The notes beneath the pieces were generated by a model. That model saw nothing but the letters and a program-made list of their open reading frames with translations, was not told the DNA's origin and did no database searches. Positions 1 through 64,000 of a DNA stretch of 64,000 nucleotides are shown here, piece by piece. This DNA is from Patescibacteria group bacterium (GTDB lineage: Bacteria > Patescibacteriota > Minisyncoccia > Phycocordibacterales > EsbW-18), in contig JBBTUJ010000003.1 in NCBI GenBank assembly GCA_038063815.1, forward strand, positions 12,965 to 76,964, given 5' to 3'. The position numbers were made by a program, and so were the translations under genes. Position 1 is the first letter of the stretch. Every line of letters begins with the position of its first letter.

Positions 1-19
1 ACCAACGACCGACAACTAG
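1..19. repeat. left arm ACCAACGACCGACAACTAG of composite inverted-repeat element (copy A)
   Basis: 18/18 nt identical to 34052-34069; roughly complementary to the right arm at 451-487. Confidence 0.6.
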
Positions 20-26
20 AGAAACG

Positions 27-428
27 TCAGTCAAGGGATCTTTTAAACCCACCTATCTGTCTTGCCAGGGTTTCTGTTTTTTCTCGAATACCTTTCTGTT
101 GTAGAGCGTCAAGTATATTAATCTTACACAACGTATCTACTGCTGCTCGGACTTCATAGAGAGAACCGAGTGCGATATCCAGAAATCTCTTTAAATCTGC
201 GTCTGTTTTCTTTCCGCTACCTTCGGCAATATTTAAAATGACCGAAAAAGCAGCTCTGTTCAACTGACTTCCCAGATCAAACCGGTACTCTCTCGGAATA
301 GTTCGAACCAAAGCAGATATCTCGATAAACAGATCTTGAGCAAGTGTGTAAATATTCCAATCCAGAAAACGAAATTGCTTCATGAACGTAAAGGATGTTC
401 CTTCTCCCATAAAAACTTTATAAAACAT
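27..428 (-). CDS. four-helix-bundle protein (23S rRNA intervening-sequence protein family, PF05635-like)
   Basis: 133 aa with the 'NIAEGSGKKTDADLKRFLDIALGSLYEVRAAVD' motif typical of this family; flanked by inverted repeats (1-19 and 451-487). Confidence 0.7.
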   Translation of the reverse strand: MFYKVFMGEGTSFTFMKQFRFLDWNIYTLAQDLFIEISALVRTIPREYRFDLGSQLNRAAFSVILNIAEGSGKKTDADLKRFLDIALGSLYEVRAAVDTLCKINILDALQQKGIREKTETLARQIGGFKRSLD

Positions 429-450
429 CTCTTCTGGGCTCTTCGTTCTG

Positions 451-487
451 GTTGTTGGTTGTAGGTTGTGGGTTGTGGGTTACAATA
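451..487. repeat. right arm GTTGTTGGTTGTAGGTTGTGGGTTGTGGGTTACAATA of composite inverted-repeat element (copy A)
   Basis: shares a 17-nt core GGTTGTAGGTTGTGGGT and the ...GGTTACAATA end with 34100-34141. Confidence 0.6.
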
Positions 488-493
488 TATTCC

Positions 494-1174
494 ATGGCCC
501 AAGCGCAAAAGGCAAAAGCGACGCAAGAATTTGTTCCTATTAAGGAAATACGGAGTGGCATCGTTGTTCTTAAAGACAACTCGTTGCGTTCCGTTCTCTT
601 GGCATCATCCTTGAACTTCGCGCTTAAATCAGAGGATGAACAAACCGCGATAATCTTGCAGTTCCAGAACATGCTGAATTCGCTTGAGTTCCCCATGCAA
701 TTCTTCATACAGTCCCGCGAGCTTGATATCCGGCCCTATCTTGCTCTCCTTGAGGCACAACTTAAAGAACAAACGATCGAACTCATCAAAGTACAGACGC
801 GCGAGTACATCGAGTTCGTCAAGGGATTTACAGAGAACGTGAACATCATGTCGAAGAGTTTCTTCGTTGTTGTTCCCTATAACCCCGCGGTTATCAAATC
901 AAAGGGTGGCGTGTCGGGTGTTCTTGGTGGGCTTATTGGAAAGAACAGAAACGACGCAGAGACGCGCCTCAGTCTCTTTGAAGAATCCCGGAGTCAACTC
1001 GAGCAACGAGTCGCCGTCATCACACAAGGACTCTCCCGCGCCGGCGTTCGCGCAATCCAGCTCGGAACAGAGGAGTTGGTGGAACTTTACTACAAACTCT
1101 TCAATCCGGGCGATTCGGAAAAACCTATCAAGATTGCAACCGACAGCCAACAAAAAAGTGCTGTAACTCGTTAG
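494..1174 (+). CDS. hypothetical protein, resembles the N-terminal region of Gram-positive-type VirB4/PrgJ/TcpF proteins
   Basis: The ATG at 494 lies just after the repeat; the ORF-track start at 452 is a TTG inside the repeat. The motif 'EFVPIKEIRSGIVVLKDNSLRSVL' is like VirB4 N-termini. Sits immediately upstream of the VirB4-like ATPase. Confidence 0.4.
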   Translation: MAQAQKAKATQEFVPIKEIRSGIVVLKDNSLRSVLLASSLNFALKSEDEQTAIILQFQNMLNSLEFPMQFFIQSRELDIRPYLALLEAQLKEQTIELIKVQTREYIEFVKGFTENVNIMSKSFFVVVPYNPAVIKSKGGVSGVLGGLIGKNRNDAETRLSLFEESRSQLEQRVAVITQGLSRAGVRAIQLGTEELVELYYKLFNPGDSEKPIKIATDSQQKSAVTR

Positions 1175-1181
1175 CCATCGT

Positions 1182-3122
1182 ATGTCTATCTTTGATGTAT
1201 TCAAAAGAAAAAAAGGTGTAGACGTGGAGATAACTCCCGTTTTGCCAAAAGATATCTACGAAGCCGGCGTTCTTGAACTCAAAGATATTTTGGCGCCTTC
1301 TGCGCTCAAAATCACACCACGAGAGCTCAACCTCGGAGACAAGATCGTACGGACATTCTTTGTAATCTCGTACCCCCGCTTCGTTCCCGACAACTGGCTT
1401 TCTCCTATCATCAATCTCGATAAAGTATTCGATATCTCGATTTCTATTGTCCCTGTTGAAACGGCACAGGTCCTCAAAGATTTCAGAAAGAAGGTGGCTG
1501 AGGTACAAAGCCAGATACATATGCGAGAGGAACGCGGGCTTGTGCGCGACCCAATGCTCGATGCCGCATACCAAAACCTCGAGGGTCTACGCGACCAACT
1601 CCAGCAGGCAACAGAGAAACTTTTTGATGTTGGTCTCTATATTTCTGTCTATGCAGATAACGAGAACGAGCTCGATAAACTGGAATCCGAGATTCGTTCG
1701 ATTCTTGAAGCGCGTTTGGTGTACCTCAAACCAGCCCTTTTTCAGCAAGAACAGGGGTTCAGGAGCGTTGTTCCTATGAATACAGATGAGCTCCAGGTTC
1801 ACTCAAAACTGAACACATCTCCTCTCTCAAGCTTCTTCCCATTCGTGTCGTTTGACCTCACGTCGGACAAGGGAATCCTCTACGGTATCAACAGACACAA
1901 CTCTTCTCTCATTCTCTTTGACCGATTTTCGCTTCCGAACTACAACTCGGTCACATTCGCAACATCTGGTGCAGGAAAAAGTTACGCGACGAAGCTCGAG
2001 ATTCTCCGTACGCTCATGTTCGATACCGAGGTCATCGTGATTGACCCCGAGCGCGAGTACGAGTTCATGGTTGAAGCAATGGGTGGGAGGTATTTCAATA
2101 TTTCTCTGACATCTGAACACCACATCAACCCATTCGACCTCCCTCCGGTCAAAGAAGACGAGTCACCATCAAATGTGTTGCGCTCGCACATCGTCACCTT
2201 GGTCGGGCTTTTCCGAATTATGTTCGGCGGACTGACACCAGAAGAGGACGCTATCATTGACCGCGCAATAAGCGAAACATACGCGCTCAAAGACATAACT
2301 GGTGATACTGACTTTTCAGGAAACCAGCCGCCGCTTCTTTCTGACTTTGAACTCGTCCTTGCCGGCATGCAGGGTGGGGAATCGCTCGTTCAACGTTTGA
2401 CCAAGTACACGAAAGGGACGTGGTCTGGATTCATCAATAATCCTTCGAATGTTGATATCAACAAAAAGTTCGTCGTCTTTTCTGTGCGCGACATGGAAGA
2501 TGAACTAAAACCCGTCGCGATGTACCTGGTCACACACTACATCTGGAGCGCCGTACGGAAAAACATCAAGAAACGACTCCTTGTCGTCGACGAAGCGTGG
2601 TGGATGATGAAATCAGAGGATACTGCGTCTCTCTTGTTCGGACTCGCAAAGCGAGGACGAAAATACTACCTCGGCATCGCAACGATTACGCAGGACGTCG
2701 GTGACTTCTTGCGCTCGCCATACGGGCTCCCCATCATCACGAACTCATCTATCCAACTTCTCCTCAAACAATCCCCCTCATCGATTGATCTCGTACAGAG
2801 AACATTCAACCTCACCGACGAAGAGAAGTATCTGCTCCTTGAATCGGAAGTCGGTGAAGGAATCTTCTTCGCAGGACTCAAACACGTGGCATCAAAAACG
2901 ATCGCCTCATACACAGAGGACCAAATCATTACATCCGATCCCTCGCAGATCTTGGCAATCAAAAAGTCCCGTGAAGAGTATCGTGCCGCACGAAAAAACC
3001 TCGACGGAGAGCAGGACGCTGGGACATCCGCATCACCACAATCAAATCCAAACGAACCATCGACCCCATCCGCTCCCGAGACCCTCACAAAGGGTGTAGA
3101 ATTAAAGAACGTGCTGGAATAG
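1182..3122 (+). CDS. virB4: VirB4/TrbE/CagE-family type IV secretion ATPase
   Basis: Walker A 'ATSGAGKSYATK' and Walker B 'LLVVDEAWWMM' (the DEAW signature of VirB4); 646 aa. Confidence 0.75.
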   Translation: MSIFDVFKRKKGVDVEITPVLPKDIYEAGVLELKDILAPSALKITPRELNLGDKIVRTFFVISYPRFVPDNWLSPIINLDKVFDISISIVPVETAQVLKDFRKKVAEVQSQIHMREERGLVRDPMLDAAYQNLEGLRDQLQQATEKLFDVGLYISVYADNENELDKLESEIRSILEARLVYLKPALFQQEQGFRSVVPMNTDELQVHSKLNTSPLSSFFPFVSFDLTSDKGILYGINRHNSSLILFDRFSLPNYNSVTFATSGAGKSYATKLEILRTLMFDTEVIVIDPEREYEFMVEAMGGRYFNISLTSEHHINPFDLPPVKEDESPSNVLRSHIVTLVGLFRIMFGGLTPEEDAIIDRAISETYALKDITGDTDFSGNQPPLLSDFELVLAGMQGGESLVQRLTKYTKGTWSGFINNPSNVDINKKFVVFSVRDMEDELKPVAMYLVTHYIWSAVRKNIKKRLLVVDEAWWMMKSEDTASLLFGLAKRGRKYYLGIATITQDVGDFLRSPYGLPIITNSSIQLLLKQSPSSIDLVQRTFNLTDEEKYLLLESEVGEGIFFAGLKHVASKTIASYTEDQIITSDPSQILAIKKSREEYRAARKNLDGEQDAGTSASPQSNPNEPSTPSAPETLTKGVELKNVLE

Positions 3123-3134
3123 CGGCCGTTCTTC

Positions 3135-3635
3135 ATGGCAGAACCTTCAAAAAAGCGCATTAGTAACACGACCGCAATGTTGCTTTTTGCTGTTGCGATT
3201 GTTTTTGACCTCATCAGTATTATTCCTTTTGTTGGGCAGTTCATCTCGACCGTTGGAGGAGCGGTGACTTTTTTTATCTGGTTCACAATCCTTGGCATTC
3301 CTTTGATAAGTCCTAAGAAAATCGCCTCATGGGGACTTAACCTCGCCGTTGAAGCATTTCCTGTACTCGGGTCTGTGTGGCCTGGTATAACTGCCGGTGT
3401 TATACTCATGGTGCTCATCACGCGCACCGAGGATACGTTGGGTGTTCAGATTCTTAAGACGAAAGGTGTCCCAGGACCCACACAAGCAAAAGCAACGCGA
3501 CGCATCCAAAATCCGGGTCGGGCGCTCGAGGCGCGAGCCCGCCTCGACCGGATGCAAGAAACACGAGCTCGCGCTGAAACACCAGCCAAAAAAACACCTC
3601 GGGTTGGAAACGACCTTACAGGAGACATCTCATGA
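3135..3635 (+). CDS. integral membrane protein (3-4 TM), T4SS-cluster associated
   Basis: hydrophobic segments 'LLFAVAIVFDLISIIPFVG', 'FFIWFTILGIPLI', 'VILMVLI'; near-contiguous with virB4. Confidence 0.45.
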   Translation: MAEPSKKRISNTTAMLLFAVAIVFDLISIIPFVGQFISTVGGAVTFFIWFTILGIPLISPKKIASWGLNLAVEAFPVLGSVWPGITAGVILMVLITRTEDTLGVQILKTKGVPGPTQAKATRRIQNPGRALEARARLDRMQETRARAETPAKKTPRVGNDLTGDIS

Positions 3636-4351
3636 AATACTTTTTGTACAGCGTCTGTTTTCTTTTTATCGCCGGGCTTCTGGTGACCTCCGTGTACGCA
3701 CAAGTAAACGTGACAACGGAGTTCGTTCCGACCAATACTACACTGGTATGGGAGGCGGAATCCTACACGCCGCCATTCTACAAAGGAAAGGCGCTGTATC
3801 CGACAGGTGGCACGGTACACGTTGTTGCGTTCCCTCCAGAGGGAGTCGGCAATCCCGAAACGCTGACCTATACATGGAAGGTTGATGGCGAAGTCCAAGG
3901 AGATCTGTCCGGTGTTGGAAGGCAGACATTTGTTTGGAGTGGAGGTCTTTTTAGCGGATCTCCCTTGATTGTTGTTGAGGTGTCGTCAGCCGCCGGAACG
4001 CATGGTGTTGGCGCAACGCGTATACCGGAAACAAATCCGGGAATCCTTCTGTACCAAGATGCTCCACTTGTTGGTATCCTTTTTAACACCGCCTTCACCG
4101 CTCATCCTTCGAATGAAATTGCCGTCGAAGCATACCCCCTCTTTTTTTCAACACAAACAAGAAACGAGCAACCTCTTCGCTATACGTGGTTTGCGGGAAA
4201 TACCGCATTACAAAATCCGCTCGACACACCAGCACGCATCGTGGTACGAACCGAGAACCCTGGGACAACAACGCTTTCGGTACGCGTCGAGAATGACAAC
4301 AACCTTCTTGAGTCGGCACGTGGAGAAATGACCATTCGTCTCACAGAATAA
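3632..4351 (+). CDS. secreted protein (signal peptide), unknown function
   Basis: N-terminus 'MKYFLYSVCFLFIAGLLVTSVYAQ'; start overlaps the previous stop by 4 nt. Confidence 0.45.
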   Translation: MKYFLYSVCFLFIAGLLVTSVYAQVNVTTEFVPTNTTLVWEAESYTPPFYKGKALYPTGGTVHVVAFPPEGVGNPETLTYTWKVDGEVQGDLSGVGRQTFVWSGGLFSGSPLIVVEVSSAAGTHGVGATRIPETNPGILLYQDAPLVGILFNTAFTAHPSNEIAVEAYPLFFSTQTRNEQPLRYTWFAGNTALQNPLDTPARIVVRTENPGTTTLSVRVENDNNLLESARGEMTIRLTE

Positions 4352-4352
4352 A

Positions 4353-5189
4353 ATGAAAACCTCAACAAAACTTCTTGTTCATTGTTCATTGTTCATTGTT
4401 TCTTTTTTTGCGATTACGGGCGTTGTGCTCGCAGCAAATGACTATACCCTCCTCGCACCATCGGTGCCTTTTATTGGAAAAACATACACCCCAGGAAATC
4501 TCGCGGGATACCTCCAGGGTATCTTTCGTTTGGGCATCGGGATTGCTGTTACGCTCGCAATTCTTATTCTCGTCAAAAATGGAATCCAGTGGATGGTTTC
4601 CGATGTCGCAGGAAAAAAAGAAGAGGTAAAAGATTGGTCGTGGGACGCCATTCTCGGACTTCTTCTCGCGTTTTCCGCATGGCTCATTCTAAGTACCATA
4701 AACCCAGATCTTGTTAAATTTAAACTCGTACAGACAATTAAAGATGCCAAAGAACAAGCACTTCGTCCTCCCGTTGGGGGTACGGTAACAACGGTAGGAA
4801 AACCGTGGCCAGACGACTCAAAGGAAAGAGGTCTGCTTGATGCTGGGGGCGTTCATGTAAAGACACCAACGTGCAAGACAGATGTTCAAAAGGGCTGTAC
4901 GAGCGTTGCGGGTCTTTCTCAAACGTCAATCTCTAAACTCATCCAGTTAAAGGCGAAGTGTAAGTGCGAGGTATTCATTTCGGGCGGAACAGAGTATTGG
5001 TTACACAAAACTCACGGCGGAAACAATACTGTTGATATTCGTAATTATGCTGACTTAGCTGCATATTTGGGAGGTATGGGAGAAAAGTGCGGAGACACAA
5101 AACCAAAAGATGGTTTGACGTTTCACTGGGAAGACAAAAGTTGTCCGTGGGCCACCGCAGGAGATGGTCACTGGCACGTTCCTTTGTAA
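4353..5189 (+). CDS. signal-peptide protein with two further TM helices and a Cys-rich C-terminal domain; possible pilin-like (VirB2/TrbC-like) T4SS component
   Basis: 'MKTSTKLLVHCSLFIVSFFAITGVVLAA' then 'GIFRLGIGIAVTLAILILV' and 'AILGLLLAFSAWLILSTI'; the 5' end carries TTCATTG tandem repeats. Confidence 0.4.
   Translation: MKTSTKLLVHCSLFIVSFFAITGVVLAANDYTLLAPSVPFIGKTYTPGNLAGYLQGIFRLGIGIAVTLAILILVKNGIQWMVSDVAGKKEEVKDWSWDAILGLLLAFSAWLILSTINPDLVKFKLVQTIKDAKEQALRPPVGGTVTTVGKPWPDDSKERGLLDAGGVHVKTPTCKTDVQKGCTSVAGLSQTSISKLIQLKAKCKCEVFISGGTEYWLHKTHGGNNTVDIRNYADLAAYLGGMGEKCGDTKPKDGLTFHWEDKSCPWATAGDGHWHVPL
4376..4403. repeat. tandem heptad repeat (TTGTTCA/TTCATTG) x about 3.5
   Basis: ttgttcattgttcattgttcattgtttc; the same motif recurs at 32913-32946 and 62415-62454, each at the 5' end of a pilus/T4SS-like gene. 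Confidence 0.7.
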
Positions 5190-5194
5190 GTAAG

Positions 5195-6478
5195 ATGTAT
5201 ATGCCCAAAAAAGTATCCCTCATTCTTACGCTTATCGTCATCCTCGCACTTGTCGGTGGCGTTTGGTTTTGGTTCGCATACATCCACACACCAGCCTCCG
5301 AATCTCCCACAACAGAAGAGTCGCGGGGTGGATTTTTCTCTTTCTTTGGTAACTACTTCGGTGGAAGTGGTGAGCCGGGGACACAGACCCCAACCAACGA
5401 AACCCCGGAAGTGCTTGCTCCCGCGTTCTCATTCCGAGAGCGTCTTACAAAGGAACGAATGCTCTCTCTTTCAGATGTTCCTCTTTCGGGTACAACGTTT
5501 GCACTCATGCGCAAAGGAACGACGACCCCCGCACTGTTCGACGAGCAGGTTCGGTTTGTTGAGAGAGAAACGGGGCACGTTGTTGACCTCTCAATCACAA
5601 CAGGGGACACCGAGCGCATCTCAAACACAACAATCCCCGGTATTCAAGAGACCATCTGGGGCAATGGCGGAAACACAGTTGCCCTTCGTTACCTCGCAGA
5701 AGATAGCGAAACGATAGAGACCTTTGTGGGAACGCTTCCGACAACAACTCCTGTTATGAACACGGACCTTGTTGGAACATTTTTTCCGCAAAACATCACA
5801 TCTCTCGCCATGCGTCCGACGAACGGAGAGGTGTTCTATGTCATCAAAAATCAAGATGGGGCGGCAGGACGTATTACAAATGTCGCAGGCACGAACACCC
5901 GAACTCTCTTTTCTTCTCCTCTTCGTGAGTGGGCCGCGCTCTGGACAAGCCCTTTAATCACCCTCACCACAAAACCGTCTGCACGAGCGACCGGATCTGC
6001 ACACTCTCTTAACCCATCAACGGGAGCGCTTGTACGGCTCACCCCAAACACATCGGGGCTAACTGTTCTTATGAACACGGAGCAAACTCGCGTGCTCTAT
6101 ACCAACACCACCCCTTCTACGGTTTCACTCTTTATACTCAACCTCACCACACAAGAAACATGGACTGTGCCCTTGAGAACTCTTCCAGAAAAGTGTGTGT
6201 GGCGAGATGAAACGAACCTCATATGCGCTGTACCGGACAACGTCCCTGGAAATATGCCCGACATTTGGTACCAAGGACGCGTGTCACTTTCCGATACCTT
6301 ATGGGCAATCGACACCGAAACCAAACTTGTTGATTTCCTCATCTCACCAGAGGAAATTATTGGAGAGGGTGTTGATGCGATTGGGCTTTCACTTTCTTCA
6401 GACGGCACAATTCTCTCGTTCATCAATAAAAAAGATCTGCGTGGTTGGATCGCAGATGTTACGTCAACCAACAACTAG
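5195..6478 (+). CDS. secreted/membrane-anchored Thr-rich protein, unknown function
   Basis: ATG at 5195 lies just after the upstream stop; the ORF-track start at 5087 overlaps the previous gene. TM 'VSLILTLIVILALVGGVWFWF'. C-terminus '...TSTNN' is encoded by the repeat hairpin. Confidence 0.5.
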   Translation: MYMPKKVSLILTLIVILALVGGVWFWFAYIHTPASESPTTEESRGGFFSFFGNYFGGSGEPGTQTPTNETPEVLAPAFSFRERLTKERMLSLSDVPLSGTTFALMRKGTTTPALFDEQVRFVERETGHVVDLSITTGDTERISNTTIPGIQETIWGNGGNTVALRYLAEDSETIETFVGTLPTTTPVMNTDLVGTFFPQNITSLAMRPTNGEVFYVIKNQDGAAGRITNVAGTNTRTLFSSPLREWAALWTSPLITLTTKPSARATGSAHSLNPSTGALVRLTPNTSGLTVLMNTEQTRVLYTNTTPSTVSLFILNLTTQETWTVPLRTLPEKCVWRDETNLICAVPDNVPGNMPDIWYQGRVSLSDTLWAIDTETKLVDFLISPEEIIGEGVDAIGLSLSSDGTILSFINKKDLRGWIADVTSTNN

Positions 6479-6500
6479 TGCTTTGTTTAGTTGTTGGTTG
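6465..6500. terminator. 13-bp perfect hairpin (CAACCAACAACTA / TAGTTGTTGGTTG) between convergent genes; candidate bidirectional terminator
   Basis: the stem arms overlap the stop codons of the 5195-6478 gene (TAG at 6476-78) and of yidC (TAA complement at 6487-89); built from the CAACCAACAAC repeat family. Confidence 0.55.
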
Positions 6501-7233
6501 TTGGTTGTTGGTTTTCGGCCGTTATTTTTTTCCTTGTCCACCATTCTTGCCCGATTGAGAATAGGTTTGATGTCGTCCAATAGAGCGCAACCGATGCGGG
6601 TAGCGCAGAAGCGATAAAGACGATGACAACGGGGAAGATGTATTTCATCTGGAACTGCAAACTCTTACTGAACTCGTTCCCGAATGATGGCTTGGTGTCT
6701 TTCTTTGTCTCAGGAACGCGCATGAGCTTCGCTTGGAAGAATTGTGAGACGCCGGCAAGGATAGCGATAGGAATACTCCTTACTGTCACGTCCACAAGTC
6801 CCAGGAACATCGTATTGATGTGTGACGGGGCATCAACGAATGAGTAGAGGAATGTGGGGTCTATCGCGGGAAAACCGGCCCGCAGAACCATGAAATAGAG
6901 ACCGAAAATGATCGGAATCTGAATGAAAAGAAAGAGGATATTCGAGAACGGATTAACCTTGTTGTTCCGATAGAGCTCCATCATCTTCACTGCCTGCTCT
7001 TGTTTGTCGTTCTTGTACTTCTCTTTAATGGCATCCATCTCCGGTTGGAGTTTTTGCACCATGAGTTGGGTGCGGACCGATTTTTGCGCGATAGGGAAGA
7101 GGATGAGTCGAATCACGCACGTGAAGACAATCACGATTACCCCGAGATCTGCCCAGGGAAGCGCCTGCATCAAAAGAACAATCCCGTTATACAAAGGTGT
7201 GGTAACAAACGTTCCGAATATGCTGTGTGACAT
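6487..7233 (-). CDS. yidC: membrane protein insertase YidC (short form)
   Basis: 248 aa, multi-TM, Oxa1/YidC-like; sits in the conserved rpmH-rnpA-yidC arrangement; C-terminus '...QQPTTNN'. Confidence 0.8.
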   Translation of the reverse strand: MSHSIFGTFVTTPLYNGIVLLMQALPWADLGVIVIVFTCVIRLILFPIAQKSVRTQLMVQKLQPEMDAIKEKYKNDKQEQAVKMMELYRNNKVNPFSNILFLFIQIPIIFGLYFMVLRAGFPAIDPTFLYSFVDAPSHINTMFLGLVDVTVRSIPIAILAGVSQFFQAKLMRVPETKKDTKPSFGNEFSKSLQFQMKYIFPVVIVFIASALPASVALYWTTSNLFSIGQEWWTRKKITAENQQPTTNN

Positions 7234-7254
7234 AGAAAGTAGTATACCTCGGCA

Positions 7255-7626
7255 CTAACTTTTGCGCATTCGGACATCCGATGTCCCGTCTTCGGACATC
7301 GAATATTCGAAAAGAAGATTCTTTATTTCCACCTCAAGTTCTTTGAACGAGAGTTCTGGTGCATTCTTTTTTGCAAACAACACATATCGACCGGGAGAGA
7401 TCGGTGTGTTTTTTTCCGACCGACGGAACACGTCATACACGCGGCGCTTGAGTTTGTGTCGCGCAACCGCTGTCCGTGCGACCTTTTTTGAAACAACAAC
7501 AGAGAAACGTGATGCCACGTCAGCGTGTGACACGGCGCGAAGAGAGAAGTGGGTGGCATGAAAAACCTGTCCGTCGCGTCCCGACGGAAATTCCTGCCGT
7601 GTTATACGACGCCTCTTTGAAAACAT
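7255..7626 (-). CDS. rnpA: ribonuclease P protein component
   Basis: 'SKRRRITRQEF...' RnpA motif; start taken at the internal M 'MFSKRRR'; lies downstream of rpmH. Confidence 0.8.
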   Translation of the reverse strand: MFSKRRRITRQEFPSGRDGQVFHATHFSLRAVSHADVASRFSVVVSKKVARTAVARHKLKRRVYDVFRRSEKNTPISPGRYVLFAKKNAPELSFKELEVEIKNLLFEYSMSEDGTSDVRMRKS

Positions 7627-7717
7627 ATAGAACGTATTTAAAACACGATTTGCTGCGCTGCCCGCTCCGGTCCTCGCCCGCGCCTTGCCTCTCATGTTTT
7701 AAATACGTTCTAGTGGG

Positions 7718-7852
7718 TTAGACAGTGAGTCGTTTTCGTCCTTTACTACGACGACGCGCGATTATGTTCCGTCCCGTCTTCGATTTCATACGGAGACGAA
7801 ACCCGTGTGTTTTTGCCCGCTTTCTCTTTTTTGGTTGATATGTTCTTTTCAT
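7718..7852 (-). CDS. rpmH: 50S ribosomal protein L34
   Basis: hand translation of the minus strand gives [44 protein letters not shown] (44 aa); not in the ORF track because it is <60 aa. Confidence 0.85.
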
Positions 7853-7971
7853 AACTTTAATTGTGTGTTGTTGGTCGTTGGTTGTCGGTTAATTTGTCCC
7901 CACATTATTAACATAGTTATCTCCTTCTCACAAGTTCTCTCGGCACACCACTCATCTATAATGAACACTCT

Positions 7972-9348
7972 ATGACAACAACAACGACCACTCCCACCGA
8001 CACAAAGTCATTGTGGAAACATGTTCTCTCCGGCGTCGAGATTGTTGTGTCGAAACCCGTATTTCGAACATGGTTCAAGGGTACACACATCGTTCGTGTT
8101 GATGATGGGGTTGTCTATATTGGTGTTCCAAACCTTTTTGCAAAGGATTGGATTTCGTCAAAACATCACAAGACGATACTCCGGCTCTTGCGTGAGGTCT
8201 CAGACATCGTCCGTTCAGCAGAATATGTTATCTCAACCAAGGCTCCCGAGGACGCAACACTTCCGACCCTGACGCGCGAAGACGCGCTTCCACAATCGTT
8301 CGGTGAGTTGCCACTCAAAGATCTCTACATCAACAGGGCGGACAACTTGAATCCGCGCTACACGTTCGACTCATTTGTTGTTGGTTCGTTCAACGAACTC
8401 GCACATGCCGCCGCACAGGCAATCCTTGAGCGTCCTGGTATGCGCTATAACCCGCTCTTTGTGTATGGACAAACAGGACACGGAAAAACACACCTTATCC
8501 AGGCAATCGGAAACGAGATAAAAAAGAGATTCCCTGACAAAAAGGTGTTTTATGTTACCTCTGAACGGTTTTCTCAGGAGCTGGTGAATGCGATACAAAC
8601 GAATGCTGTTGGGGCATTCAAGGAAAAGTATCGAAAATTCGATGTTTTGATCATGGACGATGTGCAGTTTCTTTCAAGTAAGGAAAAGACGCAGGAAGAA
8701 CTCTTCCACACATTTAATGATATCTACGAGAAGAACGGTCAGATTATTTTTTCATCTGATCGTCATCCCAACTACATCTCTTCGATTGCAGATCGGTTGA
8801 AATCTCGCTTCAACGCTGGAATGACTGTTGATATCCCGCCCCCTGACGCAGAGTCCCGGATGGCAATCGTCAAATCAAAAGCGTCAGAAAACGGCATCAC
8901 CCTTCCTCAAGAAACACTCATGTTCCTCGCCACATCGATTGAAGGAAACATCCGCGAGCTTGAGGGGGCACTCAATTCACTTCTTGTACAAACACACATG
9001 AAGAAGCGCGATCTCACACTCGCCGAGATTAAAGAGATCATAAAAAACAACGTACGCCCCAAGAAGATGGTTGCGGTCAAAGAGGTGGTTAAGATTGTGT
9101 CTGGATTCTATAACCTCGACGAGGAAAGTATTTATAAGAAAAGCCGAAAAAAGGAGGTGGTTAGGCCTCGTCAAATCATCATGTATCTTCTCCGGGAGGA
9201 TTTTGCGCTTCCGTATCCGTCGATAGGACAGAAGATGGGTGGTAGAGACCACACAACAGTTATTCACTCATATGAGAAGGTTAAGGAAGATATCAAAACA
9301 GACCACCAACTAGAACAAGAGATCGCACAACTGCGTGCGATGCTCTGA
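7972..9348 (+). CDS. dnaA: chromosomal replication initiator protein DnaA
   Basis: AAA+ Walker A 'GQTGHGKTHL', C-terminal DnaA-box-binding domain, classic position. Confidence 0.95.
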   Translation: MTTTTTTPTDTKSLWKHVLSGVEIVVSKPVFRTWFKGTHIVRVDDGVVYIGVPNLFAKDWISSKHHKTILRLLREVSDIVRSAEYVISTKAPEDATLPTLTREDALPQSFGELPLKDLYINRADNLNPRYTFDSFVVGSFNELAHAAAQAILERPGMRYNPLFVYGQTGHGKTHLIQAIGNEIKKRFPDKKVFYVTSERFSQELVNAIQTNAVGAFKEKYRKFDVLIMDDVQFLSSKEKTQEELFHTFNDIYEKNGQIIFSSDRHPNYISSIADRLKSRFNAGMTVDIPPPDAESRMAIVKSKASENGITLPQETLMFLATSIEGNIRELEGALNSLLVQTHMKKRDLTLAEIKEIIKNNVRPKKMVAVKEVVKIVSGFYNLDEESIYKKSRKKEVVRPRQIIMYLLREDFALPYPSIGQKMGGRDHTTVIHSYEKVKEDIKTDHQLEQEIAQLRAML

Positions 9349-9356
9349 TAAGGGTG

Positions 9357-9502
9357 GATTTATCCAGCACTTACATTACTGTTATGTTTTTGTTACCAAA
9401 ACAACCCCAGAAGACAGAGAGTTATCGTTTGGTATTTTGGGGTTGTGTACGTGTTTTATAAAAACACAACATAACAACAGTAATGTAAGTGCTGGATAAA
9501 TC
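9357..9502. repeat. long imperfect palindrome (32-nt arms, 24 bp perfect core) in the dnaA-dnaN spacer; oriC-associated candidate
   Basis: left GATTTATCCAGCACTTACATTACTGTTATGTT pairs with right AACATAACAACAGTAATGTAAGTGCTGGATAAATC, which has a 3-nt bulge; inner palindrome GTGTTTTATAAAAACAC; arm ends carry TTATCCAGC (DnaA-box-like, 2 mismatches). Confidence 0.6.
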
Positions 9503-9754
9503 TGTGGAGAGGTGTGGGTGAAGGGTGGGGTTAAGTTGTTGGTAGTGTGTGAAGAAAATCGGTGTTTTTAAGAAAAAGACAGAATAAGCAAAAACTAACC
9601 GTCAGTTCTTCATACATAAAGTATCAGTAATGCACATGTGCGTATCTAAAAACAAGAGCCCCGCCTTCAGTTTAGATACTTTTTAACATATCCACGCACA
9701 TAATAGTAATAATAATCTTTTATTTATAAAGAATAGAAACAAGGTATCAACACC

Positions 9755-10855
9755 ATGAAAGCAACCCTTCCAACCAGAGATTTTCAAATAGCTGTTTCAA
9801 ACGCGGGACGTGTTACAGGAAAACATCTTTCACTTCCGATACTCCGCTGTCTTCTTGTTGTGACAACAAAAAACGAGATTACGATTCGTGCAACAAATCT
9901 TGATCTGGGAATCGAGATACGGATTCCCGCACGGGTTGAGAAGGAAGGCGTGTTTGCTGTTCCTGCAGACGTACTCGACGCGTTCGTTTCGAACATCTCA
10001 TCAGGAGACGTGCTCACCATATCCCACGAGGGGTCAACACTTCATCTCTCGACCCCAAAAACAAAAGCAAAGATTGGGACGTTCTCTCACGAGGATTTTC
10101 CGTCGCTTCCCGCGGTGCCGGACGAAGAACATTTTACTGTCGGCGCTGGAGAATTTGCGGGGGCACTCCGAAGTGTGTCCTGGGCCGCCTCTGCATCAAG
10201 TATCAAACCAGAGCTCGGGAGCGTGTATCTTTATCCGAACGGTGACGAACTCGTGTTCGTCGCGACCGACTCATTTCGCCTTGCTGAAAAAAAGATTCCC
10301 GCAAAACCCTCAAAGAAATTTGAATCGCTTTTGATTCCACTACGGAACGTGACGGAGATCATCCGCCACCTCGAGGAATCGAAAAGGGATGTTGTTATCC
10401 GTGGAGACGGACACCAGATTGCACTTACACTCGACGGAACGTATATCACGTCGCGCGTCATCGAGGGGGTGTTTCCTGACTATCACCAAATTATTCCAAA
10501 AACACACGATACCGACGCCGTTCTTTTAAAACAAGATCTTGCTGACGCGCTCAAACAACTCCGTGTCTTTTCGGACCAATTCAATAAACTCACCGCATCC
10601 ATTGACCCGAAGAAAAAGACCTTCACGCTCGCAAGCGCAAACCAAACAACAGGAGAGAGTATTGTGACCCTAGACGCGGCGCTTTCGGGGGAACCTTTGG
10701 AACTTCACTTCAACCTTCTTTTTGTGAGCGATTGTCTTCAGTCGGTGAGAACAGACAGCGTCAAAATCGAATTTGGAGGCGGAGGTAAGCCCGCACGGAT
10801 TACTCCGATTGGCGATGCGTCATTTGTATACATCGTCATGCCGATGAATAGGTAG
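9755..10855 (+). CDS. dnaN: DNA polymerase III beta sliding clamp
   Basis: 366 aa, three-domain clamp-like, directly downstream of dnaA. Confidence 0.85.
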   Translation: MKATLPTRDFQIAVSNAGRVTGKHLSLPILRCLLVVTTKNEITIRATNLDLGIEIRIPARVEKEGVFAVPADVLDAFVSNISSGDVLTISHEGSTLHLSTPKTKAKIGTFSHEDFPSLPAVPDEEHFTVGAGEFAGALRSVSWAASASSIKPELGSVYLYPNGDELVFVATDSFRLAEKKIPAKPSKKFESLLIPLRNVTEIIRHLEESKRDVVIRGDGHQIALTLDGTYITSRVIEGVFPDYHQIIPKTHDTDAVLLKQDLADALKQLRVFSDQFNKLTASIDPKKKTFTLASANQTTGESIVTLDAALSGEPLELHFNLLFVSDCLQSVRTDSVKIEFGGGGKPARITPIGDASFVYIVMPMNR

Positions 10856-10870
10856 TGCCCCAATTGCCCC

Positions 10871-11128
10871 ATGAATCCCATCAAAGACCTCCTCTCTCTG
10901 TATAAACGCCTCACACCGCCAAATGGTGCGCTTCGCGGTGCCGTTGCCTCTGGAATAGAGAGTGTTCTTAATGTGAAGGTTCCTCAAAGCGCAATCACAA
11001 TTACTCGCGACGCGGCGTACCTTTCTGTTGATGCGTCGCTGAAGGCCGCCATTTTTATGAAACGCGATGCGGTTTTAACCGACATCGCTGCGCGTGTTGG
11101 AGAAGGGAGGGTGCGGACAATCCACTAG
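10871..11128 (+). CDS. small hypothetical protein downstream of dnaN (position suggests DUF721/DciA-like)
   Basis: 85 aa; only positional inference. Confidence 0.3.
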   Translation: MNPIKDLLSLYKRLTPPNGALRGAVASGIESVLNVKVPQSAITITRDAAYLSVDASLKAAIFMKRDAVLTDIAARVGEGRVRTIH

Positions 11129-11132
11129 TGAC

Positions 11133-13313
11133 CTAGTTATTATTTAGAGGAATCAATTTTCCTTTTTCTCCGTATCCGTTTGCAACGGCCCACGCGCGTA
11201 CCGATGATTCCCAACGTGTGAATTGCGGGTCATTTCCGGGGTTGTCCGGTTCCGGACCCTGCGGATCGTCTTTTTCTACCCAATATAAGATTGAGTGCAC
11301 GTCTTGTTTTACGTACTCACGTCTTCGAGACGCAGGTGTGTTGTCGTTTGCGGGTTTCCCTGTTTTTGTATCAACGGTGACCATCTCACCACCTTGCCAA
11401 ATCCCACGAAGGACTGGTTTAACGTCTTCTTCGTATGTTGGTGATGCAAAGCCCGTCTCGGGGAATTTTTGAAGCGCAAACTCCATGAACTCGTGCCACA
11501 AAGGAGCGATAATAAACCCAGCAACCTTTTTTTCCATCGGCGTGTTGTCATTGTTTCCCGCCCATGCACCCGCGGAAATCGATGGTGTGTATCCGATAAT
11601 CCACGCATCCCGATAATCGTTTGTTGTTCCTGTTTTTGCAGCGACCTGTTTGCCAGGGAAGTACAAAGATGAGCGTTCACCGAATGCCGGTGTCCGTGCG
11701 GTATTATCAGAAAGAATATCGGACATCTGGAGCGCGATGTTTCTATCAATGACACGGAACGATCGCGCGTTAAACTCTTCAAGCACCCTTCCTGTGCTAT
11801 CTTCAATTTTGAGGATTGGTGTTGTTGGATTACGTGAGCCGTCGTTCGCAAAGACGCTGTATGCGCTCGTGAGCTCCAAGAGGGTCACCTCACCTCCTCC
11901 AAGGACCAAGGTGAGCCCGTACCGTGCCGGGTCTGCAAGAGTTGTGATACCCATATCGCGCGCCGTTTTAAGCGATTCGGTGAGTCCTGCAAGGTACACA
12001 GCTTCGACCGCAGGAACGTTCACGGACTGTGCGAGGGCCTGTCGTATCGTCATTGGACCACGGAACAAGAGATCGTAATTTTTCGGGCTATAACACGGAG
12101 ATATATTCGACATGCTCGATGCCGGACATGCCGTTGAGAATTGTGTTGGTACGTCAAAGAGTACTGTGTCCGGCGTGTACCCCTTTTTAAACGCCGTTGC
12201 GTAGACGAACGGCTTGAACGCAGATCCTGGCTGGCGAAGCGCGAGTGTTATGTTCACGTTGCCGTCGATATCTTTATCAAAGTAGTCGCGCGACCCGACC
12301 ATCGTCAAGATCTGTCCTGTTTTTGGATCAAGTGCAACAAGGCTGGCGTTTTCCGCATTGAATTTTTCTTTGTTTTGAAGTGCCCCCTTCAAAATGATTT
12401 CCTCCGCTTTTTCCTGAAGCTCGTAATCAAGTGTCGTGATGACGTTGAGACCCCGCGAGTCGATGCCGCCCGAGCCGTACTTTTTTTCAAGATAACTTTT
12501 CACATAAAAAACAAAGTGTGGAGCGAGAATACCTTTCTCTGGTTGCGGCTGGAATGTCACCACTTCTTTCTCTGCGGAAGCCCGGTCTTCTTCGGTGATA
12601 AATCCAAGCTCAACCATGCGTCGCAACACGACATTTTTTCTGGCGTCTAACTCTTTGAGATTGTCTCCGTACGGAGAAAAGTATGTTGGTGCTTGAGGAA
12701 GCGCCGCGAGGTACGCGGACTCTGTGAGTGTGAGATCAGATGCTGACTTGTTAAAAAACCGCCGGCTTGCTTCCTCGATGCCATAAACAGACCCACCGTA
12801 TGGCGCCTCATTCAAATAGAGCGAGAGAATCTCTTCTTTTGAGAGTGCTTGTTCGAGTTTGATGGCCAAAACCCACTCCTTGAGTTTTCGGGTAATTGTT
12901 TTCTCTGTCGTCAAAAGAGAGTTCTTGACCACCTGCTGTGTGATTGTTGACCCACCTTGAGAAAAACCAATTGAAGTGATATTCACAAAAACGGCACGGA
13001 TAATCGCAGAGACCTTGATACCGCCATGTTGATAGAACTCAGCGTCTTCGATCGCAACTGTCGCATTCTTTACATGTCGCGAGATGGAGTCAAAAGGAAT
13101 GACGGTTCTGCGCACATTCTCGTGAAGGTCGTAGAGAAGTATCTTTCCTGTTCTGTCGAAGATCTTTGTTGACTGCTCGACTTTCCGCTCGGTAGCAACA
13201 TCAAAATCAGGAAGACGGATTGACGCCGCAAACAGAAGAAGACCACCCCCAACAAGGGCAACGAAGGCCCCTGCGGCAAAAAGAAGCGTCCGTTTCAACT
13301 GTTTTCGTCTCAT
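11133..13313 (-). CDS. class A penicillin-binding protein (transglycosylase + transpeptidase)
   Basis: GT51 motif 'GGSTITQQ', SxxK 'SAFKPFVY', 'SDN', 'KTGTT'; N-terminal TM anchor. Confidence 0.9.
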   Translation of the reverse strand: MRRKQLKRTLLFAAGAFVALVGGGLLLFAASIRLPDFDVATERKVEQSTKIFDRTGKILLYDLHENVRRTVIPFDSISRHVKNATVAIEDAEFYQHGGIKVSAIIRAVFVNITSIGFSQGGSTITQQVVKNSLLTTEKTITRKLKEWVLAIKLEQALSKEEILSLYLNEAPYGGSVYGIEEASRRFFNKSASDLTLTESAYLAALPQAPTYFSPYGDNLKELDARKNVVLRRMVELGFITEEDRASAEKEVVTFQPQPEKGILAPHFVFYVKSYLEKKYGSGGIDSRGLNVITTLDYELQEKAEEIILKGALQNKEKFNAENASLVALDPKTGQILTMVGSRDYFDKDIDGNVNITLALRQPGSAFKPFVYATAFKKGYTPDTVLFDVPTQFSTACPASSMSNISPCYSPKNYDLLFRGPMTIRQALAQSVNVPAVEAVYLAGLTESLKTARDMGITTLADPARYGLTLVLGGGEVTLLELTSAYSVFANDGSRNPTTPILKIEDSTGRVLEEFNARSFRVIDRNIALQMSDILSDNTARTPAFGERSSLYFPGKQVAAKTGTTNDYRDAWIIGYTPSISAGAWAGNNDNTPMEKKVAGFIIAPLWHEFMEFALQKFPETGFASPTYEEDVKPVLRGIWQGGEMVTVDTKTGKPANDNTPASRRREYVKQDVHSILYWVEKDDPQGPEPDNPGNDPQFTRWESSVRAWAVANGYGEKGKLIPLNNN

Positions 13314-13376
13314 GTGTGGATAGTATACAACACCACATACAAGGAGGCCTTTTGTGGGCTATGGTATGCTTCACAT

Positions 13377-14600
13377 ATGAGACGATTAAAATCCAAAGTC
13401 ATTACAGACCCTGCGCGGGTAGACCGTCTTCTTTCGCGCGGCATTGCCGAGATTGTGGACAAGGCGCACCTTAAGGCAGCCCTTCTTTCGGGAAAGCAAC
13501 TTCGGATAAAACTCGGGATCGATCCGACGGGCGAGAATCTTCACCTCGGGCACAGTATCAATCTCCTCAAACTCAAGGATTTTCAGGATCTCGGGCACCA
13601 AATCGTTTTTATCATTGGCGACGCGACGGCGGAGGTTGGTGACACATCGGATAAGGACTCCGAGCGGCCGATGTTGGTGAAAAAAGAGATACAAAAGAAC
13701 AAAAAGACATACCTTGCGCAGGTCGGAAAGATTATCGACCTTTCGTGCGCAGAGGTCGAACACAACGGAAAATGGTTGAATAAGTTGACATTCCGCGATA
13801 TCGGCGAGCAGGCGAATCTTTTTTCGGTGTCTGACTTTATTTCGCGCGATAACATCAAACGTCGTCTTACGGCGGGGAAACGGGTTTCCTTACGCGAAAC
13901 ACTCTATCCTCTCATGCAAGGGTATGACAGTGTTGCTGTCCGGGCGAACGTTGAGCTTGGCGGCACGGATCAGTGGTTCAATCTCTTGGCGGGGCGCGTG
14001 ATGCAGGAATACTACAAACAGGAACCGCAGGATATTCTTATCACACGAATACTCACGGCCGGTGACGGAAGAAAAATGAGCAAGTCCTTGGGAAACACAA
14101 TCAATATCCTCGACGCGGCAGAGGACATGTATGGAAAAGCAATGCGGATTGATGACGTGCTTATCACCGAGTATATGGAACTAACGACACGGATTCCTGA
14201 AGAAGAGATTCTTGAGTACAAACAACGTCTCGTTGCGGGAGAGAATCCGAAGAACATAAAGCAGATTCTTGCACGCGTCCTCGTTTCCACGTACCACTCG
14301 GAAAAAGATGCAACAAAAGCAGAAGACGCATTTCAAAAGACATTCTCTGAGAAGAAAATGCCGGACACCATGCCCGAGGTTTTGATAGAAGAGGGCGAGA
14401 CGCTTGAGAATGCGCTGCCCACAACTCTTATGTCTTCGAAATCACATCTGCGGCGTCTGGTTGCACAGGGCGCAGTTCACGACATGGAAAGTGGAGAGAA
14501 GATTAAAGATTCAAAAAGGCGTATTGTTGTCCCCCTTATCTTAAAACTCGGAAAACGGACATTTGTGCGGATTACTGTGCGGAAGAAAAAGAAAGAATAG
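13377..14600 (+). CDS. tyrS: tyrosine--tRNA ligase
   Basis: HIGH motif 'LHLGH', 'KMSKS' present; start taken at the ATG at 13377, since the ORF-track GTG at 13314 abuts the PBP start. Confidence 0.9.
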   Translation: MRRLKSKVITDPARVDRLLSRGIAEIVDKAHLKAALLSGKQLRIKLGIDPTGENLHLGHSINLLKLKDFQDLGHQIVFIIGDATAEVGDTSDKDSERPMLVKKEIQKNKKTYLAQVGKIIDLSCAEVEHNGKWLNKLTFRDIGEQANLFSVSDFISRDNIKRRLTAGKRVSLRETLYPLMQGYDSVAVRANVELGGTDQWFNLLAGRVMQEYYKQEPQDILITRILTAGDGRKMSKSLGNTINILDAAEDMYGKAMRIDDVLITEYMELTTRIPEEEILEYKQRLVAGENPKNIKQILARVLVSTYHSEKDATKAEDAFQKTFSEKKMPDTMPEVLIEEGETLENALPTTLMSSKSHLRRLVAQGAVHDMESGEKIKDSKRRIVVPLILKLGKRTFVRITVRKKKKE

Positions 14601-14610
14601 ACAGAAACAC

Positions 14611-14640
14611 AAAAGCCCCATTCGGGGCTTTTGTGTTTGA
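14611..14640. terminator. rho-independent bidirectional terminator
   Basis: AAAAGCCCCattcGGGGCTTTTgtgttt between convergent genes. Confidence 0.75.
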
Positions 14641-14871
14641 TTACATCTCTTCGCTTTCGCTTCCCATTCCTCCAAGATCGTCTGGGTCAGGTTCGTCACC
14701 GTCGATGTCACCAACGGGCTTCTTCTTGGTCGGGTCAACGGGGGCCAGTGGGTCAACCTCTTCGTCGACTTCTTCTTCGCCCACAGGGTCATCTACCATC
14801 GCCGTCTCAAGGTCCACCTCTATTGTTGCTTCGAACATTTGTGAAAAGTTATGTCTATAATTTGCCGCCAT
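14641..14871 (-). CDS. small highly acidic hypothetical protein
   Basis: 76 aa, D/E-rich; alternative + ORFs overlap it, so it is uncertain. Confidence 0.3.
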   Translation of the reverse strand: MAANYRHNFSQMFEATIEVDLETAMVDDPVGEEEVDEEVDPLAPVDPTKKKPVGDIDGDEPDPDDLGGMGSESEEM

Positions 14872-14954
14872 CTCTGTGGCGACACTGTTGTATCAAATAT
14901 GGTGTTCCGCTGTCAACAGGGATTGTATCGTAGTGTGGATAAGGGGGCGCTCAA

Positions 14955-15043
14955 GTCGGATTCCGGGAACACGCGTCCGTGCTTGCTAGCCCGGCGCTCA
15001 CGCTCGACCTCGACGGTCTCCGCGAGTTTCCCGGAATCCGACT
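14955..15043. repeat. inverted repeat (15 bp perfect, about 27 bp imperfect) downstream of ruvC
   Basis: GTCGGATTCCGGGAA ... TTCCCGGAATCCGAC separated by about 60 nt. Confidence 0.5.
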
Positions 15044-15079
15044 TTCGCTCTTGTCGGTAAATGCAAATGCCAATACGTC

Positions 15080-15550
15080 CTAGAGCCGGCTGCTCACCAT
15101 GTGTGTGAGCGCAACCGCGATCGCGTCATATTCATCGTCGTGTGTTTTTTTAACCGAAAACGAGAGGAGCCGATGAAGCATTTCGGTAACGGCTCTCTTG
15201 TCACTTTTGCCATACCCCGTAACGGCTGCCTTAACCGCTGAGGGTGTGTATTCGGCAACAGAGAGGCCGCGTTCGTGGGCGAGAGAAAGAAGCGCGCCAC
15301 GAACCTCGGAGACCCGCATCGCTGTCTTTTGATTTGCTGTTACAAAAAGATTCTCGAACGCCGCCGATGTCGGCTCAAACTCCTTTATAATTTTTCCTAC
15401 TTGCGCGACGCACTCTCCCAGGCGAGGAATGAATTCTTTTGCGAGAGGTGTAAAACATTCCGAATGGAGAACGTGTTGTTTGTTTGCGTCTCCCTCGAGG
15501 ATGGCGATGCCCAAGCGTTCATATCCGGGATCAATACCGAGAACCTTCAT
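15080..15550 (-). CDS. ruvC: Holliday junction resolvase RuvC
   Basis: 'MKVLGIDPGYERLGIAILEG' RNase H-like fold motif. Confidence 0.9.
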   Translation of the reverse strand: MKVLGIDPGYERLGIAILEGDANKQHVLHSECFTPLAKEFIPRLGECVAQVGKIIKEFEPTSAAFENLFVTANQKTAMRVSEVRGALLSLAHERGLSVAEYTPSAVKAAVTGYGKSDKRAVTEMLHRLLSFSVKKTHDDEYDAIAVALTHMVSSRL

Positions 15551-15627
15551 AGTAGTTTATTAGTTTAATAGTTACGCCTTGCTTTAGTTTATTTGTTTCA
15601 AACCAATAAACTAACGGACTAATAAAC
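15551..15627. promoter_or_regulatory. AT-rich yebC-ruvC spacer with two symmetric AGTTTATT / AATAAACT inverted-repeat pairs (candidate operator)
   Basis: tagtttattagtttaatag...tagtttatttg...ccaataaacta...ctaataaactta. Confidence 0.35.
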
Positions 15628-16152
15628 TTACTCTGCGTTGGTGTACACCTCCTGGACATCATCATAATCACGAAGCACCTCAAGAAGCGTTTGAAGCGCT
15701 GCGCCATCTTCTGCGGAGAGGGGAATCGTTGTTCCTGGCACGTATCCTTCCTCACCTTTTGTGAACGCCCAAAGCGCCGCACCAGGAGCGGCAAGTGTTC
15801 CGCCGTGTTTTGAGAGAAGGTGTTTTACTTCAGCGGATGTTCTGTTCTTGCTGTCCGTGAGCCCTTCGATGACGATGGCACACCCTCCTGGCCCATATGC
15901 TTCGTAAACAACCTTTTCATCCGCGCCTCCGGCGGTTGCACTTGCAATCGCTCGTTCGATATTTTCTTTCGGCATGTTCGCCGCTTTTGCTTTTTCAATC
16001 GCCGATTTGAGCGCGGGCGAATTCGGGTCGCCTTTTGCGATACGTGCCTCAACCTTAATAAGTTTTACAAGTTTGGTGAAGAGATTACTCTTCTTTGCGT
16101 CGGTCGCACCTTTCTTCTCTTTTATTTGGCTCCATTTATTGTGTCCTGACAT
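15628..16152 (-). CDS. yebC: YebC/PmpR-family transcriptional regulator (short form)
   Basis: 'MSGHNKWSQIKEKKGATDAKKSNLFTKL...' conserved N-terminus; upstream of ruvC as in many bacteria. Confidence 0.85.
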   Translation of the reverse strand: MSGHNKWSQIKEKKGATDAKKSNLFTKLVKLIKVEARIAKGDPNSPALKSAIEKAKAANMPKENIERAIASATAGGADEKVVYEAYGPGGCAIVIEGLTDSKNRTSAEVKHLLSKHGGTLAAPGAALWAFTKGEEGYVPGTTIPLSAEDGAALQTLLEVLRDYDDVQEVYTNAE

Positions 16153-16161
16153 TGTTTTGTA

Positions 16162-17169
16162 TTACAAAAGTACGTCTTGATTTCCTACGGCGCCCACATG
16201 ATCGCGCGCGCGCGCTGTTGCGATGCGGCCGCGTGGAGTGCGCTCGATGAATCCGATTTGCATCAAATATGGTTCGTGGACTTCCTCAACGGTTGCGCTG
16301 TCTTCCGCAAGCGCGGCCGCAAGGGTCGAGAGGCCAACGGGACCACCGCCGAACTTATCAAGAAGCACTCGAAGGAGCGTTCTGTCCGCGTGGTTAAGGC
16401 CTCGTTCGTCTACACCCAAGAGTTTGAGCGCGTTTTGAACTGTTTCGTGATCAAGATCTGTTTTGTGGATTTGTGCGAAGTCGCGACAGCGTTTCAAAAG
16501 GTAGTTTGCGGTTCGTGGTGTCGCGCGTGCTCTGCCTGCAATTTCCTGAAGTGCTTTTGGATGTGCGGAAACTCCAAGAACTTCTGCGGAGCGCTTCAAT
16601 ATCGAGAGAATTTCTTCTTCTGTATAAAAATCGAGGCGAAACACACCACCAGAAAAGCGAGAACGAAGAGGAGATGAAAGAAGTGCGATACGTGTAGTTG
16701 CGGCAACAAGTGTGAATGGTGGCAACTCGAGTTGCACGGTGCGCGCGGAAGGACCTTTGCCAATGATGATGTCGAGGCGGCTTGATTCCATTGCTGGATA
16801 GAGGACTTCTTCAATCGCGCGGTTCAATCGGTGTATCTCGTCGATAAAAAGAACATCGCCAGGTGAGAGATTTGTGAGGATCGATGCGAGATCGCTCACG
16901 CGCTCGATCGCGGGGCCCGAGGTGACCTTCAGAGATGTCCCAATCTCGCGCGCAATCAAATGCGCTAAGGTTGTCTTTCCCAAACCCGCGGGTCCGTAGA
17001 AGAGAAGGTGCTCGGGGGAGTGCCCACGTTCTTTTGCGGCGGAGAGGAGGATACGCAAATTGGCCTTTATTTGGGGCTGTCCAATGTATTCGTCCCAAAG
17101 GGCAGGGCGGAGAGCCGCGTCCAAAAAAAGGTCTGCTGCGGGCTCTGGTTTTAGGGGCTCACTTGACAT
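16162..17169 (-). CDS. ruvB: Holliday junction branch-migration helicase RuvB
   Basis: '[19 protein letters not shown]' Walker A, AAA+. Confidence 0.95.
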
Positions 17170-17513
17170 ATTAAAAATGGTATGCTAGGATACCCATGCG
17201 TACATGAGGATTTCTTGACATGTCCGCGTGAACATTCAAAACTAGTGCTTCGCGTAGTGTGGGTACGTTTTAAAACGCTCCAAGCAAAAAAGAGGTTATC
17301 GACCCGCCCGAGGCGGGTAAATAAAGAGAGCAGGCGAGAAACCTCTGAGCAAACGTCATACGCCCGTATGCTCATCATCGGTGAGGAACCGTTGGTTGAT
17401 TTGAACTCGTTTCAAGCCAGCGAACAGTCCCCTTAACAGATATGAGGCTTTGCTCAGAGATTTCTCTTCTGGTCACGTGCAGTCAAACTTCATCCATCAT
17501 ACTCCTTTTTATG

Positions 17514-17552
17514 AAAAAAGAAAGTGCACACAACATTGTGCACTTTCTTTTT
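17514..17552. terminator. palindromic bidirectional terminator
   Basis: AAAAAGAAAGTGCACAacaaTGTGCACTTTCTTTTTTT. Confidence 0.7.
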
Positions 17553-17579
17553 TTGTGGTGTTTCAAAAATGAAAAAAAT

Positions 17580-19259
17580 CTAGACGGAGAGATCGACAAC
17601 ACGTTCGATTTCTTCGAATGTTGTCGTGCCTTCAAGCACGCGGAGGATTGCGTCTTGTGAAAGAGAGAGAAACCCTTGTTCGCGTGCCGCCTTTCTAATT
17701 TCGCGCTCGCTCGGACTCTCCTCAACAATCCTCTCGATGGTCTCATTCATCACAATTGCCTCAAAGAGCCCAATACGGCCCTTATATCCGTCTCCACCGC
17801 ACTCGGCACAGCCCGGACCGGCCTCAAATACCTTCTCCCTTTGAATACCCGCGATCTTTGTGGGATCTCCCACATCACTCAAAATCCTCTCAACAAGTGC
17901 ACGTCGTTCATCTGGAATCGGTATCTCTTTTTTACATGCGGGACAGAGCGTACGAACCAGTCGCTGTGCGAGCGCGACATTTATTGCCGAGCCCAAGATG
18001 CGAGAATTGATACCGATGTCGATAAGGCGCGTGAATGCTCCCGCGGCGGAGTTTGTGTGAAGTGTTGAAAAAACTAAGTGACCGGTGAGCGCGGCATGAA
18101 TGGCAATCTCCGCTGTTTCGTTGTCGCGAATCTCACCAACCATGATGATGTCGGGGTCTTGCCGCACCGCCGCGCGAAGCCCGCTCTCGAACGTATAGTT
18201 TTTCTCTGCATCTACCTGTGTCTGCACGATTCCCGGAAGGTGATACTCAACAGGGTCTTCGATTGTGATGATCTTTACCTCCGGACTGTGCACTCTTTTC
18301 AAGAATGCGTAGAGAGTCGTTGTTTTTCCTGATCCGGTTGGGCCGGTTGTCAAAATCATACCGTTTGGCTTCGTTATTTCGTGCTCGAGGACGGCTCGTA
18401 GATCATCTCGCATACCAAGCTTCTCAATCGAGACGCTGATTGAATCGGGATTGAGGACACGCATGACGACCGACTCGCCGTACTGCCCCGGCAGGATAGA
18501 TGTACGGATCTCGATGTCCGAGGGGTCGATTTTGATGCTGAAACGACCGTCCTGCGCTTCGCTCTGGATATTCAATTTAAGTCCCGAGAGAAGTTTGAGG
18601 CGGGAGAGAAGTAGGCGATATGTTTCGTGATCAAAAAAGGAGACATCGGTCAAAATGCCGTCGAGTCGCATACGCAGTCGCACCTGCTTTTCTTCCGGTT
18701 CGATGTGGATGTCGGAAGAGCGTGTTGCAAGTGCGCTCGCGAGGAGAACCTCGACGATGCGCGATGTGCGAAATGCTTTTTTGAGATGCACCGTTTCTTC
18801 GATGAACCGCCGCACGTCCTCGACGGTATGCACATCTTTTATGAACGTATTGATATCTTCACTTGAGACATCAAGCATCCCTTTCTTGCTCTCTGACGCG
18901 AACTGGATGTCTTTGAAGCGATCCCACGCGAAGGTGAGGCTCTTTTTCGACGCAAGATATGTGTTCACCGAGAAACCTCGCGCTTCAAGATCCATAACAA
19001 CTTCACGTGCCGCTTCTCCTTCGGGAGAGTGCATCGCGACGTCAATCTCTTTATTCAAACGATTGAAAACCGCAACCTCGGCGGTTCGTGCTGTGCTTTC
19101 TGCCAAAAGGATGAGGGCATCGGTATTGATGGGAGTCGTAGTCAAATCGACATACGGGATGCCGTATTTCTGTGAAAGATTTTGGAGAGCGTCCTCCTCC
19201 TCTTTTTCGCGGAGCTGGTCATACTTCCGTGATTGTTTCGATTCGTCAAATTGGATCAT
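17580..19259 (-). CDS. pilB: type IV pilus assembly / type II secretion ATPase (GspE/PilB family)
   Basis: 'ILTTGPTGSGKTTTLYAF', 'GEIRD', C-terminal Cys4 'CPAC...CAECGGDGY'; start taken at the internal 'MIQFDESK'. Confidence 0.85.
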   Translation of the reverse strand: MIQFDESKQSRKYDQLREKEEEDALQNLSQKYGIPYVDLTTTPINTDALILLAESTARTAEVAVFNRLNKEIDVAMHSPEGEAAREVVMDLEARGFSVNTYLASKKSLTFAWDRFKDIQFASESKKGMLDVSSEDINTFIKDVHTVEDVRRFIEETVHLKKAFRTSRIVEVLLASALATRSSDIHIEPEEKQVRLRMRLDGILTDVSFFDHETYRLLLSRLKLLSGLKLNIQSEAQDGRFSIKIDPSDIEIRTSILPGQYGESVVMRVLNPDSISVSIEKLGMRDDLRAVLEHEITKPNGMILTTGPTGSGKTTTLYAFLKRVHSPEVKIITIEDPVEYHLPGIVQTQVDAEKNYTFESGLRAAVRQDPDIIMVGEIRDNETAEIAIHAALTGHLVFSTLHTNSAAGAFTRLIDIGINSRILGSAINVALAQRLVRTLCPACKKEIPIPDERRALVERILSDVGDPTKIAGIQREKVFEAGPGCAECGGDGYKGRIGLFEAIVMNETIERIVEESPSEREIRKAAREQGFLSLSQDAILRVLEGTTTFEEIERVVDLSV

Positions 19260-19325
19260 AGGGTAATAGTAGCAAATCAGGGTTGTACAGGTGAGGATGT
19301 TTAAGAAATGTGTGCGTGGGGGCTT

Positions 19326-19362
19326 CTTTAAAAACAACACCCGCCGACGCGAGGGGCTCGCG
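19326..19362 (-). terminator. GC-rich hairpin + T-run terminator (minus strand)
   Basis: on the minus strand: CCCCGCCGCGCGAGccccTCGCGTCGGCGGG followed by TGTTGTTTTT. Confidence 0.6.
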
Positions 19363-19373
19363 CGGCGGGGGGA

Positions 19374-19787
19374 TCAGATGAGGCGAAGAACGGAGTGAAC
19401 CGATTCAACCGTACGACGAAGGTCGCGCAGGTCGTCGGTCTTGATGAACCCCTTGGATGCTCGTCGTTCAAACTCGGCGAGTTCTCGGGCGACAAGGTTC
19501 GCGGCGTACTTTTCGCGCCGCTTCCTGAAGTCGCCCTCGATGGCGCGACCGCGCTTGAGGAGACCCGCGAACTGGCCGCGGATGACCACCTGGCGGTCGC
19601 CCCTTCGAAGGTGAACGACGAGTCGTCGAAGTTGTCGGCCGAACTTCGAGTCGCGGACACGTCGATACGTGTTCGTTGTGGTGTTCGCGGAGGGGTGGTT
19701 GTTGAGCCACCTCCCCACGATCCACCAGAGGAATCCGAGGAATCCCCACAGCGCGTCTGTTGCGGTCATGAACCCTCCGTTTGTCAT
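19374..19787 (-). CDS. hypothetical basic protein with N-terminal TM helix; GC-rich (about 62-65%) islet
   Basis: 'MTATDALWGFLGFLWWIVGRW...' Arg-rich; strong downstream terminator; composition atypical for the window. Confidence 0.35.
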   Translation of the reverse strand: MTNGGFMTATDALWGFLGFLWWIVGRWLNNHPSANTTTNTYRRVRDSKFGRQLRRLVVHLRRGDRQVVIRGQFAGLLKRGRAIEGDFRKRREKYAANLVARELAEFERRASKGFIKTDDLRDLRRTVESVHSVLRLI

Positions 19788-19867
19788 TTGGCCACTATTG
19801 GTCCGACGTGACGGTACGTTAGTTATTGAATAAAGTCAACTCTTTTTCCTAGTGCTACAATTCATTT

Positions 19868-20812
19868 ATGAAGAGGGTTACCATCGCATCTCTTTCCGAG
19901 ATGAAAACATTTGCTGAGAGTGTTTTGAAGAATCTCAAACCGCAAAAAAAGACCGCGACAGTTTTCGGACTCCGTGGTGATTTGGGTGCGGGGAAAACAG
20001 CATTTGTAAAGGCGATTGCCGAAACTCTCGGAGTAAAAGAACACATCACGAGTCCGACGTTCGTGATACAAAAAATCTACAACCTACCTACCCGACACGC
20101 AGGCGGGCAACCAACAACAAACGAAGGGTTCAAAAAACTCGTTCACATTGATGCGTATCGACTTCAATCGGGAGACGAGCTCAAAAAGATTGAGTGGGAG
20201 GAAACTGTTGCTGATCCGACAGGCCTCATCTTTGTTGAGTGGCCAGAGAACGTGAAAGGAATCATGCCGGAGGGCGCATACCACATTGACTTCGAACATG
20301 TTGATGAGCACACACGATCTGCATCGGTTATGAAAACGCCATTTACACTCTGTGTGATCCACAAGCCACCGAACATTCTTTTGGGGATGAAAAAACGCGG
20401 GTTTGGTGCGGGGAAATGGAATGGATTCGGTGGTAAGGTCGGAGAAAATGAAACCTTAGAACAAGCAACGCTTCGGGAAATCAAAGAAGAAGTAGGAATT
20501 GTGCCGCACAAAATAGAAAAAGTTGGAATACTTGAGTTTGCATTTGAAAACGACACGAAAGGATTTGAGATGCATATTTTTTGTGGGAATGAATTTGAGG
20601 GAGAACCAACCGAAACAGAAGAAATGAAACCACAATGGTTTCATGTGGACAACATACCGTTTTCCGAGATGTGGCCAGACGATGAATATTGGATCCCGCT
20701 TTTCTTGTCAGGAAAATTATTCCGGGCAAGGTTTCTTTTTGACAGACCATCTGATACAGAATATTCAGTGAAAATCATTGAGCACACAATCTCTGAGGTA
20801 GAGAAGCTCTAG
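19868..20812 (+). CDS. tsaE: TsaE (t6A37 biosynthesis ATPase YjeE) fused to a C-terminal Nudix hydrolase domain
   Basis: N-terminus 'GDLGAGKTAFVKAIAETLGV...TSPTFVI'; C-terminal Nudix box 'GGKVGENETLEQATLREIKEEVGI'; internal repeat-encoded 'GGQPTTNEG'. Confidence 0.75.
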   Translation: MKRVTIASLSEMKTFAESVLKNLKPQKKTATVFGLRGDLGAGKTAFVKAIAETLGVKEHITSPTFVIQKIYNLPTRHAGGQPTTNEGFKKLVHIDAYRLQSGDELKKIEWEETVADPTGLIFVEWPENVKGIMPEGAYHIDFEHVDEHTRSASVMKTPFTLCVIHKPPNILLGMKKRGFGAGKWNGFGGKVGENETLEQATLREIKEEVGIVPHKIEKVGILEFAFENDTKGFEMHIFCGNEFEGEPTETEEMKPQWFHVDNIPFSEMWPDDEYWIPLFLSGKLFRARFLFDRPSDTEYSVKIIEHTISEVEKL

Positions 20813-20814
20813 GC

Positions 20815-23271
20815 ATGCCGAAAAAACCATCACCAACAAAAACAAAAAAGGGGAAAACGGGCGGAAAGCCGAAGCGGCTCGTGCTTCTTGATGCACACGC
20901 GATTATTCATCGTGCATACCACGCGCTTCCTGACTTTACATCCGCAACAGGCGAGCCGACGGGGGCGCTCTATGGTCTTGCGGCGATGCTCCTGAAGATT
21001 ATCGCGGATTTGAAGCCGGACTACATCGCGGCCGCATACGATCTTCCAAAACCAACACACCGCCACATCGCGTACGAAAAATATAAAGCGACACGCAAAG
21101 AGCTTGAAGAACCTCTTGTTGCTCAGCTTGTGCGAAGCAGGGACGTTTTCAAGGCATTCTCGATTCCAATTTACGATAGGGAAGAATTCGAAGCGGACGA
21201 TATCTTGGGCACGATTGTTGAAATGTTCAAAGACGATTCTTCAGTCGAAATCGTAATCGCGTCGGGCGACATGGATACGCTCCAACTTGTTTCGGGAGCG
21301 CGCGTCAAAGTGTTCACGCTCCGGAAGGGCATACAAGATACGATTCTCTACGACGAAAGCGACGTCGAGAAGCGCTTTGGATTTCCTCCAGTCCTTTTGC
21401 CTGACTACAAAGGTCTCCGCGGAGACCCGTCGGATAATATTCCCGGCATTGCTGGTATCGGAGAAAAAACAGCAACGACACTTATCACGACGTTTGGTGA
21501 CCTGGACGCGCTCTATAAAACACTTGCAAAAGGAGAGGAGAAGTTTTTAGGAGCAGGGATAACAAAACGAATCGTCGGACTTTTGAAAGAAGGAGAAGAA
21601 GAAGCGCGATTTTCGAAACTTCTCGCAACGATTCGGCGGGATGCGCCCATTACGTTCACACTTCCTGACACCGTCTGGCGCGAGCACGTTTCGGTGTCGG
21701 AGATTGTCACTCTTTTCACCGAACTCGGATTCCGCTCCCTCGTTGCCCGGGCAAAGGAAGCATTTCCTGAAATAAACCAACAACCAACAACAAACAACCA
21801 ACAACAAATATTTTACACAGAACCCACAACCTCTTTGTCTCATCAAGAATTAACTGAAACAAAGGTCGCCCTGTGGCTTCTGAACTCCGAGATCACCAAT
21901 CCGACGGAGGAAGATATCAAATATTTCGCACGGACGGACGACATCAAAAAGGCACGCGAACACATTCTTTCTGAGGTACAAAAGCAGGGTCTTACGGACG
22001 TTTTTGAAAAGATCGAAAAACCGCTTACGCCTGTTCTTGAAAAGATGCACGAGCGAGGTGTTCGCATCGATACGTCGTACTTAAGCGACATCGCGGAATC
22101 GTACCACGCGGAGCTCGATGCACTGAAGAGAAAGATATTCGAGCGTGCCGGAATGGAATTTAACTTAAATTCCCCGCGACAACTCGGAGATGTTCTCTTT
22201 ACCACACTAGGACTCACGGGAGGAAAGAAAACATCAACAGGGCAGAGGTCAACGCGCGAGTCAGAACTCGCAAAACTCGCGGACAAGCACCCGATTATTG
22301 GAGAGATTTTGCAACACAGGGAACTCCAGAAACTCCTCTCAACATATATTGATGCATTTCCAAAACTTCTTGGTCCCGATGGGCGTTTGCACACAACATT
22401 TGTACAAACGGGAGCGGCAACGGGACGTATGTCGTCTCAAAATCCGAACTTGCAGAATATTCCGATCAAAACGGAGCGCGGCCGCGCTGTTCGTGGAGCA
22501 TTTGTTGCATGTCCGGGTTTTGTGCTCGCAACATTTGACTACTCGCAGATTGAGCTCAGAATCGCAGCGATTCTTTCGCAAGATGAAAAACTTCTCAAAA
22601 CATTTTCTGAAGGCGGTGATATTCACACGGCTGTTGCGTCAGAGATTTTTAATGTGCCACAAAACGATGTGACGCAGACGATGCGCCGCACCGCGAAAGT
22701 CATTAACTTCGGTATCATCTACGGCATGGGCGCGAACGCGCTCGCAGCAACGGCGGGCATGAGTCGTAAAGATGCGCAAAAATATCTCGCGGAATATGAA
22801 AAGACATTCCCGACCCTCTCGCGTTGGATCGAGACCCTTTTTGGTGAAGTCCGAAAAAAAGGTTACACAGAAACACTTTTTGGGCGTCGGAGGCATCTTC
22901 CCGGTATCCGATCACCTCTTCCGTATATTCAGGCAGAAGCAGAGCGCCAAGCGGTCAATGCGCCCATTCAGGGAACTTCTGCAGACATCATCAAACGCTC
23001 AATGGTTGAGGTTGATGAATATATTGCACGAGAAAAATTAGATGACGACGTTTTTGCGATTCTTCAGATTCACGATGAACTCATGTATGAAATAAGGGAA
23101 GGTGTTGCAGACAAGGTCGTTCCGGAAATAAAAAAGATTATGGAGGCAGGGCTTAGAGACCACCTGCCTGCCGGCAAGGCAGGCGAGACGTATGGGGTTC
23201 CGATTGTTGTTGATGCCTCGGTCGGCACGCGGTGGGGAGAAATGAAAAAAGTAAACAACAAGAAAGAATAA
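20815..23271 (+). CDS. polA: DNA polymerase I (5'-3' exonuclease + polymerase; no 3'-5' exonuclease domain)
   Basis: motifs 'RRRHLPGIRS', 'INFGIIYGMG', 'QIHDELMYE'; 818 aa; the linker contains repeat-encoded 'QQPTTNNQQQ'. Confidence 0.9.
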   Translation: MPKKPSPTKTKKGKTGGKPKRLVLLDAHAIIHRAYHALPDFTSATGEPTGALYGLAAMLLKIIADLKPDYIAAAYDLPKPTHRHIAYEKYKATRKELEEPLVAQLVRSRDVFKAFSIPIYDREEFEADDILGTIVEMFKDDSSVEIVIASGDMDTLQLVSGARVKVFTLRKGIQDTILYDESDVEKRFGFPPVLLPDYKGLRGDPSDNIPGIAGIGEKTATTLITTFGDLDALYKTLAKGEEKFLGAGITKRIVGLLKEGEEEARFSKLLATIRRDAPITFTLPDTVWREHVSVSEIVTLFTELGFRSLVARAKEAFPEINQQPTTNNQQQIFYTEPTTSLSHQELTETKVALWLLNSEITNPTEEDIKYFARTDDIKKAREHILSEVQKQGLTDVFEKIEKPLTPVLEKMHERGVRIDTSYLSDIAESYHAELDALKRKIFERAGMEFNLNSPRQLGDVLFTTLGLTGGKKTSTGQRSTRESELAKLADKHPIIGEILQHRELQKLLSTYIDAFPKLLGPDGRLHTTFVQTGAATGRMSSQNPNLQNIPIKTERGRAVRGAFVACPGFVLATFDYSQIELRIAAILSQDEKLLKTFSEGGDIHTAVASEIFNVPQNDVTQTMRRTAKVINFGIIYGMGANALAATAGMSRKDAQKYLAEYEKTFPTLSRWIETLFGEVRKKGYTETLFGRRRHLPGIRSPLPYIQAEAERQAVNAPIQGTSADIIKRSMVEVDEYIAREKLDDDVFAILQIHDELMYEIREGVADKVVPEIKKIMEAGLRDHLPAGKAGETYGVPIVVDASVGTRWGEMKKVNNKKE

Positions 23272-23275
23272 AAGT

Positions 23276-23983
23276 ATGCTCTACCTTTTTTACGGAACGA
23301 ATACCGACAAGGTACGAGAAATGTCTCGCGATCTCATCAAAAAGTTGGAAGAAAAACGTCCCGATGCGGCAACATTTTCTTTTTCAGATGAAACATTTTC
23401 TTCCGAAGCACTTTCGTACTACAAAGGAGCCGCCGGTCTCTTCGCTCCGCGTCAAATCGTAACGCTTTCTCATATCCTCACACACGAAGATCATGGGCCG
23501 ATTCTTCTCGAGGCGCTCGCCGATCTCGCCGAGTCAGAAAACATATTTATTTTGATAGAAGGAAATCTTCCTGTAAAAATTGTTGCCTCGTGCGAACGTC
23601 ACGCGGAGAAGGTTGCACACTTTCCATCAAAAGAAGCGAAAGGGGAAAAGCCATTTTCAATATTTACCTTGACTGATGCGCTGGGGAAGCGAGACAAGAA
23701 AAACCTCTGGATTCTCTATCAGCGAGCGCTTCGGGAAGATATAACACCCGAAGAGGTACACGCGATTCTTTTTTGGCAAGTGAAAACGCTTCTCATGGTC
23801 TCGGGTGGTGCGACAAAAAACATGAAGCCGCGTGTTCTCAGCAACGCAAGAGCATTTTTGAAAAATTTTTCACGCGAAGAACTTGAGAACCTCTCTCTTT
23901 CATTAGTTGTGCTCTATCACGATGCTCGCCGCGGTGTCGTTGAGTTTGGTATCGGGCTCGAAAAGTTGCTGTTGTCGATATAG
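23276..23983 (+). CDS. holA: DNA polymerase III delta subunit (HolA)-like, short
   Basis: 'MLYLFYGTNTDKVRE' HolA-like N-terminus; downstream of polA. Confidence 0.5.
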   Translation: MLYLFYGTNTDKVREMSRDLIKKLEEKRPDAATFSFSDETFSSEALSYYKGAAGLFAPRQIVTLSHILTHEDHGPILLEALADLAESENIFILIEGNLPVKIVASCERHAEKVAHFPSKEAKGEKPFSIFTLTDALGKRDKKNLWILYQRALREDITPEEVHAILFWQVKTLLMVSGGATKNMKPRVLSNARAFLKNFSREELENLSLSLVVLYHDARRGVVEFGIGLEKLLLSI

Positions 23984-24003
23984 TGTTGTAAAGTCTAGCC
24001 ATT

Positions 24004-24077
24004 CCGCCCGTAGCTCAGCCTGGTAGAGCACCTCCCTTTTAAGGAGTGGGTCGTTGGTTCGAATCCAACCGGGCGGA
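24004..24077 (+). tRNA. tRNA-Lys (anticodon UUU)
   Basis: cloverleaf folded by hand: acceptor CCGCCCG/CGGGCGG, D-arm GCTCAGCCTGGTAGAGC, anticodon loop CUUUUAA, T-loop TTCGAAT. Confidence 0.8.
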
Positions 24078-24082
24078 CTTTT

Positions 24083-24553
24083 ATGTCGAAAAAGATATTT
24101 GTTATCCTCGACAATATTCGAAGTGTTGAAAACACAGGATCGACTTTCCGCACGTCTGATGGGGCGGGTGTCTCAAAAATATATCTTTGCGGTACGACAC
24201 CGACACCAATCGATCGTTTTGGTCGCGCACGAAAGGATTTTGCGAAAGTATCTCTCGGAGCAGAAAAAACAGTTCCGTGGGAACATGCAAAAAACACGAA
24301 AGATATTATTGCACGCCTCAAAGAAGAGAATGTTCAAGTTGTTGCTGTTGAGCAAGACAAGAAAGCGATTGATTATAAAAAATTAAAGGCGGGCGGCGCT
24401 ATCGCATTCGTTTTTGGAAACGAAGTCAGCGGTGTTTCAAAAGATATTCTTTCCCTGTGCGATGAAATCGTTGAGATTCCAATGAAGGGAGCAAAAGAGT
24501 CCTTGAACGTCTCGGTCGCCGCAGGAATCATTCTTTTTTCTGCTTCCGCATAG
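24083..24553 (+). CDS. SPOUT (SpoU/TrmH/TrmL-type) RNA 2'-O-methyltransferase
   Basis: 'FGNEVSGVS', 'ESLNVSVAAGIILF' motifs; 156 aa. Confidence 0.8.
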   Translation: MSKKIFVILDNIRSVENTGSTFRTSDGAGVSKIYLCGTTPTPIDRFGRARKDFAKVSLGAEKTVPWEHAKNTKDIIARLKEENVQVVAVEQDKKAIDYKKLKAGGAIAFVFGNEVSGVSKDILSLCDEIVEIPMKGAKESLNVSVAAGIILFSASA

Positions 24554-24576
24554 TTCCCTGCCTGCGCTTGTCCGCG

Positions 24577-25551
24577 TTAATACTGCCAGACGTCAACTAA
24601 CTTGCCCTGTGCGTCGAAGAGGCCAATCGTCTCGCGGTCGTCTCGCCACAAGTCGTTCCGATTTGCATTCAAAAAGATGCGCCACTCGTCTTTGAGGAAG
24701 TCGGAATCGTTCTTGTGGAGTTTTACGCACCCTTCGTAGTTGCTGTACTCGCGGATGAATGCGCGACACTCTTTTACCACATCTGACGGTGCGGACCCAC
24801 GCTCGCATTGTCCGACATCTTCGATTGCGTCCATACATTCGTCGTACTCATCTTCATCGTCAAAATCATCGAACGCAAGATCAAATTCGGAAAGATTTTC
24901 TTCTTCAAGAAGGGGACACTCGGAATAGAGTGACGGTATGAATCTGTTTTCATTCCCAAAATAGCCGATACATTTATTCACGAGGAACGAAGTGCGGATA
25001 CCCGCTGCTCCTCCTGTCGAAACAACTGCTTCATCCCCCGGCGCGAGATACATCGTGCCTGCGGAGAACCACGGTCGGTTGCCCATAAGCACACGCACAC
25101 CCTTGCCGATCTTCGCTCCCCGGTCGGTCACGAGGCTTTTGAGGACCCAGCCCGTGATAGGAATAGGCGTTTCATTGTCAGACGATGCGGAAAGGCGCAC
25201 GTATTCTTCGTTTCGGACATCTGTCCACGTATTCCCTGACTGAATCTCGACCTTTCCCGCGTAGGGAGAAAGGTTTTGGGAAAGTTTCGCCTCATCGATA
25301 TCACCTTCGAGTTCCTCGATCTTGGATTCGATCCGGTAGAGTTCACCTTCGCGATATTCGGTGTCGTCCACGACTCCGTCGTTGTCTGCGTCATATGAAC
25401 GAAGGTAAGTGTCTCTCTCGGTAAGGTCATATGAAGGTTCGTTGTTCCACGTGCTTCCGAATTCTCCGAATGAAAGACCAGCGTCTCTCATGACTGCCAC
25501 GATGAAGATGCCGGCGATAACGATAAAACCAATCTTAAAAAGTGAAGACAT
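24577..25551 (-). CDS. secreted protein with lamin-tail-domain (LTD)-like region and Cys/acidic C-terminus
   Basis: 'EYVRLSASSDNETPIPITGWVLKSLVTDRGAKIGKGVRVLMG' LTD-like; start at internal 'MSSLFKIGFIVIAG' (TM/signal). Confidence 0.45.
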   Translation of the reverse strand: MSSLFKIGFIVIAGIFIVAVMRDAGLSFGEFGSTWNNEPSYDLTERDTYLRSYDADNDGVVDDTEYREGELYRIESKIEELEGDIDEAKLSQNLSPYAGKVEIQSGNTWTDVRNEEYVRLSASSDNETPIPITGWVLKSLVTDRGAKIGKGVRVLMGNRPWFSAGTMYLAPGDEAVVSTGGAAGIRTSFLVNKCIGYFGNENRFIPSLYSECPLLEEENLSEFDLAFDDFDDEDEYDECMDAIEDVGQCERGSAPSDVVKECRAFIREYSNYEGCVKLHKNDSDFLKDEWRIFLNANRNDLWRDDRETIGLFDAQGKLVDVWQY

Positions 25552-25554
25552 ATG

Positions 25555-25600
25555 AATACAGTAACAAACAACCAACAACCTACAACAAGCAAGAGAGGCC
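25555..25600. repeat. CAACCAACAAC-family repeat (gtaacaaacaaccaacaacctacaacaag) in the 5' region of the LTD gene
   Basis: the same motif family as at 1-19, 451-487, 6465-6500, 7861-7890, 20105-20120, 21778-21810, 34052-34141. Confidence 0.6.
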
Positions 25601-25654
25601 CCTGACTCCACCTGTTCGTTGGCCCCGCTGTTTCATACGGCGGGTCCTGAATGT

Positions 25655-26932
25655 TTATATATTGATCTTCTTTAGTTCCTCCCGCACGACCGTCGCGTCG
25701 TCCCACGGCGTTTTTGATCCGCGAGGACCCATGATGTACGGGTCGGTGCCTTTTCCGGTGATAAGAACAAGTGCTTTATCAGGGGATCTCTTTGCGCGCA
25801 GGAGTGCTTCATGAATCGCGGCTCGACGATCAAAAATCACAGTCAATGTATTCTTGTCTTTCATGCCAGCGCGCATCTCATCAAGTATTGCTTTTGGATC
25901 TTCGTCGTAGGGATCCTCGTTTGTGAGAATTATTTCGTCGCAGTATTTCTCTGCGATACCCGCCATGACGGGGCGTTTCCACGTGTCGCGTCCGCCGCCG
26001 GTGTTTCCGAGAAGACCAATCTTATGGACATTTGGAAATGCTTTATACAACGCCTCGAGTGACTCCGGTGTGTGTGCGTAATCAACGATGACATCAAACG
26101 ATTGTCCTTCTCGGACGTATTCAACTCTTCCACGTACTTCTGTAACGTTCGAGAGCCCCGCGTGGATTTTTTGAAGCGGAATATTTTGGCTTTCCGCGAA
26201 TGTCGCCGCGCCCAAAGCGTTCATGATGTTGAATTCTCCGGGAATGTGAAGCGACATGCCGTGTCCGTGAAATGTGAATGTCGAACCGTCCGCGCGGGTT
26301 TCATAGGGAGATGCGTCACTCAAACGATAGGAAAGTGTGCGCGTTGCGAGAACATTCAAAAAAAGTTCTCCCGATGGGTCATCTGCATTTGCAACAATAA
26401 CCGTGTTCTTTTTTGACGAGCGCGCGACTGCGCGCGCAATCTTTAATTTTGCGTCACGGTATTTCTCGAATGAGCCGTGTGATTCGATGTGTTCTGGTGC
26501 GAGGTTTGTGAAGATGAGACCGTCAAGCGCAATCCACATGTGTCTGAATTGCCGCACCGCCTCAGAACTCATCTCAAGGACCACCCACGTACATCCTGCA
26601 TGTATGGCACCACGCAGGAACTTCTGAACAAAAAATCGTCCCGGGACCGTCATTTTGAATTTATTGGGCCGGCTTGTATCAGCGACTTTAAATCGGATTG
26701 TATTCAAAAGCGCCGTCTTCTCTCCTGCCGCTTCAAGAATTGCGTTCACGAACTCAGTTGTTGTTGATTTTCCTTTTGTTCCCGTGACAGCGATTACCTT
26801 CAGTTTTCGCGATGGAAATCGATAGAGAAGCGCTCCTGCAAGTGCAAGGAAGGAGTGGTATGCGGGTTGCCCGAACCGATACAATTTTTTCGGTATTAAG
26901 CGCTCCGCAAATCGCAGGACTTTTTCAAGCAT
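25655..26932 (-). CDS. murE: Mur ligase family protein (MurE-like UDP-MurNAc-tripeptide synthetase)
   Basis: 'VIAVTGTKGKSTT' P-loop, 'DYAHTPESLEAL'. Confidence 0.75.
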   Translation of the reverse strand: MLEKVLRFAERLIPKKLYRFGQPAYHSFLALAGALLYRFPSRKLKVIAVTGTKGKSTTTEFVNAILEAAGEKTALLNTIRFKVADTSRPNKFKMTVPGRFFVQKFLRGAIHAGCTWVVLEMSSEAVRQFRHMWIALDGLIFTNLAPEHIESHGSFEKYRDAKLKIARAVARSSKKNTVIVANADDPSGELFLNVLATRTLSYRLSDASPYETRADGSTFTFHGHGMSLHIPGEFNIMNALGAATFAESQNIPLQKIHAGLSNVTEVRGRVEYVREGQSFDVIVDYAHTPESLEALYKAFPNVHKIGLLGNTGGGRDTWKRPVMAGIAEKYCDEIILTNEDPYDEDPKAILDEMRAGMKDKNTLTVIFDRRAAIHEALLRAKRSPDKALVLITGKGTDPYIMGPRGSKTPWDDATVVREELKKINI

Positions 26933-27509
26933 AATTACGCGTGTTGAGTTGCTTCATCGCTTCTTTGACACGTTCACTTGTCCCAACGATTGCGTTATCG
27001 ATTTTTTTCACCGCATCACGCGCACTTTGTTGTGTGTACCCAAGCGAAACAAGCGCTTCGATGACGTCGGCATCTTCACGCAACTCTGGTGTCGCGATGT
27101 CTGGTGCACCGATTCTATCTTTGAGTTCAACAACAATCTTCTCTGCCGTTTTTTTACCAATGCCGGAAACCTTGGTGAGGTATGTTGTGTCACCGCGCCC
27201 GATTGCAGTACGAAGCGTTGTTGATGTCGCGAGAGAGAGAACCGCAAGTGCGGACTTGGGACCGATACCCGGGACGTTTATGAGCATCTCAAAAAGCGTG
27301 AGCTCGTTTGTTGTTGCAAATCCGAACAGTTCCATCGAATTTTCACGTACCGCAAGATGTGTATGGAGAGAAACGGGAGACCCTACCTCAACCGGAAGCG
27401 TTGCAAATGTTTCTGTTGAGACGTGCACGCGGTATCCAACACCATTCACGTCAAGAATAATCGAACCGAGGTCTTTCGTGTGAAGTGTGCCTGAGAGGAA
27501 TGAGATCAT
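26925..27509 (-). CDS. ruvA: Holliday junction DNA helicase RuvA
   Basis: 'MISFLSGTL...GVGYRVHVS' RuvA N-terminus, HhH region. Confidence 0.9.
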   Translation of the reverse strand: MISFLSGTLHTKDLGSIILDVNGVGYRVHVSTETFATLPVEVGSPVSLHTHLAVRENSMELFGFATTNELTLFEMLINVPGIGPKSALAVLSLATSTTLRTAIGRGDTTYLTKVSGIGKKTAEKIVVELKDRIGAPDIATPELREDADVIEALVSLGYTQQSARDAVKKIDNAIVGTSERVKEAMKQLNTRNYA

Positions 27510-27602
27510 AGAAATAGTTTATAGGTTTTAAGGTAGAGGGGATAGGGGGGTGATTTTTCTTGCTTAAAATCAGCTTTCTTGGTATTCTCTTCACGTTCAC
27601 CT

Positions 27603-27872
27603 ATGCCAATAATTAGAGCAGCAAAAAAGGCACTTAGATCCTCAGCGAGAAAACGCGTTTTTAATCAGCGCCGGGTTCGCGCGATGAAAAGTGTTGTCAA
27701 AGAGATTCGAACGAATGTTGCAAAGGGCGCGGCAAAAGAAGCCCGCGAACAGCTCGCCCTTGCGTATAAGGCAATCGATAAAGCACTTAAAAGCGGCCTT
27801 ATCAAGAAGAATGCCGCAGCACGAAAGAAGTCCCGCCTCGCGAAACTCCTCAAAAAAGCAGCTGCAAAGTAG
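27603..27872 (+). CDS. rpsT: 30S ribosomal protein S20
   Basis: 'MPIIRAAKKALRSSARKRVFNQRR...' lysine/alanine-rich S20; start at the internal ATG. Confidence 0.85.
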   Translation: MPIIRAAKKALRSSARKRVFNQRRVRAMKSVVKEIRTNVAKGAAKEAREQLALAYKAIDKALKSGLIKKNAAARKKSRLAKLLKKAAAK

Positions 27873-27880
27873 CCACAGAA

Positions 27881-27908
27881 CCCGCCGCAAGGCGGGGTTT
27901 GTTTTTAT
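27881..27908 (+). terminator. rho-independent terminator after rpsT
   Basis: CCCGCCgcaaGGCGGGgtttgtttttat. Confidence 0.75.
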
Positions 27909-27969
27909 AAAGAAATCGCCCCCGAGGACTACCCGGGGGACTTCGCGATTTCGTAGGACACGTCACGGC

Positions 27970-28227
27970 CTAAGCGGACTGCGCGGCGGCCAGCTGACTC
28001 GACGATTGCTGGAGCAGGTCGAGATACTTCTCGATTTGCTCCGTTCCGTAATGCACCTGACCCGAGGGGGTGTGAAGGTACGGCGTTCCGACGTACGCCG
28101 AACCAAGGGATACGGTATACCGGTGACCGCACACCTTTGCCAGCCTCTTGCGCAACCGCGCTTCAACCTCAGCGAGCTTGGGGATGGAGGGGCTCAGGTA
28201 GAGCAACCACCAATTTTCTGTAGCCAC
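27970..28227 (-). CDS. hypothetical protein in a GC-rich islet
   Basis: 85 aa ORF; no recognisable motifs; composition differs from its flanks. Confidence 0.25.
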   Translation of the reverse strand: MATENWWLLYLSPSIPKLAEVEARLRKRLAKVCGHRYTVSLGSAYVGTPYLHTPSGQVHYGTEQIEKYLDLLQQSSSQLAAAQSA

Positions 28228-28515
28228 GGCGGGCGTCTCCTTCCTCGGTCGGTTGTGGAACGTTTCTAAACACTCACAATACGCTTAAGAAAAAGAGTGT
28301 CAATATTACATGCAGTATTCTTGAATTGATCCGAACGCATTTTTCCGGAAAATTCCCCCCCGTGAAAATTCGGCAACCCGCGAACGCAGAGAGCGGAGCA
28401 GTCGTCGTATGACGGAAAGGCGGCGGCTTGTACTGAGCGAAGTCGAAGTGAGTCGCACCACTGACAATTTCAAGTTTCTCTTTGATTCGTTTGGCCCACC
28501 ATTACTTCTGGTTTT

Positions 28516-29127
28516 TTATGGTCCGCGCCTTTCAATAATCTTTGTTACCTTACCATCTTTTTGAGTCACGTGAAAAAGAGTAATTTGAGAAAAGGAATAA
28601 TTTGTTGGTCCGATCTTGCTATCAAGAAATGCTTGCGAGGTGTTGATGTCCGTCGTCCTCCACTGGTTTTCATAGTTTGGAGAGTAATAGAAAAATGGTC
28701 CGGCGGAAGGCAACATTTCTAAGGTCTGGGTCATTTTATCAGCTTCAATAGGGAACGCATCGGTAATTACCGCGTGAGCTGGATCGGCCGGGCAAATTGC
28801 AGGTAGTGTCTCATGTTCATCTTGGAGTTTTCGGCAATTAATTATGCGTACCGGATCAATTGTGACAAACAGCTTATCGTCACGCTTAACAATCGCTTCA
28901 ATATAGGCAAGGTTACTAGAATCACTATCAAAAAGATCGGGTATGCCAGCTTCCGCAAACGTGTAATAAGTATACTTTGAAGCCACTGGTGTTGGTGTAG
29001 GTTGTTGCGCAACTGACCCCGATTTCTTAACGAATACAAAGTATCCAACCGTACATAATCCTAAGAGTATAACTACTACTACTATCAAAACAATATTTGC
29101 AAAACCTTTTTGATTGCTCGTATTCAT
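28516..29127 (-). CDS. membrane-anchored hypothetical protein (AT-rich)
   Basis: N-terminal TM 'IVLIVVVVILLGLCTVGYFVFV'. Confidence 0.5.
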   Translation of the reverse strand: MNTSNQKGFANIVLIVVVVILLGLCTVGYFVFVKKSGSVAQQPTPTPVASKYTYYTFAEAGIPDLFDSDSSNLAYIEAIVKRDDKLFVTIDPVRIINCRKLQDEHETLPAICPADPAHAVITDAFPIEADKMTQTLEMLPSAGPFFYYSPNYENQWRTTDINTSQAFLDSKIGPTNYSFSQITLFHVTQKDGKVTKIIERRGP

Positions 29128-29222
29128 GTGTTTATTAGTTAATTATTTTGACTTTTCCTACGTGGTGCCCCCGAGAGGACACGTTCTTCCTCTCCCGGTC
29201 ATTTTCTCACCATGTTCGCAAA

Positions 29223-29294
29223 TGCCCTCGAGAGGAATCGAACCTCTATTGCAAGCTCCGCAAGCTTGCGTCCTATCCGTTGAACGACGAGGGC
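29223..29294 (-). tRNA. tRNA-Arg (anticodon reads GCG; G37)
   Basis: minus-strand cloverleaf: acceptor GCCCTCG/CGAGGGC, anticodon stem CAAGC/GCTTG, loop UUGCGGA, T-loop TTCGATT. Confidence 0.7.
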
Positions 29295-29359
29295 AGTAAT
29301 TGTCTGCGTGAGCACACTATACGTTGCTCGCATTAGTTTTTCAACGCGCGCACGAAAAA

Positions 29360-29845
29360 CTAGAAGCCGAGTATTTCCATGATGTGCTCGGAGAGCGATT
29401 CCTTCACCTCCTCTTCTGAGATGTGATCGAGCAGCCGTTCGCGGACATCCGAGGCGGGCACGCCCTCAAGGGGAAGTGTGATGTACGGCATAAAAACCTT
29501 TTGTGATTTAACGATGAGTTTATTTGGGATTCTGTGCTCGTGTATCCAAAATGATTCAAGCGTTTGGTATGGAAAAAGCACCCCATCAACAACCACGCCT
29601 CTTGTATTGATTTCAAATGACACGTGCCGCGGATGACGAAGTACATACAGAACAAGCGTCAGTGCGCCGATGATAATCAAAACACCAAAGAGAACATTTC
29701 CAAAAATAATCGCAAGAATCGCTCCTCCGAGTGCGATAACGCCAACGGCCCAAAACCAATCGTTTGATCGTTCGCGATGCTCGTACTCAAGCGCGCTCCA
29801 GATGAGGGGTTCCATGCAAGTATTGTAGCGCATATCACGAAGCAT
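29360..29845 (-). CDS. integral membrane hypothetical protein
   Basis: two TM helices 'WFWAVGVIALGGAILAIIFGNVLFGVLIIIGALTLVLYVL'. Confidence 0.45.
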   Translation of the reverse strand: MLRDMRYNTCMEPLIWSALEYEHRERSNDWFWAVGVIALGGAILAIIFGNVLFGVLIIIGALTLVLYVLRHPRHVSFEINTRGVVVDGVLFPYQTLESFWIHEHRIPNKLIVKSQKVFMPYITLPLEGVPASDVRERLLDHISEEEVKESLSEHIMEILGF

Positions 29846-29908
29846 GAAACATGAATCGTGAATTAACGCTGGACGAGTAAGTGTTTGTTGTATATTGTTC
29901 GTCTGAAC

Positions 29909-29998
29909 GGTGGGGTGGCGGAGTGGTCTAACGCACCTGTCTTGAAAACAGGAGTCCCTTTACGGGGACCGTGAGTTCGAATCTCACCCCCACCGCCA
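29909..29998 (+). tRNA. tRNA-Ser (anticodon UGA), CCA encoded
   Basis: acceptor GGTGGGG/CCCCACC, long variable arm, anticodon loop CUUGAAA, T-loop TTCGAAT. Confidence 0.85.
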
Positions 29999-30006
29999 TA
30001 AACAAG

Positions 30007-30354
30007 ATGTTATACAGACAAACGCCGAGACACCGGATTATTTTTTGGACTCATCTCCTCATTATTTTAGTAGTATGGTCTTCTCCGTTTTGGATTCCGT
30101 GGAGAATTATTTGTGTTGGTATAGCCGCCTACTACCTTCAGTTGCTTCTGGTGGGCAATTGCATTTTGACGAAGCTTCAATTTCAATCGACAGAGCTAGA
30201 TTTAAGTTTCCACTCTTATTGTATAGAACAACTCGGAATCAACCTGAACCGTCGTAGGGTTTTGTTTGTAGTTGATCACATAGTGCCGTGGATTATTCTT
30301 GGTGTAAGTTTGTTGTGGCAAATATACCTACACCACTCTTCTGTTTTGATTTAA
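30007..30354 (+). CDS. small integral membrane protein, hypothetical
   Basis: AT-rich; multiple hydrophobic helices; start placed after the tRNA. Confidence 0.4.
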   Translation: MLYRQTPRHRIIFWTHLLIILVVWSSPFWIPWRIICVGIAAYYLQLLLVGNCILTKLQFQSTELDLSFHSYCIEQLGINLNRRRVLFVVDHIVPWIILGVSLLWQIYLHHSSVLI

Positions 30355-30390
30355 ACTTCGCTCCTCAAATAACTGTAAAAAATACATAAA

Positions 30391-30789
30391 ATGAAAACAT
30401 CTCTCTACCATATACAGCTTAATGTTTCTGATGCCGCAACATCATTTCCATTCTATAAAGACCTGTTTCATTATTTTGAGTACAAGATAATAGACGAGGG
30501 AGAAGGGTACCTCGGCGTGTCGAATGGAACAACTGATTTTTGGATTATGACGACCGAAGAAAAATTTAAGAATGCCAACTTCCACCGGAAAAATCCCGGC
30601 GTAAACCACCTTGCCTTTCAGGTAGAGAAAAAAGAAGACGTTGATACCTTTGTAAAAGATTTTCTTAAACCACGAAATATTTCAACTTTATACGAAACAC
30701 CAAAAGCATTTCCTGAATACACACCAGATTACTACGCTGTATTTTTTGAAGATCCCGATCGAATCAAACTGGAGATCGTATATAAATAG
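30391..30789 (+). CDS. VOC / glyoxalase-bleomycin-resistance family protein
   Basis: 132 aa, 'HIQLNVSD...NHLAFQVE' VOC fold motifs. Confidence 0.65.
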   Translation: MKTSLYHIQLNVSDAATSFPFYKDLFHYFEYKIIDEGEGYLGVSNGTTDFWIMTTEEKFKNANFHRKNPGVNHLAFQVEKKEDVDTFVKDFLKPRNISTLYETPKAFPEYTPDYYAVFFEDPDRIKLEIVYK

Positions 30790-30812
30790 GCCTTTCTTGG
30801 TACAATCACTAT

Positions 30813-32060
30813 ATGACCAAGCCGCAAAGAATATTTGTTGCCGTTCTCACCTTGCTTGTTGGCGTAGGACTTTTGTTTGTCGGCTTTACTACTCGAAACG
30901 CAGAAAAAGGAACCACCAATGATTCCGAGACGTCAGGGCTTCCGGAAGAGGTGTCCCTGCTTACGTACGGTGAACCAGTCAGTTATTCTGCATCTGTTCC
31001 GGCTCATTGGAAATTGTATAAAAACAAAGAACTCGGAATTTCTTTTATGTATCCGCCAACCATGCGGGTTGAGCAATATGTAAAGTCACATATTTCTCTT
31101 GTGAGTGGGGCAGAAAAAACGGAGATTGCCTGTAACGAAGAGCGACCCGAAGTACCACCATGGATTTCTTTTTCCTTCATGAATAACCCTGAAAATCTAT
31201 CACTCGAAGACCTTGCTGGGGCATTGCAAGTATTTGATAACCCCACGGTAGTTCATCCGGTTACGTTTGCAGAACAACGAGGTCTTCTTTATGAATCTCG
31301 TTATCTAGATGGTGGTATTCGTAAGAACCTATTCATTGAGGTTTTTGATCGTGCTGTACAAGTTGATTGGTGGCCAGATATCAATTCTGACGAAGAGTGG
31401 AAAAATACGATTCACACAGTTCTCTCATCCCTTTCTTTTCCGGAAGTTGAAAGGAAAAGTATGTATGAGTTAGAGCCCATGTCATCAGATTATGAGACGG
31501 ACTATCGGCTTGTTTTTTATGACGAGAGCGGGAGCAAGCGTGTTCTTTTAAACAACGTTAATACGTTAGCGGGAGTTTATCTGCAGGAGTTCTATTTTCC
31601 CGTCGGTAAAGAAAAAATCTACTTCTCCTCCCTCGCTTATGGATCGGATTCCCCCTGGAGCGATTTGTATAAATATGATCTTTCAACGTCGACTTTCCAA
31701 AGAATGAATATCTCTGATTTCATACGGTCTGAAAGATTTTTATCTCCGGATAAGAGATGGATTGCTGGGTACAATACACGTTCAGAGAAAACAGTTGGTA
31801 CAGAAGAGTCATTGTACGTATTCGATTTGGAAAAAGACGAAATGGAAGAAGAGGTTCGTTTAGAGGGAGGAAATCTTACTTTTATGGAAACGTGCCAGGC
31901 AGAGATAGCCGATGTTTGCTGGGGTAGCGATTTACAATGGCTTGATGATAACTCTTTTGAATACAAGGTATATAGAGCCGATGGGCCAACGATGTGCAAG
32001 AGTGACTCCAACACCCATTTCCCATTATTTGAAACTCGTCGCGCCGTACTGACACCCTAA
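30813..32060 (+). CDS. secreted/membrane-anchored hypothetical protein (AT-rich accessory)
   Basis: N-terminal TM 'IFVAVLTLLVGVGLLFVGF'; no recognised domain. Confidence 0.45.
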   Translation: MTKPQRIFVAVLTLLVGVGLLFVGFTTRNAEKGTTNDSETSGLPEEVSLLTYGEPVSYSASVPAHWKLYKNKELGISFMYPPTMRVEQYVKSHISLVSGAEKTEIACNEERPEVPPWISFSFMNNPENLSLEDLAGALQVFDNPTVVHPVTFAEQRGLLYESRYLDGGIRKNLFIEVFDRAVQVDWWPDINSDEEWKNTIHTVLSSLSFPEVERKSMYELEPMSSDYETDYRLVFYDESGSKRVLLNNVNTLAGVYLQEFYFPVGKEKIYFSSLAYGSDSPWSDLYKYDLSTSTFQRMNISDFIRSERFLSPDKRWIAGYNTRSEKTVGTEESLYVFDLEKDEMEEEVRLEGGNLTFMETCQAEIADVCWGSDLQWLDDNSFEYKVYRADGPTMCKSDSNTHFPLFETRRAVLTP

Positions 32061-32065
32061 GTGAT

Positions 32066-32461
32066 ATGACCATCCTCGGAATTGATTACGGAGAGAAGCG
32101 CGTGGGAATCGCGCTTTCGGATACGTCGGAAACACTTGCGTTCCCGAAGGAAACATTTGAGAGCAGAAAAACACTTCTTGACGATGTCGTTTCTCTTGTC
32201 CAAAAAGAGAACGCGCGCATCGTCGTTCTGGGTTTGTCCCAAGATCTCAAAGGGAATGATAATCCGGTGATGGAGCATATCCGATCATTCAAAAAAGAAC
32301 TTGAAACACGACTCGGTATTCCTGTCGTACTTGAAGCGGAATTCTGGTCATCTGCCGAGGCGCGGCGATTCCAGGGAAAAGTAGAAGGACTTGATGCGTC
32401 TGCCGCCGCGATTATTTTACAAAGATTTTTAGATAAACAGAGAAGCGCGGCAACAAATTAA
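32066..32461 (+). CDS. ruvX: YqgF/RuvX putative Holliday junction resolvase / pre-16S rRNA nuclease
   Basis: 'MTILGIDYGEKRVGIALSD' RNase H-like. Confidence 0.85.
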   Translation: MTILGIDYGEKRVGIALSDTSETLAFPKETFESRKTLLDDVVSLVQKENARIVVLGLSQDLKGNDNPVMEHIRSFKKELETRLGIPVVLEAEFWSSAEARRFQGKVEGLDASAAAIILQRFLDKQRSAATN

Positions 32462-32462
32462 T

Positions 32463-32834
32463 ATGACCATCTCACACGACGATTTTAAAAAGGTAGATAT
32501 CAAAATTGGAAAAATCCTCTCTGTCGAGGAAGTTCCTGAAGCGGACAAGCTTCTGAAACTCATGGTTGATTTTGGGCTCAAACCCTCTGCTACTGTAGAA
32601 GGTTCGTCCGAAGGTGAAGAGCGCGATATCAGACAGATCATTTCCGGTATCAAGCAGAGAGTTGCCGACCCGCAAGCGCTTGTTGGTATGAAAACGACAT
32701 TTGTCGTCAATCTCGAGCCGCGGATGATTAAGGGGCTTGAGAGCAACGGAATGCTTTTTGCCGCAGGAGGTGAAGAAAACTTTGCATTTCTCATTCCAGA
32801 TAAAGATATTCCCGAGGGATCCAGAACAAATTAG
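32463..32834 (+). CDS. tRNA-binding domain protein (CsaA/Trbp111-like)
   Basis: 'KVDIKIGKILSVEEVPEADKLLKLMVDFG...SNGMLFAA' OB-fold tRNA-binding signature. Confidence 0.8.
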   Translation: MTISHDDFKKVDIKIGKILSVEEVPEADKLLKLMVDFGLKPSATVEGSSEGEERDIRQIISGIKQRVADPQALVGMKTTFVVNLEPRMIKGLESNGMLFAAGGEENFAFLIPDKDIPEGSRTN

Positions 32835-32912
32835 TTGGTAGACCGTAGTACGAAGAACGTGGCGCGCCGCTTCTCCCTGATTCTGCAGAATTAGGGAGAA
32901 GCGGCAAATCCT

Positions 32913-32946
32913 TGTTCCTTGTTCATCGTTCATTGTGTATCATTGA
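32913..32946. repeat. degenerate TTCATTG heptad tandem repeat upstream of pilM
   Basis: ttgttccttgttcatcgttcattgtgtatcattg immediately 5' of the pilM ATG (32951). Confidence 0.6.
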
Positions 32947-32950
32947 CACT

Positions 32951-34045
32951 ATGGCTCTCTCAGAAAAACTCCTTTCTGTTTTTCCTCTACCTTCATCCGT
33001 CACAATGCCGGCGGTTGGGCTTGATATCTCGGATCACTCAATAAAATTTCTCGAACTCGTACACTCACACACAGGATTCCGTGTCGGACGGTTCGGAACG
33101 AAGGAGATTCCCGAAGGCATTGTGGTAGGCGGCATGATTACGCGAAGGGACGACCTCGTGAAGATTCTCGCCGAACTCAAAGATGAGCACAAACTCACGT
33201 ATGTCCGCGCGTCTCTTCCCGAAGAGCCAGGATACATCTTTACGACGATTGTTCCCGCGGTCTCACCCGACGAAATCCGAAGCTTGCTCAAGTTCAAACT
33301 TGAGGAACACGTGCCGATCTCTCCGACAGATGCGGTGATCGATTTTGACACTGTTGCAACCGACGCACCTGTTGGTTCAAAAGAAAAAGTTGTTGCTGTT
33401 TCTGTTTTTCCTGAAGGGTTAGCACAGATTTACGTTGACCTTCTTCACGCTGCCGGTCTCACGCCCGTTTCACTCGAGATAGAAGCCCAGGCGATCGCGC
33501 GCGCGGTCGTGCCGCAGAACCTTACCGCCGCATGTATGTCGGTTGATGTTGGGCGGACGCGTTCGTGTATCAGTGTCGTTGCGGGAGGTGTCGTGCGATT
33601 TACCACGACGGTTGACATTGGCGGAGACGGCTTGTCTCTCGCAATCGCCAAAGCACTTCCTAACGCAAAGGAAGAAGAAATTCTCGTTCTTAAGAACGAA
33701 GAAGGGCTTGCACACACAGAGCACGAAGATGTGAAAACGGCGATGTACGCATTTGCAAAGACGCTTCGAAATGAGATTGAGCGCTATTACATCTATTGGC
33801 AAACACATCCCGAACAAAACCAAAAACTGCCACACCCGCTTGTTGACCGCGTGTTCCTCTCGGGTGGATACGCGAATACCGCAGGGCTCTCGGAATTTTT
33901 ATCCGAAGAACTCTTGATGCCCGTAATACGAGCAAATGTGTGGGAGAACGCATTTTCACTCGACGACCATGTTCCGCCCCTCGAATATCGTCACTCACTG
34001 AGTTACGCGTCATCAATTGGTCTTGCGCTCCATCAGGATACGTAA
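32951..34045 (+). CDS. pilM: type IV pilus assembly protein PilM (actin-like ATPase)
   Basis: 'VGLDISDHSIKFLEL', 'VDVGRTRSCISVV', 'RVFLSGGYANTAGL' actin-fold motifs; followed by pilN/pilO-like genes. Confidence 0.8.
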   Translation: MALSEKLLSVFPLPSSVTMPAVGLDISDHSIKFLELVHSHTGFRVGRFGTKEIPEGIVVGGMITRRDDLVKILAELKDEHKLTYVRASLPEEPGYIFTTIVPAVSPDEIRSLLKFKLEEHVPISPTDAVIDFDTVATDAPVGSKEKVVAVSVFPEGLAQIYVDLLHAAGLTPVSLEIEAQAIARAVVPQNLTAACMSVDVGRTRSCISVVAGGVVRFTTTVDIGGDGLSLAIAKALPNAKEEEILVLKNEEGLAHTEHEDVKTAMYAFAKTLRNEIERYYIYWQTHPEQNQKLPHPLVDRVFLSGGYANTAGLSEFLSEELLMPVIRANVWENAFSLDDHVPPLEYRHSLSYASSIGLALHQDT

Positions 34046-34051
34046 TACAAA

Positions 34052-34141
34052 ACCAACGACCGACAACTAACGACAGAAAACATTGGCAAATGGCGAAGTG
34101 GTTTGTTGTGGGTTGTAGGTTGTGGGTCGTTGGTTACAATA
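34052..34141. repeat. composite inverted-repeat element (copy B, no cargo) between pilM and pilN
   Basis: left ACCAACGACCGACAACTA (identical to 1-18) + 30-nt spacer + right GTTTGTTGTGGGTTGTAGGTTGTGGGTCGTTGGTTACAATA; ACCAACGACC pairs with GGTCGTTGGT. Confidence 0.65.
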
Positions 34142-34146
34142 GTGTT

Positions 34147-34695
34147 GTGGCGAATTTGCTCCCGACAACAGAACGTCTCGCGCTTCTTGCGGGACGAAAG
34201 CGAAAGTTAACGACCGTTTCGACGATACTCGTTGCGGGCACGTTGGCGGTTGCGATTGCACTCCTCCTCCCTTCTCTTATAACGGTGCTTGCTCGTAAGG
34301 AGTCGAGCGATGAGCGTCTTCTTGCGACACAAAAACTCCTCGACCTCCAGAAGGAAACAGGAACCGGGGCCGATCTTGTTCGCACACAAGAAACCATCAC
34401 ACTTCTGGGGAATACGTTGAGGAGCGTCTCTCCGTACGAGAGCGTGCGTGACCTTGTCGACCTTATCCCCTCGGGAGTTACGGTGCGGCATATTTCCATT
34501 GCCACTGAAGGAGAAACGACGACTATCTCGTTTTCGGGAATGGCAGATACACGAACAGCCCTCATATCGTTCGGTGATCGGTTACGTCAATCAGGTTTGT
34601 TTGCTCAGGTTTTGATTCCGCTTCCCGCACTTGCTCAAAATATCGACATCGCATTCGATCTCCATCTCGTGTTCACTCACAGCGAGAAAAAATAA
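34147..34695 (+). CDS. pilN: type IV pilus assembly protein PilN-like
   Basis: a GTG start just after the repeat gives 'MANLLPTTERLALLAGRKRK' (PilN 'INLLP' motif) followed by a TM; the ORF-track 33940 start reads through the repeat. Confidence 0.55.
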   Translation: MANLLPTTERLALLAGRKRKLTTVSTILVAGTLAVAIALLLPSLITVLARKESSDERLLATQKLLDLQKETGTGADLVRTQETITLLGNTLRSVSPYESVRDLVDLIPSGVTVRHISIATEGETTTISFSGMADTRTALISFGDRLRQSGLFAQVLIPLPALAQNIDIAFDLHLVFTHSEKK

Positions 34696-34700
34696 TCTCT

Positions 34701-35249
34701 ATGGCACAATCTCGAGCACAATCTGACACACGCCACGCATCTGTTTTTAGTGCGGTTCTCGTGTCCTTCCTTCTTCTCGTTGTGTATATGGGAGCAATCG
34801 TATTCATTCGCCGCACAACAGCGGCCGTTGAAGCACGTGCTGCGGAGTTGGCACTTGAAGTGCGACGCGAAGAACTGACACGAGACACGTCTAACCTTTT
34901 AAAAGGACTTTCAAAAGAAACAGAAGACCTCTCAGCCTTCTTCGTACATCCCGGTGGAGCGGTTACCCTCATCGAACGGATCGAGGGCTTTTCTCTCTAC
35001 GTTGGGGTTCCGATCACTATCCGTGACGTGTCATTCGTGCCGCTTGCGGAAGGGAGCGAAGAGGGAGCGGTCGCGATGCGCGTTGAGACGGTTGGCTCGT
35101 GGCGGGAAATGACGCATCTCTTGTCTCTTCTCGACACGCTTCCGTTTGAGGCCGAGGTGAGTACTATCGTTTTGGAAGTCGTAAATGAAGGAGAAGATGG
35201 CACGGAATGGTCGCTTCGTGCGGCACTCACTGTCCTTCTTCGTGAATAA
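34701..35249 (+). CDS. pilO: type IV pilus assembly protein PilO-like
   Basis: N-terminal TM then coiled-coil 'AVEARAAELALEVRREEL', position after pilM/pilN. Confidence 0.5.
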   Translation: MAQSRAQSDTRHASVFSAVLVSFLLLVVYMGAIVFIRRTTAAVEARAAELALEVRREELTRDTSNLLKGLSKETEDLSAFFVHPGGAVTLIERIEGFSLYVGVPITIRDVSFVPLAEGSEEGAVAMRVETVGSWREMTHLLSLLDTLPFEAEVSTIVLEVVNEGEDGTEWSLRAALTVLLRE

Positions 35250-35259
35250 GCATATTGAT

Positions 35260-35565
35260 ATGAAAAACCTTCCTCATATAAACGTTAAAAAATTCTTACA
35301 TCGGCCACATCCGACTTTGGCCTTCGCGTGGCTCACCGTTCTTGTGGTGTGCGGCATCCTTATCATAGGAAGCGCTGTTTATGCAGCTTTTGTTTTTAAA
35401 AGAGTGCTTGGGTCGGACGCTTTACCAGAAAATGTCTCCGCTCCGATCGTTGAAACGATCAACCGCGAAGAACTTGTGGAGGTACTCGCCGCATTCCGCA
35501 GACGTGTTACCGAATTTGAGAGGCGCACGAGCACAGTCCCCACGATTCCCGATCCGTCGAGGTAA
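35260..35565 (+). CDS. small membrane protein in pilus operon (PilP-like position)
   Basis: single TM 'LAFAWLTVLVVCGILIIGSAVYAAFVF'. Confidence 0.4.
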   Translation: MKNLPHINVKKFLHRPHPTLAFAWLTVLVVCGILIIGSAVYAAFVFKRVLGSDALPENVSAPIVETINREELVEVLAAFRRRVTEFERRTSTVPTIPDPSR

Positions 35566-35614
35566 TTTTCTTTTTGTTGCCGGCTTCTTATTCTTTCGTG
35601 TATTGTGAGAAAAG

Positions 35615-35686
35615 CCCCTTGTAGTTTAATGGATAAAACGGCTCCCTTCTAAGGAGTTAATGCAGGTTCGATTCCTGCCGAGGGGA
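35615..35686 (+). tRNA. tRNA-Arg (anticodon UCU)
   Basis: acceptor CCCCTTG/CGAGGGG (one G-U), D-arm GTTT..AAAC, anticodon loop CUUCUAA, T-arm GCAGG-TTCGATT-CCTGC. Confidence 0.7.
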
Positions 35687-35840
35687 TATAGGCGAAGCAA
35701 ATAGCCATGCGGCGGGAATCGAACAGGAAGGAGGTCAAGGAAACACTTGTTTCCTTGTGAAGGAAGGCAACGAGCATTGCTCGTGTTGGAAAACCGTGGG
35801 TTTCCAAAAAGTGAGATAGCGTAGCGTCCTGCCGAGGGGA
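35672..35840. repeat. 16-nt direct repeat TCCTGCCGAGGGGATA (tRNA-Arg 3' end repeated about 150 bp downstream)
   Basis: copy 1 inside the tRNA 3' end, copy 2 at about 35823-35838; the bounded 138-bp segment has hairpins (GGAAACActTGTTTCC; CGAGCAttgCTCG). Confidence 0.55.
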
Positions 35841-35850
35841 TAGTAGAATA

Positions 35851-36339
35851 TTGAATATGTCAGAAAGAGAAAAACAGTTTGATCCATCTGCAAAGAAAGA
35901 AGATGGAGCGGAATCTCAGGAATCGGGAGCAAGCACTTCGGGGGATTATATTGATTGGGAAAGATTCCGACAGTCGCCAGCGTATAACAAGCACGTCATG
36001 ATACGTTTGCGGGCCCTTCTTCACAAGACACTTCTACCTATTGAAGAACTGGACAGCATAACCGCCATTGATGTGGAGCAAAGTGAGGATTTTAATGACG
36101 AAGATGCGCGCATGGAGGCTATAGAACGCGCGGCAGAGATGTACCGAACTCCAGAAAGTGATCGAATGTCCGAGGAGATCGGCGCGTTGCATACGGTTGA
36201 AGATGTAAAAGTTTTTGTACGAGAAAAAGATCTCGCTATCGATGTGGATGCTGTTGTACAAAGAATAGAGAATGAGTACCCAGAACTCGAAAAGATGCCA
36301 CAGATTCGCACTGACGGAATTGAACCAAAAAGTTCGTAG
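35851..36339 (+). CDS. acidic hypothetical protein
   Basis: 162 aa, D/E-rich, no recognised motif. Confidence 0.4.
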   Translation: MNMSEREKQFDPSAKKEDGAESQESGASTSGDYIDWERFRQSPAYNKHVMIRLRALLHKTLLPIEELDSITAIDVEQSEDFNDEDARMEAIERAAEMYRTPESDRMSEEIGALHTVEDVKVFVREKDLAIDVDAVVQRIENEYPELEKMPQIRTDGIEPKSS

Positions 36340-36400
36340 AAACAGTCAAGGCCCCTCTCCTTGGGGGGCCTCGGGCAAATCGTGGTTAGACAAGTTTGTG

Positions 36401-36958
36401 TCAGGGTAACATCATCGCGTACTGAAAGTGTGCGAAGGCACGGGTGAGCCCGAGGTCGCCGTTCCTGTTGAGGATGACGAAGTCGGCGAGCCCAACCCCA
36501 TCAAGGATTTCACCAGGGGCGTTTTCCAGACGCGTCGAGAGATCCTCGGGTTTTACTCCAAGATCTCTTGCCACAATCCGACCACGGATCGTATCCATGT
36601 CGGGAGTAAGGACGAAAATAAACTTCGCCGGAATTCCCGTCCCTCGAATTTGACGCGCACCCTGCACGTCGATGTCGACGATGGTTCTGAGGTTGTCGCG
36701 GCCAACCTCGGACCGGGGCGTTCCGTACAACTTTCCATGGACCTCGGCCCACTCGAGGAACTCTCCACGCGCGGCCATCTCTTCGAATTGTTCGCGCGCG
36801 ATGAAGTGATACTCGACTCCGTCCGTCTCACCGGGACGAGGGCTCCGCGTCGTACACGACACGGACACTCTGTATCCCGGAACCACTTTCATGAACTTCT
36901 TGATGAGGGTTCCCTTGCCGGCGCCAGAAGGTCCGGAGACGACAGACAGATTTTGCAT
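36401..36958 (-). CDS. gmk: guanylate kinase
   Basis: 'VVSGPSGAGKGTL' P-loop, 'TTRSPRPGE'. Confidence 0.9.
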   Translation of the reverse strand: MQNLSVVSGPSGAGKGTLIKKFMKVVPGYRVSVSCTTRSPRPGETDGVEYHFIAREQFEEMAARGEFLEWAEVHGKLYGTPRSEVGRDNLRTIVDIDVQGARQIRGTGIPAKFIFVLTPDMDTIRGRIVARDLGVKPEDLSTRLENAPGEILDGVGLADFVILNRNGDLGLTRAFAHFQYAMMLP

Positions 36959-37065
36959 CGCTGACCCTCCAGGTCGTTAGGTGCTTCTGGTGTCGGACTT
37001 TACTCTCCTAAAAACATGAAGTCAATTGAACGAAAAGCGTAAGTAAGGTATTCTGGCTTCGCGTC

Positions 37066-37138
37066 GGGCGCTTAGCTCAGTTGGTAGAGCAACTCTTTTA
37101 CACAGAGAAGGTCAGGGGTTCGAATCCCTTAGCGCCCA
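37066..37138 (+). tRNA. tRNA-Val (anticodon UAC)
   Basis: acceptor GGGCGCT/AGCGCCC, D-arm GCTCAGTTGGTAGAGC, anticodon loop UUUACAC, T-loop TTCGAAT. Confidence 0.8.
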
Positions 37139-37148
37139 CAAAAACAAA

Positions 37149-37862
37149 ATGCAGATAGAAATCTTGTACGAAGACGATAACCTCCTTGCTATCAATAAGC
37201 CATCGGGGCTGAAGGTTCACGGTGATGGTAGAACTTCCGATGAAACACTTGCTGATTGGGTGCTTGAAAAATATCCCGCACTCAAGGACGTTGGTGAACC
37301 GGGCGTGCTTTCCGATGGGCGGGCAATCGCTCGTCCGGGAATCGTGCACCGCATTGATGCGGAAACATCCGGTGTTCTTGTGCTTGTAAAAAACCAAGAA
37401 ACATTTTTACATTTGAAGAATCAATTTCAGACACGCGCTATAAAAAAGCACTACAACACCTTCGTGTACGGCGTTCCCAAGGGTGTTCGTGCCGTCATCA
37501 ATCGTCCGATTGGGAAGAGTAGGAGAGACCCGCGACTCTGGTCAGCGCAGCGTGGCGCGCGGGGAGTGCTTCGCGAAGCAATCACGCAGTACCGTGTTGC
37601 AAAAACAGGTACAGCGCACGCATATCTCGATGTGTTTCCGCGAACAGGAAGAACGCACCAAATTCGCGTTCACATGAAAGCAATCAATCATCCAATCGTG
37701 TGCGATCGCTTGTACGCACCTGTCCATGAACCAGCGCTCGGGTTTACACGCTTGGCACTTCATGCGACAGCTATCACGATGATTGACATTACTGGTCGCG
37801 AACACAAATTCGAAGCACCCCTTCCCGCCGACTTCCAAAACGCACTCAAAAATCTCCAATAA
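37149..37862 (+). CDS. RluA-family pseudouridine synthase
   Basis: 'LLAINKPSGLKVH', 'HRIDAETSGVLVLVKN' catalytic Asp motif. Confidence 0.85.
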   Translation: MQIEILYEDDNLLAINKPSGLKVHGDGRTSDETLADWVLEKYPALKDVGEPGVLSDGRAIARPGIVHRIDAETSGVLVLVKNQETFLHLKNQFQTRAIKKHYNTFVYGVPKGVRAVINRPIGKSRRDPRLWSAQRGARGVLREAITQYRVAKTGTAHAYLDVFPRTGRTHQIRVHMKAINHPIVCDRLYAPVHEPALGFTRLALHATAITMIDITGREHKFEAPLPADFQNALKNLQ

Positions 37863-37918
37863 ACGCGCATTCTGAACGGTTGCCTTCGGCAAAAAGGCGT
37901 GCTAGAGTAACGTTTCCT

Positions 37919-38383
37919 ATGAAAACGCCGAACATAAAGATCTCGTCCGCAAATGTCGTGGCCCGCAAAGAACTTCCGATGCGCGCGGGTGATACCGTTC
38001 GTGTGTGGGTGAAAATCGAAGAAAAAGGAAAGACACGACTTCAGGCATTTGAGGGAACGGTTCTTGCACGAAAGGGCGGTACGCAAGCTGGAGCAACGTT
38101 CACCGTGCGACGTGTTGCGGGAGGGCACGGTGTCGAAAAAATATTTCCTCTCTACTCACCAACAATCGACAAAATCGAGATTCTCCGTCGCGTAAAGACA
38201 CGACGTGCGAAGCTCTACCACATCCGTGACAAGGCAACGCGTGAAATCAGACGCCAGATGCGAAAGATGCACTTGGTCAATATTAATGATGACGGTGCAC
38301 CAGAAGAGATAACGCCGGAAGAAATTGTACAAGAAACACCTTCGTCTGAAGAAAAGGTTGAGACGGAAACAGCTACTACATAG
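37919..38383 (+). CDS. rplS: 50S ribosomal protein L19 (with C-terminal acidic extension)
   Basis: '[59 protein letters not shown]' L19 core. Confidence 0.85.
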   Translation: [154 protein letters not shown]

Positions 38384-38903
38384 TTTTTTATTTCACCCAT
38401 CCTTGACGGTACGGGGTCGAAGAGTATTGTGTCTCTAGGTTTTGATCTGTTCCTGTCCCACAAACTCAAGGAGAGCACGCTGTGAAGAAGACGCACCTGT
38501 TGCCGACTGATTGGAACAAAGACGAGGATTACGCACTGGATCTCAACGGCGGCGTTTTCGTCTGCCGAATCCAGGAGGTGCACTTCGACCAAGCCCACTG
38601 TCGTGTGGGCGTGGTGGTCGGGAACCAAATCGATTTCAGCGGTCCCGAGGCCACCAACCCGCGTCATGGCGAAACACTGGAACTCGAGCACCCGTTTTCG
38701 CTGAAAAGCTTCGCCTTCCTTGGGTGGCGAGTGCGGCGTCTCGCCCCACACGAGCGCGCCCGCGCCCTCGGCGAGGCGAAGTTTCATCAGGGTGCCTAGG
38801 GGCGTGCTGTTGGCACGCGCTGGCGGCGGCTTTCTTCGGAAGGCCGCCGCTTCAACTTTCTTTTTGTTTAGCACTGTTGTATGGTGTTGTGTATTCGAAA
38901 CAC

Positions 38904-38987
38904 GCGCAGGTGGCGAAATTGGTAGACGCACTACCTTGAGGTGGTAGCGCCCGCAAGGGCTTGGAGGTTCAAATCCTCTCCTGCGCA
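38904..38987 (+). tRNA. tRNA-Leu (anticodon GAG)
   Basis: acceptor GCGCAGG/CCTGCGC, long variable arm, anticodon loop UUGAGGU, T-loop TTCAAAT. Confidence 0.8.
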
Positions 38988-39012
38988 CATTTTTAGACAG
39001 CAATTTTTATTT

Positions 39013-39546
39013 ATGAAAAAATCACTCCTTGTCATTCTTGTTCTCATTATCATCGGAGGCATTCTTTATTTTGTTTCAAAAAAACCCGCTCCTGACGAAA
39101 GCACTATCACATCGTTTGAAGAGTGCGCGAAATACTATCCGGTGATGGAGTCATATCCAGAGCAGTGCAACACCCCGGGTGGTAAGCATTTCACACGCGA
39201 CGTCGGAAATATCCTCGAGAAGATGGATCTCATAGACATCGCATCTCCCCGACCGGGCGATGTTGTAAAAAGCCCGCTTACGGTAACTGGTGAAGCGCGT
39301 GGCACGTGGTATTTCGAGGCATCATTTCCTGTGACATTGGTTGATGATGAGGGCGTTGAAGTCGCGCGTGGAATTGCAGAGGCGCAAGGAGAATGGATGA
39401 CAGAAGAATTCGTCCCCTTCAAGGCAACCCTCACATTCACTGAAAAGCCGACCACAGAAAAGGGTCGTTTGATGCTTCACAAGGACAATCCCTCGGGCTT
39501 GCCTCAAAACGATGACGTTCTCATTGTGCCGATTGTGTTTGAATAA
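39013..39546 (+). CDS. secreted Ig-like (Gmad2-type) domain protein
   Basis: signal/TM 'LLVILVLIIIGGILYF'; 'PGDVVKSPLTVTGEARGTWYFEASFPV...' beta-sandwich-like. Confidence 0.5.
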   Translation: MKKSLLVILVLIIIGGILYFVSKKPAPDESTITSFEECAKYYPVMESYPEQCNTPGGKHFTRDVGNILEKMDLIDIASPRPGDVVKSPLTVTGEARGTWYFEASFPVTLVDDEGVEVARGIAEAQGEWMTEEFVPFKATLTFTEKPTTEKGRLMLHKDNPSGLPQNDDVLIVPIVFE

Positions 39547-39577
39547 CACGAAGCGTCTTATCAGTAGCGACTAGGCC

Positions 39578-39910
39578 ATGAGTAACCACTTCTCGGAGAA
39601 AATAACCCGTGCGCTTGGATCCCCGGCTTCTCTTGCCATACACACCATTCTTTTTATTGGTGTATTTTTTCTACCATATCTCGGATTCTCGTTTGACCGG
39701 GTACTTCTTGGGCTGACGACCATCGTATCGCTCGAGGCCATCTATCTTTCGCTTTTTATTCAGATGACGGTCAACAGAAACACAGAAAGTTTGCAGGGCG
39801 TTGAGGAAGAGATCGGAGAGATTCAGGAAGATATTGGCGAGATCACGGAAGATATCGATGAGTTGTATCAAGAAGAGATAGAAAACCAAGAAGCAGAAGA
39901 AATCGTGTGA
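39578..39910 (+). CDS. DUF1003-family membrane protein
   Basis: 'FDRVLLGLTTIVSLEAIYLSLFIQMTVNRN' matches the DUF1003 core; acidic C-terminal tail. Confidence 0.6.
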   Translation: MSNHFSEKITRALGSPASLAIHTILFIGVFFLPYLGFSFDRVLLGLTTIVSLEAIYLSLFIQMTVNRNTESLQGVEEEIGEIQEDIGEITEDIDELYQEEIENQEAEEIV

Positions 39911-39967
39911 GATAAGGCCGGCATAAACTTTATCGAGATTTTATCTCGGCATTTCTACGATAGAGAG

Positions 39968-40462
39968 ATGCCACAGGTGAAATGTAAATTGTGCAAAACC
40001 CCCTTTCATGCAAAACCATCGTGGCTCAAGCGGGGCCACGGGATTTATTGTTCTCCCCCGTGCCAACATGTTGGGAGACGAAACGGGAAAGTCATTACGT
40101 GTTTTGGGTGTGGCAAGGAGTCCTACAGGAATTTACACTTACTGAAGCAGTCAAAAAGCGGAAAGTACTTTTGTAGCAAGTCATGTCAGACAAAATGGCG
40201 AAACGCTCTCTTCGTTGGAGCAAAACACGCGAACTGGAAAGATGGTATGCACGCATATCGGAGTGTTTTGTCCCGACACGGAGTTCCGCAGGTTTGCAAA
40301 CGATGTGAAACGAACGACAAACGAATCCTCGCGGTCCATCACATCGATAGGAACAGAAAAAACAATAAAGTTGATAATCTCATCTGGCTTTGCCATAATT
40401 GCCACCACCTTATCCATCATCACAAAAATGAGGAACAAGGGCTCATGGTGCCCATAGTTTAG
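39968..40462 (+). CDS. HNH endonuclease with N-terminal Cys-rich zinc-finger region
   Basis: 'AVHHIDRNRKNNKVDNLIWLCHNCHHLIHH' HNH motif; the 3' end overlaps the tRNA-His 5' end by about 16 nt. Confidence 0.75.
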   Translation: MPQVKCKLCKTPFHAKPSWLKRGHGIYCSPPCQHVGRRNGKVITCFGCGKESYRNLHLLKQSKSGKYFCSKSCQTKWRNALFVGAKHANWKDGMHAYRSVLSRHGVPQVCKRCETNDKRILAVHHIDRNRKNNKVDNLIWLCHNCHHLIHHHKNEEQGLMVPIV

Positions 40463-40521
40463 TGGTAAAACTCCGCTCTGTGGCAGCGGCGTCGAGAGTC
40501 CGATTCTCTCTGGGCACCCCA
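40447..40521 (+). tRNA. tRNA-His (anticodon GUG) with encoded G-1 and CCA
   Basis: G-1 + acceptor GTGCCCA/TGGGCAC, discriminator C, anticodon loop CUGUGGC, T-arm GAGAG-TCCGATT-CTCTC. Confidence 0.85.
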
Positions 40522-40544
40522 ATTAGAGATAGTTAGTATTTTGC

Positions 40545-40720
40545 ATACTCACACATACGCGAGACACCCGGTCGTCCTACAAGGGACGACCGGGCGCTGA
40601 TCTCGACCAGTGGCCTCACAGGGCTTGGAGTTAGCCGATAGGCACCTCCCAGGTTTGTTGCTCCCGCGCTGGCCCGAATGGCCAGACGCTAAGAGGTCTT
40701 TTCCGTGCGTACCATAGCCA
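40545..40720 (+). ncRNA. candidate structured small RNA (GC-rich, hairpins + terminator-like 3' end), unclassified
   Basis: ACCCGGTCGTCCtacaagGGACGACCGGG hairpin; CTGGCCcgaatGGCCAG hairpin; AGACgctaagagGTCTTTTCC at the 3' end; no credible ORF. Confidence 0.3.
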
Positions 40721-40802
40721 AGATTTGGCCAAAAATCAATCACTGTCTTATTTTTTGGAAAACATCACCGCATCCGCGTATGTTTAGAGTAGCCGTAAGG
40801 AA

Positions 40803-40845
40803 TCGTCTTCGCGCTCGAGCAAAAATGAGAACTGATATACTTTTG
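40803..40845 (+). promoter_or_regulatory. conserved promoter module (copy 1) with extended -10 TGaTATACT upstream of mltG
   Basis: about 88% identical (38/43) to 42092-42134; the TGnTATACT is conserved in both copies. Confidence 0.6.
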
Positions 40846-40880
40846 ATGTGAGCGAAAATAGGTATTCATACAAAAGTAGA

Positions 40881-41870
40881 ATGAACGTTAAAACTGGTAC
40901 GAAACGTCGTCTGCTACAAGTTTGTCTTTTCTGTCTCGTGGTGATGATAGTCGCCACGCCATCTTTATTAATAGGCCTTATTCGACTCGAAGACGACAGA
41001 TCGCCTTTTAGCACAGCGTTTCCCGTGACCGTTAATCCGCGAACGAAGACAATTATTGATGACAAGAATATAGAAGCGTATCTACAAAGCGATGCATCTC
41101 CTTTGCAGGCAAGTGCTATCGTGGCCTTTTCAAAACTCAGTGACTTTTTTGTATCGTTCGTGGCGTCTTTCTCAAACTTTGCTGTAGATCACGGTCTAGC
41201 GCTTGCAAGTCAGGAAAAGGTGGTAATCATCGCCCCCGGAGCACGGAAGGAAGAAGTCGCTACTGCGCTTGCAAGAACTCTCACGTGGAATGGTGAAGAA
41301 AAAAAAGAATTTCTGAACGCGGACGAGGGCTTTTTATTTCCAGGAATGTACGTCGTGGATACGAATGCCTCGCCCCTTGAAGTGAAAACCGCGATAGAAG
41401 AAAGATTTAATGAAAATATTTTGTCTCGATATGGAACAACAACCGAAGAGATTGTGCCCCTCACCACAGCGTTGACGATTGCATCACTTATTCAAAAAGA
41501 AACCATCGGCACTCGAGATATGCGACTTGTTTCCGGTATCATTTGGAATCGAATCTTTGTCGGACAAAAACTCCAACTTGATGCAACACTCCAGTATGTG
41601 AAGGCCTCAAAACTACAGAATGGTCAGTGGTGGCCCAAGGTTCTTTCAAAAGATAAATTCATAGAATCTCCCTACAATACGTACAAACATCACGGCTTAC
41701 CACCAACGCCCATTGCCAGTCCGTCTGTGGCAGCTGTAGTGGCGGCTCTCAATCCCTTACGGACCGATTGTTTTTACTACTTTCACGACAAGGACGGAGA
41801 CATTCACTGTTCAGTGGACTATGAAACACACGAGGCGCTCATAGAGCAATTCTTTAACATCACCAAATAA
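40881..41870 (+). CDS. mltG: endolytic murein transglycosylase MltG (YceG-like)
   Basis: 'SPYNTYKHHGLPPTPIASPSVAAVVAALNP' YceG signature; N-terminal TM. Confidence 0.85.
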   Translation: MNVKTGTKRRLLQVCLFCLVVMIVATPSLLIGLIRLEDDRSPFSTAFPVTVNPRTKTIIDDKNIEAYLQSDASPLQASAIVAFSKLSDFFVSFVASFSNFAVDHGLALASQEKVVIIAPGARKEEVATALARTLTWNGEEKKEFLNADEGFLFPGMYVVDTNASPLEVKTAIEERFNENILSRYGTTTEEIVPLTTALTIASLIQKETIGTRDMRLVSGIIWNRIFVGQKLQLDATLQYVKASKLQNGQWWPKVLSKDKFIESPYNTYKHHGLPPTPIASPSVAAVVAALNPLRTDCFYYFHDKDGDIHCSVDYETHEALIEQFFNITK

Positions 41871-42091
41871 GCTCCATCACGTCTTGGTATACTTTTTATA
41901 CGCGCAGTATTAATGTATCTTCTGATTCAAATATACACACGGGATATTTGTATGACCATTTGGACGGATACGATTTTAACAACGCTAGTGTCTATGTTTG
42001 TGGCCGTGATGTTGCCTGTAAGGCAATGGTTGAGAAAATCAAAGCGCTAGGGCCCCAAAATTGCGAATTCTTTGTCGAGGGGTTTCATTGA

Positions 42092-42134
42092 TTGTCTTCG
42101 TGCTCGAACAAAAATAAGAACTGGTATACTTTTG
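42092..42134 (+). promoter_or_regulatory. conserved promoter module (copy 2) with extended -10 TGgTATACT
   Basis: paralogous to 40803-40845; lies inside the ORF-track N-terminal extension of the next gene. Confidence 0.6.
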
Positions 42135-42136
42135 TT

Positions 42137-42940
42137 ATGGAAGGTGAATCAAAACTGAAAACAGCGGAAACAGATGAACCACCTTTTGTTGGGAGCCGGT
42201 TGGATAGCGAGGTCTCAGAAGACCACAAGGGCTCGGGCAAGTTAACAGAAATAGAAAATAACCCGAACAAGGTTATTCGCCGCGAGAGCCTCGATGCTTT
42301 ACGTACTAGGTATAAGAACAAGATAGAGATAGTCGAGCTTGTTCGTATCGCAAAAACACTATTTGAGGAGTTGGAAACAAAATACGGGATTGAGGCACCG
42401 GTTGATTTTATTATTGGGGTAGACGCACCGGGAAATGGGGTCGTCTATTCGATTGTTGATAAGATTGATGGGGAGGGTTTGGGTGTTCTTGGGGACTCGT
42501 CCGAAGCACTTTCCCAGATCCAAGATCTCTACGCTTCAGTTGCTCGGTATTATCTCGATAAATTAAGAGACGGAGGTTTTTACCTGAACGATATTGCGAA
42601 CGAAGCACAGTATGTATATGGTAAAAAGCCAGGTACAGAAAAGAATAAGATATATCTTGTAGATACGGACATATATTTTAACGAAAGCAGTGTCAAAATG
42701 TATACAACAGTAGTGTGGCTAACAAGACACATCAAGGAACACGAAAAGAATCTCGGAATCGTGTTTGAAAGCGCTCGCGAGTACCTGCAACAATTTGTTA
42801 ATCAACCGTTGCCTGACAAAATGAGTAGTGAAGAAAAAATACGTGTTACAAAAAATATTGAAGGTATACAGAAGTTCTTAAACCACGAAAAACTTGGAGA
42901 AGGACCAATTCCAGCGATTCCGGACTTCGATATACGTTAG
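42137..42940 (+). CDS. hypothetical cytoplasmic protein
   Basis: ATG at 42137 after the promoter module; no recognised motif. Confidence 0.5.
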   Translation: MEGESKLKTAETDEPPFVGSRLDSEVSEDHKGSGKLTEIENNPNKVIRRESLDALRTRYKNKIEIVELVRIAKTLFEELETKYGIEAPVDFIIGVDAPGNGVVYSIVDKIDGEGLGVLGDSSEALSQIQDLYASVARYYLDKLRDGGFYLNDIANEAQYVYGKKPGTEKNKIYLVDTDIYFNESSVKMYTTVVWLTRHIKEHEKNLGIVFESAREYLQQFVNQPLPDKMSSEEKIRVTKNIEGIQKFLNHEKLGEGPIPAIPDFDIR

Positions 42941-42974
42941 GAAGTGGGCTTTTGAAAAAACACCAGTTCCAGCG

Positions 42975-43727
42975 TCACGGTCTCTTTTTTGTTGGAAGTG
43001 TGTTCCAGATGAAATTCCACCACTTTATATAATCTTGTGCGAGTGTTTTATCTTTAAGAACGAAAATTGTTATATCATCTGATAGGCCTTTTGGATTTAT
43101 GCCGGAGTAAATAGCCACATAATTTCCAAAAATATCAATTGACGACTCGGTTGATAACTCTTTGGGGAGAAATTTATATTCGCCGCCAACAGCCCGTGTT
43201 ATTTCTGGGAATTCTTTAATTGATGCGTCATATATAATTTTATTTTTTAAACGAAGCAGGGAATACTTTTTTACAGCATGTCTAACAAAATTCTTTATAC
43301 GAGGATCAAACCATGACCCCTTACTTCCGAGGCCGTAAATAGGTTTTCCAACAGAGAGCTCGAGTGCAATATAGTTCTTAAGCCCGCCGATGCCTTTGTA
43401 TACATATACCGACTGTGATGTAACAACATTTTTGTATTTTTTGATGAGACCAGGCAGGGCGTTTTCAAGGTTCTGTACTCGCTCGTCAAGTATCTCTCGT
43501 AGTTTATCGGGATGTACGGGCGCATACGTGAGAATTTTTTTTGGTAAAACTTGAAAGGCGAGACCTTTGTGAATAAGGCGTTGAATAGCATCATACGTAT
43601 TGCGACGATGAATCTCCGCATGTTTAGAAATGCTCCAAATAGAGGCCCTTTTAAGCTCTAAAAGAGATTTGTAGATCTTGCTCTCATTGGGTGTTAAACC
43701 AATATCTTTGAGTACCTGTTCATACAT
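42975..43727 (-). CDS. TrmB-family (sugar-responsive) transcriptional regulator
   Basis: N-terminal wHTH 'MYEQVLKDIGLTPNESKIYKSLLELKRASIWSISKHAEI...'; the ORF may extend to 43802. Confidence 0.6.
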   Translation of the reverse strand: MYEQVLKDIGLTPNESKIYKSLLELKRASIWSISKHAEIHRRNTYDAIQRLIHKGLAFQVLPKKILTYAPVHPDKLREILDERVQNLENALPGLIKKYKNVVTSQSVYVYKGIGGLKNYIALELSVGKPIYGLGSKGSWFDPRIKNFVRHAVKKYSLLRLKNKIIYDASIKEFPEITRAVGGEYKFLPKELSTESSIDIFGNYVAIYSGINPKGLSDDITIFVLKDKTLAQDYIKWWNFIWNTLPTKKRP

Positions 43728-43919
43728 GGAAATGTAGTGTAGCGTCATTTTTAGAAAGGTCAATAAAATGGTGGTATTGGCCACCACCTGTGATAAGTAC
43801 AATTATTTTATTGGAAATATTGGGTAGTAGGACCCGTTCATCTTTCATGGACAAAATAAGAGCGCTTAAGGTTTTTTGAAAAAGGGGTATAAAATTATTC
43901 GTACAGATAATTTATTTTT

Positions 43920-45029
43920 ATGAAGAACTTTTTGAAAAAAGCGGGAACGGTTCTTATAATACTTGTCGTTTTTGTTATTGGTGCGAGTTACATCAAAAAC
44001 AAAAATAGAGACGTATCCAAGTCAATAAAGGTAGGTGTTGTGTTGCCGCTCACCGGTGACAGTGCTTTTATAGGTGAAGATATGAAAAGAGGGATTGATC
44101 TTGCTGCGGAGGAATTCCCAATGGCCGAGTTTATATATGAAGACAGTGCGGGTAACGTGAAAACTGCGGTCTCTGCGTACCAAAAAATACTTCTTAATAA
44201 ACCCACTGTCATTATTGTAGCGGGCACTGGTGTTGAATCTATAATTCCAATTGCAGAAGAGAACAAAATTCCAACGTTTTTGAGCGTCTCTTCGGCTTCG
44301 GGACTACCACAACAAGGGGAATACATTTTTCGTTATTTTACAAATGCAGATAATGACGCTCCTGTGATGGCTGAGTACGTGGTCGAAAAACTTGGTCTGA
44401 AAAAATTTGCAACGCTATACCTTCAAGATCAGTTTGGGATTGATTACAATGAGGTCTTTTCCCATGAGGTGGTGCGCCGTGGGGGAGAGGTTGTGGTATC
44501 GGAAAGTTTCAACTATGGGAATTTTGATTACCGTAGCCAATTGACGAAACTGAGCGAGAAAGAATTTGATGCACTATATCTTATCGGTCTTGATTTTCAA
44601 CTTATCCGCGCACTAAAAGAAATGAAAGAACTGGGAATAAGCACCCAGATTCTTTCTTTGGGGACTGTTGCAACTCGAGGCGCAATAGAACAGGCGGGGA
44701 CTTCAATTGAAAACGTTTATCTAACAGCATTTTGTACCGATGGTTCACCAGAGGAGTATGTAGTACAATTTCAGAATAAATACGGTATTTATCCGGGATT
44801 TTTTTCTGAGATTGGTTACGACATAGTCCAGATGTTAAAAAAAGCATCTGAAAACGGTCGCGAAAAAAAGAACATACAGCAAGGACTTCTTTCAATAAAA
44901 AACTTTACTGTAAATACTGGCGTAGTCACATCAGACCCATTCGGAGAAATGATTATCCCTATGTGTGTAAAAAAAATTACTGGTGGAAAAATATTCAACA
45001 CGGTTACGGAAAAATATTCAAACTACTGA
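43920..45029 (+). CDS. ABC transporter substrate-binding protein (Leu/Ile/Val-binding LivJ/K-like family)
   Basis: signal/TM anchor; 'KVGVVLPLTGDSAFIGEDMKRGIDLAAEE' type-I periplasmic-binding-fold motif. Confidence 0.7.
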   Translation: MKNFLKKAGTVLIILVVFVIGASYIKNKNRDVSKSIKVGVVLPLTGDSAFIGEDMKRGIDLAAEEFPMAEFIYEDSAGNVKTAVSAYQKILLNKPTVIIVAGTGVESIIPIAEENKIPTFLSVSSASGLPQQGEYIFRYFTNADNDAPVMAEYVVEKLGLKKFATLYLQDQFGIDYNEVFSHEVVRRGGEVVVSESFNYGNFDYRSQLTKLSEKEFDALYLIGLDFQLIRALKEMKELGISTQILSLGTVATRGAIEQAGTSIENVYLTAFCTDGSPEEYVVQFQNKYGIYPGFFSEIGYDIVQMLKKASENGREKKNIQQGLLSIKNFTVNTGVVTSDPFGEMIIPMCVKKITGGKIFNTVTEKYSNY

Positions 45030-45093
45030 ACAGTTCTATTTTCTTCAGTCTCTCGCGGAAAAACCCCTTTGGCACGGGGCAGGTTCATGGTGC

Positions 45094-45117
45094 TTGACAG
45101 ATACCCCCTAGGGGTAT
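45094..45117 (+). promoter_or_regulatory. -35-like TTGACA + perfect palindrome ATACCCC(C)TAGGGGTAT: candidate CsoR-family operator
   Basis: GC-rich pseudo-palindrome of the CsoR-operator type (ATACCCnnnnGGGTAT) 14 bp upstream of the repressor start. Confidence 0.65.
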
Positions 45118-45130
45118 ACCTTTGTTGTAT

Positions 45131-45397
45131 ATGCATAACGACATACACACAAAGGTTACCAACCGCCTCAAGCGTATTGAGGGGCAGGTTCGTGGCTTGC
45201 AAAAAATGGTAGGAGAAAAAAAGTACTGCATTGATATCATCACGCAGTCGTCAGCGATCCGGAACGCGCTGGCTTCTGTCGAAGACCTGATGTTGCAGAA
45301 CCATCTCTCGCAACACGTAGCGCATCAGATGAAACATGGCAAAGAAGCGCAGGCGGCAGAAGAAATCTTGAAGGTCTACAAACTCAAAAGAAAATAA
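45131..45397 (+). CDS. csoR: CsoR/RcnR-family metal-sensing transcriptional repressor
   Basis: 'KRIEGQVRGLQKMVGEKKYCIDIITQSSAIRNAL' DUF156 signature; precedes copA. Confidence 0.8.
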   Translation: MHNDIHTKVTNRLKRIEGQVRGLQKMVGEKKYCIDIITQSSAIRNALASVEDLMLQNHLSQHVAHQMKHGKEAQAAEEILKVYKLKRK

Positions 45398-45400
45398 TAT

Positions 45401-47704
45401 ATGGAAACATCACGAACATACAAAATAAAAGGCATGCACTGTGCGTCATGTGCGGCAATTATCGAAAAAACATTCAAAAAAACAGATGGCGTGCATTCGG
45501 TGCAGGTCAACTACGGCACAGAGACGGCCAAGGTTGCATTTGACGAATCAAAAACAAATCCAACAGACCTTTCAAAAAAGATAGAGCCACTTGGCTATTC
45601 TCTGCATCTGCCAGATGGCCCAAGCGCCAAGGATATGGGCATGTCCGAGGATGAGCACGCAGAACATCTAGGCCTTAATCAGTCAAAGAAAGAGAAACTT
45701 GCTGAGGTTGCTGATATGAAGGCAAAGGTATTATCTGCAATCCCGCTTACGATAGTCGCCGCCCTTGTTATGGGTTGGGATATTCTCTCTCAATACGGAG
45801 CAGTATCGGGAATGAGTTACGTGGTTAAAGAATTTTTCCATCACATCCTTCCACTGATGGCCACATACACTCTTTTTGTAGTCGGCAAGCCATATCTCCT
45901 TGGTTTTTACCGATTCCTTCGATATGGAAAGGCAAACATGGACACACTCATTGGTATTGGAACAGTCGCAGCTTTCCTATACAGTTTTGCCGTTACGGCT
46001 TTTGAAGAAGTACTTAAACCTTTCATAAACGTTGAGTACCAATACTATGACGTTACGATTGTGGTAATTACTTTCATTGCACTTGGAAAATACCTTGAAG
46101 CACGTTCAAAAATAAAGACGGGTGACGCGATAGAAAAACTTCTTAATCTGCAGGCAAAGACAGCGCTCGTTGTTCGTGATGGAAAAGAAATAGAGATTCC
46201 TGTTACTGATGTGAAGCATGGCGACCTTGTTATCGTAAAACCGGGGGCAAAGATTCCCGTTGACGGAACAGTCACCGAAGGCGTGTCGTTTGTTGACGAA
46301 TCTATGGTGACAGGTGAACCCATGCCAGCTCAAAAAAAAGTGGGCGACAGTGTTGTTGCTGGAACGATTAACACAACTGGCTCGTTTATATTTACAGCGA
46401 CAAAGATTGGCTCGGAAACACTTCTCGCACACATTATTCATATGGTTGAAGAAGCGCAGGGAAGCAAGGCGCCCATTCAAGCCCTTGCGGACAAAATATC
46501 GTCCGTCTTTGTGCCAATCGTGTTAGTTCTTGCGTTTGTAACGCTTGGCGCGTGGCTGGTGTTTGGCACACAATACCTCGGTTTTTCACAAGCGCTTTCG
46601 TTTGGCCTCGTGTCATTTGTTGGAATCTTGGTAATCGCATGTCCGTGCGCGCTTGGGCTTGCGACACCAACAGCAATTATTGTGGGTGTCGGAAAGGGCG
46701 CAAAAGAGGGAATCCTCATCAAAGATGCGGCAACACTCGAGAAGCTTCACAAGGTAGACACGGTTATCGTCGACAAGACGGGAACAATTACAATCGGCAA
46801 GCCAACCCTCGTTGATATTCAAAATTTTTCAAAGCAATCAGACAACGAACTTGTATCAATTCTCGCATCACTTGAGAAAAAGTCGGAGCACCCCATTGCT
46901 CATGCAATTGTTTCGTACGCACAAGAGAAAAACATAAAAACAGAAGATGCCCTCAACTTCGAGGGTATCCAAGGCAAGGGAGTTACGGCGTCAATCGAGG
47001 GCACTGTGTACTATGCGGGGAATGTGGACCTCATCAAGGGTCTTGGTGTGTCATTTGATGCCTCAAAAATTGAACAGTTCACCGCGCAAGGAAAAACGCC
47101 GGTTGTTCTTGCAACAAAAGAAAAGGTTCTCGGATTTGTCATGGTTGCCGATGAAATAAAACCAGAATCAAAACAGGCAATAGCAGATCTACACAAGCTT
47201 GGAATCAAGGTGGTGATGTTGACAGGGGATGACGAGAAGGCGGCAAAACACATGGCATCTCTTGTTGGCATTGATGATGTTGTCGCTCATGTGTTGCCAC
47301 AGGATAAACTGGCCAAGATCAAAGAGTTGCAATCACAAGGCAGAATCGTGGCAATGGCCGGCGACGGTGTCAACGATGCCCCCGCGCTTGCCCAAGCCGA
47401 TGTGGGTATCGCCATGGGAACGGGAACTGATGTGGCAATAGAGTCAGCTGGCATCACGCTTCTTGGTGGAGATATTTCAAAACTTGTAAAGGCAATCAAG
47501 CTCTCAAAAATGACCATGCGCGGGATAAAGCAAAATCTTTTCTGGGCGTTTATCTACAATATTGTTGGAATCCCACTTGCGGCGGGGGCTTTCTATCCAA
47601 TTTTTGGTTGGCTCTTGTCGCCGGTGTTTGCAGGATTAGCAATGGCACTGTCGTCGGTATCTGTGGTGTCAAACTCATTGCGGATTAAAACCAAAAAACT
47701 ATAA
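45401..47704 (+). CDS. copA: copper-translocating P1B-type ATPase
   Basis: N-terminal HMA 'MHCASCA', TM 'CPC', 'DKTGTIT', '[10 protein letters not shown]'. Confidence 0.95.
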
Positions 47705-47739
47705 ACAGGCGCGCTTATTAAAAGTAGTAACTAACAAAT

Positions 47740-48360
47740 ATGACAAATAACAATAATACGGTCTGGCTCGTTTTGGGGGGAATTATAATTGGCCTACTTC
47801 TTGCGCCGTGGCTCATTCCCATGATGGGGTTCGGTTCAATGATGGGGCGGAGAACTAACACAGCATTAAGTCCTCGAACGACAAGCGCCAACTTAATTGA
47901 CCAACATTTTATTGAACAAATGATACCGCATCACGATGGGGCAATTGCTATGGCAAATCTCGCACTTACGAAGGCAACACACCCAGAAATTGAAACATTA
48001 GCGAAAGACATTCTTCTTGCTCAAACAAAAGAAAACTCAGAAATGCGCTTGTGGTATAGGGCGTGGTTTGGTGTAGACGTATCCGTGGACAGTTCCGCCA
48101 TGATGGGTGGCATGATGTCGCAGGGTGGAATGCATATGGGCGGGTTAGAGGACGTAACCACTCTCGACAGCGCAACGGACTTTGACAAAGAGTTTATTGA
48201 ACAGATGATTCCACATCATCAGATGGCTATTATGATGGCGCGAATGCTTGAGTCGGGAACCGATCGCCCAGAAATGTTGGAACTTGCCAAAAACATAATC
48301 GAGTCACAATCACAGGAGATTCAAAAAATGCAGGGTTGGTATCAAGAATGGTATCAATAG
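47740..48360 (+). CDS. DUF305-domain protein (copper-resistance associated)
   Basis: duplicated 'FIEQMIPHH(D/Q)(G/M)AI(A/M)MA' DUF305 motif; N-terminal TM. Confidence 0.8.
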   Translation: MTNNNNTVWLVLGGIIIGLLLAPWLIPMMGFGSMMGRRTNTALSPRTTSANLIDQHFIEQMIPHHDGAIAMANLALTKATHPEIETLAKDILLAQTKENSEMRLWYRAWFGVDVSVDSSAMMGGMMSQGGMHMGGLEDVTTLDSATDFDKEFIEQMIPHHQMAIMMARMLESGTDRPEMLELAKNIIESQSQEIQKMQGWYQEWYQ

Positions 48361-48408
48361 CAAAGAAAAAGGACTTGGCTGATGTGTTAATAAATTTATT
48401 AAAATTAT

Positions 48409-48675
48409 ATGGAAAAACTCTCCCTTAAATCATACGTCTGGAAATGTGTGCTCGGTAGCGAGGTGGTCTATATCCTCTGTCTTCTGGGCGGGTATATTCC
48501 GTGGCGATCAGCGGTGGTGATCGAATTGCACCATCGTCTATTTGAGACGCTCCCGGGTTTTGTGTGGGGTAACTTTGGCAGTGTCATCCTTGGCGCGGTG
48601 TACGTGTTTGTCTTTGCCTGGATATTCGGTAGTTACATGGTCTGGATGTACAACTCAAGTTTGGTGAACAAATAA
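48409..48675 (+). CDS. small integral membrane protein (metal-island associated)
   Basis: 88 aa, 2-3 TM. Confidence 0.45.
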   Translation: MEKLSLKSYVWKCVLGSEVVYILCLLGGYIPWRSAVVIELHHRLFETLPGFVWGNFGSVILGAVYVFVFAWIFGSYMVWMYNSSLVNK

Positions 48676-48689
48676 TAATAAAAGATTTT

Positions 48690-48797
48690 ATGAATAACCA
48701 CGACAATAACGGTCATGATTCAAAAATGATGTGGATGATGGTGCTTTGCTGTTTACTCCCCGTCGTAATCCTCATTGTACTCGCCATTAGCAAGTGA
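48690..48797 (+). CDS. 35-aa His-rich N-terminus + Cys-Cys TM peptide (putative metal-binding small protein)
   Basis: hand-translated MNNHDNNGHDSKMMWMMVLCCLLPVVILIVLAISK; not in the ORF track. Confidence 0.35.
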   Translation: MNNHDNNGHDSKMMWMMVLCCLLPVVILIVLAISK

Positions 48798-48869
48798 TCT
48801 CGTGCAGTATGCAAACAACAACTTTTTTCCAATGAAATCTCCGCTTAAAAAAGCATCACTGTCCTTGTT

Positions 48870-49238
48870 TTGGTGTCATTTATGGCGTTGGCGCTCTTGA
48901 GCTTGACCGCGATGTTGCATGAGTCGGATGGAGGAATGTCGGGCGATTGCCCATTTTCGCCGATGGGCGCGACGTTGTGCCCGCAAGACAGTCTTGCGGA
49001 ACTTGCACACCATATTTCCGCATACCGCATGTTCTTCAACGTGCCAGTGGGCATCGGTTTTACAATTATTGCGTTATTGTTTGCGCTCACCGTACTCCTC
49101 CTTGTTTTCATAGCATCACCGCCACTGCAGCAACCGGTGTTCGTCCGTAGCGACCACGGTGCGCCGCCACTCGATTCCTACCAGAGAAGGATCATTGACT
49201 GGCTCGCACTCTTTGAGAACAGCCCCTCCCACGCATAA
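48870..49238 (+). CDS. hypothetical membrane protein
   Basis: 'VGIGFTIIALLFALTVLLLVFIA' TM; overlaps a minus-strand ORF of similar length, so the strand call is uncertain. Confidence 0.3.
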   Translation: MVSFMALALLSLTAMLHESDGGMSGDCPFSPMGATLCPQDSLAELAHHISAYRMFFNVPVGIGFTIIALLFALTVLLLVFIASPPLQQPVFVRSDHGAPPLDSYQRRIIDWLALFENSPSHA

Positions 49239-49333
49239 CGGCCTCCGTAAGCATTCGCTTCCGGGGTGCCGCGCTCGCACGTTTGTTGCGGGTTTTTTTA
49301 TTGTGCAGCCTTACTCGACTCAATCAATAACCT

Positions 49334-49852
49334 ATGAAATCACAAACCATTATCACGATGTTTGCTACACTCGCCCTCGTTGTCGGCCTGTTCGCGTGGG
49401 GATACGCCAACCGCGGAAACCCTGCCACATCAGCTGAAGCGACCGGAGGACGGAGCGGCATCGCAGGTTCACTGGCCATATCGGAGACTTTCTACGACTT
49501 CGGTACGATCTCGATGCGGGATGGCAACGTAACGCGCGAGTTCACCATTACCAATCCTACCCCCGAGGATGTCCTTCTCTCGTCGCTCATCACCTCATGT
49601 ATGTGCACGACTTCGTTCATCGTTACGCCTGACGGCGCTGTGCGAGGTCCGTTCGGCATGCCCGGACACGGCAGAAGCGTGCCTCCGGCGAACGAGACAA
49701 TCAAAGCGGGAGAGAGCCGCATCGTCCGTGTCGTCTTTGATCCAAACGCGCACGGTCCCGCGGGTGTCGGCCGTATCGAGCGTGTTGTCACGATGACCGA
49801 GGCAACAGGAGCAACGGTGACATTCGGTTTCAAAGCGCTCGTAACACCCTAA
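49334..49852 (+). CDS. DUF1573-domain secreted protein
   Basis: 'YDFGTISMRDGNVTREFTITNPTPEDVLLSSLITSCMCTTS' matches the DUF1573 core (DFG...SCGCT). Confidence 0.6.
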   Translation: MKSQTIITMFATLALVVGLFAWGYANRGNPATSAEATGGRSGIAGSLAISETFYDFGTISMRDGNVTREFTITNPTPEDVLLSSLITSCMCTTSFIVTPDGAVRGPFGMPGHGRSVPPANETIKAGESRIVRVVFDPNAHGPAGVGRIERVVTMTEATGATVTFGFKALVTP

Positions 49853-49854
49853 TC

Positions 49855-50634
49855 ATGAAACGACTCATCATTATCGTCTCAGCACTCGTGCTAGCACTGC
49901 TTGGCCTGGTCGCGCTCAAGTTCACGCCAGGATTCGCCGACATGCTCTGGAACGCAAGCAATGGAGGCGTGTGGCTTCTGCCACTCGTCGTCTTCTCGGC
50001 GCTTCTCGACAGTGTCCACCCGTGCAGCTTCTCGATCCTCTTGATCACAATCGCGTTCCTGTTTGGTATCCAAGTGTCACGGAAGAAAATCTTGCAGATT
50101 GGCGGCATCTATATCGCGGGGATATTCGCGGCGTACTTTGCAATCGGCATCGGGCTCCTCAAGGTGCTCCATGTCTTCAACGTGCCGCACTTCATGGGCA
50201 AGCTCGGCGCGGGAATGCTCATCCTCTTCGGCGTCTTGAATCTCTTAGGCGCGCTCTTCCCGAAGTTTCCGATCAAGCTCCGGATTCCGAAGGCGGCGCA
50301 TGCATCCATGACAAAACTCATGGGCGTCGCATCGATGCCAGCGGCATTCGCGCTCGGATTGCTCGTTGGTTTGTGTCAGTTCCCGTGTATGGGCGGCCCG
50401 TACCTCATGGTCGTCGGGCTTCTGCATGACACAGGAACATATACATCGGGATTCGGCTACCTCCTGATGTACAACCTCATCCTCATCGCACCACTTGTCG
50501 CGACTCTGACCGTCGCCGCGAACCCGGCGCTCGTCGATAAGGTGCAGGAATGGAAGACGACACAGATGAAGAGCGTACATCTATGGGCCGGCATCGCGAT
50601 GATCATTATCGGCGTCCTCATCTTCTTTATTTGA
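49855..50634 (+). CDS. ccdA: cytochrome c biogenesis / thiol-disulfide transporter CcdA (DsbD-family TM protein)
   Basis: conserved Cys pairs in TM segments 'HPCSFSIL' and 'LCQFPCMGGPY'; 6-TM. Confidence 0.7.
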   Translation: MKRLIIIVSALVLALLGLVALKFTPGFADMLWNASNGGVWLLPLVVFSALLDSVHPCSFSILLITIAFLFGIQVSRKKILQIGGIYIAGIFAAYFAIGIGLLKVLHVFNVPHFMGKLGAGMLILFGVLNLLGALFPKFPIKLRIPKAAHASMTKLMGVASMPAAFALGLLVGLCQFPCMGGPYLMVVGLLHDTGTYTSGFGYLLMYNLILIAPLVATLTVAANPALVDKVQEWKTTQMKSVHLWAGIAMIIIGVLIFFI

Positions 50635-50635
50635 T

Positions 50636-51022
50636 ATGACGTTGCTTAAAAAGATCTGTCCGATCTGCGCGCTCGTCTCGCTCACCTGGATGACGATGCT
50701 CACGTTCAAGGGGCTTGGGTACGATATTGATGACGCGCTACTTGCCATGCTCATGGGGGGCAGTGTCGTCGGCATTTCGTACGTGCTCGGTGCGCGCACG
50801 AACCTTACTTCAAGGGTGGCGTTGATGTATTGGAAGCTCGTCGCGATCCCCACTGGGTTTGCTGTGATGTACGCGCTTCTGCAATTCGCGTGGGGTTATT
50901 TCGCGGGTGCGCTTGTCGCATACAGTGTCGCGTGGTGGCTTTTCAAAAGTGCGTCAACGGCACCACGTCGCTCTCTCTATATGGAAGGCATTACAAAAGA
51001 ACTCAATAATTGTTGTGAATAA
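50636..51022 (+). CDS. membrane protein with N-terminal CPxC motif
   Basis: 'KKICPICALVSL' in the first TM; 128 aa. Confidence 0.4.
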   Translation: MTLLKKICPICALVSLTWMTMLTFKGLGYDIDDALLAMLMGGSVVGISYVLGARTNLTSRVALMYWKLVAIPTGFAVMYALLQFAWGYFAGALVAYSVAWWLFKSASTAPRRSLYMEGITKELNNCCE

Positions 51023-51026
51023 ATCT

Positions 51027-51962
51027 ATGGAAAATCAAATTGTCACTTCGCATGACGCTCGTATGAGCGAAACAGCAAAAAAAGAAAGCCCGTATATCCT
51101 GCCTGCGGCGATTATTGTCGCGGCGGTCATGATCTCGGGGGCGTGGCTCTATAAAACACAAAACCCCACAATTGCCAATCAGAGTGATACCGAAGATACA
51201 GTAAATGCCCTTGTCGACAAGGTACTTCCCGTCGCAGGGGTTGAGCTCCCGGTTTCGTGGGGTGATCTTGGCACACAGATGGTACGCGCGGGCGTGATCG
51301 ATGGTGAGCGGTTTATGGCGCTCTATCGAGAGCGGGGCGCATTCACCGAGGAACTCAAGAGTATGTTGTTTGAAAGCAACAACGGCACGGTTACTATCAC
51401 ACGTGAGAACGCTGACTATCTCCTCAACCTCTTCTGGGCATTGGGTCTTGCAAGCAAGAATACGATTCTTGATACGGGAGAGATGATGACGGCAACAAAT
51501 GGTAATGCGGGCGGCATGGCATCAACCGGAGGATGGACGATGGCCGTGGGCGATGTGATGGATCACTATAGTGCGCACGTGTTCTTCGATTTAACACCAG
51601 AACAACAATCGTTGGTGGATAAAGTGTCGCGCGGTATTTATCGCCCATGTTGTGGCAACTCCACACACTTCCCAGACTGCAACCACGGCATGGCGATGCT
51701 CGGGCTTCTTGAGCTAATGGCATCGCAAGGGATTGGTGAAGAAGAAATGTATAAAGCCGCACTCGCCGTCAATTCGTATTGGTTTCCAGACACATACATT
51801 ACAATTGCAACGTACATGAAAAATAAAGGCATCGCGTGGTCGGATGTTTCTCCTTCAGAGGTGCTTGGCGCACAGTATTCCAGCGGCTCCGGTTTTGAGA
51901 AGATCAAGTCGCAAGTTACACAACCACAACAACAGCAAGGTGGAGGGGGATGTAGTGTGTAA
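51027..51962 (+). CDS. membrane-anchored hypothetical protein with C-terminal Cys cluster
   Basis: ATG at 51027; TM 'ILPAAIIVAAVMISGAWL'; 'RPCCGNSTHFPDCNHGMAM' possible metal site. Confidence 0.45.
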   Translation: MENQIVTSHDARMSETAKKESPYILPAAIIVAAVMISGAWLYKTQNPTIANQSDTEDTVNALVDKVLPVAGVELPVSWGDLGTQMVRAGVIDGERFMALYRERGAFTEELKSMLFESNNGTVTITRENADYLLNLFWALGLASKNTILDTGEMMTATNGNAGGMASTGGWTMAVGDVMDHYSAHVFFDLTPEQQSLVDKVSRGIYRPCCGNSTHFPDCNHGMAMLGLLELMASQGIGEEEMYKAALAVNSYWFPDTYITIATYMKNKGIAWSDVSPSEVLGAQYSSGSGFEKIKSQVTQPQQQQGGGGCSV

Positions 51963-52140
51963 CTGATTGTCGAAAAGTAATCTCGGTGGTACCACCCAAG
52001 TTGGAACAAAGCATTATGGAGGTATAACTCCCCGGTGTCTTTGATGTGAGGTATAATCCACGCATGAAAGATATAAAGAAACTCTTGGATATCAAGGTGA
52101 TGCCGTGTGGGACAGGATTAAAGGCCTAAATAGCATCCCT

Positions 52141-53190
52141 ATGTTTGAAAAACCAAGGCCATCTGATTCTAAAGAGCACCATACTCTAAAACGTTTTCTG
52201 CGCGTTGTTTTTGTGGCCAACATGTTGTTTCTCGGTTCTGAAGCGGCCTTGGCGCATGGACCAAAAAAACCAGTCAGGAGAGCAAAACCAGTTGCGGAAG
52301 CAATTGTACGACAAGAAACACCCCAAACCATTCTTGCGCCGATTCTCGACAATATTACTGCGCAAGAAACGATAGAGAATGTTGTCACTCTAATTGAGAA
52401 TCCCCAAGCAAAAGTCGCCATCCAAGAAGCCGTTGATGAGGTCATGGCTCAACATCCAAATATGATTGTTGTCGCAGAAGCGAAACCGGTCGGGCAAGAT
52501 CTTCAAGAGAATAATGCTGAAGACGCGGAAGAAGAGGTTGGCGTACACGAAGGCCCATTTTGGGAACGGCATCACATTGAAGGAGTAGATGCCAACGGAG
52601 GCATTATCATCAAGCTCGATGATCTGGCTGGATGGCACGCAAGCATACCACTGGGTGAAGAAGGCGAACTTACAATCGGCGGGGGAAATACAGACGATGA
52701 TATCCACATCGAGACAGGATTTGAAGTTGGAAAGCCAATTGTTCTTGGTATGCGGCCAGGTGCACGGGTGGTGTTCTCTCAGAAAGGAAAAGCGCAGTTT
52801 GCTCTTACTCTCAGCGGATCAACAAAAGGTGGACTGTATGTGCGAGGCGGAATGAACGTGGGTAAAATTGGGGGTCACGATGAGGGAGAAGTAGGACACA
52901 CCTTACACGTCGCAGAGGGACATGAGGAGGAAAAGGATATAAAGGACACACATGAGGGAGAGGCCCACGAAGAAGGGGGGCGTCAATCTTTGACTGAAAT
53001 GGTAAGTATTGAACTAGAGAAAGTCGGCGATCGTTTTTCGATTGCTGGAGGATTGGATCATGGGGGCCTCTACGTAATCCCACGTCTTACGATACGCAGT
53101 GACGGCAAGGTGCAGGTTCGTGTGGAAGGGGTCGCACGCGCAGGGGCGCACGGTAAGAGCGCGGCGGCAGCATTGCGGATTTCTTTCTAA
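52141..53190 (+). CDS. secreted His/Glu-rich protein (possible metal-binding)
   Basis: signal 'RVVFVANMLFLGSEAALAHG'; C-terminal 'GHDEGEVGHTLHVAEGHEEEKDIKDTHEGEAHEEGG'. Confidence 0.45.
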   Translation: MFEKPRPSDSKEHHTLKRFLRVVFVANMLFLGSEAALAHGPKKPVRRAKPVAEAIVRQETPQTILAPILDNITAQETIENVVTLIENPQAKVAIQEAVDEVMAQHPNMIVVAEAKPVGQDLQENNAEDAEEEVGVHEGPFWERHHIEGVDANGGIIIKLDDLAGWHASIPLGEEGELTIGGGNTDDDIHIETGFEVGKPIVLGMRPGARVVFSQKGKAQFALTLSGSTKGGLYVRGGMNVGKIGGHDEGEVGHTLHVAEGHEEEKDIKDTHEGEAHEEGGRQSLTEMVSIELEKVGDRFSIAGGLDHGGLYVIPRLTIRSDGKVQVRVEGVARAGAHGKSAAAALRISF

Positions 53191-53275
53191 CTCAACCTCA
53201 ACCAAATGTAGAAGGGATAATCTGTCACGAGATAGAAGACCCTAATGGGGGCATTATGTGGTAAAATGACGAACC

Positions 53276-54310
53276 GTGACAGATTTAAATCAAAAAAAGT
53301 ACACCTTTCACGTTCACGGCATGCACTGCAATGCGTGCGTGCTTATGACAGAAAGCGAATTGAATGATTTGCCAAACGTGGTATCTGCACGCTCAAATCT
53401 CGCACGGCACTCTGTCGAGGTGGTGGGGGACTTTGGCGACAAAACACCAGAACAAATCGCCGAAGAGCTCACTGTGCCACTCAAGTCACACGGCTACACG
53501 GTGTCTGTTGAAAAGCAAAAGCACACAGCCATGTGGAGCGATTTTAAAATTGCGATTCCGATAGCACTCGGATTTGCAATACTTTTCATTCTCTTACAAA
53601 AAATGGGAATTGTGAATCTTATTTCTTCTGGCAATGTCACGTATGGCACGGCGTTTGTAATCGGAATTATTGCGTCGCTCTCAACATGTATGGCGGTTGT
53701 TGGTGGGCTTGTTCTCTCGATGTCTGCCACGTTTGCAAAAGAAGGAGACAAAATACGACCACAGCTGATGTTTCATGGTGGACGCATCGTTTCGTTCTTT
53801 GTGCTCGGTGGCGTTATTGGCGCGCTCGGGTCTACTTTTACACTGGGCACCACAGCCACATTTGTCCTCGGTCTCATTATTGCCATCGTGATGCTTATTC
53901 TTGGCATCAACCTTCTTGATGTTTTTCCGTGGGCAAAAAAATTGCAACCCTCGATGCCACAGTTTATTGCAAAGCATGCTCACGGCGTATCAAAACTCAA
54001 CCATACTCTGACACCGCTTCTTGTTGGTATCGCGACGTTCTTCTTGCCATGTGGATTTACGCAATCGATGCAACTGTATACACTGACAACGGGAGGATTT
54101 TTCGCAGGCGGACTCACGATGCTTGCCTTTGCGCTCGGCACATTGCCAGTCCTTGCGCTTATTAGTTTTAGCTCATTCAGTATTAAAAACAGCTCAAAGG
54201 CAGGCATCTTTTTCAAGTCAGCCGGACTTATTGTGATTATGTTTGCGCTGTTCAACTTCATCAACGGGCTTGTTATCATTGGTTTGATTCCACCGATTTT
54301 TAATTTCTAA
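53276..54310 (+). CDS. HMA-domain fused to polytopic membrane permease (DsbD_2/TauE-like; putative metal transporter)
   Basis: N-terminal 'HVHGMHCNACV' heavy-metal-associated motif followed by about 8 TM helices. Confidence 0.6.
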   Translation: MTDLNQKKYTFHVHGMHCNACVLMTESELNDLPNVVSARSNLARHSVEVVGDFGDKTPEQIAEELTVPLKSHGYTVSVEKQKHTAMWSDFKIAIPIALGFAILFILLQKMGIVNLISSGNVTYGTAFVIGIIASLSTCMAVVGGLVLSMSATFAKEGDKIRPQLMFHGGRIVSFFVLGGVIGALGSTFTLGTTATFVLGLIIAIVMLILGINLLDVFPWAKKLQPSMPQFIAKHAHGVSKLNHTLTPLLVGIATFFLPCGFTQSMQLYTLTTGGFFAGGLTMLAFALGTLPVLALISFSSFSIKNSSKAGIFFKSAGLIVIMFALFNFINGLVIIGLIPPIFNF

Positions 54311-54322
54311 TTTGATCGTTCT

Positions 54323-54709
54323 ATGAAAGAAACGATAGCATCTACAATCATTGTTCTTGGAATAGTTGGGGCCGCCTTGGTCTTTACTCGCGGAGGGCGA
54401 GAGGTTGTGACCGATACCCCCATCAACAACACAACAATTGTTGATGGGGTGCAGATTGTAGACATAACAGCAAAGGGTGGATACCTTCCTCGGAAAAGTA
54501 TTGCGAAGGCGGGCATACCGACAATCGCGCGGTTTTCTACGAGCGGGACGTTCGACTGTTCGTCAGCACTTCGTATTCCGAGTATGGATATAAGCAAGAA
54601 TCTGCCATCTTCTGGAGTCACCGATATTGATCTGGGTATTCCAGAATTGGGCACGCTCGAGGGTAGTTGTGGGATGGGAATGTATCCGTTTGAGATTGAG
54701 TTTCAATAG
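54323..54709 (+). CDS. small secreted protein with Cys/Met motif (possible cupredoxin-like copper binder)
   Basis: signal/TM 'IIVLGIVGAALVF'; 'CSSAL...SCGMGMYPFEIEF'. Confidence 0.35.
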   Translation: MKETIASTIIVLGIVGAALVFTRGGREVVTDTPINNTTIVDGVQIVDITAKGGYLPRKSIAKAGIPTIARFSTSGTFDCSSALRIPSMDISKNLPSSGVTDIDLGIPELGTLEGSCGMGMYPFEIEFQ

Positions 54710-54757
54710 ATGATCGAAGCGATAGACGAAGAGTCACGATTTTCATACACTGCAAGA

Positions 54758-55576
54758 ATGAAAATCGTTTCTTGGAACGTAAACGGCATCCGCTCTGTCT
54801 TCAAGACGACATTTCTTGAGTGGCTCAAAAAAGAAGACCCCGACATCGTTTGCCTCCAAGAAATAAAAGCAGACGCAAAAGAGCTCGATACAACATTTAG
54901 TGAGATCGATGGTTATTTCGCGTATTTCAATTCGGGAAGCAAAAAAGGACACTCTGGAGTTGCGATTTATACGAAGATAAAACCCGTCGAAGTAGAAATA
55001 CACCTCGGCATCGATCGCTTTGACGAAGAGGGTCGTTGTATCAAACTCACGTTTGACGATTTTATTTTGTTCAATTTCTATATACCGAACGGCGGACGGA
55101 TGAAAGAGAACATGGCGTACAAACTCGATCTTTACTCCAAACTCCTTCTGCTCTTTCGATCACTTGCCAACAAGCCAGTTATTCTTACGGGCGATTTCAA
55201 CATCGCGCACACGGAGATGGACCTGTGCTATCCGAAACAGAATCAAAACAATACGATGTTCACACCTGAGGAGAGAAAACAGATTACAACACTTCTCAAT
55301 CTTGGATACGTAGATGCTTTCCGTTACAAGTATCCCGAGAAAAAGTCCTACACGTGGTGGTCGTACATGTCGGACCTACGAGAACGCGATGTTGGTTGGA
55401 GGATTGACTACTTTTTTGTAACAGAGGCGCTCAAACTCCTCGTTCAAGACGTTTTTTCACAAAGAGAAGTTCTTGGTTCCGACCACGGTCCCCTTGTGAT
55501 GGTACTTAACAAAGATATTGTGATAAAAGAAAGGCCTGTCTATCTAAAAAAGGAAACGCAGCCAATCTTATTCTGA
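54758..55576 (+). CDS. xthA: exodeoxyribonuclease III (EEP family)
   Basis: 'MKIVSWNVNGIRS...DIVCLQEIK', 'SDHGP' C-terminus. Confidence 0.85.
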   Translation: MKIVSWNVNGIRSVFKTTFLEWLKKEDPDIVCLQEIKADAKELDTTFSEIDGYFAYFNSGSKKGHSGVAIYTKIKPVEVEIHLGIDRFDEEGRCIKLTFDDFILFNFYIPNGGRMKENMAYKLDLYSKLLLLFRSLANKPVILTGDFNIAHTEMDLCYPKQNQNNTMFTPEERKQITTLLNLGYVDAFRYKYPEKKSYTWWSYMSDLRERDVGWRIDYFFVTEALKLLVQDVFSQREVLGSDHGPLVMVLNKDIVIKERPVYLKKETQPILF

Positions 55577-55663
55577 GATACAATGATTAGCACCGCTGTC
55601 GCCGCTGCGGGGTAGAACCAGCCATCTCGATTGTTTGATATAGTGATGTAATAAAACTGTGGT

Positions 55664-56473
55664 GTGACAATTCTTTCTAAGAAAAACAAAAGTGTCGATG
55701 TTATTGTCATTCTTTGTTTGACTCTTGTTGGGTTTGGGCTTGCGTGGTTAGCACAGGGAACCTTATTAGGAAGGCCGCTTTTGTCATGGGGACTTTTTAT
55801 AGTACTGCCGGTAGTTGTGTACCTTTCTTTCAGGAAAAAGAAACCATTTGAGTACATTGCGATGGGTACGTTTGTTATCGGTTTTGTTTTTTCTCTCGTC
55901 CTTGAGACCTTGGCAGAATTTAATGGGGCGTGGCACGTGGCTGACACTGTGTTTTCCTACCGATTTCCTGGAGGGGCTTCTTTGGACGCAATTCTTGGAT
56001 ACGTCCTCATGACATTTCTTACGCTTGTTATATACGAACATTTTCTTGACCGTCCACATAGAGGAAGGGTCAAATTTGTGCCCCGAAGGCTTGCAATGGC
56101 CCTCGTCCCATCAACCCTTGTGGTAATGACCCTTTTTGTTTTAACAGAGATCGCCCCTGAAATCATTTCTGTTTCGTATCTTTACGCGATAGCTGGTCCG
56201 GCAGCAATTGTGTTTCCACTGATTGTTGGGTTTAGAGAACCGACCTTGTATTCAAGGATGGTCAAGATCATGCCATATTTCTTTTTTATTTATCTCGTTT
56301 CTGAATACTTCGCAGTAACATTTTCTTGGTGGACATATCCAAGTGGAGAATATATAGGATATGTTTCTCTCGCCGGCGTGTCGTTTCCTATAGAGGAACT
56401 GCTTTTTTGGATGTTATTCTACGCGGCTTCTATTGTTGTCTATTACGAAGAATATATTGATGATGACAAGTAA
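55664..56473 (+). CDS. lycopene-cyclase-domain (CrtYcd-like) integral membrane protein
   Basis: multi-TM; 'FPIEELLFW' matches the conserved PxEE motif of the lycopene cyclase domain family. Confidence 0.45.
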   Translation: MTILSKKNKSVDVIVILCLTLVGFGLAWLAQGTLLGRPLLSWGLFIVLPVVVYLSFRKKKPFEYIAMGTFVIGFVFSLVLETLAEFNGAWHVADTVFSYRFPGGASLDAILGYVLMTFLTLVIYEHFLDRPHRGRVKFVPRRLAMALVPSTLVVMTLFVLTEIAPEIISVSYLYAIAGPAAIVFPLIVGFREPTLYSRMVKIMPYFFFIYLVSEYFAVTFSWWTYPSGEYIGYVSLAGVSFPIEELLFWMLFYAASIVVYYEEYIDDDK

Positions 56474-56567
56474 TACGTTGAGGAATTTGCTTAGTCCGAC
56501 GAGTTTGTGTGGGGGTGGTGTCCGTGTATACTTTCTATAAGAAATTAGAACCTAAAATATCTTCCAT

Positions 56568-57485
56568 ATGAACTCACGTCGCACCATTTTCTTTTTTAGC
56601 ATCGCAGTCGCCCTTCTCTTTGGCGGAGCACTTTTTATCCCTCAAAACGCACGCGCAGCCGAAGCGTGCTCATTTACACGCGACCTCGGTCTTGGCGACA
56701 CGGGCGAAGACATCCGATGTCTCCAGCGATACCTGAACTCGGAAGGGTTTACCGTCGCTGACTCTGGTGTTGGATCTCCGGGGAACGAAACGAGTTTGTT
56801 CCGCGAGAAGACAGAAGATGCAGTACGCCGTTGGCAAGTAGCAAAACTCATCTCTCCTGCAACAGGGAACTGGGGACCTCTCTCGCGCGGTCTCTACGAG
56901 CGTTTGATTGTATCGCCCACACCAACTCCTACTCTCACCCCGACACCTGACCCAGAGCCAACACAAAGCACAGAAGAAAAAACAGCTCGCACGCGGCTTC
57001 TTGCGGCACTGAACGCAATCGAAGATGCAGAGAGTGATTTTGAAGACGCGGAAGATGATGACGCGGACACAGGTGATGCAGAGGACTTCATAGAAGATGC
57101 AAAAGATGAACTTTTTGACGCACTCCGTGCATTCATCGAAGAAGAATATGAAGAAGCGATTGACTTTGCGGACGGTGCCCGCGAACGAGCACACGATGCG
57201 CAGGACGAAATAGACAGTGATAGCAACAGTGATGGCGCGGACGAAGCAGATGCAGAAGAAGCGCTCGATGACGCGGACCAAATGATTGAAGACGCAGAGG
57301 ACGAAGTCGCAGAAGCAGAAGATGATGGAGAAGACACCGGCAACGCAGAAGATCTCCTCGACGAGGCAAACGACCTTCTTGATGACGCTGAGGAAGCATT
57401 TGATGCCGAAGATTGGGATGAGGTAATAGACCTTGCAAACGAAATTGAAGATCTCGTCGACGAAGCACTCGATTCAATTGACTAA
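56568..57485 (+). CDS. secreted peptidoglycan-binding-domain protein with long D/E/A-rich low-complexity tail
   Basis: signal peptide; 'LGLGDTGEDIRCLQRYLNSEGF' PG_binding_1-like; the C-terminal 170 aa is about 45% D/E. Confidence 0.6.
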   Translation: MNSRRTIFFFSIAVALLFGGALFIPQNARAAEACSFTRDLGLGDTGEDIRCLQRYLNSEGFTVADSGVGSPGNETSLFREKTEDAVRRWQVAKLISPATGNWGPLSRGLYERLIVSPTPTPTLTPTPDPEPTQSTEEKTARTRLLAALNAIEDAESDFEDAEDDDADTGDAEDFIEDAKDELFDALRAFIEEEYEEAIDFADGARERAHDAQDEIDSDSNSDGADEADAEEALDDADQMIEDAEDEVAEAEDDGEDTGNAEDLLDEANDLLDDAEEAFDAEDWDEVIDLANEIEDLVDEALDSID

Positions 57486-57494
57486 GCACTAGAC

Positions 57495-58145
57495 GTGAAT
57501 CAATACGATTCAATAGGAGAAGAATATACCCGACAGCAACGAGAGTTCTTCGCGGGCTCTCTTGATTGGCCTCGCGAAAAAATCAGGAAACACCTTGTAG
57601 ACATAAGGGATAAAAAGATCCTGGACATAGGGTGTGGGGGCGGGGATGATATGGTTTGGTGTCAGGAGCAGGGCGCAGATGTCTACGGTATCGATCCCTC
57701 TGAAAAGATGCTTGATCTTGCGCGTGAAAAAATCGCCGACACAACGAGGGTACAGAGTGGTGGATACACGGATATCCCATTCCCCGACAGCTCTTTTGAT
57801 TTTGTTTTCGGGAGATTCTCGCTTCACTACCTCCCCACGTTTGAAGACGCATATCGAGAAGTTGCGCGCGTTATGAAACCCGGGGGTATCTTGTTGGAAA
57901 CTGTAAATCATCCCACATTCGATGTGTTTGCACTCGAAGGGGTGACAGACAAATCTCTCATCACCCTAAAGCTTTTCAATGGAAAGGTTACGATTCAGTT
58001 TCCTCCGCATACGCTCAAGGATTATTTCTCAGATACCTTCTTCCGCTTGTTTGATTTACAGGAGATAGACGAATCAGAGTCAGTTGATGCCGAAAATCCG
58101 CGTAACCTTCCAGAAACACTTTTTTTCATGGCGCAAAGAAGGTAA
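57495..58145 (+). CDS. class I SAM-dependent methyltransferase
   Basis: 'ILDIGCGGGDD' motif I, 'VMKPGGILL'. Confidence 0.75.
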   Translation: MNQYDSIGEEYTRQQREFFAGSLDWPREKIRKHLVDIRDKKILDIGCGGGDDMVWCQEQGADVYGIDPSEKMLDLAREKIADTTRVQSGGYTDIPFPDSSFDFVFGRFSLHYLPTFEDAYREVARVMKPGGILLETVNHPTFDVFALEGVTDKSLITLKLFNGKVTIQFPPHTLKDYFSDTFFRLFDLQEIDESESVDAENPRNLPETLFFMAQRR

Positions 58146-58153
58146 ATGCTATT

Positions 58154-58657
58154 ATGAAAAACCACTTTCAAGGGAACTTTGTACATCCGCAGCACGTGTC
58201 CGTTGGGGCGGTTGTCGTGAACGAGAAAAAAGAGATTTGTTGTCACCACCTGTATGCGAAAGATATAAAGGGATACTGGAAAGAGGAAGGCCTCGACGAC
58301 TTCTACCTTCTCATGAGAGAAACAATACAGCCGAATGACTCTCTTGAAACCTCTCTTAACCGCGGTCTTCAAAAAGAGTTCGGTATAACCGCAACGCTCC
58401 GTGACTACGTCGGATCTATTCAGGGTTCTTTCACACACAAGGATGTCCCAATCCAAAAAACAACACTCTACTTTCTCTGCGACCTCGTGCAGCAAGATCT
58501 CTCGCTTCGGGATACATCTGATGTGGAGGGACAAACACAAGTGGAGTGGCAGACCGCGGACTTCCTCATTCCACGCATGAAAGCGCAGGCAGAAAAATTT
58601 GGTAGGACTGATATTGATGAGTCGTTTATACTTGAGCGAGTGCAAAAGATCTTATAA
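58154..58657 (+). CDS. Nudix-like hydrolase (degenerate Nudix box)
   Basis: 'ETSLNRGLQKEFGI' resembles REx2EExGU. Confidence 0.35.
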   Translation: MKNHFQGNFVHPQHVSVGAVVVNEKKEICCHHLYAKDIKGYWKEEGLDDFYLLMRETIQPNDSLETSLNRGLQKEFGITATLRDYVGSIQGSFTHKDVPIQKTTLYFLCDLVQQDLSLRDTSDVEGQTQVEWQTADFLIPRMKAQAEKFGRTDIDESFILERVQKIL

Positions 58658-58672
58658 ATCTAAATCATACAC

Positions 58673-58966
58673 ATGACCGAAGAATCTGAAGGGTATCTGG
58701 TAAAAGAAGGGATTGCATCTAATGAAGAAGCAGCATTCGAAGCTCTCAAGGAAATCCTTGCGATAAAAAGAGCAGAAGATCCGCTTGGTACACACGAAAA
58801 AACAGCAGATTTTTCAGCGGCGCTCATTCAAGAACTTTCGGATTCTGTTGTGCGAGGGACGCGCCTCTTTCACCTGCTTGCTTCGAGCACGCTTGAAGAG
58901 GGCGTGTCGTTACCATTCGATGTTCCGGGTGGGCGTATCAAAAAGTTTATTCGCGAGGAACTGTAA
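58673..58966 (+). CDS. hypothetical protein
   Basis: 97 aa ORF, acidic N-terminus. Confidence 0.35.
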   Translation: MTEESEGYLVKEGIASNEEAAFEALKEILAIKRAEDPLGTHEKTADFSAALIQELSDSVVRGTRLFHLLASSTLEEGVSLPFDVPGGRIKKFIREEL

Positions 58967-59086
58967 CGTCAAAGGTTTTGCTTTCTTTGTACACACGATG
59001 TCTGAGTCGTTGGCTCTTCTTGCTGTGTCAGTATGCGCATATCCGTAGTGTATAATGCGCTTGTGTAAGACCGCATCCTCATTCGT

Positions 59087-59434
59087 ATGTCATCTGAATT
59101 ATTACTCAGCATCGGCGCACCCCTTCTTGGTTTCATCGTTTTCTTTGTTGTGCAGGCGGCAGGGTACACAAGCGAAAAGGTACTCACGCTTATTGCGGCA
59201 CTTTTTACAATAGTGATTCTTGTGACGAGCCCACATCGTGGAGAAGTTGCACTCTTTTGTGTGGGGCTTCTCCTAGGATTTTTTATTGAAGTCGACCTGC
59301 GACTTTTGGGTACACAGCAGGTGTGGGCAAAAGCATCACTGTTTGGTGTGCCGTACTGGCTTCCGCTGGTGTGGGGTATCGGGTTTGTTATTATTACTCG
59401 AATTGGCATCATTATTCGAAACCTTTCGCTATAA
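59087..59434 (+). CDS. small integral membrane protein
   Basis: 3-4 TM helices. Confidence 0.45.
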   Translation: MSSELLLSIGAPLLGFIVFFVVQAAGYTSEKVLTLIAALFTIVILVTSPHRGEVALFCVGLLLGFFIEVDLRLLGTQQVWAKASLFGVPYWLPLVWGIGFVIITRIGIIIRNLSL

Positions 59435-59443
59435 AAGAAACAT

Positions 59444-59995
59444 ATGGACATTTTTCCTCTACCACTTCTCCACACCCTCATTATTTGGGGGACCGTCGTT
59501 CTGCAGGTCGTCGCTGTTGTACTTTTTATTCTTTTGTTCACGCGTGAGACAAAGGTATCCCTGTGGGTTGGAAAAAACGCCCTCGCACTTTCGTTCATCC
59601 TTGTCCTCTCTGCAGTACTGGGTAGTCTGTACTACTCGGCGATTGTAGGAATTGTTCCCTGCGTGCTTTGTTGGTGGCAGAGGGTATTTATGGTCCCTTT
59701 GATATTTTTATTTGGGTCTGCGCTCTATCGCAAACAGACAGGCATGCTCTCGGGAGCGCGAATACTGTCTTTTGTTGGAGGTGGTATCGCTCTCTACCAC
59801 ATTCTTTTGCCGTTGTTTGAGAGTATCCCGGTTATCTGCGACGTTGCATCAACGGCATCGTGCATCGAACAGCCGATCATGGCTCTGGGGTACATCACCA
59901 TCCCCGTCATGTCTTTGACGGTGTTCATCATGCTCATCCTCTTTACTCTTCACGCTCGAAAAACTGCCGCTCTCCTTATTTCGGCAAAGTCATAA
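59444..59995 (+). CDS. disulfide bond formation protein B (DsbB/BdbC-like)
   Basis: 'PCVLCWWQRVFM' matches the BdbC/DsbB CxxC-QR motif; 4 TM; second Cys pair 'ICDVASTASC'. Confidence 0.6.
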   Translation: MDIFPLPLLHTLIIWGTVVLQVVAVVLFILLFTRETKVSLWVGKNALALSFILVLSAVLGSLYYSAIVGIVPCVLCWWQRVFMVPLIFLFGSALYRKQTGMLSGARILSFVGGGIALYHILLPLFESIPVICDVASTASCIEQPIMALGYITIPVMSLTVFIMLILFTLHARKTAALLISAKS

Positions 59996-60061
59996 AAGTG
60001 CTATAATCAAAGACGTTAACGAGGTTAGCGGGTATTTACTAGTAGAATCAAAATTACATAC

Positions 60062-60775
60062 ATGACTCCAAAAACACTTTGGATAGGGCTTGTTATCGTC
60101 ATTATCCTCATCGGAGGTCTTTTCATCTTCCGCTCAAATGACGCGGACGACGCGGAGAACGCAACGACGACTCCGGCAACGACCACCAGTTCGACTGGTG
60201 GATCTACAGCAACGGGTGGAACTGGAGGTACAGCACAACCGGTCCTGGCCAACGGTACATATACCCTCGACACAGAAGAGAGTTTGATCACTTGGACAGG
60301 GAAGAAGCCCCTCGTTCTTGGGTATGAGGATACCGGCACATTCGCGATAAAGAGCGGTACCGTTAAGGTCAGCGACGGTGTGGTTGTTTCAGGAGAATTT
60401 TTCATCGACATGGACTCTCTCGTGGTCACCAAGACATCAAATACGAAAATTGGAATGGACAAGCTCGAGAACCACCTTCGTTCAACGGACTTTTTTGCAA
60501 TCGAAACATATCCGAATGCAAAATTTGTTCTCACGAGCGTCGTCAATGGACAAGTAACAGGCGATCTTACGATTAAGAACAAGACAGCACCGATTTCATT
60601 CCCGGCAGCGATCCGCTCAGAAAGCGAAACACGACTTGTTGCGCAGGCGGCTCTTGTAATGAATCGTGCAACATGGGATATCCGATACGGATCGGACACA
60701 TTCTTTGACAACTTGGGTGACAATTTAATTGCTGATGAGGTGCAGTTGAGTTTGAAACTCGTTGCGACGAAGTAA
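60062..60775 (+). CDS. YceI-like domain protein
   Basis: N-terminal TM + Thr-rich linker; 'ETYPNAKFVLTSV...GDLTIKNKTAPISF' YceI fold motifs. Confidence 0.7.
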   Translation: MTPKTLWIGLVIVIILIGGLFIFRSNDADDAENATTTPATTTSSTGGSTATGGTGGTAQPVLANGTYTLDTEESLITWTGKKPLVLGYEDTGTFAIKSGTVKVSDGVVVSGEFFIDMDSLVVTKTSNTKIGMDKLENHLRSTDFFAIETYPNAKFVLTSVVNGQVTGDLTIKNKTAPISFPAAIRSESETRLVAQAALVMNRATWDIRYGSDTFFDNLGDNLIADEVQLSLKLVATK

Positions 60776-60805
60776 GTACGGACATACAGACATATCGCGG
60801 ACAGA

Positions 60806-60845
60806 CGCGGAAAACACCACCGGCCTTCTGGGGCCGGTGGTGTTT
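60806..60845. terminator. bidirectional rho-independent terminator
   Basis: AAAACACCACCGGCCttctGGGGCCGGTGGTGTTTTT. Confidence 0.8.
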
Positions 60846-60852
60846 TTACGTC

Positions 60853-61110
60853 TCAAACGTGTTCGTTTATTGATTTGGCAAGAGCGATATCTTTTTCCGT
60901 CACCGTGTTTGTGCTGTGTGTCCACGTAACGACCTCAACAAACCCCCAACCAAAACGTATCTCGGGGTGATGGCCACATTCTTCCGCCACAACCGCAACC
61001 TTTTGAACAGTCTCAAAAGCGCTCTTAAAATCAAGCGTTTTAAACGTGCGCAGAATGCGAGTTCGATCCTCCGTATAGGTCCAGTAAGAAGGAAGCGGTT
61101 CGTCCGTCAT
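60853..61110 (-). CDS. phhB: pterin-4a-carbinolamine dehydratase (PCD/DCoH)
   Basis: 'EECGHHPEIRFGWGFVEVVTWTHS' PCD signature. Confidence 0.8.
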   Translation of the reverse strand: MTDEPLPSYWTYTEDRTRILRTFKTLDFKSAFETVQKVAVVAEECGHHPEIRFGWGFVEVVTWTHSTNTVTEKDIALAKSINEHV

Positions 61111-61332
61111 ATAGGTATCTCCATGATATTAGAGTATATCTAAAAACCTTTCCCTGCCTACGCTGCACGATGGCTGGCTCCGACACGCTCGTCTCGACCT
61201 CACCGTACCACCGGTATGGCTCGGTCTCCGACTCGATGTCTCGCCGACGCCCTCGCGCGGCTCGGTTCGGGAACCCAGGTTTTCAGATATACTCTTCAGG
61301 AGGAATCATATTACCCCATAATTTTTCTACCT

Positions 61333-62196
61333 ATGTCTTTTACAGACAATCCGGAGGCAGGACGAGCGTTTAAATATGCAGGATGGCTTTTTGTCGTAGG
61401 CGCTATCTACCTTGCTCTCCTCGCGATCTCCACTATTAAGGAGTACCGCTACATTGGCGGCAATTATCCAAGCGCGAATGTAATCACCGTTTCGGGTGAA
61501 GGTGAAGTGTTTGCTGTTCCCGATATCGCGGAATTCAGCTTCTCTGTTGTTTCCGAAGCTACAACAGTCAAAGAAGCGCAAGATGAAGCGGCAACAAAGA
61601 TGAATGCAATCATCGCGTTCCTGAAAGAAAGCGACATTGAAGAAAAAGATATCCGAACGACATCGTACAGCGCAAACCCACGTTACGAATATGACAACAA
61701 CCCACGACCACTCCCGGCATATGATGCATCTGCTGGTGGATCTGCGGGTGTTGCGATGCCGGATTCGATCTCGTACTCCTATCCCTATCCAGGCAACCAA
61801 GTGCTTGTTGGATATGAGGTTCGCCAGAGTATTTCCGTTAAGGTTCGTGCCGCTGACGAGGCGGGAGAAATCCTTGATGGTGTAGGGGCGCTCGGTGCCA
61901 CAGATATGTACGGCCCGACGTTCACGATCGACGACGAAAGCAAACTCCAAGGTGAAGCGCGTGAAAAAGCGATTGAAGATGCACGTCAAAAAGCAAAGGA
62001 ACTCGCGGATGACCTCGATGTTCGATTGGTACGCATCGTCTCATTCTCTGAGAATGCTGGCGGTTGGTACCCCTATGCACGAGTGGAAATGAGCGCGCAG
62101 GCATATGACAAAGCAGAATCGGCGCCAGTTCCCGAACTTCCTCTCGGTGAGAATACAATTACCTCAATGGTGACGATCACCTACGAGATACGATAA
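61333..62196 (+). CDS. SIMPL-domain (DUF541 / BP26-like) protein
   Basis: 'VITVSGEGEVFAVPDIAEFSFSV' SIMPL N-terminal motif; N-terminal TM. Confidence 0.7.
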   Translation: MSFTDNPEAGRAFKYAGWLFVVGAIYLALLAISTIKEYRYIGGNYPSANVITVSGEGEVFAVPDIAEFSFSVVSEATTVKEAQDEAATKMNAIIAFLKESDIEEKDIRTTSYSANPRYEYDNNPRPLPAYDASAGGSAGVAMPDSISYSYPYPGNQVLVGYEVRQSISVKVRAADEAGEILDGVGALGATDMYGPTFTIDDESKLQGEAREKAIEDARQKAKELADDLDVRLVRIVSFSENAGGWYPYARVEMSAQAYDKAESAPVPELPLGENTITSMVTITYEIR

Positions 62197-62219
62197 AACG
62201 CACAAAGACCGAAAGAACA

Positions 62220-62250
62220 AAACCACCACGAGCACTGCTCGCGGTGGTTT
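62220..62250 (+). terminator. rho-independent terminator
   Basis: CCACCACGAGCAcTGCTCGCGGTGG + TTTTG. Confidence 0.7.
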
Positions 62251-62268
62251 TGCCTTTGAAAATGCTAC

Positions 62269-62401
62269 ACCCGCACACTAACTTTTGTATTGTTGCAGCA
62301 GGAGACGAACCACTTTTTCTTAAGACGGAGTAAGGGAACACTTTTCGATTTTGCTATTAAACTACAACGTAATAACGCTATACAAAAGTTAGTGTGCGGG
62401 T
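62269..62401. repeat. 22-bp perfect inverted repeat (ACCCGCACACTAACTTTTGTAT / ATACAAAAGTTAGTGTGCGGGT) enclosing an about 90-nt interior
   Basis: arms at 62269-62290 and 62380-62401; between the SIMPL terminator and the second pilB promoter (TATACT at about 62401-62406). Confidence 0.7.
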
Positions 62402-62414
62402 ATACTAAGGGTAC

Positions 62415-62454
62415 GTTTCATTGTTTTCGTTCATTGTTCGTTGTTTGTTATTTC
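62415..62454. repeat. degenerate TTCATTG heptad tandem repeat immediately upstream of the second pilB
   Basis: gtttcattgttttcgttcattgttcgttgtttgttatttc, directly 5' of the ATG at 62455. Confidence 0.6.
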
Positions 62455-64000
62455 ATGCGCGTTGACACAAATGATTTCAAAAAGTTCCTGATCGAGACCA
62501 AGCTTGCGACCCACGCCAAGCTCGAAGATCTCGAGAAAATTGCCAAAGAGCGAAAAACGTCTCTCGAGGACATCGTCGTTTCCGAAGGTGTTCTCTCTGA
62601 AGACGACGCACGACGCGCAAAAGCACATGTCCTGGGCATTCCCTTTGTTGATCTTAAAGACCAAAAGGTTGATCTGGACACTCTCTCTCTTATCCCGGAG
62701 CCCATTGCGCGAAATAACAACATCATCGCGTACAACAAGACGTCGAAAGGTCTTGAAGTCGCCATGCTTGACGTCGAAGATCTCCAAGCAATCGACTTCG
62801 TCAAGAAAAAGACAGGCCTCACGATTCTTCCGCGTTTGACCGACACCGAATCGATTAAGCACGCACTCGTTCAGTACCAGAAAAGTTTGAAAGCGGAGTT
62901 CGGTGACATCATAAGCGCTGAAGCACAAGCATTGATCGCGGTCTCTGATACGCCCGCTGATGGAGAGGAGGTATCGGGAGAAGATCTGAAGAAGCTTGCC
63001 GAAGATCTTCCAATCGTTCGTATCGTTGACACGCTTATCAAACATGCGGTGGTGCAGGATGCATCAGACATTCACATTGAACCAATGGATAAGCAACTTT
63101 TGGTGCGGTATCGCATCGATGGACTTCTTCATGATGCAATGACACTTCCGAAGCAAGCCGCGTCCGGCATCAGTGCACGTATCAAAGTGCTCGCGAGTTT
63201 AAAACTTGATGAGAAGCGTCTTCCGCAGGACGGTCGTTTCAAGATTGACCTTGATGGAGAAAAAGTTTCGTTCCGTGTATCAACACTTCCGACATATTAC
63301 GGAGAAAAAACAGTCATGCGTATTTTGCGCGAAGGGGCATCCGGATTCACACTCGAGTCACTTGGTTTTCACGGTGAAGCCCTGGAAGCCCTTCATTGGG
63401 CCACGAAACAGGCGACCGGAATGATCTTGACCACAGGTCCTACAGGTTCAGGAAAGACGACGACGCTCTATACGATGCTTGATATTTTGAACACGCCGGA
63501 CGTGAACATCTCAACGGTTGAAGATCCTATCGAGTACCAAATGCAGCGCGTCAACCAAACGCAAGTAAAACCGGAGATTGGCATGACATTCGGGAATGGG
63601 CTTCGCTCCCTCGTTCGTCAGGACCCCGATATCATCATGGTTGGAGAGATCCGTGACACGGAAACGGCGTCTCTCGCTGTGAACGCTGCACTCACTGGTC
63701 ACCTTGTTCTCTCAACACTCCACACGAACTCCGCCGCAGGTGCTATCCCGCGCATGATCGACATGGATGTCGAACCGTTTCTCCTCGTGTCGACGATCAA
63801 GGTCATTATCGGACAGCGTCTTGTGCGGACACTTACCAAAGACAAGGAAGAGTATCACTTGAATAAAGATGAACTTACGGTTCTTGCAAAAAACGTGGAC
63901 TTGGATCGCACGCTCTCATTTTTAAAAAGAGAAAACCTGATTCCTGAAAAAGCAGATTGGAAGGACGTACCATTTTATCGTCCAAAAGCGGGTCCTGATG
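62455..64000 (+). CDS. second GspE/PilB-family pilus/secretion ATPase (3' truncated by the window end)
   Basis: hand translation: 'MRVDTNDFKKF...', Walker A 'ILTTGPTGSGKTTTLY', 'GEIRDTETA', 'TLHTNSAAG'; no stop in window, so it is absent from the ORF track. Confidence 0.85.
   Translation, partial: MRVDTNDFKKFLIETKLATHAKLEDLEKIAKERKTSLEDIVVSEGVLSEDDARRAKAHVLGIPFVDLKDQKVDLDTLSLIPEPIARNNNIIAYNKTSKGLEVAMLDVEDLQAIDFVKKKTGLTILPRLTDTESIKHALVQYQKSLKAEFGDIISAEAQALIAVSDTPADGEEVSGEDLKKLAEDLPIVRIVDTLIKHAVVQDASDIHIEPMDKQLLVRYRIDGLLHDAMTLPKQAASGISARIKVLASLKLDEKRLPQDGRFKIDLDGEKVSFRVSTLPTYYGEKTVMRILREGASGFTLESLGFHGEALEALHWATKQATGMILTTGPTGSGKTTTLYTMLDILNTPDVNISTVEDPIEYQMQRVNQTQVKPEIGMTFGNGLRSLVRQDPDIIMVGEIRDTETASLAVNAALTGHLVLSTLHTNSAAGAIPRMIDMDVEPFLLVSTIKVIIGQRLVRTLTKDKEEYHLNKDELTVLAKNVDLDRTLSFLKRENLIPEKADWKDVPFYRPKAGPD

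Follow-up and report, generated by a model that had tools for sequence, protein, structure and literature searches.

A PF05635 four-helix-bundle gene between inverted heptamer arrays in an operon spacer of a Patescibacteria genome

Introduction

Open reading frames of the S23p/PF05635 family occur in the intervening sequences (IVSs) of rRNA genes in Leptospira, Coxiella, Xanthomonas and the 16S and 23S genes of CPR bacteria (PMC4990558, PMC11270868). Terminal inverted repeats form a stem there, with the ORF in its loop, and the insertions are sporadic among relatives. In Coxiella, moreover, the 23S IVS is a substrate of RNase III, and tandem heptamers, (GACAGAT)3, precede the start of the S23p ORF (PMC4990558). 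The family motif is GxxRxxxSxxxNxxEG (PMC3936711), and the XCC0516 structure is, according to PMC4990558, a homopentameric toroid of four-helix bundles.

A second group of described elements comprises the prokaryotic heptanucleotide repeats, such as the cyanobacterial STRR and TAACTGA repeats (PMC4679880) and the GGGAATC/GGGGATT repeats of Xanthomonas and Nostoc (PMC4692102). They consist of 7-nt units in 3-6 copies, are intergenic, lie a few nucleotides from start codons and often form convergent pairs; seven nucleotides has been called the 'most abundant intergenic period' (PMC6344855). These studies considered the repeats by themselves and interpreted them as G-quadruplexes or regulators of translation; none made a link to PF05635 or IVSs. 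In the literature searched, we found no published connection between PF05635/S23p genes and heptamers; only the Coxiella remark turned up.

Two more systems bear comparison. The Avd proteins (bAvd) of diversity-generating retroelements (DGRs) belong to the same fold superfamily and are basic four-helix bundles, pentameric in the solved members. REP/BIME sequences and MITEs are short palindromes of intergenic regions that are present in some relatives and absent from others. Here we compare these systems with a four-helix-bundle (4HB) gene and its surroundings in a 64-kb stretch of a groundwater Patescibacteria genome, referred to below as the window.

Results

The 4HB gene and its inverted arms

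The 133-aa ORF at 27-428 (minus strand) matched PF05635 in a profile search (E=5.9e-24, 84.8 bits, cutoff 33.8), as well as TIGR02436, the '23S rRNA IVS protein' family (84.2 bits, curated cutoff 24), and PDB 2gsc (XCC0516; E=7.6e-10). The family motif is present, with G53, R58, S62, N66, E69 and G70 invariant or nearly so in a 40-sequence alignment. Translation more likely starts at ATG 410, the 127-aa NCBI call, or at ATG 383, which gives the family-typical MKxFRFLDW, than at ATG 428; an exact-protein look-up returned no record for the 127-aa version. Read from the sequence, TATAAA at 417-422 (minus strand), 6 nt 5' of ATG 410, is a candidate -10 box that could act as a leaderless promoter of the inverted gene. 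A paralogue search found no second 4HB gene within the window.

The placement of this gene between inverted arms able to pair, proposed in the initial annotation, is confirmed, and the coordinates hold. The left, A/C-rich arm (1-19, plus strand) covers the final 2.7 units of an (ACCAACN)n array and is incomplete at the window start; its full form, found in contig L001, comprises three ACCAACG units followed by ACCGACA and ACTAG. It doubles as the 3' end of a PrgI-family gene, whose TAG stop lies at 17-19 and whose product ends in ...STNDQRPTTDN. The right, G/T-rich arm (450-487, plus strand) consists of five GGTTGTN units and merges into TACAAT (481-486); ATG 494, the start of the adjoining gene, follows 7 nt further on. 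That gene (494-1174, plus strand) accounts for the N-terminal portion of VirB4, here split ('TraC-like'; NF045975 positions 99-233), and the VirB4 ATPase gene comes next at 1182-3122. The host spacer of the cassette is the junction between the PrgI-family gene and split virB4 in a T4SS-like operon, to which the 4HB gene is antisense.

In the minimum free energy (MFE) fold of 1-500 (plus strand), bases 1-20 pair with about 455-476; as with rRNA IVSs, the locus is bounded by inverted repeats able to form a long stem. A and other purines are enriched in the 5' arm, T and other pyrimidines in the 3' arm, a pattern identical whichever strand is read. The locus differs from rRNA IVSs in that its host site is a protein-gene spacer and not a 16S/23S helix, the ORF runs antisense to the operon that hosts it, and translation of the upstream gene continues into the left arm, which supplies its C-terminal tail. 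An RNA-family search of the window gave seven tRNA matches and no rRNA; no Rfam family was found at this locus or at the pilM|pilN locus described below. Both loci are reproduced exactly in independent assemblies.

Since PF05635 includes bAvd, some homologues match PF22296 (bAvd) and the 4HB protein itself has a weak NF033474 match, one may consider the locus a remnant or satellite of a DGR with the 4HB protein as its Avd. We judge this very improbable: the NF033474 match reaches 18.8 bits against an Avd equivalog cutoff of 80, the neighbours are prgI and virB4 genes with no reverse transcriptase nearby, and the flanking repeats are inverted heptamer arrays rather than a TR/VR pair.

An ORF-less hairpin between pilM and pilN

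The same arms recur 34 kb away with no gene between them, as the initial annotation had reported. The left arm (34051-34082, plus strand) starts 6 nt after the pilM stop (34043-34045) and is followed by a loop (34083-34103, plus strand) and the right arm (34104-34140, plus strand), in which the arm proper (34104-34135) merges into TACAAT (34135-34140). Six nucleotides separate this sequence from the pilN GTG at 34147. The two arms are 32 nt each and 78% complementary. ACCAACGACCGACAACTA is found exactly at 1-18 and 34052-34069 (18/18), and GGTTGTAGGTTGTGGGT at 457-473 and 34111-34127 (17/17); identity of the right arms extends to 34/37 nt (451-487 versus 34105-34141). In a fold prediction this copy forms a long hairpin (dG -44.4 kcal/mol, z=-5.3), and its fold is more stable on the plus strand than on the minus strand (-41.4 versus -25.4 kcal/mol).

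On the reading preferred below, the pilM|pilN hairpin is the ORF-less form of the 4HB cassette unit. The two loci have only the arms in common: sequence comparison found no similarity between the loop and the interior of the filled cassette, which means that the empty copy is not derived from the filled one by a simple internal deletion. The earlier description of a filled and an empty site stands insofar as filled, empty and absent states are all seen at orthologous junctions among relatives (see below). In the close relative L106 (PilM 86% identical) the hairpin is absent and the spacer is about 65 nt shorter, as expected from the gain or loss of one discrete unit. TACAAT and the GTG start of pilN are retained in L106.

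Chance juxtaposition of low-complexity sequence appears extremely improbable as an explanation. The arms are simple repeats, and shifted registers match nearly as well; against this stand the exact 18-mer and 17-mer repeats, with 8 matches of ACCAACGACCGACAACTA in the window at up to three mismatches (0.02 expected) and 14 near matches of GGTTGTAGGTTGTGGGT (0.11 expected), the hairpin z-score and the family-wide association (p=1e-18) described below. In a genome-contig collection without the source genome, the left-arm 18-mer had 9 matches, about the chance expectation. One of these 18-mer matches, in frame within the SMC gene of a different Patescibacterium, is probably due to chance.

Heptamer arrays across the window

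Each arm is built of heptamers in tandem, (ACCAACN)n on the left and (GGTTGTN)n on the right, and such arrays are not confined to the flanks of the 4HB gene. The window contains 11 tandem heptamer arrays, compared with 0.95 in shuffled sequences; seven are located at gene boundaries and four inside ORFs according to a crude ORF set, and one of these four (25560-25588) lies 5' of a probable start, ATG 25551. As in the described heptanucleotide repeats, at least three 7-nt units are arranged head to tail, mostly in intergenic positions and at many sites per genome.

A second ORF-less heptamer hairpin (6466-6516), with units of the same class as the arms, is situated between a convergent ORF (5087-6478) and yidC (6487-7233), and its arrays encode the tails of both adjoining products, ...STNN and ...NQQPTTNN, up to the stop codons. 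A single array of the same unit family as the arms (7861-7891, plus strand) is intergenic, 5' of dnaA. An (ACCAACN)n array at 21771-21810 (plus strand) is in frame in the PolA gene and translated as NQQPTTNNQQQ, within the linker that joins the 5'-3' exonuclease domain of PolA to its polymerase domain. The single (GGTTGTN)n array at 25560-25588 (minus strand) immediately precedes TACTGT and the start of a minus-strand gene (ATG 25551), a layout also seen in the two right arms (450-487 and 34104-34140). Arrays at 4371-4408, 29834-29864 and 32908-32936 have units different from the arm motif class. The layout TAnAAT-N6-7-start, to which the candidate -10 box of the 4HB gene conforms, is present at many gene starts of the window, and T/G-rich arrays stand directly 5' of it at five genes: 494, 25551 (minus), 29815 (minus), pilM (ATG ~32957; array 32908-32936) and 34147.

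These positions raise the alternative that there is no element at all, the arrays being ordinary gene-boundary signals and the 4HB gene a resident between two of them. T-rich arrays would then be upstream promoter elements of leaderless genes and A-rich ones 3'-end or tail sequences, and the 4HB gene, possibly that of a regulator, would lie by chance between a 3'-end array and a promoter array. The preponderance of boundary positions among the 11 arrays and the five T/G-rich arrays before start sites favour this reading, as does the abundance of arrays in other intergenic gaps of 4HB contigs. Scans at both loci, however, found no consensus promoter (sigma-70) or terminator at the arms, and the retention of the pilN -10 box and start in L106 means that the hairpin is dispensable for the pilN promoter. 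Together with the comparative data of the next section, these observations lead us to consider it unlikely.

Association of 4HB genes with inverted heptamer arrays

We compiled 80 loci selected via the 4HB gene and not via hairpin loops of any cargo. At the 56 metagenomic loci, inverted flanks (score >=12) were found for 33 of the 56 4HB ORFs and for 8 of the 192 other ORFs of the same contigs, which served as control (33-fold enrichment; Fisher p=1e-18). Lag-7 autocorrelation in the flanks of 65 non-redundant 4HB loci was 0.71/0.68, against 0.38 in controls, and lag 7 was the sole enriched period. The arrays are about 32 nt long, and the median gap between array and ORF is 5 nt at the start codon and 0 nt at the stop codon. 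Matching arms of locus-specific units include ACAACTN, ACGACTN, CAGCTNN, AAAGAAT and ACACCTA. Units differ strongly between sites, even inside one contig, being slightly more alike there than between contigs. Heptamer arrays also stand singly at many gene boundaries without a 4HB gene, in the 4HB contigs and in the window. The median pI of the 4HB homologues is 9.2.

This gene-in-hairpin architecture is a general property of PF05635 genes across phyla and was found in four of them. In Xanthomonas the order is accB-(GGGAATC)4-XCC0516-(NATTCCC)4-accC, and Xcc repeat #15 of PMC4692102 is the left arm of this XCC0516 cassette. Cassettes are also present in Calothrix and Riemerella, in Nostoc between nrdB and nrdA (antisense) and in Anabaena between cas6 and cas4. 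Among ten non-CPR loci (eight plasmid, two Xanthomonas), two (L098 and L100) had no arrays. The cassette also occurs between tRNA genes and inside 16S rRNA genes, where two loci (L080 and L082) are rRNA IVSs with the same heptamer arms. As far as the architecture is concerned, the earlier suggestion of an element not restricted to rRNA is borne out by this range, as 16S genes, tRNA-gene spacers and protein-operon spacers are all occupied. For the boundary-signal alternative, the 33-fold enrichment over same-contig ORFs and the sharing of a locus-specific unit by both arms in four phyla are adverse, and promoter or terminator logic is inapplicable to a cassette inside 16S rRNA. The initial annotation had named, as grounds for its own refutation, arms that are chance occurrences of a genome-wide simple repeat without conserved pairing; part of this applies, since the arms do belong to a heptamer simple repeat found genome-wide.

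Gain, loss, relocation and inversion among relatives

Relatives differ in the presence or absence of the cassette, in the junction that it occupies and in its orientation. In the orthologous prgI-virB4N-virB4C operon it is found at any of three junctions, with one to three copies per operon; the remaining junctions are bare or carry ORF-less heptamer hairpins. 4HB proteins 83% identical were encoded at different junctions, while the PrgI proteins were 57% identical. At the ruvX|tRNA-bind junction, orthologous 4HB genes (proteins 63% identical) are oppositely oriented in L106 and L107, and the window lacks a 4HB gene there. Sporadic presence among close relatives is thus shared with rRNA IVSs.

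The cassette might alternatively be a mobile hairpin acting at the DNA level, similar to REP/BIME or to IS200/IS605 targets, with an unlinked recombinase or transposase recognising a cruciform or single-strand hairpin formed by the arrays and the 4HB protein as cargo or DNA-binding accessory. Presence/absence, relocation and inversion among relatives, the near-identical arms at loci 34 kb apart and the slightly greater likeness of units within than between contigs are in its favour. We nevertheless rate it as decidedly unlikely. No transposase was found next to the 4HB cassette, nor was a mobility enzyme identified, and no target-site duplication is visible at the boundary of the pilM|pilN indel between the window and L106. 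The strong difference of units between sites is unlike copy-paste elements, and the sites themselves (operon spacers, tRNA arrays and rRNA helices) suggest tolerance at the RNA level. The label of a miniature inverted-repeat element (MITE), one of the options in the initial annotation, does not fit, because neither target-site duplication nor transposase was seen; moreover, the two loci share only arms. Unlike REP/BIME sequences and MITEs, the arms are tandem arrays with site-specific units and no linked RAYT or transposase, and the gene of one specific protein family fills the loop.

Pairing of the arms

Position-specific covariation between the arms beyond the shared unit was not significant in a unit-permutation test (Z=1.64), and shifted registers paired almost as well as the true one; the arms are complementary because both share one unit. 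This lack of position-specific covariation also speaks for the boundary-signal alternative. Mismatches on the 4HB sense strand showed no bias towards G-U over A-C types (32 versus 41). RNA-level pairing is therefore putative, and the arm symmetry could be a DNA-level or protein-binding feature; the lack of strand bias in wobble-type mismatches fits the DNA-level constraint of a mobile hairpin. In comparisons of RNAduplex energies for true and mismatched flanks the null was inflated, since arms of different loci resemble each other, and the within-contig ORF control was used instead.

Discussion

Taken as a whole, the initial interpretation is partly supported. The reading that we find somewhat more probable than its negation is that of an IVS-type cassette living in spacers beside or inside transcription units. 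It would consist of a PF05635 gene of about 120 aa in the loop of a hairpin whose arms are inverted arrays of one heptamer. In read-through transcripts the arms would zip into a long, register-tolerant stem that may insulate or excise the insert, with RNase III as the candidate nuclease by analogy with rRNA IVSs; for the 4HB cassette the parallel is that of Coxiella (PMC4990558). Inserts would then be tolerated only where RNA can be cut without religation, that is, between cistrons, between tRNAs and in rRNA expansion helices. The inverted arms may also mediate inversion through recombination, which would account for the antisense orientation of the 4HB gene here, and similar arrays at other boundaries may provide homology for moving or copying the unit, which would explain the 18/18 and 34/37-nt identities of loci 34 kb apart. 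The 3' arm probably terminates in a -10 box belonging to a leaderless promoter, and the downstream gene would thus be expressed regardless of what is upstream. This overlap of right arms with the upstream region of apparent leaderless promoters also counts against the cassette reading, as the flanking genes may be separate transcription units and not one processed RNA. Further points against it are the absence of position-specific covariation and of a G-U bias, the single arrays at boundaries that have no 4HB gene, and the two non-CPR loci devoid of arrays.

A broader proposal, which we regard as rather unlikely, joins PF05635 4HB pentamers and heptamer arrays into a single system of wide distribution. 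Some five heptamers of the flanking arrays, in the form of RNA or single-stranded DNA, would be bound by the protein encoded between them. This protein would also help the hairpin cassette to be processed, maintained or copied, perhaps together with a polymerase, much as Avd does. The abundant orphan arrays and the ORF-less hairpins of bacteria would mark its footprints or targets, and insertion would give rise, as by-products, to rRNA IVSs and to operons and genes that are split, virB4 being an example.

Under the preferred cassette reading, the locus and the comparative data tie together two decades-old puzzles, namely the role of the IVS protein and the origin of IVSs, and the reason why 7-nt tandem repeats outnumber all other intergenic repeats in prokaryotes. 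A general cassette, with a 4HB gene in a hairpin of heptamer arrays, appears to have the rRNA IVS as one of its habitats; operon spacers and tRNA arrays house it too. It changes both orientation and junction, and hairpins of the same kind but with no ORF are seen at comparable junctions. Xanthomonas offers a cultivable test case, as its cassette splits the essential accB-accC pair and a crystal structure of XCC0516 exists.

The 4HB gene and its arms

The minus-strand ORF at 27-428 codes for a protein of 133 aa, which we assign by sequence to the PF05635/TIGR02436 family of four-helix-bundle (4HB) proteins, with 84.8 bits against PF05635 (23S_rRNA_IVP; E=5.9e-24, cutoff 33.8) and 84.2 bits against TIGR02436 'four helix bundle protein' (cutoff 24). 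The solved Xanthomonas protein XCC0516 (PDB 2gsc) is matched at E=7.6e-10. Identity with Avd, the accessory protein of diversity-generating retroelements, was rejected, as the equivalog score of 18.8 bits is far below the 80 needed. Identical proteins in public data come from Hainich groundwater assemblies and one Patescibacteria MAG. Two start codons are candidates: ATG 383 (M16), at the equivalent of which homologues begin, and ATG 410 (M7), the NCBI call, preceded at 6 nt by TATAAA in the layout of many apparently leaderless starts in the window. The basic median pI of 4HB homologues (9.2) would be compatible with nucleic-acid binding, without showing it.

The left arm (1-19) is longer than the window shows: in contig L001, which reaches 442 nt beyond the window start, it comprises three ACCAACG units followed by ACCGACA and ACTAG, and it provides a PrgI-family gene with its C-terminal tail (...STNDQRPTTDN*) and stop codon. 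The right arm (450-487) consists of five GGTTGTN units running into TACAAT (481-486), 7 nt before ATG 494, which opens a gene similar to the N-terminal part of VirB4; the VirB4 ATPase gene is next. The 4HB gene thus lies antisense in the spacer of a T4SS-like operon, between the PrgI-family gene and virB4-N. VirB4 (494-3122) is itself encoded in two pieces, an N-terminal gene of 226 aa (NF045975 positions 99-233) and an ATPase gene of 646 aa.

The initial annotation described a 4HB gene between inverted repeats that recur without a gene at 34 kb, and this description holds. An exact second occurrence of the left-arm 18-mer was found at 34052-34069 (8 matches with up to 3 mismatches in the window, 0.02 expected) and of the right-arm 17-mer at 34111-34127 (14 near matches, 0.11 expected); by BLAST, right-arm similarity between the loci extends over 34/37 nt, TACAAT included. 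The 34-kb arms are separated by 21 nt and flanked by the Pfam-confirmed pilM (stop codon 34043-34045) and pilN (GTG 34147). Folding of 1-500 on the plus strand joins bases 1-20 to the right arm, and the 34-kb copy (34051-34135) gives an extended hairpin (dG -44.4 kcal/mol, z=-5.3), more stable on the plus strand (-41.4 kcal/mol) than on the minus strand (-25.4). Both loci are base-for-base identical in three independent assemblies. No similarity was found between the 34-kb loop and the interior of the filled copy, and an Rfam search returned no matching family.

An SMC gene on L010, a contig from an unrelated Patescibacteria MAG, contains the exact left-arm 18-mer at 678-695; it is read in frame (KTNDRQL), in a segment that resembles an insertion close to the C-terminal head domain. 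This occurrence may be due to chance, given 9 matches in the 596 Gb searched.

Heptamer arrays across the window

A period-7 scan of the 64-kb window revealed 11 arrays, compared with about one in shuffled sequences. Seven are at gene boundaries and four inside an ORF by a crude ORF set; one of the latter (25560-25588) actually precedes the probable start codon, ATG 25551. A second ORF-less hairpin (6466-6516) separates a convergent ORF from yidC, and both genes end in array-encoded tails (...STNN* for ORF 5087-6478, ...NQQPTTNN* for YidC). A single array (7861-7891) is located upstream of dnaA, and T/G-rich arrays at 25560-25588, 29834-29864 and 32908-32936 directly precede a -10-like box and the next gene's start codon. 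The array at 21771-21810 (EINQQPTTNNQQQ) is translated in frame within the PolA linker that joins the 5'-3' exonuclease domain to the polymerase domain. With similar arrays at many boundaries, the arms are no exclusive feature of the 4HB gene.

TAnAAT, often as TGnTAnAAT, is found 6-9 nt before many start codons that have no Shine-Dalgarno sequence (481-494, 19852-19868, 30797-30813, 34135-34147, 29815-29832 and 13313 on the minus strand, and others), which suggests that leaderless mRNAs are widespread in this Patescibacterium. A scan of the arms detected neither a canonical sigma-70 promoter nor an intrinsic terminator. The -10 box of an apparent leaderless promoter forms the end of each right arm, so the adjacent genes may be separate transcription units.

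Other repeats were noted. A 146-nt nested palindrome (9357-9502) is located just 3' of dnaA (7972-9348); its 37-nt arms are 89% complementary and surround a further hairpin. AT-rich non-coding DNA extends for about 250 nt beyond it, and the palindrome may belong to the replication origin region. The junction of the tRNA-binding-domain gene with pilM holds a loop-free, near-perfect 20+20-nt palindrome (32866-32905; GCCGCTTCTCCCTGATTCTG/CAGAATTAGGGAGAAGCGGC), which directly precedes a TCNTTGT array; in the related contig L107 this junction carries an ORF-less hairpin, (TTCCAAA)n...(TTTGGAN)n, and in another relative, L106, nothing. Long inverted repeats at 62266-62404 (25 nt, 96% complementarity, arms 89 nt apart) and 17328-17474 (26 nt, 85%, 95 nt apart) are near gene boundaries by the crude ORF set.

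4HB genes and inverted heptamer arrays

In 80 metagenomic loci with homologues at 33-58% identity, nearly all 4HB ORFs have an A-rich array a few nt 5' of the start codon and the inverse array from the stop codon (median distances 5 and 0 nt; median array length 32 nt, mode 5 units). Lag-7 autocorrelation reaches 0.71/0.68 in the flanks and 0.38 in random segments, with no enrichment at any other lag. The unit is common to both arms within a locus and varies between loci (ACAACTN, ACGACTN, ATAACTN, CAGCTNN, AAAGAAT, ACACCTA, GAGAACN), with a modest excess of units within one mismatch at same-contig sites (22%, 11% between contigs; p=0.001). A-rich left arms are present in 29/35 filled and 13/18 ORF-less pairs.

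The arrays at many boundaries are part of what the initial annotation named as speaking against its idea; nevertheless, flanking inverted repeats (score >=12) accompany 33 of 56 4HB ORFs and only 8 of 192 other complete ORFs on the same contigs (odds ratio 33, Fisher p=1e-18). The 4HB gene is therefore specifically tied to inverted heptamer arrays, though these also occur elsewhere. According to one survey (PMC6344855), the intergenic period most abundant in prokaryotes is that of tandem heptamers, with 'no clear clue' to function. Our literature search found no paper linking PF05635 genes to heptamer arrays in general, and the family-wide link appears undescribed in the literature searched.

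Shuffling whole units inside an arm reduces the best pairing score by only a small margin (summed Z=1.64); arm complementarity is accounted for by the shared unit. Mismatches on the 4HB sense strand are G-U-type in 32 and A-C-type in 41 cases, so wobble is not favoured. From these two results, selection on a specific RNA helix is not demonstrated, and the arms could act as a register-tolerant 'zipper', as a DNA-level hairpin or as symmetric protein-binding arrays.

Filled, empty and moved cassettes

About 20 loci carry the orthologous prgI/virB4-N/virB4-C operon, with one to three divergent copies of the cassette (the 4HB gene with its arms) upstream of prgI, between prgI and virB4-N, or between the virB4 halves; locus L063 is filled at all three junctions. 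In L063 (3001-5421), L019 and L020, two or three 4HB paralogues, one per junction, share about 32% identity where alignable. Empty junctions hold a few-nt spacer or an ORF-less heptamer hairpin (L047, L039, L014). L014 (virB4-N/virB4-C junction) and L024 (upstream of prgI) share 83% identity in the 4HB protein and 57% in PrgI, which indicates that the cassette moves between junctions over times comparable to host divergence. The cassette sits exactly between the VirB4 halves in several relatives (L047, L039, L070, L037, L014), and the halves are only 1-24 nt apart in L051, L019, L027 and L016. By analogy with the fragmentation of rRNA by intervening sequences (IVSs), the cassette may be what split virB4.

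Absence of the 34-kb copy from a relative with unchanged pilM-pilN spacing would speak against a discrete element. The copy is indeed absent from L106 (PilM 86% identical) and L107, while the spacing differs: the spacer is 36 nt in L106, which has no arrays and retains the TACAAT-N6-GTGGCGAAT start, and 6 nt in L107. The window hairpin is thus an indel of about 65 nt of a discrete unit. No target-site duplication is visible at this indel between the window and its relatives, which disfavours the proposed miniature inverted-repeat transposable element; such transposition is not established.

Between ruvX and the tRNA-binding-domain gene, L106 (arms (GTGAATC)n...(GATTCAC)n) and L107 have 4HB orthologues (63% identical) in opposite orientations; in the window these two neighbours abut at 32461/32463 with zero spacer. 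The antisense 4HB copy of the window may likewise have arisen by inversion, through a recombinational flip at the inverted arms.

Cassettes in stable-RNA genes and other phyla

In loci L082 and L080 the cassette lies inside the 5' domain of 16S rRNA, and these insertions are classical IVSs. It is also found between tRNA genes (L033, L060, L066, L067, L076, L077). In Xanthomonas, XCC0516 is set between accB and accC as TGA-(GGGAATC)4-ORF-(NATTCCC)4-ATG; its left arm is repeat #15 of a G-quadruplex heptamer study, whose supplement gives the neighbour only as 'conserved' and does not mention the inverted partner (PMC4692102). Plasmid-borne 4HB genes have such flanks in Calothrix ((GGGTGTA)n...(TACACCC)n), in Nostoc edaphicum (antisense between nrdB and nrdA; (TAGGGAG)8...(TCCCTAC)5), in Anabaena sp. 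90 (L102, between cas6 and cas4; (AGGTGAC)n...(GTCACCT)4) and, on both sides, in Riemerella anatipestifer (Bacteroidota). Arrays are absent at two of the ten non-CPR 4HB loci, L098 and L100.

4HB genes located between cas6 and cas4, or between cmr3 and cmr2, have been described as 'CRISPR-associated' (PMC3936711). The cas-linked gene of Anabaena has the usual heptamer-array flanks, and this status may reflect mere insertion of the cassette in cas operon spacers.

Several kinds of insertion coexist in one rRNA operon of L053 (1-2200): its CPR 16S rRNA gene has GAAATTC-type ORF-less heptamer hairpins at 657-756, a second pair is placed at 1629-1768, after the 16S end (1335) and before a group I intron (1930-2187), and a 4HB cassette follows about 800 nt past the intron.

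In the 23S IVS of Coxiella, three GACAGAT repeats precede the S23p start codon and RNase III excises the IVS (PMC4990558). The window locus has the same anatomy as an rRNA IVS, but differs in lying outside rRNA and is therefore not filed as one; RNase III processing, which this likeness might suggest, is not established for it. The proposal of an IVS-like inverted-repeat element, filled or empty and not confined to rRNA, was nonetheless borne out and extends to relatives, tRNA arrays and other phyla. Besides transposition and RNase III processing, two features of the first reading are corrected: the arms are heptamer arrays of the type found at gene boundaries, and the left arm is coding sequence.

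Follow-up and report, generated by a model that had tools for sequence, protein, structure and literature searches.

What is a VirB4-type ATPase operon doing beside the origin region of a Patescibacteria genome, with no VirD4, relaxase, or VirB11 in view? We addressed this question in 64,000 nt from a Patescibacteria group bacterium (GCA_038063815.1 JBBTUJ010000003.1:12965-76964), the whole stretch analyzed and referred to below as the window. The best overall explanation, to which we assign a probability of about 0.8, is a Patescibacteria type IV secretion system (T4SS) derived from monoderm machinery and directed at a host rather than at plasmid transfer. We are highly confident that the cluster is the chromosomal T4SS of Patescibacteria (CPR), and the analysis shows to which families PrgI, O1, O2, and the O5 hairpin belong, how the genes are packed and kept in synteny, and modelled structures for O5 and O6. 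Six tightly packed plus-strand genes, O1–O6, occupy 494–6478; the sequence-only reading, which had placed six ORFs including an accessory set in one orientation, located all of them correctly.

1–19, plus strand: final 19 nt of a prgI/virB3-like gene whose remainder is beyond the left window edge
27–428, minus strand: four-helix-bundle gene of the 23S rRNA intervening-sequence protein (IVP) family (PF05635, 84.8 bits; TIGR02436)
451–479, plus strand: heptamer repeat (GGTTGTN)x4, forming the right-hand arm of the inverted repeat that flanks the cassette
494–1174, plus strand: O1, TrsD-like, detached N-terminal segment of a monoderm VirB4, 226 aa from ATG
1182–3122, plus strand: O2, VirB4 ATPase, 646 aa (NF045971, 362.6 bits)
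3135–3635, plus strand: O3, small membrane protein with ~4 TM and a charged low-complexity tail, 166 aa
3632–4351, plus strand: O4, two Ig-like beta-sandwich domains behind a signal peptide or anchor, 239 aa
4353–5189, plus strand: O5, VirB2-like pilin with an extra C-terminal domain, 278 aa
5195–6478, plus strand: O6, TM anchor (residues 5–30), disordered Thr/Pro/Gly linker (31–78), and extracytoplasmic beta-propeller (~89–421), 427 aa
6465–6500, no strand: hairpin with a 14-bp stem, made of the heptamer repeat, between convergent O6 and yidC
6487–10855, both strands: conserved context yidC(-), rnpA(-), dnaA(+), dnaN(+), marking the origin region

Because the gaps between O1 and O6 are 7, 12, −4, 1, and 5 nt, we consider the six genes one operon. 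It converges on yidC (6487–7233, minus) and rnpA (7255–7695, minus), with dnaA (7972–9348) and dnaN (9755–10855) adjoining and the dnaA start 1.5 kb downstream of the operon; the cumulative GC-skew minimum falls at ~10–12 kb, and with this adjacency it bears out the proposed position next to the origin region. Judging from its sequence, the hairpin at 6465–6500 is probably a bidirectional terminator.

The left boundary had been set at 452, and this did not hold: the prgI/virB3 gene ends at nt 19, the IVP gene sits between it and O1, and the left window edge cuts the cluster. The remainder of prgI lies on an overlapping public contig (Logan contig L083, in which nt 443 corresponds to window nt 1), where 21–461 encodes a 146-aa 2-TM protein matching Pfam PrgI (PF12666, 46.8 bits; cut-off 27). 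The full gene order is prgI/virB3 (off-window), the IVP cassette, trsD-like O1, virB4 O2, the 4-TM O3, the Ig-like O4, the pilin-plus-module O5, and the beta-propeller O6. The IVP-type gene is an inserted cassette and not a T4SS component: it is missing from the prgI/O1 junction in most relatives, lies between O1 and O2 in four of them (L022, L024, L025, and L042), and is flanked here by inverted repeats, the left arm being at 2–16 on the minus strand. The heptamer occurs 19 times in the window against 0.3 expected. The insertion of IVP-gene cassettes within a T4SS operon may be a new detail.

To place the locus among its relatives, we collected >550 O2 relatives and compared the top 80 loci, which come from Paceibacteria/Parcubacteria MAGs and have O2 74–86% identical to ours. 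Order and content are conserved in ~60–78 of these 80 genomes, the shared order being prgI-O1-O2-(O3)-O4-O5-O6, then yidC-rnpA, then dnaA-dnaN. A prgI orthologue precedes O1 in 78/80 loci and O1 itself is found in 78/80 (median identity 60%), while yidC, dnaA, and dnaN follow in the same order in 60, 54, and 52 of the 80. The accessory genes likewise travel with VirB4, as had been proposed for checking: tblastn finds O4 in 76/80, O6 in 65/80, and O5 in 58/80 loci, and O3 is present by position in at least 54.

O2 is a VirB4/TrbE-family ATPase, as had been suggested from its DEAW motif. It exceeds the cut-off (325 bits) of NCBIfam NF045971, 'VirB4-like conjugal transfer ATPase, CD1110 family', over positions 185–731 of 752, carries Walker A SGAGKS (nt 1965–1982, residues 262–267) and Walker B VVDEAW (nt 2583–2600, residues 468–473), and has an acidic, Pro-rich, non-conserved tail from ~residue 600. 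The CD1110 model, of MPF-FATA type, is its best curated family; with this and the identity to the 80 MAGs, O2 is a candidate member of the Patescibacteria-specific VirB4 clade nested in MPF-FATA. It does not reach the cut-off of any Gram-negative VirB4, TraC, or TrbE model and matches P-loop_TraG (3.5e-22). Assignment to FtsK/HerA was rejected, the DUF87/HerA match being weaker and lying on the shared P-loop.

The first ~180 positions of the VirB4 model are not contiguous with O2 and are encoded by the separate O1. O1 matches the Mycoplasma ICE VirB4 model NF045975 (E 1.7e-13, model positions 99–233), NF045971 at positions 2–90, and, weakly, TrsD NF041427; its precomputed Pfam assignment is PF26593 TraC-like, and a longer start (TTG at 452) is unused in public gene calls. 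Of the two origins first envisaged for this N-domain, a split is upheld and a duplication is not, since O1 and O2 share no similarity. Could the split be an assembly or frameshift artefact of a single virB4, given that the O1 stop and the O2 start are just 7 nt apart and in different frames? The comparison with relatives refutes this, and we give it essentially no weight: in each of 78/78 related loci O1 ends at a stop codon and O2 has its own start, the second gene taking any of the three frames relative to the first and the gap ranging from −8 to 486 nt. In five loci the gap is gene-sized (442–486 nt), holding an IVP-type gene in the four named above and a 127-aa ORF in L006; the gene calls are identical in independent Logan assemblies; and TrsD-type genes also stand separately in pGO1-type systems (PMC12102498) and on a Geobacillus plasmid. 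The split is ancient, and because it is kept in 78/78 loci we consider the VirB4 N-domain to be present in trans, as with TrsD.

The absence of VirD4, relaxase, and VirB11 noted at the outset was confirmed in the ORFs scanned. The five ORFs of the window that reach 500 aa or more include no T4CP, the 33 ORFs scanned outside the cluster no relaxase family, and the ORFs scanned in the 64-kb window no VirB11; no second VirB4 appeared in the ORFs examined, and the neighbours are housekeeping genes. Relaxase, T4CP, and oriT were all absent from the ORFs scanned in the window; the rest of the genome, beyond these 64 kb, could still carry a T4CP or a relaxase. No VirB6 or VirB8 homologue was detected, with TrbL/VirB6 and PrgH matching no ORF of the cluster. 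Such a locus might be a decayed integrative conjugative element, a T4SS remnant drifting after loss of its relaxase and coupling protein, and its nearest characterized families are indeed conjugative (CD1110/CTn, pGO1 TrsD/TrsE), with homologous gene triplets on Firmicutes plasmids. However, where a plasmid or ICE would occupy variable sites, this cluster has kept the same site by yidC-rnpA-dnaA in at least 54 genomes from several Paceibacteria lineages. Every ORF is intact, coupling between the genes is tight, no integrase is present, and the GC content equals that of the flanks. Median identity is 77% for VirB4 against 57% for DnaA, VirB4 being the higher in 54/54 loci, and every locus shows VirB4 with a higher identity than DnaA, DnaN, YidC, or RnpA; VirB4 is under unusually strong purifying selection. 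The fixed site, intact ORFs, and VirB4 conservation effectively refute decay, which we regard as extremely improbable. The cluster instead reads as a T4SS that derives from monoderm MPF-FATA conjugation machinery of the pGO1/TrsC-TrsD-TrsE kind, without the DNA-processing part.

O5 comprises a signal peptide (residues 1–27), a helical hairpin (residues 50–116, nt 4500–4700), a linker, and a C-terminal globular domain (residues 150–278, nt 4800–5186). The VirB2-like pilin topology proposed earlier is supported by a match to Pfam T4SS_pilin above its cut-off (PF18895, 28.1 bits; cut-off 26.6) and by an AF2 model (pLDDT 83, C-domain mostly >90) with helices at 2–23, 50–82, and 86–116, that is, a signal peptide and a two-helix hairpin. 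PF18895 matches 44/45 O5 homologues and TrbC/VirB2 matches 13/45; NCBI names the protein 'pilin'. Mature O5, at ~250 aa with its extra domain, is nevertheless larger than the ~70–100 aa of a small pilin subunit, and the window holds no second, short pilin gene.

The region first described as a Cys-rich C-domain is a swappable module, exchanged rapidly behind the pilin hairpin, and this may be a new detail. It differs even among the closest relatives; homologous hairpins are fused to VanY, SLT, SLT_2, NlpC/P60, or YkuD, and 52 of the 67 pilin ORFs in related loci have a C-terminal extension of at least 100 aa. In O5 the module bears the signature H-x6-D...H-x-H (H221-x6-D228, H273-x-H275), the metal and catalytic residues expected of a LAS/M15 (VanY-like) zinc peptidase; across 45 sequences C182, H221, D228, and H273 are invariant and H275, H218, E214, and E260 are at least 90% conserved. 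No statistical test supported a LAS/M15 assignment: profile comparison gave an hhalign probability of 1.3%, no Pfam, PDB, or PHROG match was found, and fold searches returned no informative match. A zinc cell-wall hydrolase is a plausible identity for the module, at slightly less than even odds.

Whether O5 forms a filament is a separate matter, and we consider it an even chance that the operon builds an extracellular VirB2-type filament or tube. The hairpin could instead be a membrane anchor only, making O5 the VirB1-type wall hydrolase in a channel of Gram-positive type that has no pilus. Gram-positive T4SS hydrolases such as PrgK and TraG of pIP501 are membrane-anchored multidomain enzymes (cited in PMC12102498), which fits this alternative, as do the enzymes carried by the same hairpin in relatives and the lack of a second, short pilin gene in the window; a 140-aa globular domain on each pilin subunit would also be atypical and may block polymerization. 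On the other hand, 15/67 related pilin ORFs are stand-alone short pilins without an enzyme module, and L006 encodes the module in an ORF apart from the pilin; the hairpin must therefore do something by itself. VirB2-type pilins are expected to have their C-terminus on the outside of the filament, as in F- and T-pilus structures, and a C-terminal passenger could then be accommodated. Pilin arrays are, moreover, essential in Saccharibacteria (PMC10633639). Weighing both sides, we find an anchor-only role possible but unlikely. More tentatively still, the Paceibacteria T4SS 'pilin' might be a modular display subunit, in which a conserved VirB2-type hairpin is extracted and polymerized by the split, exceptionally well conserved VirB4 motor while its C-terminal cargo is swapped rapidly; that cargo, in this speculative scheme, would be LAS-like here and VanY, SLT, NlpC/P60, YkuD, or unknown folds in relatives. 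If so, the filament or conduit would show host-specific wall-cutting or binding activities for breaching the host envelope or holding on to it, and would amount to a polymorphic 'armed pilus' without counterpart among described T4SSs.

The remaining accessory proteins, O3, O4, and O6, are clade specific and may also be a new detail; their tie to the T4SS is suggested by synteny. O3 has no Pfam or PDB match, its positional orthologues share near-invariant D25 and P83, and its position makes it a candidate membrane platform, perhaps a VirB6 analogue. O4 has mostly three Ig-like domains in its ~340-aa relatives, matches Ig_3 (E 6e-4) and, weakly by profile, Ig-like domains in the PDB (E 0.005–0.6), and contains an invariant PPFYKGK motif; a few homologues are annotated BiPBP_C. 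O6, described before as a 427-aa Thr-rich secreted protein (14.8% Thr), is predicted from its AF2 model (pLDDT 90.3, pTM 0.81) to be a membrane-anchored beta-propeller, with Foldseek matches in the PDB to RACK1/WD40, tricorn, acylaminoacyl-peptidase, and TolB propellers (E 1e-8 to 1e-10); none of its 233 homologues has a Pfam family of its own.

In the mechanism we propose, PrgI and O1 would dock a VirB4 hexamer at the cytoplasmic membrane, and Sec would insert O5, whose signal peptide is then removed. Using ATP, VirB4 would pull the O5 hairpin from the membrane and either polymerize it or build a short conduit, with O3 as part of the platform. The ectodomains of O4 (Ig-like) and O6 (propeller), anchored in the membrane, may form or stabilize the wall-spanning part or touch the host surface, and the O5 module, outside the membrane, may act on peptidoglycan, either the cell's own wall for assembly or that of the host. 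What would result is a filament or channel directed at the host and required for epibiotic growth, serving attachment, macromolecule exchange, or both, rather than plasmid transfer. Type IV pilus genes, which might work together with the cluster as first suggested, lie 11–58 kb from it; the set had been called complete, and two PilB genes (17580–19340, minus; a paralogue at 62599–63837), PilM, and PilN are confirmed, but the second PilB is cut by the right window edge and the ORF after pilN at the PilO position (34701–35249) has no Pfam match.

A functional variant with the same structure is that VirB4 and a pilin-like conduit draw host DNA or RNA into the epibiont to supply nucleotides, like H. 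pylori ComB or archaeal Ced. The epibiont genomes lack nucleotide synthesis (PMC12102498, concluding remarks), host-RNA feeding has been described together with a monophyletic VirB4 (bioRxiv 10.64898/2026.06.21.733656), the absence of relaxase and T4CP from the scanned ORFs fits import over export, and O2 has a weak NCBIfam CedB match (E 5e-7). That match, however, covers the Walker B region only, at 28.7 bits where the cut-off is 700; the operon contains no detected CedA or ComB-type partner and no DNA-binding or nuclease component, and O3–O6 show nothing pointing to nucleic-acid handling. We consider import distinctly unlikely, and the host-directed T4SS remains our preferred reading.

The system as such is already known (Wang et al. 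2023; Quinonero-Coronel et al. 2025). The latter (PMC12102498) describes a VirB4 clade nested in MPF-FATA, with TrsD, PrgI, PF18895 pilins, proximity to dnaA, and no relaxase. In Southlakia epibionticum the T4SS cluster and its pilin genes are reported to be essential (Wang et al. 2023, PMC10633639), as are the TrsD and PrgI homologues according to the part of PMC12102498 that cites that study. Tubular structures between a cultivated parasite belonging to this phylum (Minisyncoccota in the paper) and its host have been proposed to be T4SS pili (bioRxiv 10.64898/2026.06.21.733656). This literature (PMC12102498, PMC10633639, PMC12857230) now agrees with the initial reading of a CPR VirB4/pilus locus for host interaction or uptake rather than conjugation. 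Any function given to the Paceibacteria T4SS is an extrapolation from a single Saccharibacteria Tn-seq study. Like the published system, our cluster has a monoderm VirB4 with a TrsD homologue and PrgI/VirB3 beside it, a PF18895 VirB2-like pilin near it, no relaxase or T4CP in the scanned neighbourhood, a site by dnaA, dnaN, and rnpA (reported for Paceibacteria), and vertical inheritance. It differs in having one pilin with a C-terminal globular module where Southlakia has an array of six short pilins, and no detectable VirB6 (near virB4 in a minority of genomes in PMC12102498) or separate VirB1; O3, O4, O6, and the IVP cassette are absent from the discussion in that paper.

The succession of a VirB3-like gene, a small VirB4-N-terminal-like gene, and a VirB4 ATPase is shared with pGO1/pSK41 TrsC-TrsD-TrsE and with MPF-FATA systems (pIP501, pCF10, Tn916/CTn CD1110), which are likewise monoderm, lack the VirB7/9/10 outer-membrane core, and are associated with wall hydrolases. 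In contrast to these, we found no relaxase, T4CP, PrgH/VirB6, PrgL/VirB8, or adhesin, and the cluster has a VirB2-type pilin, lacking in Gram-positive systems, at a fixed chromosomal site rather than on a mobile element. O1 homologues on Firmicutes plasmids also lie between PrgI and a VirB4-like ATPase. On Geobacillus subterraneus plasmid pGspE55-1 (NZ_AP022558.1, 35.7–44.4 kb), PrgI, an O1 homologue (30% identity over 93% of O1), a DUF87 VirB4-like ATPase, a large protein, and an M23 peptidase follow in order, with T2SS-F/Tad-type genes nearby, so that T4SS-like and T4P-like genes co-occur there too; similar clusters are found on Clostridium, Paenibacillus, and Bacillus megaplasmids. Unlike ours, the pGspE55-1 cluster is plasmid-borne, its O1 homologue has 318 aa, its hydrolase is a separate 877-aa M23 protein, and no PF18895 pilin is annotated. 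Compared with the Gram-negative VirB2/TrbC/TraA pilins, O5 lacks cyclization or acetylation machinery, belongs to a monoderm envelope, and resembles A. tumefaciens VirB2 (8cue) weakly by profile (E 0.35); it shares their signal peptide and two hydrophobic helices in a hairpin (Pfam; AF2 H50-82/H86-116) and adds a 160-residue C-terminal extension, consisting of the linker and the globular Cys/His-rich domain.

Six plus-strand ORFs (O1 to O6) at the left end of the window, all of them named in the sequence-only reading, form a single operon, as their spacings of 7, 12, -4, 1 and 5 nt indicate, and resemble a type IV secretion system (T4SS). The boundaries of O1–O6 are identical to those called independently in public data for short Logan contigs.

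Features at the left end of the window
27-428 (-): gene for a 23S rRNA intervening sequence protein (IVP)
494-1174 (+): O1, 226 aa, TrsD-like VirB4 N-segment
1182-3122 (+): O2, 646 aa, VirB4 ATPase
3135-3635 (+): O3, 166 aa, small membrane protein
3632-4351 (+): O4, 239 aa, Ig-like protein
4353-5189 (+): O5, 278 aa, pilin with C-terminal module
5195-6478 (+): O6, 427 aa, beta-propeller protein
6487-7233 (-): yidC, convergent with the O1–O6 operon
7255-7695 (-): rnpA
7972-9348: dnaA, next after yidC-rnpA
9755-10855: dnaN, after dnaA

The order yidC-rnpA-dnaA-dnaN, together with a minimum of the window's cumulative GC skew at ~10–12 kb, bears out the earlier placement of the cluster next to the origin. 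The operon (494-6478) occupies the side of the origin where GC skew is negative, and its transcription runs towards the origin (dnaA at 7972). It would meet the presumed leftward fork head-on, with yidC-rnpA co-directional; this arrangement is kept in all relatives having the flank.

A search covering one genome per species gave over 550 O2 relatives; the 80 best matches all come from Paceibacteria/Parcubacteria-type MAGs and are 74–86% identical. In tblastn searches of the window proteins against these 80 loci, O1 was matched in 78, O4 in 76, O6 in 65, YidC in 60, O5 in 58, DnaA in 54 and DnaN in 52, many non-matching loci being short or ending before the gene, and gene order was identical throughout the matched loci. 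The accessory genes O4, O5 and O6 therefore travel with VirB4 in constant order; a lack of such synteny would have counted against the sequence-only reading. Median identity to the window was highest for VirB4 (77%), followed by O1 (60%), DnaA (57%), YidC (44%), DnaN (43%), O5 (37%), RnpA (36%), O4 (32%) and O6 (31%). VirB4 identity topped that of all other compared genes in each locus; the comparison was made within each genome, among loci chosen as best VirB4 matches, which favours the VirB4 level. Because the cluster is fixed beside the origin and its motor is more conserved than the replication initiator, we infer that it is a core cellular machine, and the same origin-side position and VirB4 constraint rule out a decaying mobile element.

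O2 matches the NCBIfam model NF045971 ("VirB4-like conjugal transfer ATPase, CD1110 family") at 362.6 bits (cut-off 325), covering positions 185–731 of 752, with weaker matches to TraC, VirB4/CagE and TraG-P-loop models. Its Walker A (SGAGKS, residues 262–267) and Walker B (VVDEAW, residues 468–473) motifs are intact, and its assignment as a VirB4-family ATPase with a DEAW Walker B is thus upheld; only the last ~45 residues, an acidic, Pro-rich tail, are not conserved. An exact-sequence look-up of O2 in public data gave no match. O1 covers positions 2–90 of the same CD1110 model, matches positions 99–233 of a Mycoplasma ICE VirB4 model (E = 1.7e-13), and has a faint TrsD/TraD match and a precomputed Pfam label, PF26593 ("TraC-like"); compared directly, O1 and O2 showed no similarity. 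Since they are dissimilar and correspond to different parts of one VirB4, we infer that together they make up a single, split VirB4. O1 had been read as a split or duplicated N-domain; the split stands, and duplication is ruled out. The suggestion that the two might be one gene in relatives was not borne out: the O1 stop and O2 start are separate in 78 of 78 loci, with spacing between -8 and 486 nt and each of the three relative frames represented, which excludes a frameshift or assembly artefact. Homologues of O1 on Firmicutes megaplasmids (24–30% identical) extend this type of split outside the phylum.

The cluster is truncated by the left edge of the window. In 78 of the 80 related loci, a ~145-aa protein with two transmembrane (TM) helices, belonging to the PrgI/VirB3 family (PF12666, 41.8 bits), is encoded upstream of O1; no complete copy lies inside the window. 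Exact-sequence look-ups of O5 and O1 returned short Logan contigs only, enough to reveal the upstream prgI: on the contig overlapping the left end (L083; window nt 1 is contig nt 443), it encodes a 146-aa product (PF12666, 46.8 bits; 47% identical to the orthologue in related locus L011), with its stop codon at window nt 17–19. Between prgI and O1 lies the four-helix-bundle IVP gene (PF05635, 84.8 bits). It occupies the prgI/O1 junction here and, in the other orientation, in related locus L012, sits at the O1/O2 junction in L022, L024, L025 and L042, and is absent from other relatives; because it is absent or differently placed and oriented, it is an inserted cassette and no part of the T4SS. 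PF05635-family genes within T4SS operons, both here and in relatives (L025:9536-9993, L042:9542-9989 and L024:1518-1975), are bracketed by genome-specific inverted repeats ~400 nt apart, of 15 nt in L024 and 25–33 nt in L025 and L042. In this the cassette is like the intervening sequences of rRNA, and it may be mobile and processed by RNase III.

A dispersed tandem heptamer, (GGTTGTN)n and its complement, has 19 matches in the window versus 0.3 expected, at 2-16 (-), 451-479, 6490-6518, 7867-7888, 21777-21805 (-), 25565-25586 (-), 34053-34067 (-), 34105-34133 and 55388-55402. Copies often form inverted pairs giving hairpins, at 6465-6500 (O6/yidC), at 34053-34133 (the pilM/pilN junction) and around the IVP gene. 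The repeat also enters coding sequence: translated, it gives O6 and YidC their "QPTTNN"-like C-termini, PrgI and PilM similar ones, and PolA a linker insert ("NQQPTTNNQQQ"). It has the look of an element of REP or terminator type that leaks into coding sequence; that the heptamers are direct repeats flanking a mobile island of T4SS genes was rejected, the motif being present at ~9 sites in the window.

No relaxase, VirB11, VirB6 or VirB8 was found in the cluster or the 33 other window ORFs scanned, and none of the five window ORFs of 500 aa or more is a coupling protein, in agreement with the earlier remark that no VirD4, relaxase or VirB11 is visible. Nor does the window hold a second VirB4 or a second pilin. 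The cluster's neighbours are housekeeping genes, among them those for PBP1, TyrRS, RuvB, PolA, a Mur ligase and CopA; two 7-TM proteins lacking annotation lie 45–50 kb off among copper-handling genes. GC content is ~0.48–0.50 versus 0.405 at 30001-32000, which holds a 415-aa single-TM protein without family, and 0.39–0.43 at 42001-46000, which adjoins the copper group (CopA, 45401-47704; HMA-DsbD, 53276-54310; the two 7-TM proteins); these stretches may be acquired DNA. Type IV pilus genes lie 11–58 kb from the T4SS operon, and none of the results ties them to it.

Type IV pilus genes in the window
17580-19340: PilB
32912-34695: PilM and PilN
62599-63837 (+): PilB/T2SSE paralogue, 41% identical to the first PilB, cut by the right edge

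The second PilB is absent from the ORF list, having no stop codon within the window. Of the complete type IV pilus genes claimed earlier, two PilB, PilM and PilN are present, but the second PilB is incomplete.

The accessory proteins O3, O4 and O6 have envelope-type topologies. O3 has ~4 TM helices and a charged tail, with positional orthologues in at least 54 related loci; Pfam (55 orthologues) and PDB profile searches gave nothing beyond TM-composition noise (sodium channels), which we rejected as support for a VirB6 identity. O4 is secreted or anchored and carries Ig-like repeats (Ig_3, E = 6e-4); its profile matches Ig-like domains of the PDB weakly, and a few of its homologues bear the annotation BiPBP_C. 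It occurs as ~240 aa (the window, L009, L012, L031, L044, L051, L052 and L054) versus ~330–370 aa in most relatives, a difference that would fit one N-terminal Ig-like repeat having been gained or lost. The AlphaFold model of O6 (pLDDT 90, pTM 0.81) starts with a TM helix, which a disordered Thr/Pro/Gly linker joins to a beta-propeller; in Foldseek (E = 1e-8 to 1e-10) the propeller is equally close to those of WD40, tricorn, acylaminoacyl-peptidase and TolB. A TolB-specific assignment was rejected, similarity being no better than to WD40 or peptidase propellers, and no specific function can be inferred because the fold is generic. From synteny and topology, these clade-specific, conserved proteins may stand in for the undetected VirB6 and VirB8 functions, an addition to the papers we consulted on this T4SS.

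O5 scores above the cut-off of Pfam T4SS_pilin PF18895 (28.1 versus 26.6 bits), which is found in 44 of 45 homologues (13 of 45 also match TrbC/VirB2), and NCBI names an identical protein "pilin". Its AlphaFold model (pLDDT 83) has a signal-peptide helix, a hairpin (helices 50–82 and 86–116), a linker and a confidently modelled globular domain (residues 150–278); profile match and topology both fit the pilin/VirB2-like protein proposed earlier. Database homologues have the hairpin in common and end in VanY (PF02557), SLT (PF01464), SLT_2 (PF13406), NlpC/P60 (PF00877) or YkuD (PF03734) domains, and the orthologue in locus L053 ends in VanY. Among 67 pilin ORFs over 62 related loci, 15 are short stand-alone pilins and 52 extend at least 100 aa beyond the hairpin; nine of these carry the window's module and two VanY. 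The other extensions are unassigned, ten scanned examples of them having no credible match in Pfam, and L006 encodes the module in an ORF of its own. Over residues 1–147, homologue P0013 shares 59% identity with O5 and is unrelated beyond; going by equal lengths of the longest contig, it apparently shares its contig with 69%-identical O6 and 66%-identical O4; in L012 (VirB4 86%), the pilin aligns to O5 only over residues 6–136. Both align only through the hairpin region: the C-terminal module swaps at short evolutionary distance, and the pilin of these loci is modular, a further point beyond the consulted papers.

Within the window's module, C182, H221, D228 and H273 are invariant and C174, C203, E214, H218, E260 and H275 at least 90% conserved. 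They make up a metal-site-like signature, H-x6-D...H-x-H, which is that of LAS/M15 zinc peptidases. An hhalign comparison with VanY modules placed the motifs in register with SxHxxGxAxD and WHW of VanY-type sister fusions, at a probability of just 1.3%. The C-domain had no match by Pfam (45 members), by profile against PDB sequences or in PHROGs, and fold searches, swamped by the hairpin, left it without a usable match. We give it slightly under even odds of being a zinc wall hydrolase. With cell-wall enzymes recurring at this position, the hairpin might be a mere anchor for a VirB1-type enzyme, making no filament; with stand-alone pilins also present, we consider this doubtful.

In a filament-forming model, PrgI and O1 would tether a VirB4 hexamer at the membrane, and O5 would be Sec-inserted and then cleaved after its signal peptide. 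In Gram-negative systems, VirB4 is held to extract and polymerise VirB2; here, VirB4 would extract and polymerise the O5 hairpin on a platform including O3. The ectodomains of O4 and O6 might bridge or organise the wall, or else attach to the host, and the O5 module would act on peptidoglycan outside the membrane. Such assembly would yield a filament or conduit directed at the host, which may import nucleic acid, export proteins or serve attachment alone. Nucleic acid import as the specific function seems to us slightly less probable still than the anchor. The observation behind the sequence-only reading is confirmed, and its interpretation gains support.

Patescibacteria account for a large share of bacterial diversity and are host-dependent. 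Their T4SS belongs to a small set of machines with a known essential part in epibiotic growth (in Southlakia), and the window locus is a clean, complete Paceibacteria example. It offers as leads a VirB4 under stronger constraint than DnaA, a pilin hairpin with a fast-swapping extracellular module that is often a cell-wall enzyme, and accessory proteins (four-TM O3, Ig-like O4 and propeller O6) that may replace missing VirB6/VirB8 functions. VirB4 constraint, modular pilin and accessory proteins all point to a wall-breaching, host-contact role.

Outside the phylum, the Geobacillus subterraneus plasmid pGspE55-1 (L085, NZ_AP022558.1 35361-51948) has the order PrgI, O1-like protein, DUF87 VirB4-like ATPase, 907-aa protein and M23 peptidase, mirroring TrsC-TrsD-TrsE of pGO1. 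With two genes of the T2SS-F family a few kb upstream, this plasmid likewise pairs uncharacterised T4SS-like genes with Tad/T4P-like ones; of the 67 plasmids matching O1, 65 (pGspE55-1 among them) are typed "non-mobilizable". In the saccharibacterium Southlakia epibionticum, the T4SS cluster SEML1_0006-0019 is essential for epibiotic growth by Tn-seq, is closest to Gram-positive conjugative systems and has essential pilins, without coupling or relaxase proteins (Wang et al. 2023, PMC10633639). A survey of 3,035 genomes found VirB4 in 2,417, nearly all in one clade nested in MPF-FATA; its most abundant partner was TrsD, described there as a remote homologue of the VirB4 N-terminus; PrgI/VirB3 came next, then some VirB6 and VirB2-like pilins (PF04956/PF18895), with relaxases nearly absent and the Paceibacteria locus adjoining dnaA, dnaN and rnpA (Quinonero-Coronel et al. 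2025, PMC12102498). A 2025 FEMS review summarises these Patescibacteria T4SS findings (PMC12857230), and a 2026 preprint on a cultivated parasite of the phylum ("Minisyncoccota") describes tubular structures between parasite and host that may be T4SS pili (10.64898/2026.06.21.733656). Its 74–86% identity to Paceibacteria VirB4s would place O2 in the Patescibacteria VirB4 clade. The patescibacterial T4SS has already been described and this locus adds no new category; it agrees with the published systems feature by feature.

Follow-up and report, generated by a model that had tools for sequence, protein, structure and literature searches.

The TTCATTG tracts at the 5′ ends of three pilus and T4SS genes of a groundwater Patescibacteria MAG are, on balance, best explained as part of a G/T-rich heptanucleotide repeat family which is dispersed and specific to the lineage, and which has spread recently. 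Their effect on the pilus and T4SS genes is then most likely a by-product, and not that of a shared operator or switch. The analysis concerns a window of 64,000 nt (the whole stretch of DNA that was analysed), from a genome in which genes are mostly leaderless.

An earlier note on this DNA had reported three such tracts, specific to pilus/T4SS-like genes. All three were recovered, strand-specific and at the 5′ ends of envelope-machine genes:

4375–4400, plus strand: array A2, (TTGTTCA)3.7, perfect, in the T4SS-pilin coding sequence.
32912–32936, plus strand: array A7, degenerate GTTCCTT GTTCATC GTTCATT, upstream of pilM.
62415–62454, plus strand: array A10, GTTTCATT GTTTTC GTTCATT GTTCGTT GTTTGTT, degenerate, before pilB2.

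The pilin tract has a period of 7 and 3.7 copies with 100% matches (TRF), and includes three exact TTCATTG units (4378–4398). It lies 22 nt after the ATG of its host ORF (4353–5189, T4SS_pilin), corresponds to codons 8–16 and is translated as LLVHCSLFIV in the hydrophobic core of the signal peptide. Aligning 11 homologues supports both this signal peptide and the start codon, the ATG at 4353. When translated in sense, TTCATTG is free of stops and encodes FIVHCSL. The pilM tract (3.6 copies, 83% matches by TRF) carries a single exact TTCATTG and is followed after 2 nt by TATCAT (32938–32943) and, 7 nt further, by the pilM ATG at 32951, a start confirmed by a 364-aa database entry. The pilB2 tract carries two exact TTCATTG; its units are 8, 6, 7, 7 and 7 nt long as a result of indels, and it matches ungapped (TTCATTG)n at 65%. 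Its last base directly precedes the ATG at 62455, also used by the gene call. As the tract fills the space from TATACT (62401–62406) to this ATG, it appears to be the entire pilB2 5′ UTR. This leader carries no SD, folds weakly (−7.9 kcal/mol) and is less structured than shuffled sequences (z = +1.2).

A scan for (TTCATTG)n-likeness also retrieves arrays of GTTGTTG, and some 64 kb contain at least 11 arrays in which GTT recurs at 7-base intervals. They share the register GTT-N-N-T-K with two unit variants, GTTGTNG and GTTCATT, and are tied to each other by the repeat families D2, D3 and D6. The further arrays, and a hairpin close to the pilM tract, are:

1–18, minus strand: array A0, GTTGTCG GTCGTTG x3, continuing past the left window edge, 3′ of the IVP gene.
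450–481, plus strand: array A1, GTTGTTG GTTGTAG GTTGTGG GTTGTGG GT.
6490–6513, plus strand: array A3, (GTTGTTG)3.4, at the 3′ end of yidC, between convergently transcribed genes.
7867–7890, plus strand: array A4, GTTGTTG GTCGTTG GTTGTCG GT, then TAATTT.
21775–21808, minus strand: array A5, antisense in the polA linker, encoding NQQPTTNNQQQ.
25563–25586, minus strand: array A6, GTTGTAG GTTGTTG GTTGTTT GT.
34051–34075, minus strand: array A8, in reverse orientation, directly past the pilM stop.
34098–34135, plus strand: array A9, GTTGTGG GTTGTAG GTTGTGG GTCGTTG GT.
32866–32905, plus strand: perfect hairpin of about 20 bp, −46.5 kcal/mol, z = −7.0.

Period 7 alone is strongly repeated. A two-unit TTCATTG pattern with ≤2 mismatches gave 6 matches for 1.13 expected, a number reached by one of 100 shuffles. 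Four strong tandem runs were obtained at period 7 and none at each other period from 4 to 12. GTT recurring at period 7 with a score of ≥11/12 defined 9 arrays, compared to 0–2 at periods 5, 6, 8, 9 and 10.

The arrays were then placed relative to genes. A1 contains TTGTAG (459–464), separated by a 16-nt spacer from TACAAT (481–486), which is followed after 7 nt by the ATG at 494 of a TraC-like gene, the first of the T4SS cluster. After A6 come TACTGT, a gap of 6 nt and the start codon (ATG, 25551) of a membrane protein with an LTD domain; A9 is followed by TACAAT (34135–34140), 6 nt and the pilN GTG at 34147, the protein starting with MANLLP. A8 and A9 pair into a hairpin of −41 kcal/mol, and the 18 nt of A0 are identical to 34052–34069. 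A4 occupies the region between rpmH (ATG 7852, minus strand) and the divergently transcribed dnaA (ATG 7972); on the opposite strand it is 1 nt upstream of the CACAAT-7nt-ATG of rpmH. On the minus strand, A3 encodes the YidC C-terminal tail NQQPTTNN, and together with CAACCAACAAC (6465–6475) it forms a hairpin ahead of a U-run. The hairpin at 32866–32905, between a tRNA-binding-domain gene and pilM, is terminator-like without a U-run and came in together with the pilM tract. Seven arrays are near a 5′ end, sense-oriented and without SD, those of polA and yidC are antisense in the coding sequence, and the G/T-rich strand is the sense strand in 8 of the 10 arrays with assignable orientation.

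Sense arrays near the 5′ end were found at 5/6 envelope-machine genes with their own upstream spacer vs 1/36 others (Fisher p = 4e-5), with categories chosen after the fact and the whole heptad family counted. The array-bearing envelope set consists of T4SS, T4P and LTD genes; the first pilB (17580–19340) and pilC (L213) carry no array. The earlier note had also held that the array spares the starts of housekeeping genes. This is the case for the exact TTCATTG variant, but sister arrays are present at rpmH/dnaA, polA and yidC.

Most of the arrays are found next to promoters of pilus and secretion genes, and leaderless promoters are frequent: a TANNNT box lies 6–9 nt before the start codon in 18 of 55 genes for 2.15 expected (P = 1e-11), and four arrays, pilM's included, adjoin a −10 box situated 6–7 nt before the start codon. 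Four arrays end alike, with heptads, GT and TAnnnT, and three of them have GTTGTAG at the putative −35 position: TTGTAG-N16-TAnnnT is found at the GTTGTNG arrays 450, 25563 and 34105. The 7867 array shows TTGTTG-N16-TAATTT, but no start codon 6–9 nt downstream. At pilM, the TTCATTG array provides TTCCTT at 17 bp and no TTG hexamer 16–18 bp from the −10 box. A strict promoter consensus scan recovered none of the array-linked promoters, and the other leaderless promoters have no clear −35 consensus. Relative to the inferred promoters, the pilM tract extends from −13 to about −40 and that of pilB2 from +1 to +41.

Comparison with relatives gives an indication of the age of the arrays. In two loci syntenic with the window (L001 and L002, DnaA 74–75% identical), arrays are missing at all four comparable sites, pilin included. 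Two further loci (L212 and L215, PilM 86% and PilB2 92% identical) retain TATACT-6-ATG at pilM and TACAAT-6-GTG at pilN; no arrays are present at either gene, the spacers are only 19 and 36 nt, and pilB2 has a 20-nt leader of CTTTGTTCTTCT type. Since close relatives keep the −10 boxes without the arrays, these are recent insertions or expansions. Among non-triplet repeat periods, 7 is the most frequent in 52 Patescibacteria loci (17 runs vs 0–5), with a unit that differs by lineage. (TTCATTG)3 itself is present in at least 120 stretches of metagenome sequence with 28–66% GC, in mixed unrelated contexts.

These properties are those of the dispersed heptanucleotide SSR families of STRR/TAACTGA type, with agreement on the four points compared: an excess of period 7, many loci, intergenic forward arrays without SD with a minority reversed in ORFs, and lineage specificity. 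Heptamer direct repeats TAACTGA are known from marine Beggiatoaceae, some Cyanobacteria and Bacteroidetes, forward just before start codons without ribosome-binding site and reverse in ORFs (MacGregor 2015, PMC4679880). As here, one heptamer is present in 2–6 tandem copies at many dispersed loci, mostly intergenic, forward and a few nt from an SD-less start codon. A minority is reversed in ORFs or over ORF ends, inverted pairs are occasional, and the repeats are patchily distributed and lineage-specific, with no assigned function. The units (here GTTGTNG and GTTCATT) and the host (here a small-genome Patescibacterium) differ, and the apparent T4SS/T4P bias observed here contrasts with Beggiatoa, where there is no functional pattern. 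Here, in addition, many arrays precede the −10 box of a leaderless gene, and thus promoter DNA rather than mRNA would be the likely level of any action.

Heptameric repeats are over-represented in bacteria, cyanobacterial STRR heptanucleotide repeats of Calothrix and Anabaena being cited among them, and GGGAATC in Xanthomonas and GGGGA(T/C)T in Nostoc are intergenic heptamer repeats (Rehm 2015, PMC4692102). The latter resemble the present arrays in their intergenic over-representation, inverted pairs between convergent genes and variable length or sequence among close relatives. Their units can form G-quadruplexes, whereas TTCATTG arrays contain no runs of G, and weak two-tetrad structures are conceivable for some GTTGTGG arrays only. 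The STRR of cyanobacteria, described by Mazel et al. in 1990, are reportedly dispersed intergenic tandem heptanucleotides, lineage-specific and of unsettled function. They too form families of intergenic, lineage-specific tandem heptanucleotides; their units are different and the cyanobacterial arrays often longer, and they are not known to be related to leaderless promoters.

Arrays of this family would arise by local expansion or insertion, probably through replication slippage and copying between arrays, presumably with no dedicated binding factor, and would persist at harmless places. One such place would be right upstream of a leaderless −10 box, where GTTGTNG may offer a TTG-containing −35-like hexamer 16 bp away. 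Others would be an unstructured, U-rich, SD-free leader (pilB2), in-frame codons for the hydrophobic residues of a signal peptide (T4SS pilin), the antisense strand of a coding sequence, giving Asn/Gln/Pro/Thr linkers or tails (polA, YidC), and the arms of intergenic hairpins. The arrays may thereby re-build promoter upstream halves and leaders and, with the co-inserted hairpins, uncouple pilM and pilN from upstream transcription; if they persist where harmless, such effects would be by-products. Four observations count against this reading. Only two unit variants are present at 11 loci, and because independent slippage would yield unrelated units, some copying mechanism or sequence-specific selection would have to exist. 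The concentration at T4SS, T4P and LTD genes is not predicted by a purely neutral process. The G/T-rich strand is the sense strand in 8 of the 10 arrays, as given above, and the −10 register common to four arrays suggests selection on promoter function. A regulatory use of the arrays is possible.

Such a use is the basis of the alternative that survives best, unlikely as we consider it, in which the heptads are cis-regulatory DNA, either transcription factor sites or a special sigma/−35 element, defining a young lineage-specific envelope regulon. The earlier note had proposed a co-regulating site of this kind; the enrichment at envelope-machine promoters speaks for it, as do the strand specificity, the presence of the same units at dispersed loci, and the identical −10 register with GTTGTAG at −35 in three promoters. 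However, the arrays precede the −10 box at the TraC-like gene, pilM and pilN, follow it at pilB2 and are inside the coding sequence of the pilin, and therefore fit one operator-type mechanism poorly. Neither a consistent promoter position nor conservation at orthologous promoters, both expected of an operator, was found: the relatives keep the −10 boxes without arrays. The pilM −10 box lacks a correctly spaced TTG hexamer, and pilB1 and pilC are array-free. An occurrence at unrelated genes, which the earlier note had named as counting against co-regulation, is in part what was observed, with related arrays at dnaA/rpmH, inside polA and in the tails of yidC and IVP genes, and (TTCATTG)3 in unrelated metagenome contexts. 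No candidate regulator was identified. The sole regulator noticed is a TrmB-family protein (42975–43802), encoded in an unrelated metal-resistance block.

Somewhat less probable, in our estimation, is that array cassettes, often with a hairpin, were recently recruited by T4SS, type IV pilus and surface-protein genes, where they adjoin the −10 box or lie in the leader. They would constitute a new lineage-specific regulon with a heptad-binding factor, in which, for example, each 7-nt unit would be contacted by an OB-fold or a sigma domain. If true, this would be a natural case of simple-sequence repeats rapidly rewiring promoters in an episymbiont.

A post-transcriptional role, slightly more doubtful again, would have an S1- or cold-shock-type protein bind the G/U-rich heptads, in mRNA or on the non-template strand, with one unit per OB-fold, and tune SD-less translation. 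The binding site of cold-shock proteins is a T-rich stretch of some 7 nt. The sense orientation of the arrays is consistent with this, as are the pilB2 array, an inferred 5′ UTR that is unstructured and SD-free, and the pilin array, within the footprint of an initiating ribosome. The same role was proposed for TAACTGA repeats (MacGregor 2015, PMC4679880). However, the pilM, pilN, TraC-like and LTD arrays are upstream of a −10 box 6–7 nt from the start codon and therefore outside the leaderless mRNA unless there is read-through, which the co-inserted hairpins at pilM and pilN would oppose.

The earlier note had further suggested phase-variable contingency tracts, in which gain or loss of a heptad would shift the pilin frame or the promoter or leader length and switch surface structures. 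This now appears very improbable. Its targets would indeed be surface-structure genes, and as 7 is not a multiple of 3, gaining or losing one unit of the pilin tract, perfect at 3.7 copies, would put the gene out of frame. There is also a precedent: the (ATCTTTC)n tract of H. influenzae hmw1A/hmw2A is a phase-variable 5′-UTR repeat of at least 11 perfect units, which varies between isolates and pairs with a G-rich partner to give a long hairpin, a substrate of RNase III (PMC12721329). The pilB2 array alone, and by inference, resembles it as a heptamer array transcribed as leader between the promoter and start of a surface-structure gene. The hmw system, however, requires at least 11 units (PMC12721329), whereas the tracts here are short (3–5 imperfect units, about 5 at pilB2), and the leader holds no partner. 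None is both long and perfect, as slippage would favour, and two of the three are too degenerate (83% and 65% matches, indels) to slip readily. At the GTTGTNG promoters, a one-unit change still keeps a TTG 16 bp away from the −10 box, and they would therefore not switch. Five arrays were identical in sequence, with no copy-number difference, in 10 comparisons of independent consensus assemblies from several Hainich samples of one aquifer; to this extent copy number is invariant, which the earlier note had named among the signs that would count against its reading.

Finally, a chance likeness of T-rich sequence near gene starts, compatible with the degeneracy of the second and third sites and with a lone TTCATTG heptamer that is not enriched in the window (13 found, 16 expected), is effectively refuted by the shuffle tests, by strong runs at period 7 only, by the GTT-period array counts and by the 11 related arrays.

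Tandem TTCATTG repeats had been proposed at three pilus/T4SS-like genes, and all three tracts were found in the window, which DnaA relatives and sample names assign to a Parcubacteria-type Patescibacteria MAG of the Hainich H41 groundwater well. Gene order, as annotated with Pfam, comprises a T4SS-like cluster (TraC-like gene, VirB4/TraG-like ATPase, pilin), yidC, rnpA, rpmH, dnaA and dnaN, followed by the first pilB, polA, a gene for an LTD-domain protein, RuvX, pilM, pilN, a metal-resistance block and the second pilB (pilB2). The tracts are:

4375-4400, inside ORF 4353-5189: perfect heptad repeat, 3.7 copies (TTGTTCA)
32912-32936, upstream of pilM: 83% matches, one exact TTCATTG
62415-62454, ending one base before the pilB2 ATG: two exact units, unit lengths irregular

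ORF 4353-5189 matches Pfam T4SS_pilin. Alignment with 11 homologues supports its ATG and signal peptide, and the start is coupled at 2 nt to the preceding stop codon; together these rule out a misassigned start codon, with the array in a 5′ leader. Allowing up to 2 mismatches, the window has 6 copies of the two-unit TTCATTG pattern (1.13 expected). The single heptamer is not enriched there (13 found, 16 expected), which rules out a DNA-uptake-sequence-like element. A G-quadruplex explanation does not cover TTCATTG and could fit GGG-containing arrays only. Relative to promoters, TTCATTG arrays occupy three distinct positions: upstream of the promoter, in the leader and in the coding sequence.

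TRF and periodicity scans of the window gave 4 strong tandem runs at period 7 and none at periods 4-6 or 8-12. GTT repeated with period 7 at 11/12 positions or more in 9 arrays, compared to 0-2 at other periods. With an inverted partner array (34051-34075) and another crossing the left edge included, the total is 11 arrays in about 64 kb, with two unit variants:

GTTCATT variant: the pilin, pilM and pilB2 tracts
GTTGTNG variant: 450, 6490, 7867, 21775, 25563, 34051, 34098 and window 1-18

All were treated as one family, because the pilB2 tract contains the intermediate units GTTCGTT and GTTTGTT and a scan for TTCATTG-likeness also picks up GTTGTTG arrays. Their gene context is as follows:

upstream of the TraC-like gene, the LTD gene, pilM, pilN and pilB2
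in the rpmH-dnaA spacer
within the pilin signal peptide, sense
in the polA linker (21775-21808) and the YidC C-terminal tail (6490-6513), antisense
3′ of g5195 and 3′ of the IVP gene

No array was found at the first pilB or at pilC, and no further TTCATTG array in about 10 kb more of the same genome past the right edge. The antisense arrays encode NQQPTTNNQQQ in the polA interdomain linker and NQQPTTNN in the YidC tail, and are thus simple-sequence repeats absorbed into protein-coding sequence. In independent assemblies, two short contigs of low coverage stop in or beside arrays, at about window position 17 (array 1-18) and about 7847 (array 7867-7890), as expected since dispersed repeats break de Bruijn-graph assemblies.

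The anatomy of these arrays is that of the dispersed heptanucleotide families, a class known but unexplained. It includes the TAACTGA repeats of Beggiatoaceae, which stand in forward orientation directly ahead of start codons lacking an SD and in reverse within ORFs (PMC4679880), as well as the cyanobacterial STRR and G-rich heptamer repeats in Xanthomonas and Nostoc (PMC4692102). A literature search found no earlier description of such families in Patescibacteria. Among 52 Patescibacteria loci, period 7 was the commonest non-triplet tandem period (17 runs versus 0-5), with a unit differing by lineage (e.g. AATTTTG, TAATTAG, TAGGGTT):

L212, locus of a relative: 5224-5242 and 5325-5356, TAGGGTT
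L045, another Patescibacteria: 4480-4583, GTTATTA, TAATTAG and GTTGTTG
L038, another Patescibacteria: 9693-9715 and 17214-17275, AATTTTT and AATTTTG

L038 carries a heptad array at rpmH-dnaA, matching the position in the window; in other Patescibacteria, heptads are often found in spacers near the origin or between ruvA and rpsT, sometimes as inverted pairs. Metagenome contigs yielded at least 120 stretches with exact (TTCATTG)3, at 28-66% GC and in mixed contexts. A pilus gene lay nearby in 3 of 80 such loci, none in the arrangement of the window, and the repeat kept no constant orientation to the genes beside it. On these loci, a conserved pilus-specific motif is ruled out.

Shine-Dalgarno sequences are rare in the window, and a TANNNT box is found 6-9 nt upstream of the start codon in 18 of 55 genes (2.15 expected, P=1e-11; box to start at 481-493, 7234-7246, 13314-13327, 19856-19867, 30801-30812 and 34135-34146, for example). 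Judging from this excess, most operon-first genes appear to be leaderless. In so tiny a genome, apparently leaderless for the most part, the sequence itself shows where each array stands with respect to -10 box and start codon. Four GTTGTNG arrays, listed first, end in identical register (heptads, GT, TAnnnT):

TraC-like gene: TTGTAG-N16-TACAAT-7-ATG
pilN: TTGTAG-N16-TACAAT-6-GTG, protein beginning MANLLP
LTD gene: TTGTAG-N16-TACTGT-6-ATG
upstream of dnaA: TTGTTG-N16-TAATTT
pilM: array, then GTG, TATCAT, 7 nt, ATG

The pilB2 array lies downstream of a TATACT -10 box (62401-62406) and would thus form a 41-nt 5′ UTR. This box belongs to a 24-nt segment that shares about 85% identity with the leaderless promoter of yidC, and the sole match of a canonical sigma-70 scan, TATACA-16-TATACT, is upstream of the array. 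The leader array lacks an SD, and its predicted folding is weaker than that of shuffled copies. An Rfam search at gathering thresholds returned 7 tRNAs and nothing else, ruling out a known RNA family or riboswitch. The positions at which the units are tolerated are understandable. Sense in a coding sequence, TTCATTG has no stop codon and encodes hydrophobic residues, suiting a signal peptide; antisense, GTTGTTG yields Asn/Gln/Pro/Thr linkers; before a -10 box, GTTGTNG units always supply a TTG 16 bp off.

Arrays also contribute to predicted hairpins, so that some of them are hairpin arms. Between pilM and pilN, two inverted arrays pair into one of -41 kcal/mol (z=-5.4); another, of -24 kcal/mol, is built by the 6465-6513 pair before a U-run between convergent genes, and a perfect 20-bp hairpin stands ahead of the pilM array. 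Hairpins with array arms are probably terminators or insulators.

No such array is present in relatives at 75-92% protein identity, so the arrays can be dated as recent insertions. Two of these relatives (L001 and L002; DnaA 74-75% identical) show full synteny from the TraC-like gene through the first pilB (17580-19340), and heptad arrays are absent at four comparable sites. They retain the -10 box 7 nt before the TraC-like ATG (TTGTGT-N16-TACAAT and cTGACg-N17-TACCAT). A closer relative (L212/L215; PilM 86% and PilB2 92% identical) has:

pilM: TATACT-6-ATG, 19-nt spacer
pilN: TTGTCT-N16-TACAAT-6-GTG, 36-nt spacer
pilB2: TACAAT, then a 20-nt CTTTGTTCTTCT-type leader

The window spacers at pilM, pilN and pilB2 measure 116, 101 and 258 nt. 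Since relatives have -10 boxes at these genes with shorter spacers and without arrays, the arrays, together with the hairpins or inverted-repeat-flanked elements, are on this comparison recent insertions or expansions beside pre-existing -10 boxes. A mobile promoter cassette with its own -10 box is ruled out, these boxes being ancestral and present in array-less relatives. In the pilin gene, L001 has CTTGTCCCATTCATC at the place of (TTGTTCA)3.7, which would fit a seed sequence that expanded locally. Upstream of pilB2, a 25-nt inverted repeat (62266-62290 and 62380-62404, 96% complementary, 89 nt between arms) splits a TACAAT promoter known at this position from the relative L215. The right arm of the repeat is similar to the yidC promoter (7240-7264); no Rfam match was found for the repeat, which may be a small inverted-repeat-flanked element with a promoter. 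Another insert, about 115 nt long (L213, the same genome past the right edge, 3186-3300), stands between pilB2 and pilC, flanked by the inverted repeats CCCGTTAGAGATA ... TATCTCTAACGGG; the L215 spacer there is 8 nt.

Most likely, the arrays form a heptanucleotide repeat family, young and lineage-specific, that has reshaped promoter-proximal DNA, above all at pilus/T4SS genes, which are thought to be needed by these episymbionts. Sense arrays lie near the 5′ end of 5/6 envelope-machine genes versus 1/36 others (p=4e-5, for genes with their own upstream spacer only and categories picked post hoc). If this clustering holds genome-wide, the organism would offer a simple system for studying repeat-family spread and possible promoter rewiring; if it fails, the family is an ordinary lineage-specific simple-sequence repeat.

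The same clustering would suit regulation, as would the G/T-rich strand being the sense strand in 8/10 orientable arrays and the recurrence of just two unit variants, which implies inter-locus copying or sequence-specific selection. Array orientation tracks gene direction on both sides of dnaA and not the GC-skew switch, ruling out replication-strand bias. The earlier note's reading as a pilus-specific, phase-variable or operator array is partly supported, by clustering at envelope-machine genes; the wider family, mixed positions and lack of variation between assemblies speak against it. Regulation by a DNA-level factor seems unlikely, and S1- or cold-shock-type binding more doubtful again. 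Five arrays in 10 comparisons between independent assemblies (Logan, ENA, NCBI MAG) were all identical, which counts against the suggested copy-number variation; they are consensus sequences from one aquifer, in which rare variants could still occur. With length variants unseen across assemblies, heptad tracts short and mostly imperfect, and at least 11 units required in the hmw precedent (PMC12721329), phase variation is highly improbable.

Elsewhere in the window, a lower-GC block (about 42000-48400, 39-43%) carrying genes for a TrmB-family regulator, a periplasmic binding protein, a heavy-metal P-type ATPase with HMA domain and DUF305 may be an acquired metal-resistance island. In the 400 nt between dnaA and dnaN, a 37-nt inverted repeat (9357-9393 and 9466-9502, 89% complementary) with a TTATCCA box is probably part of oriC; the cumulative GC skew minimum lies close by, at about 10-12 kb.
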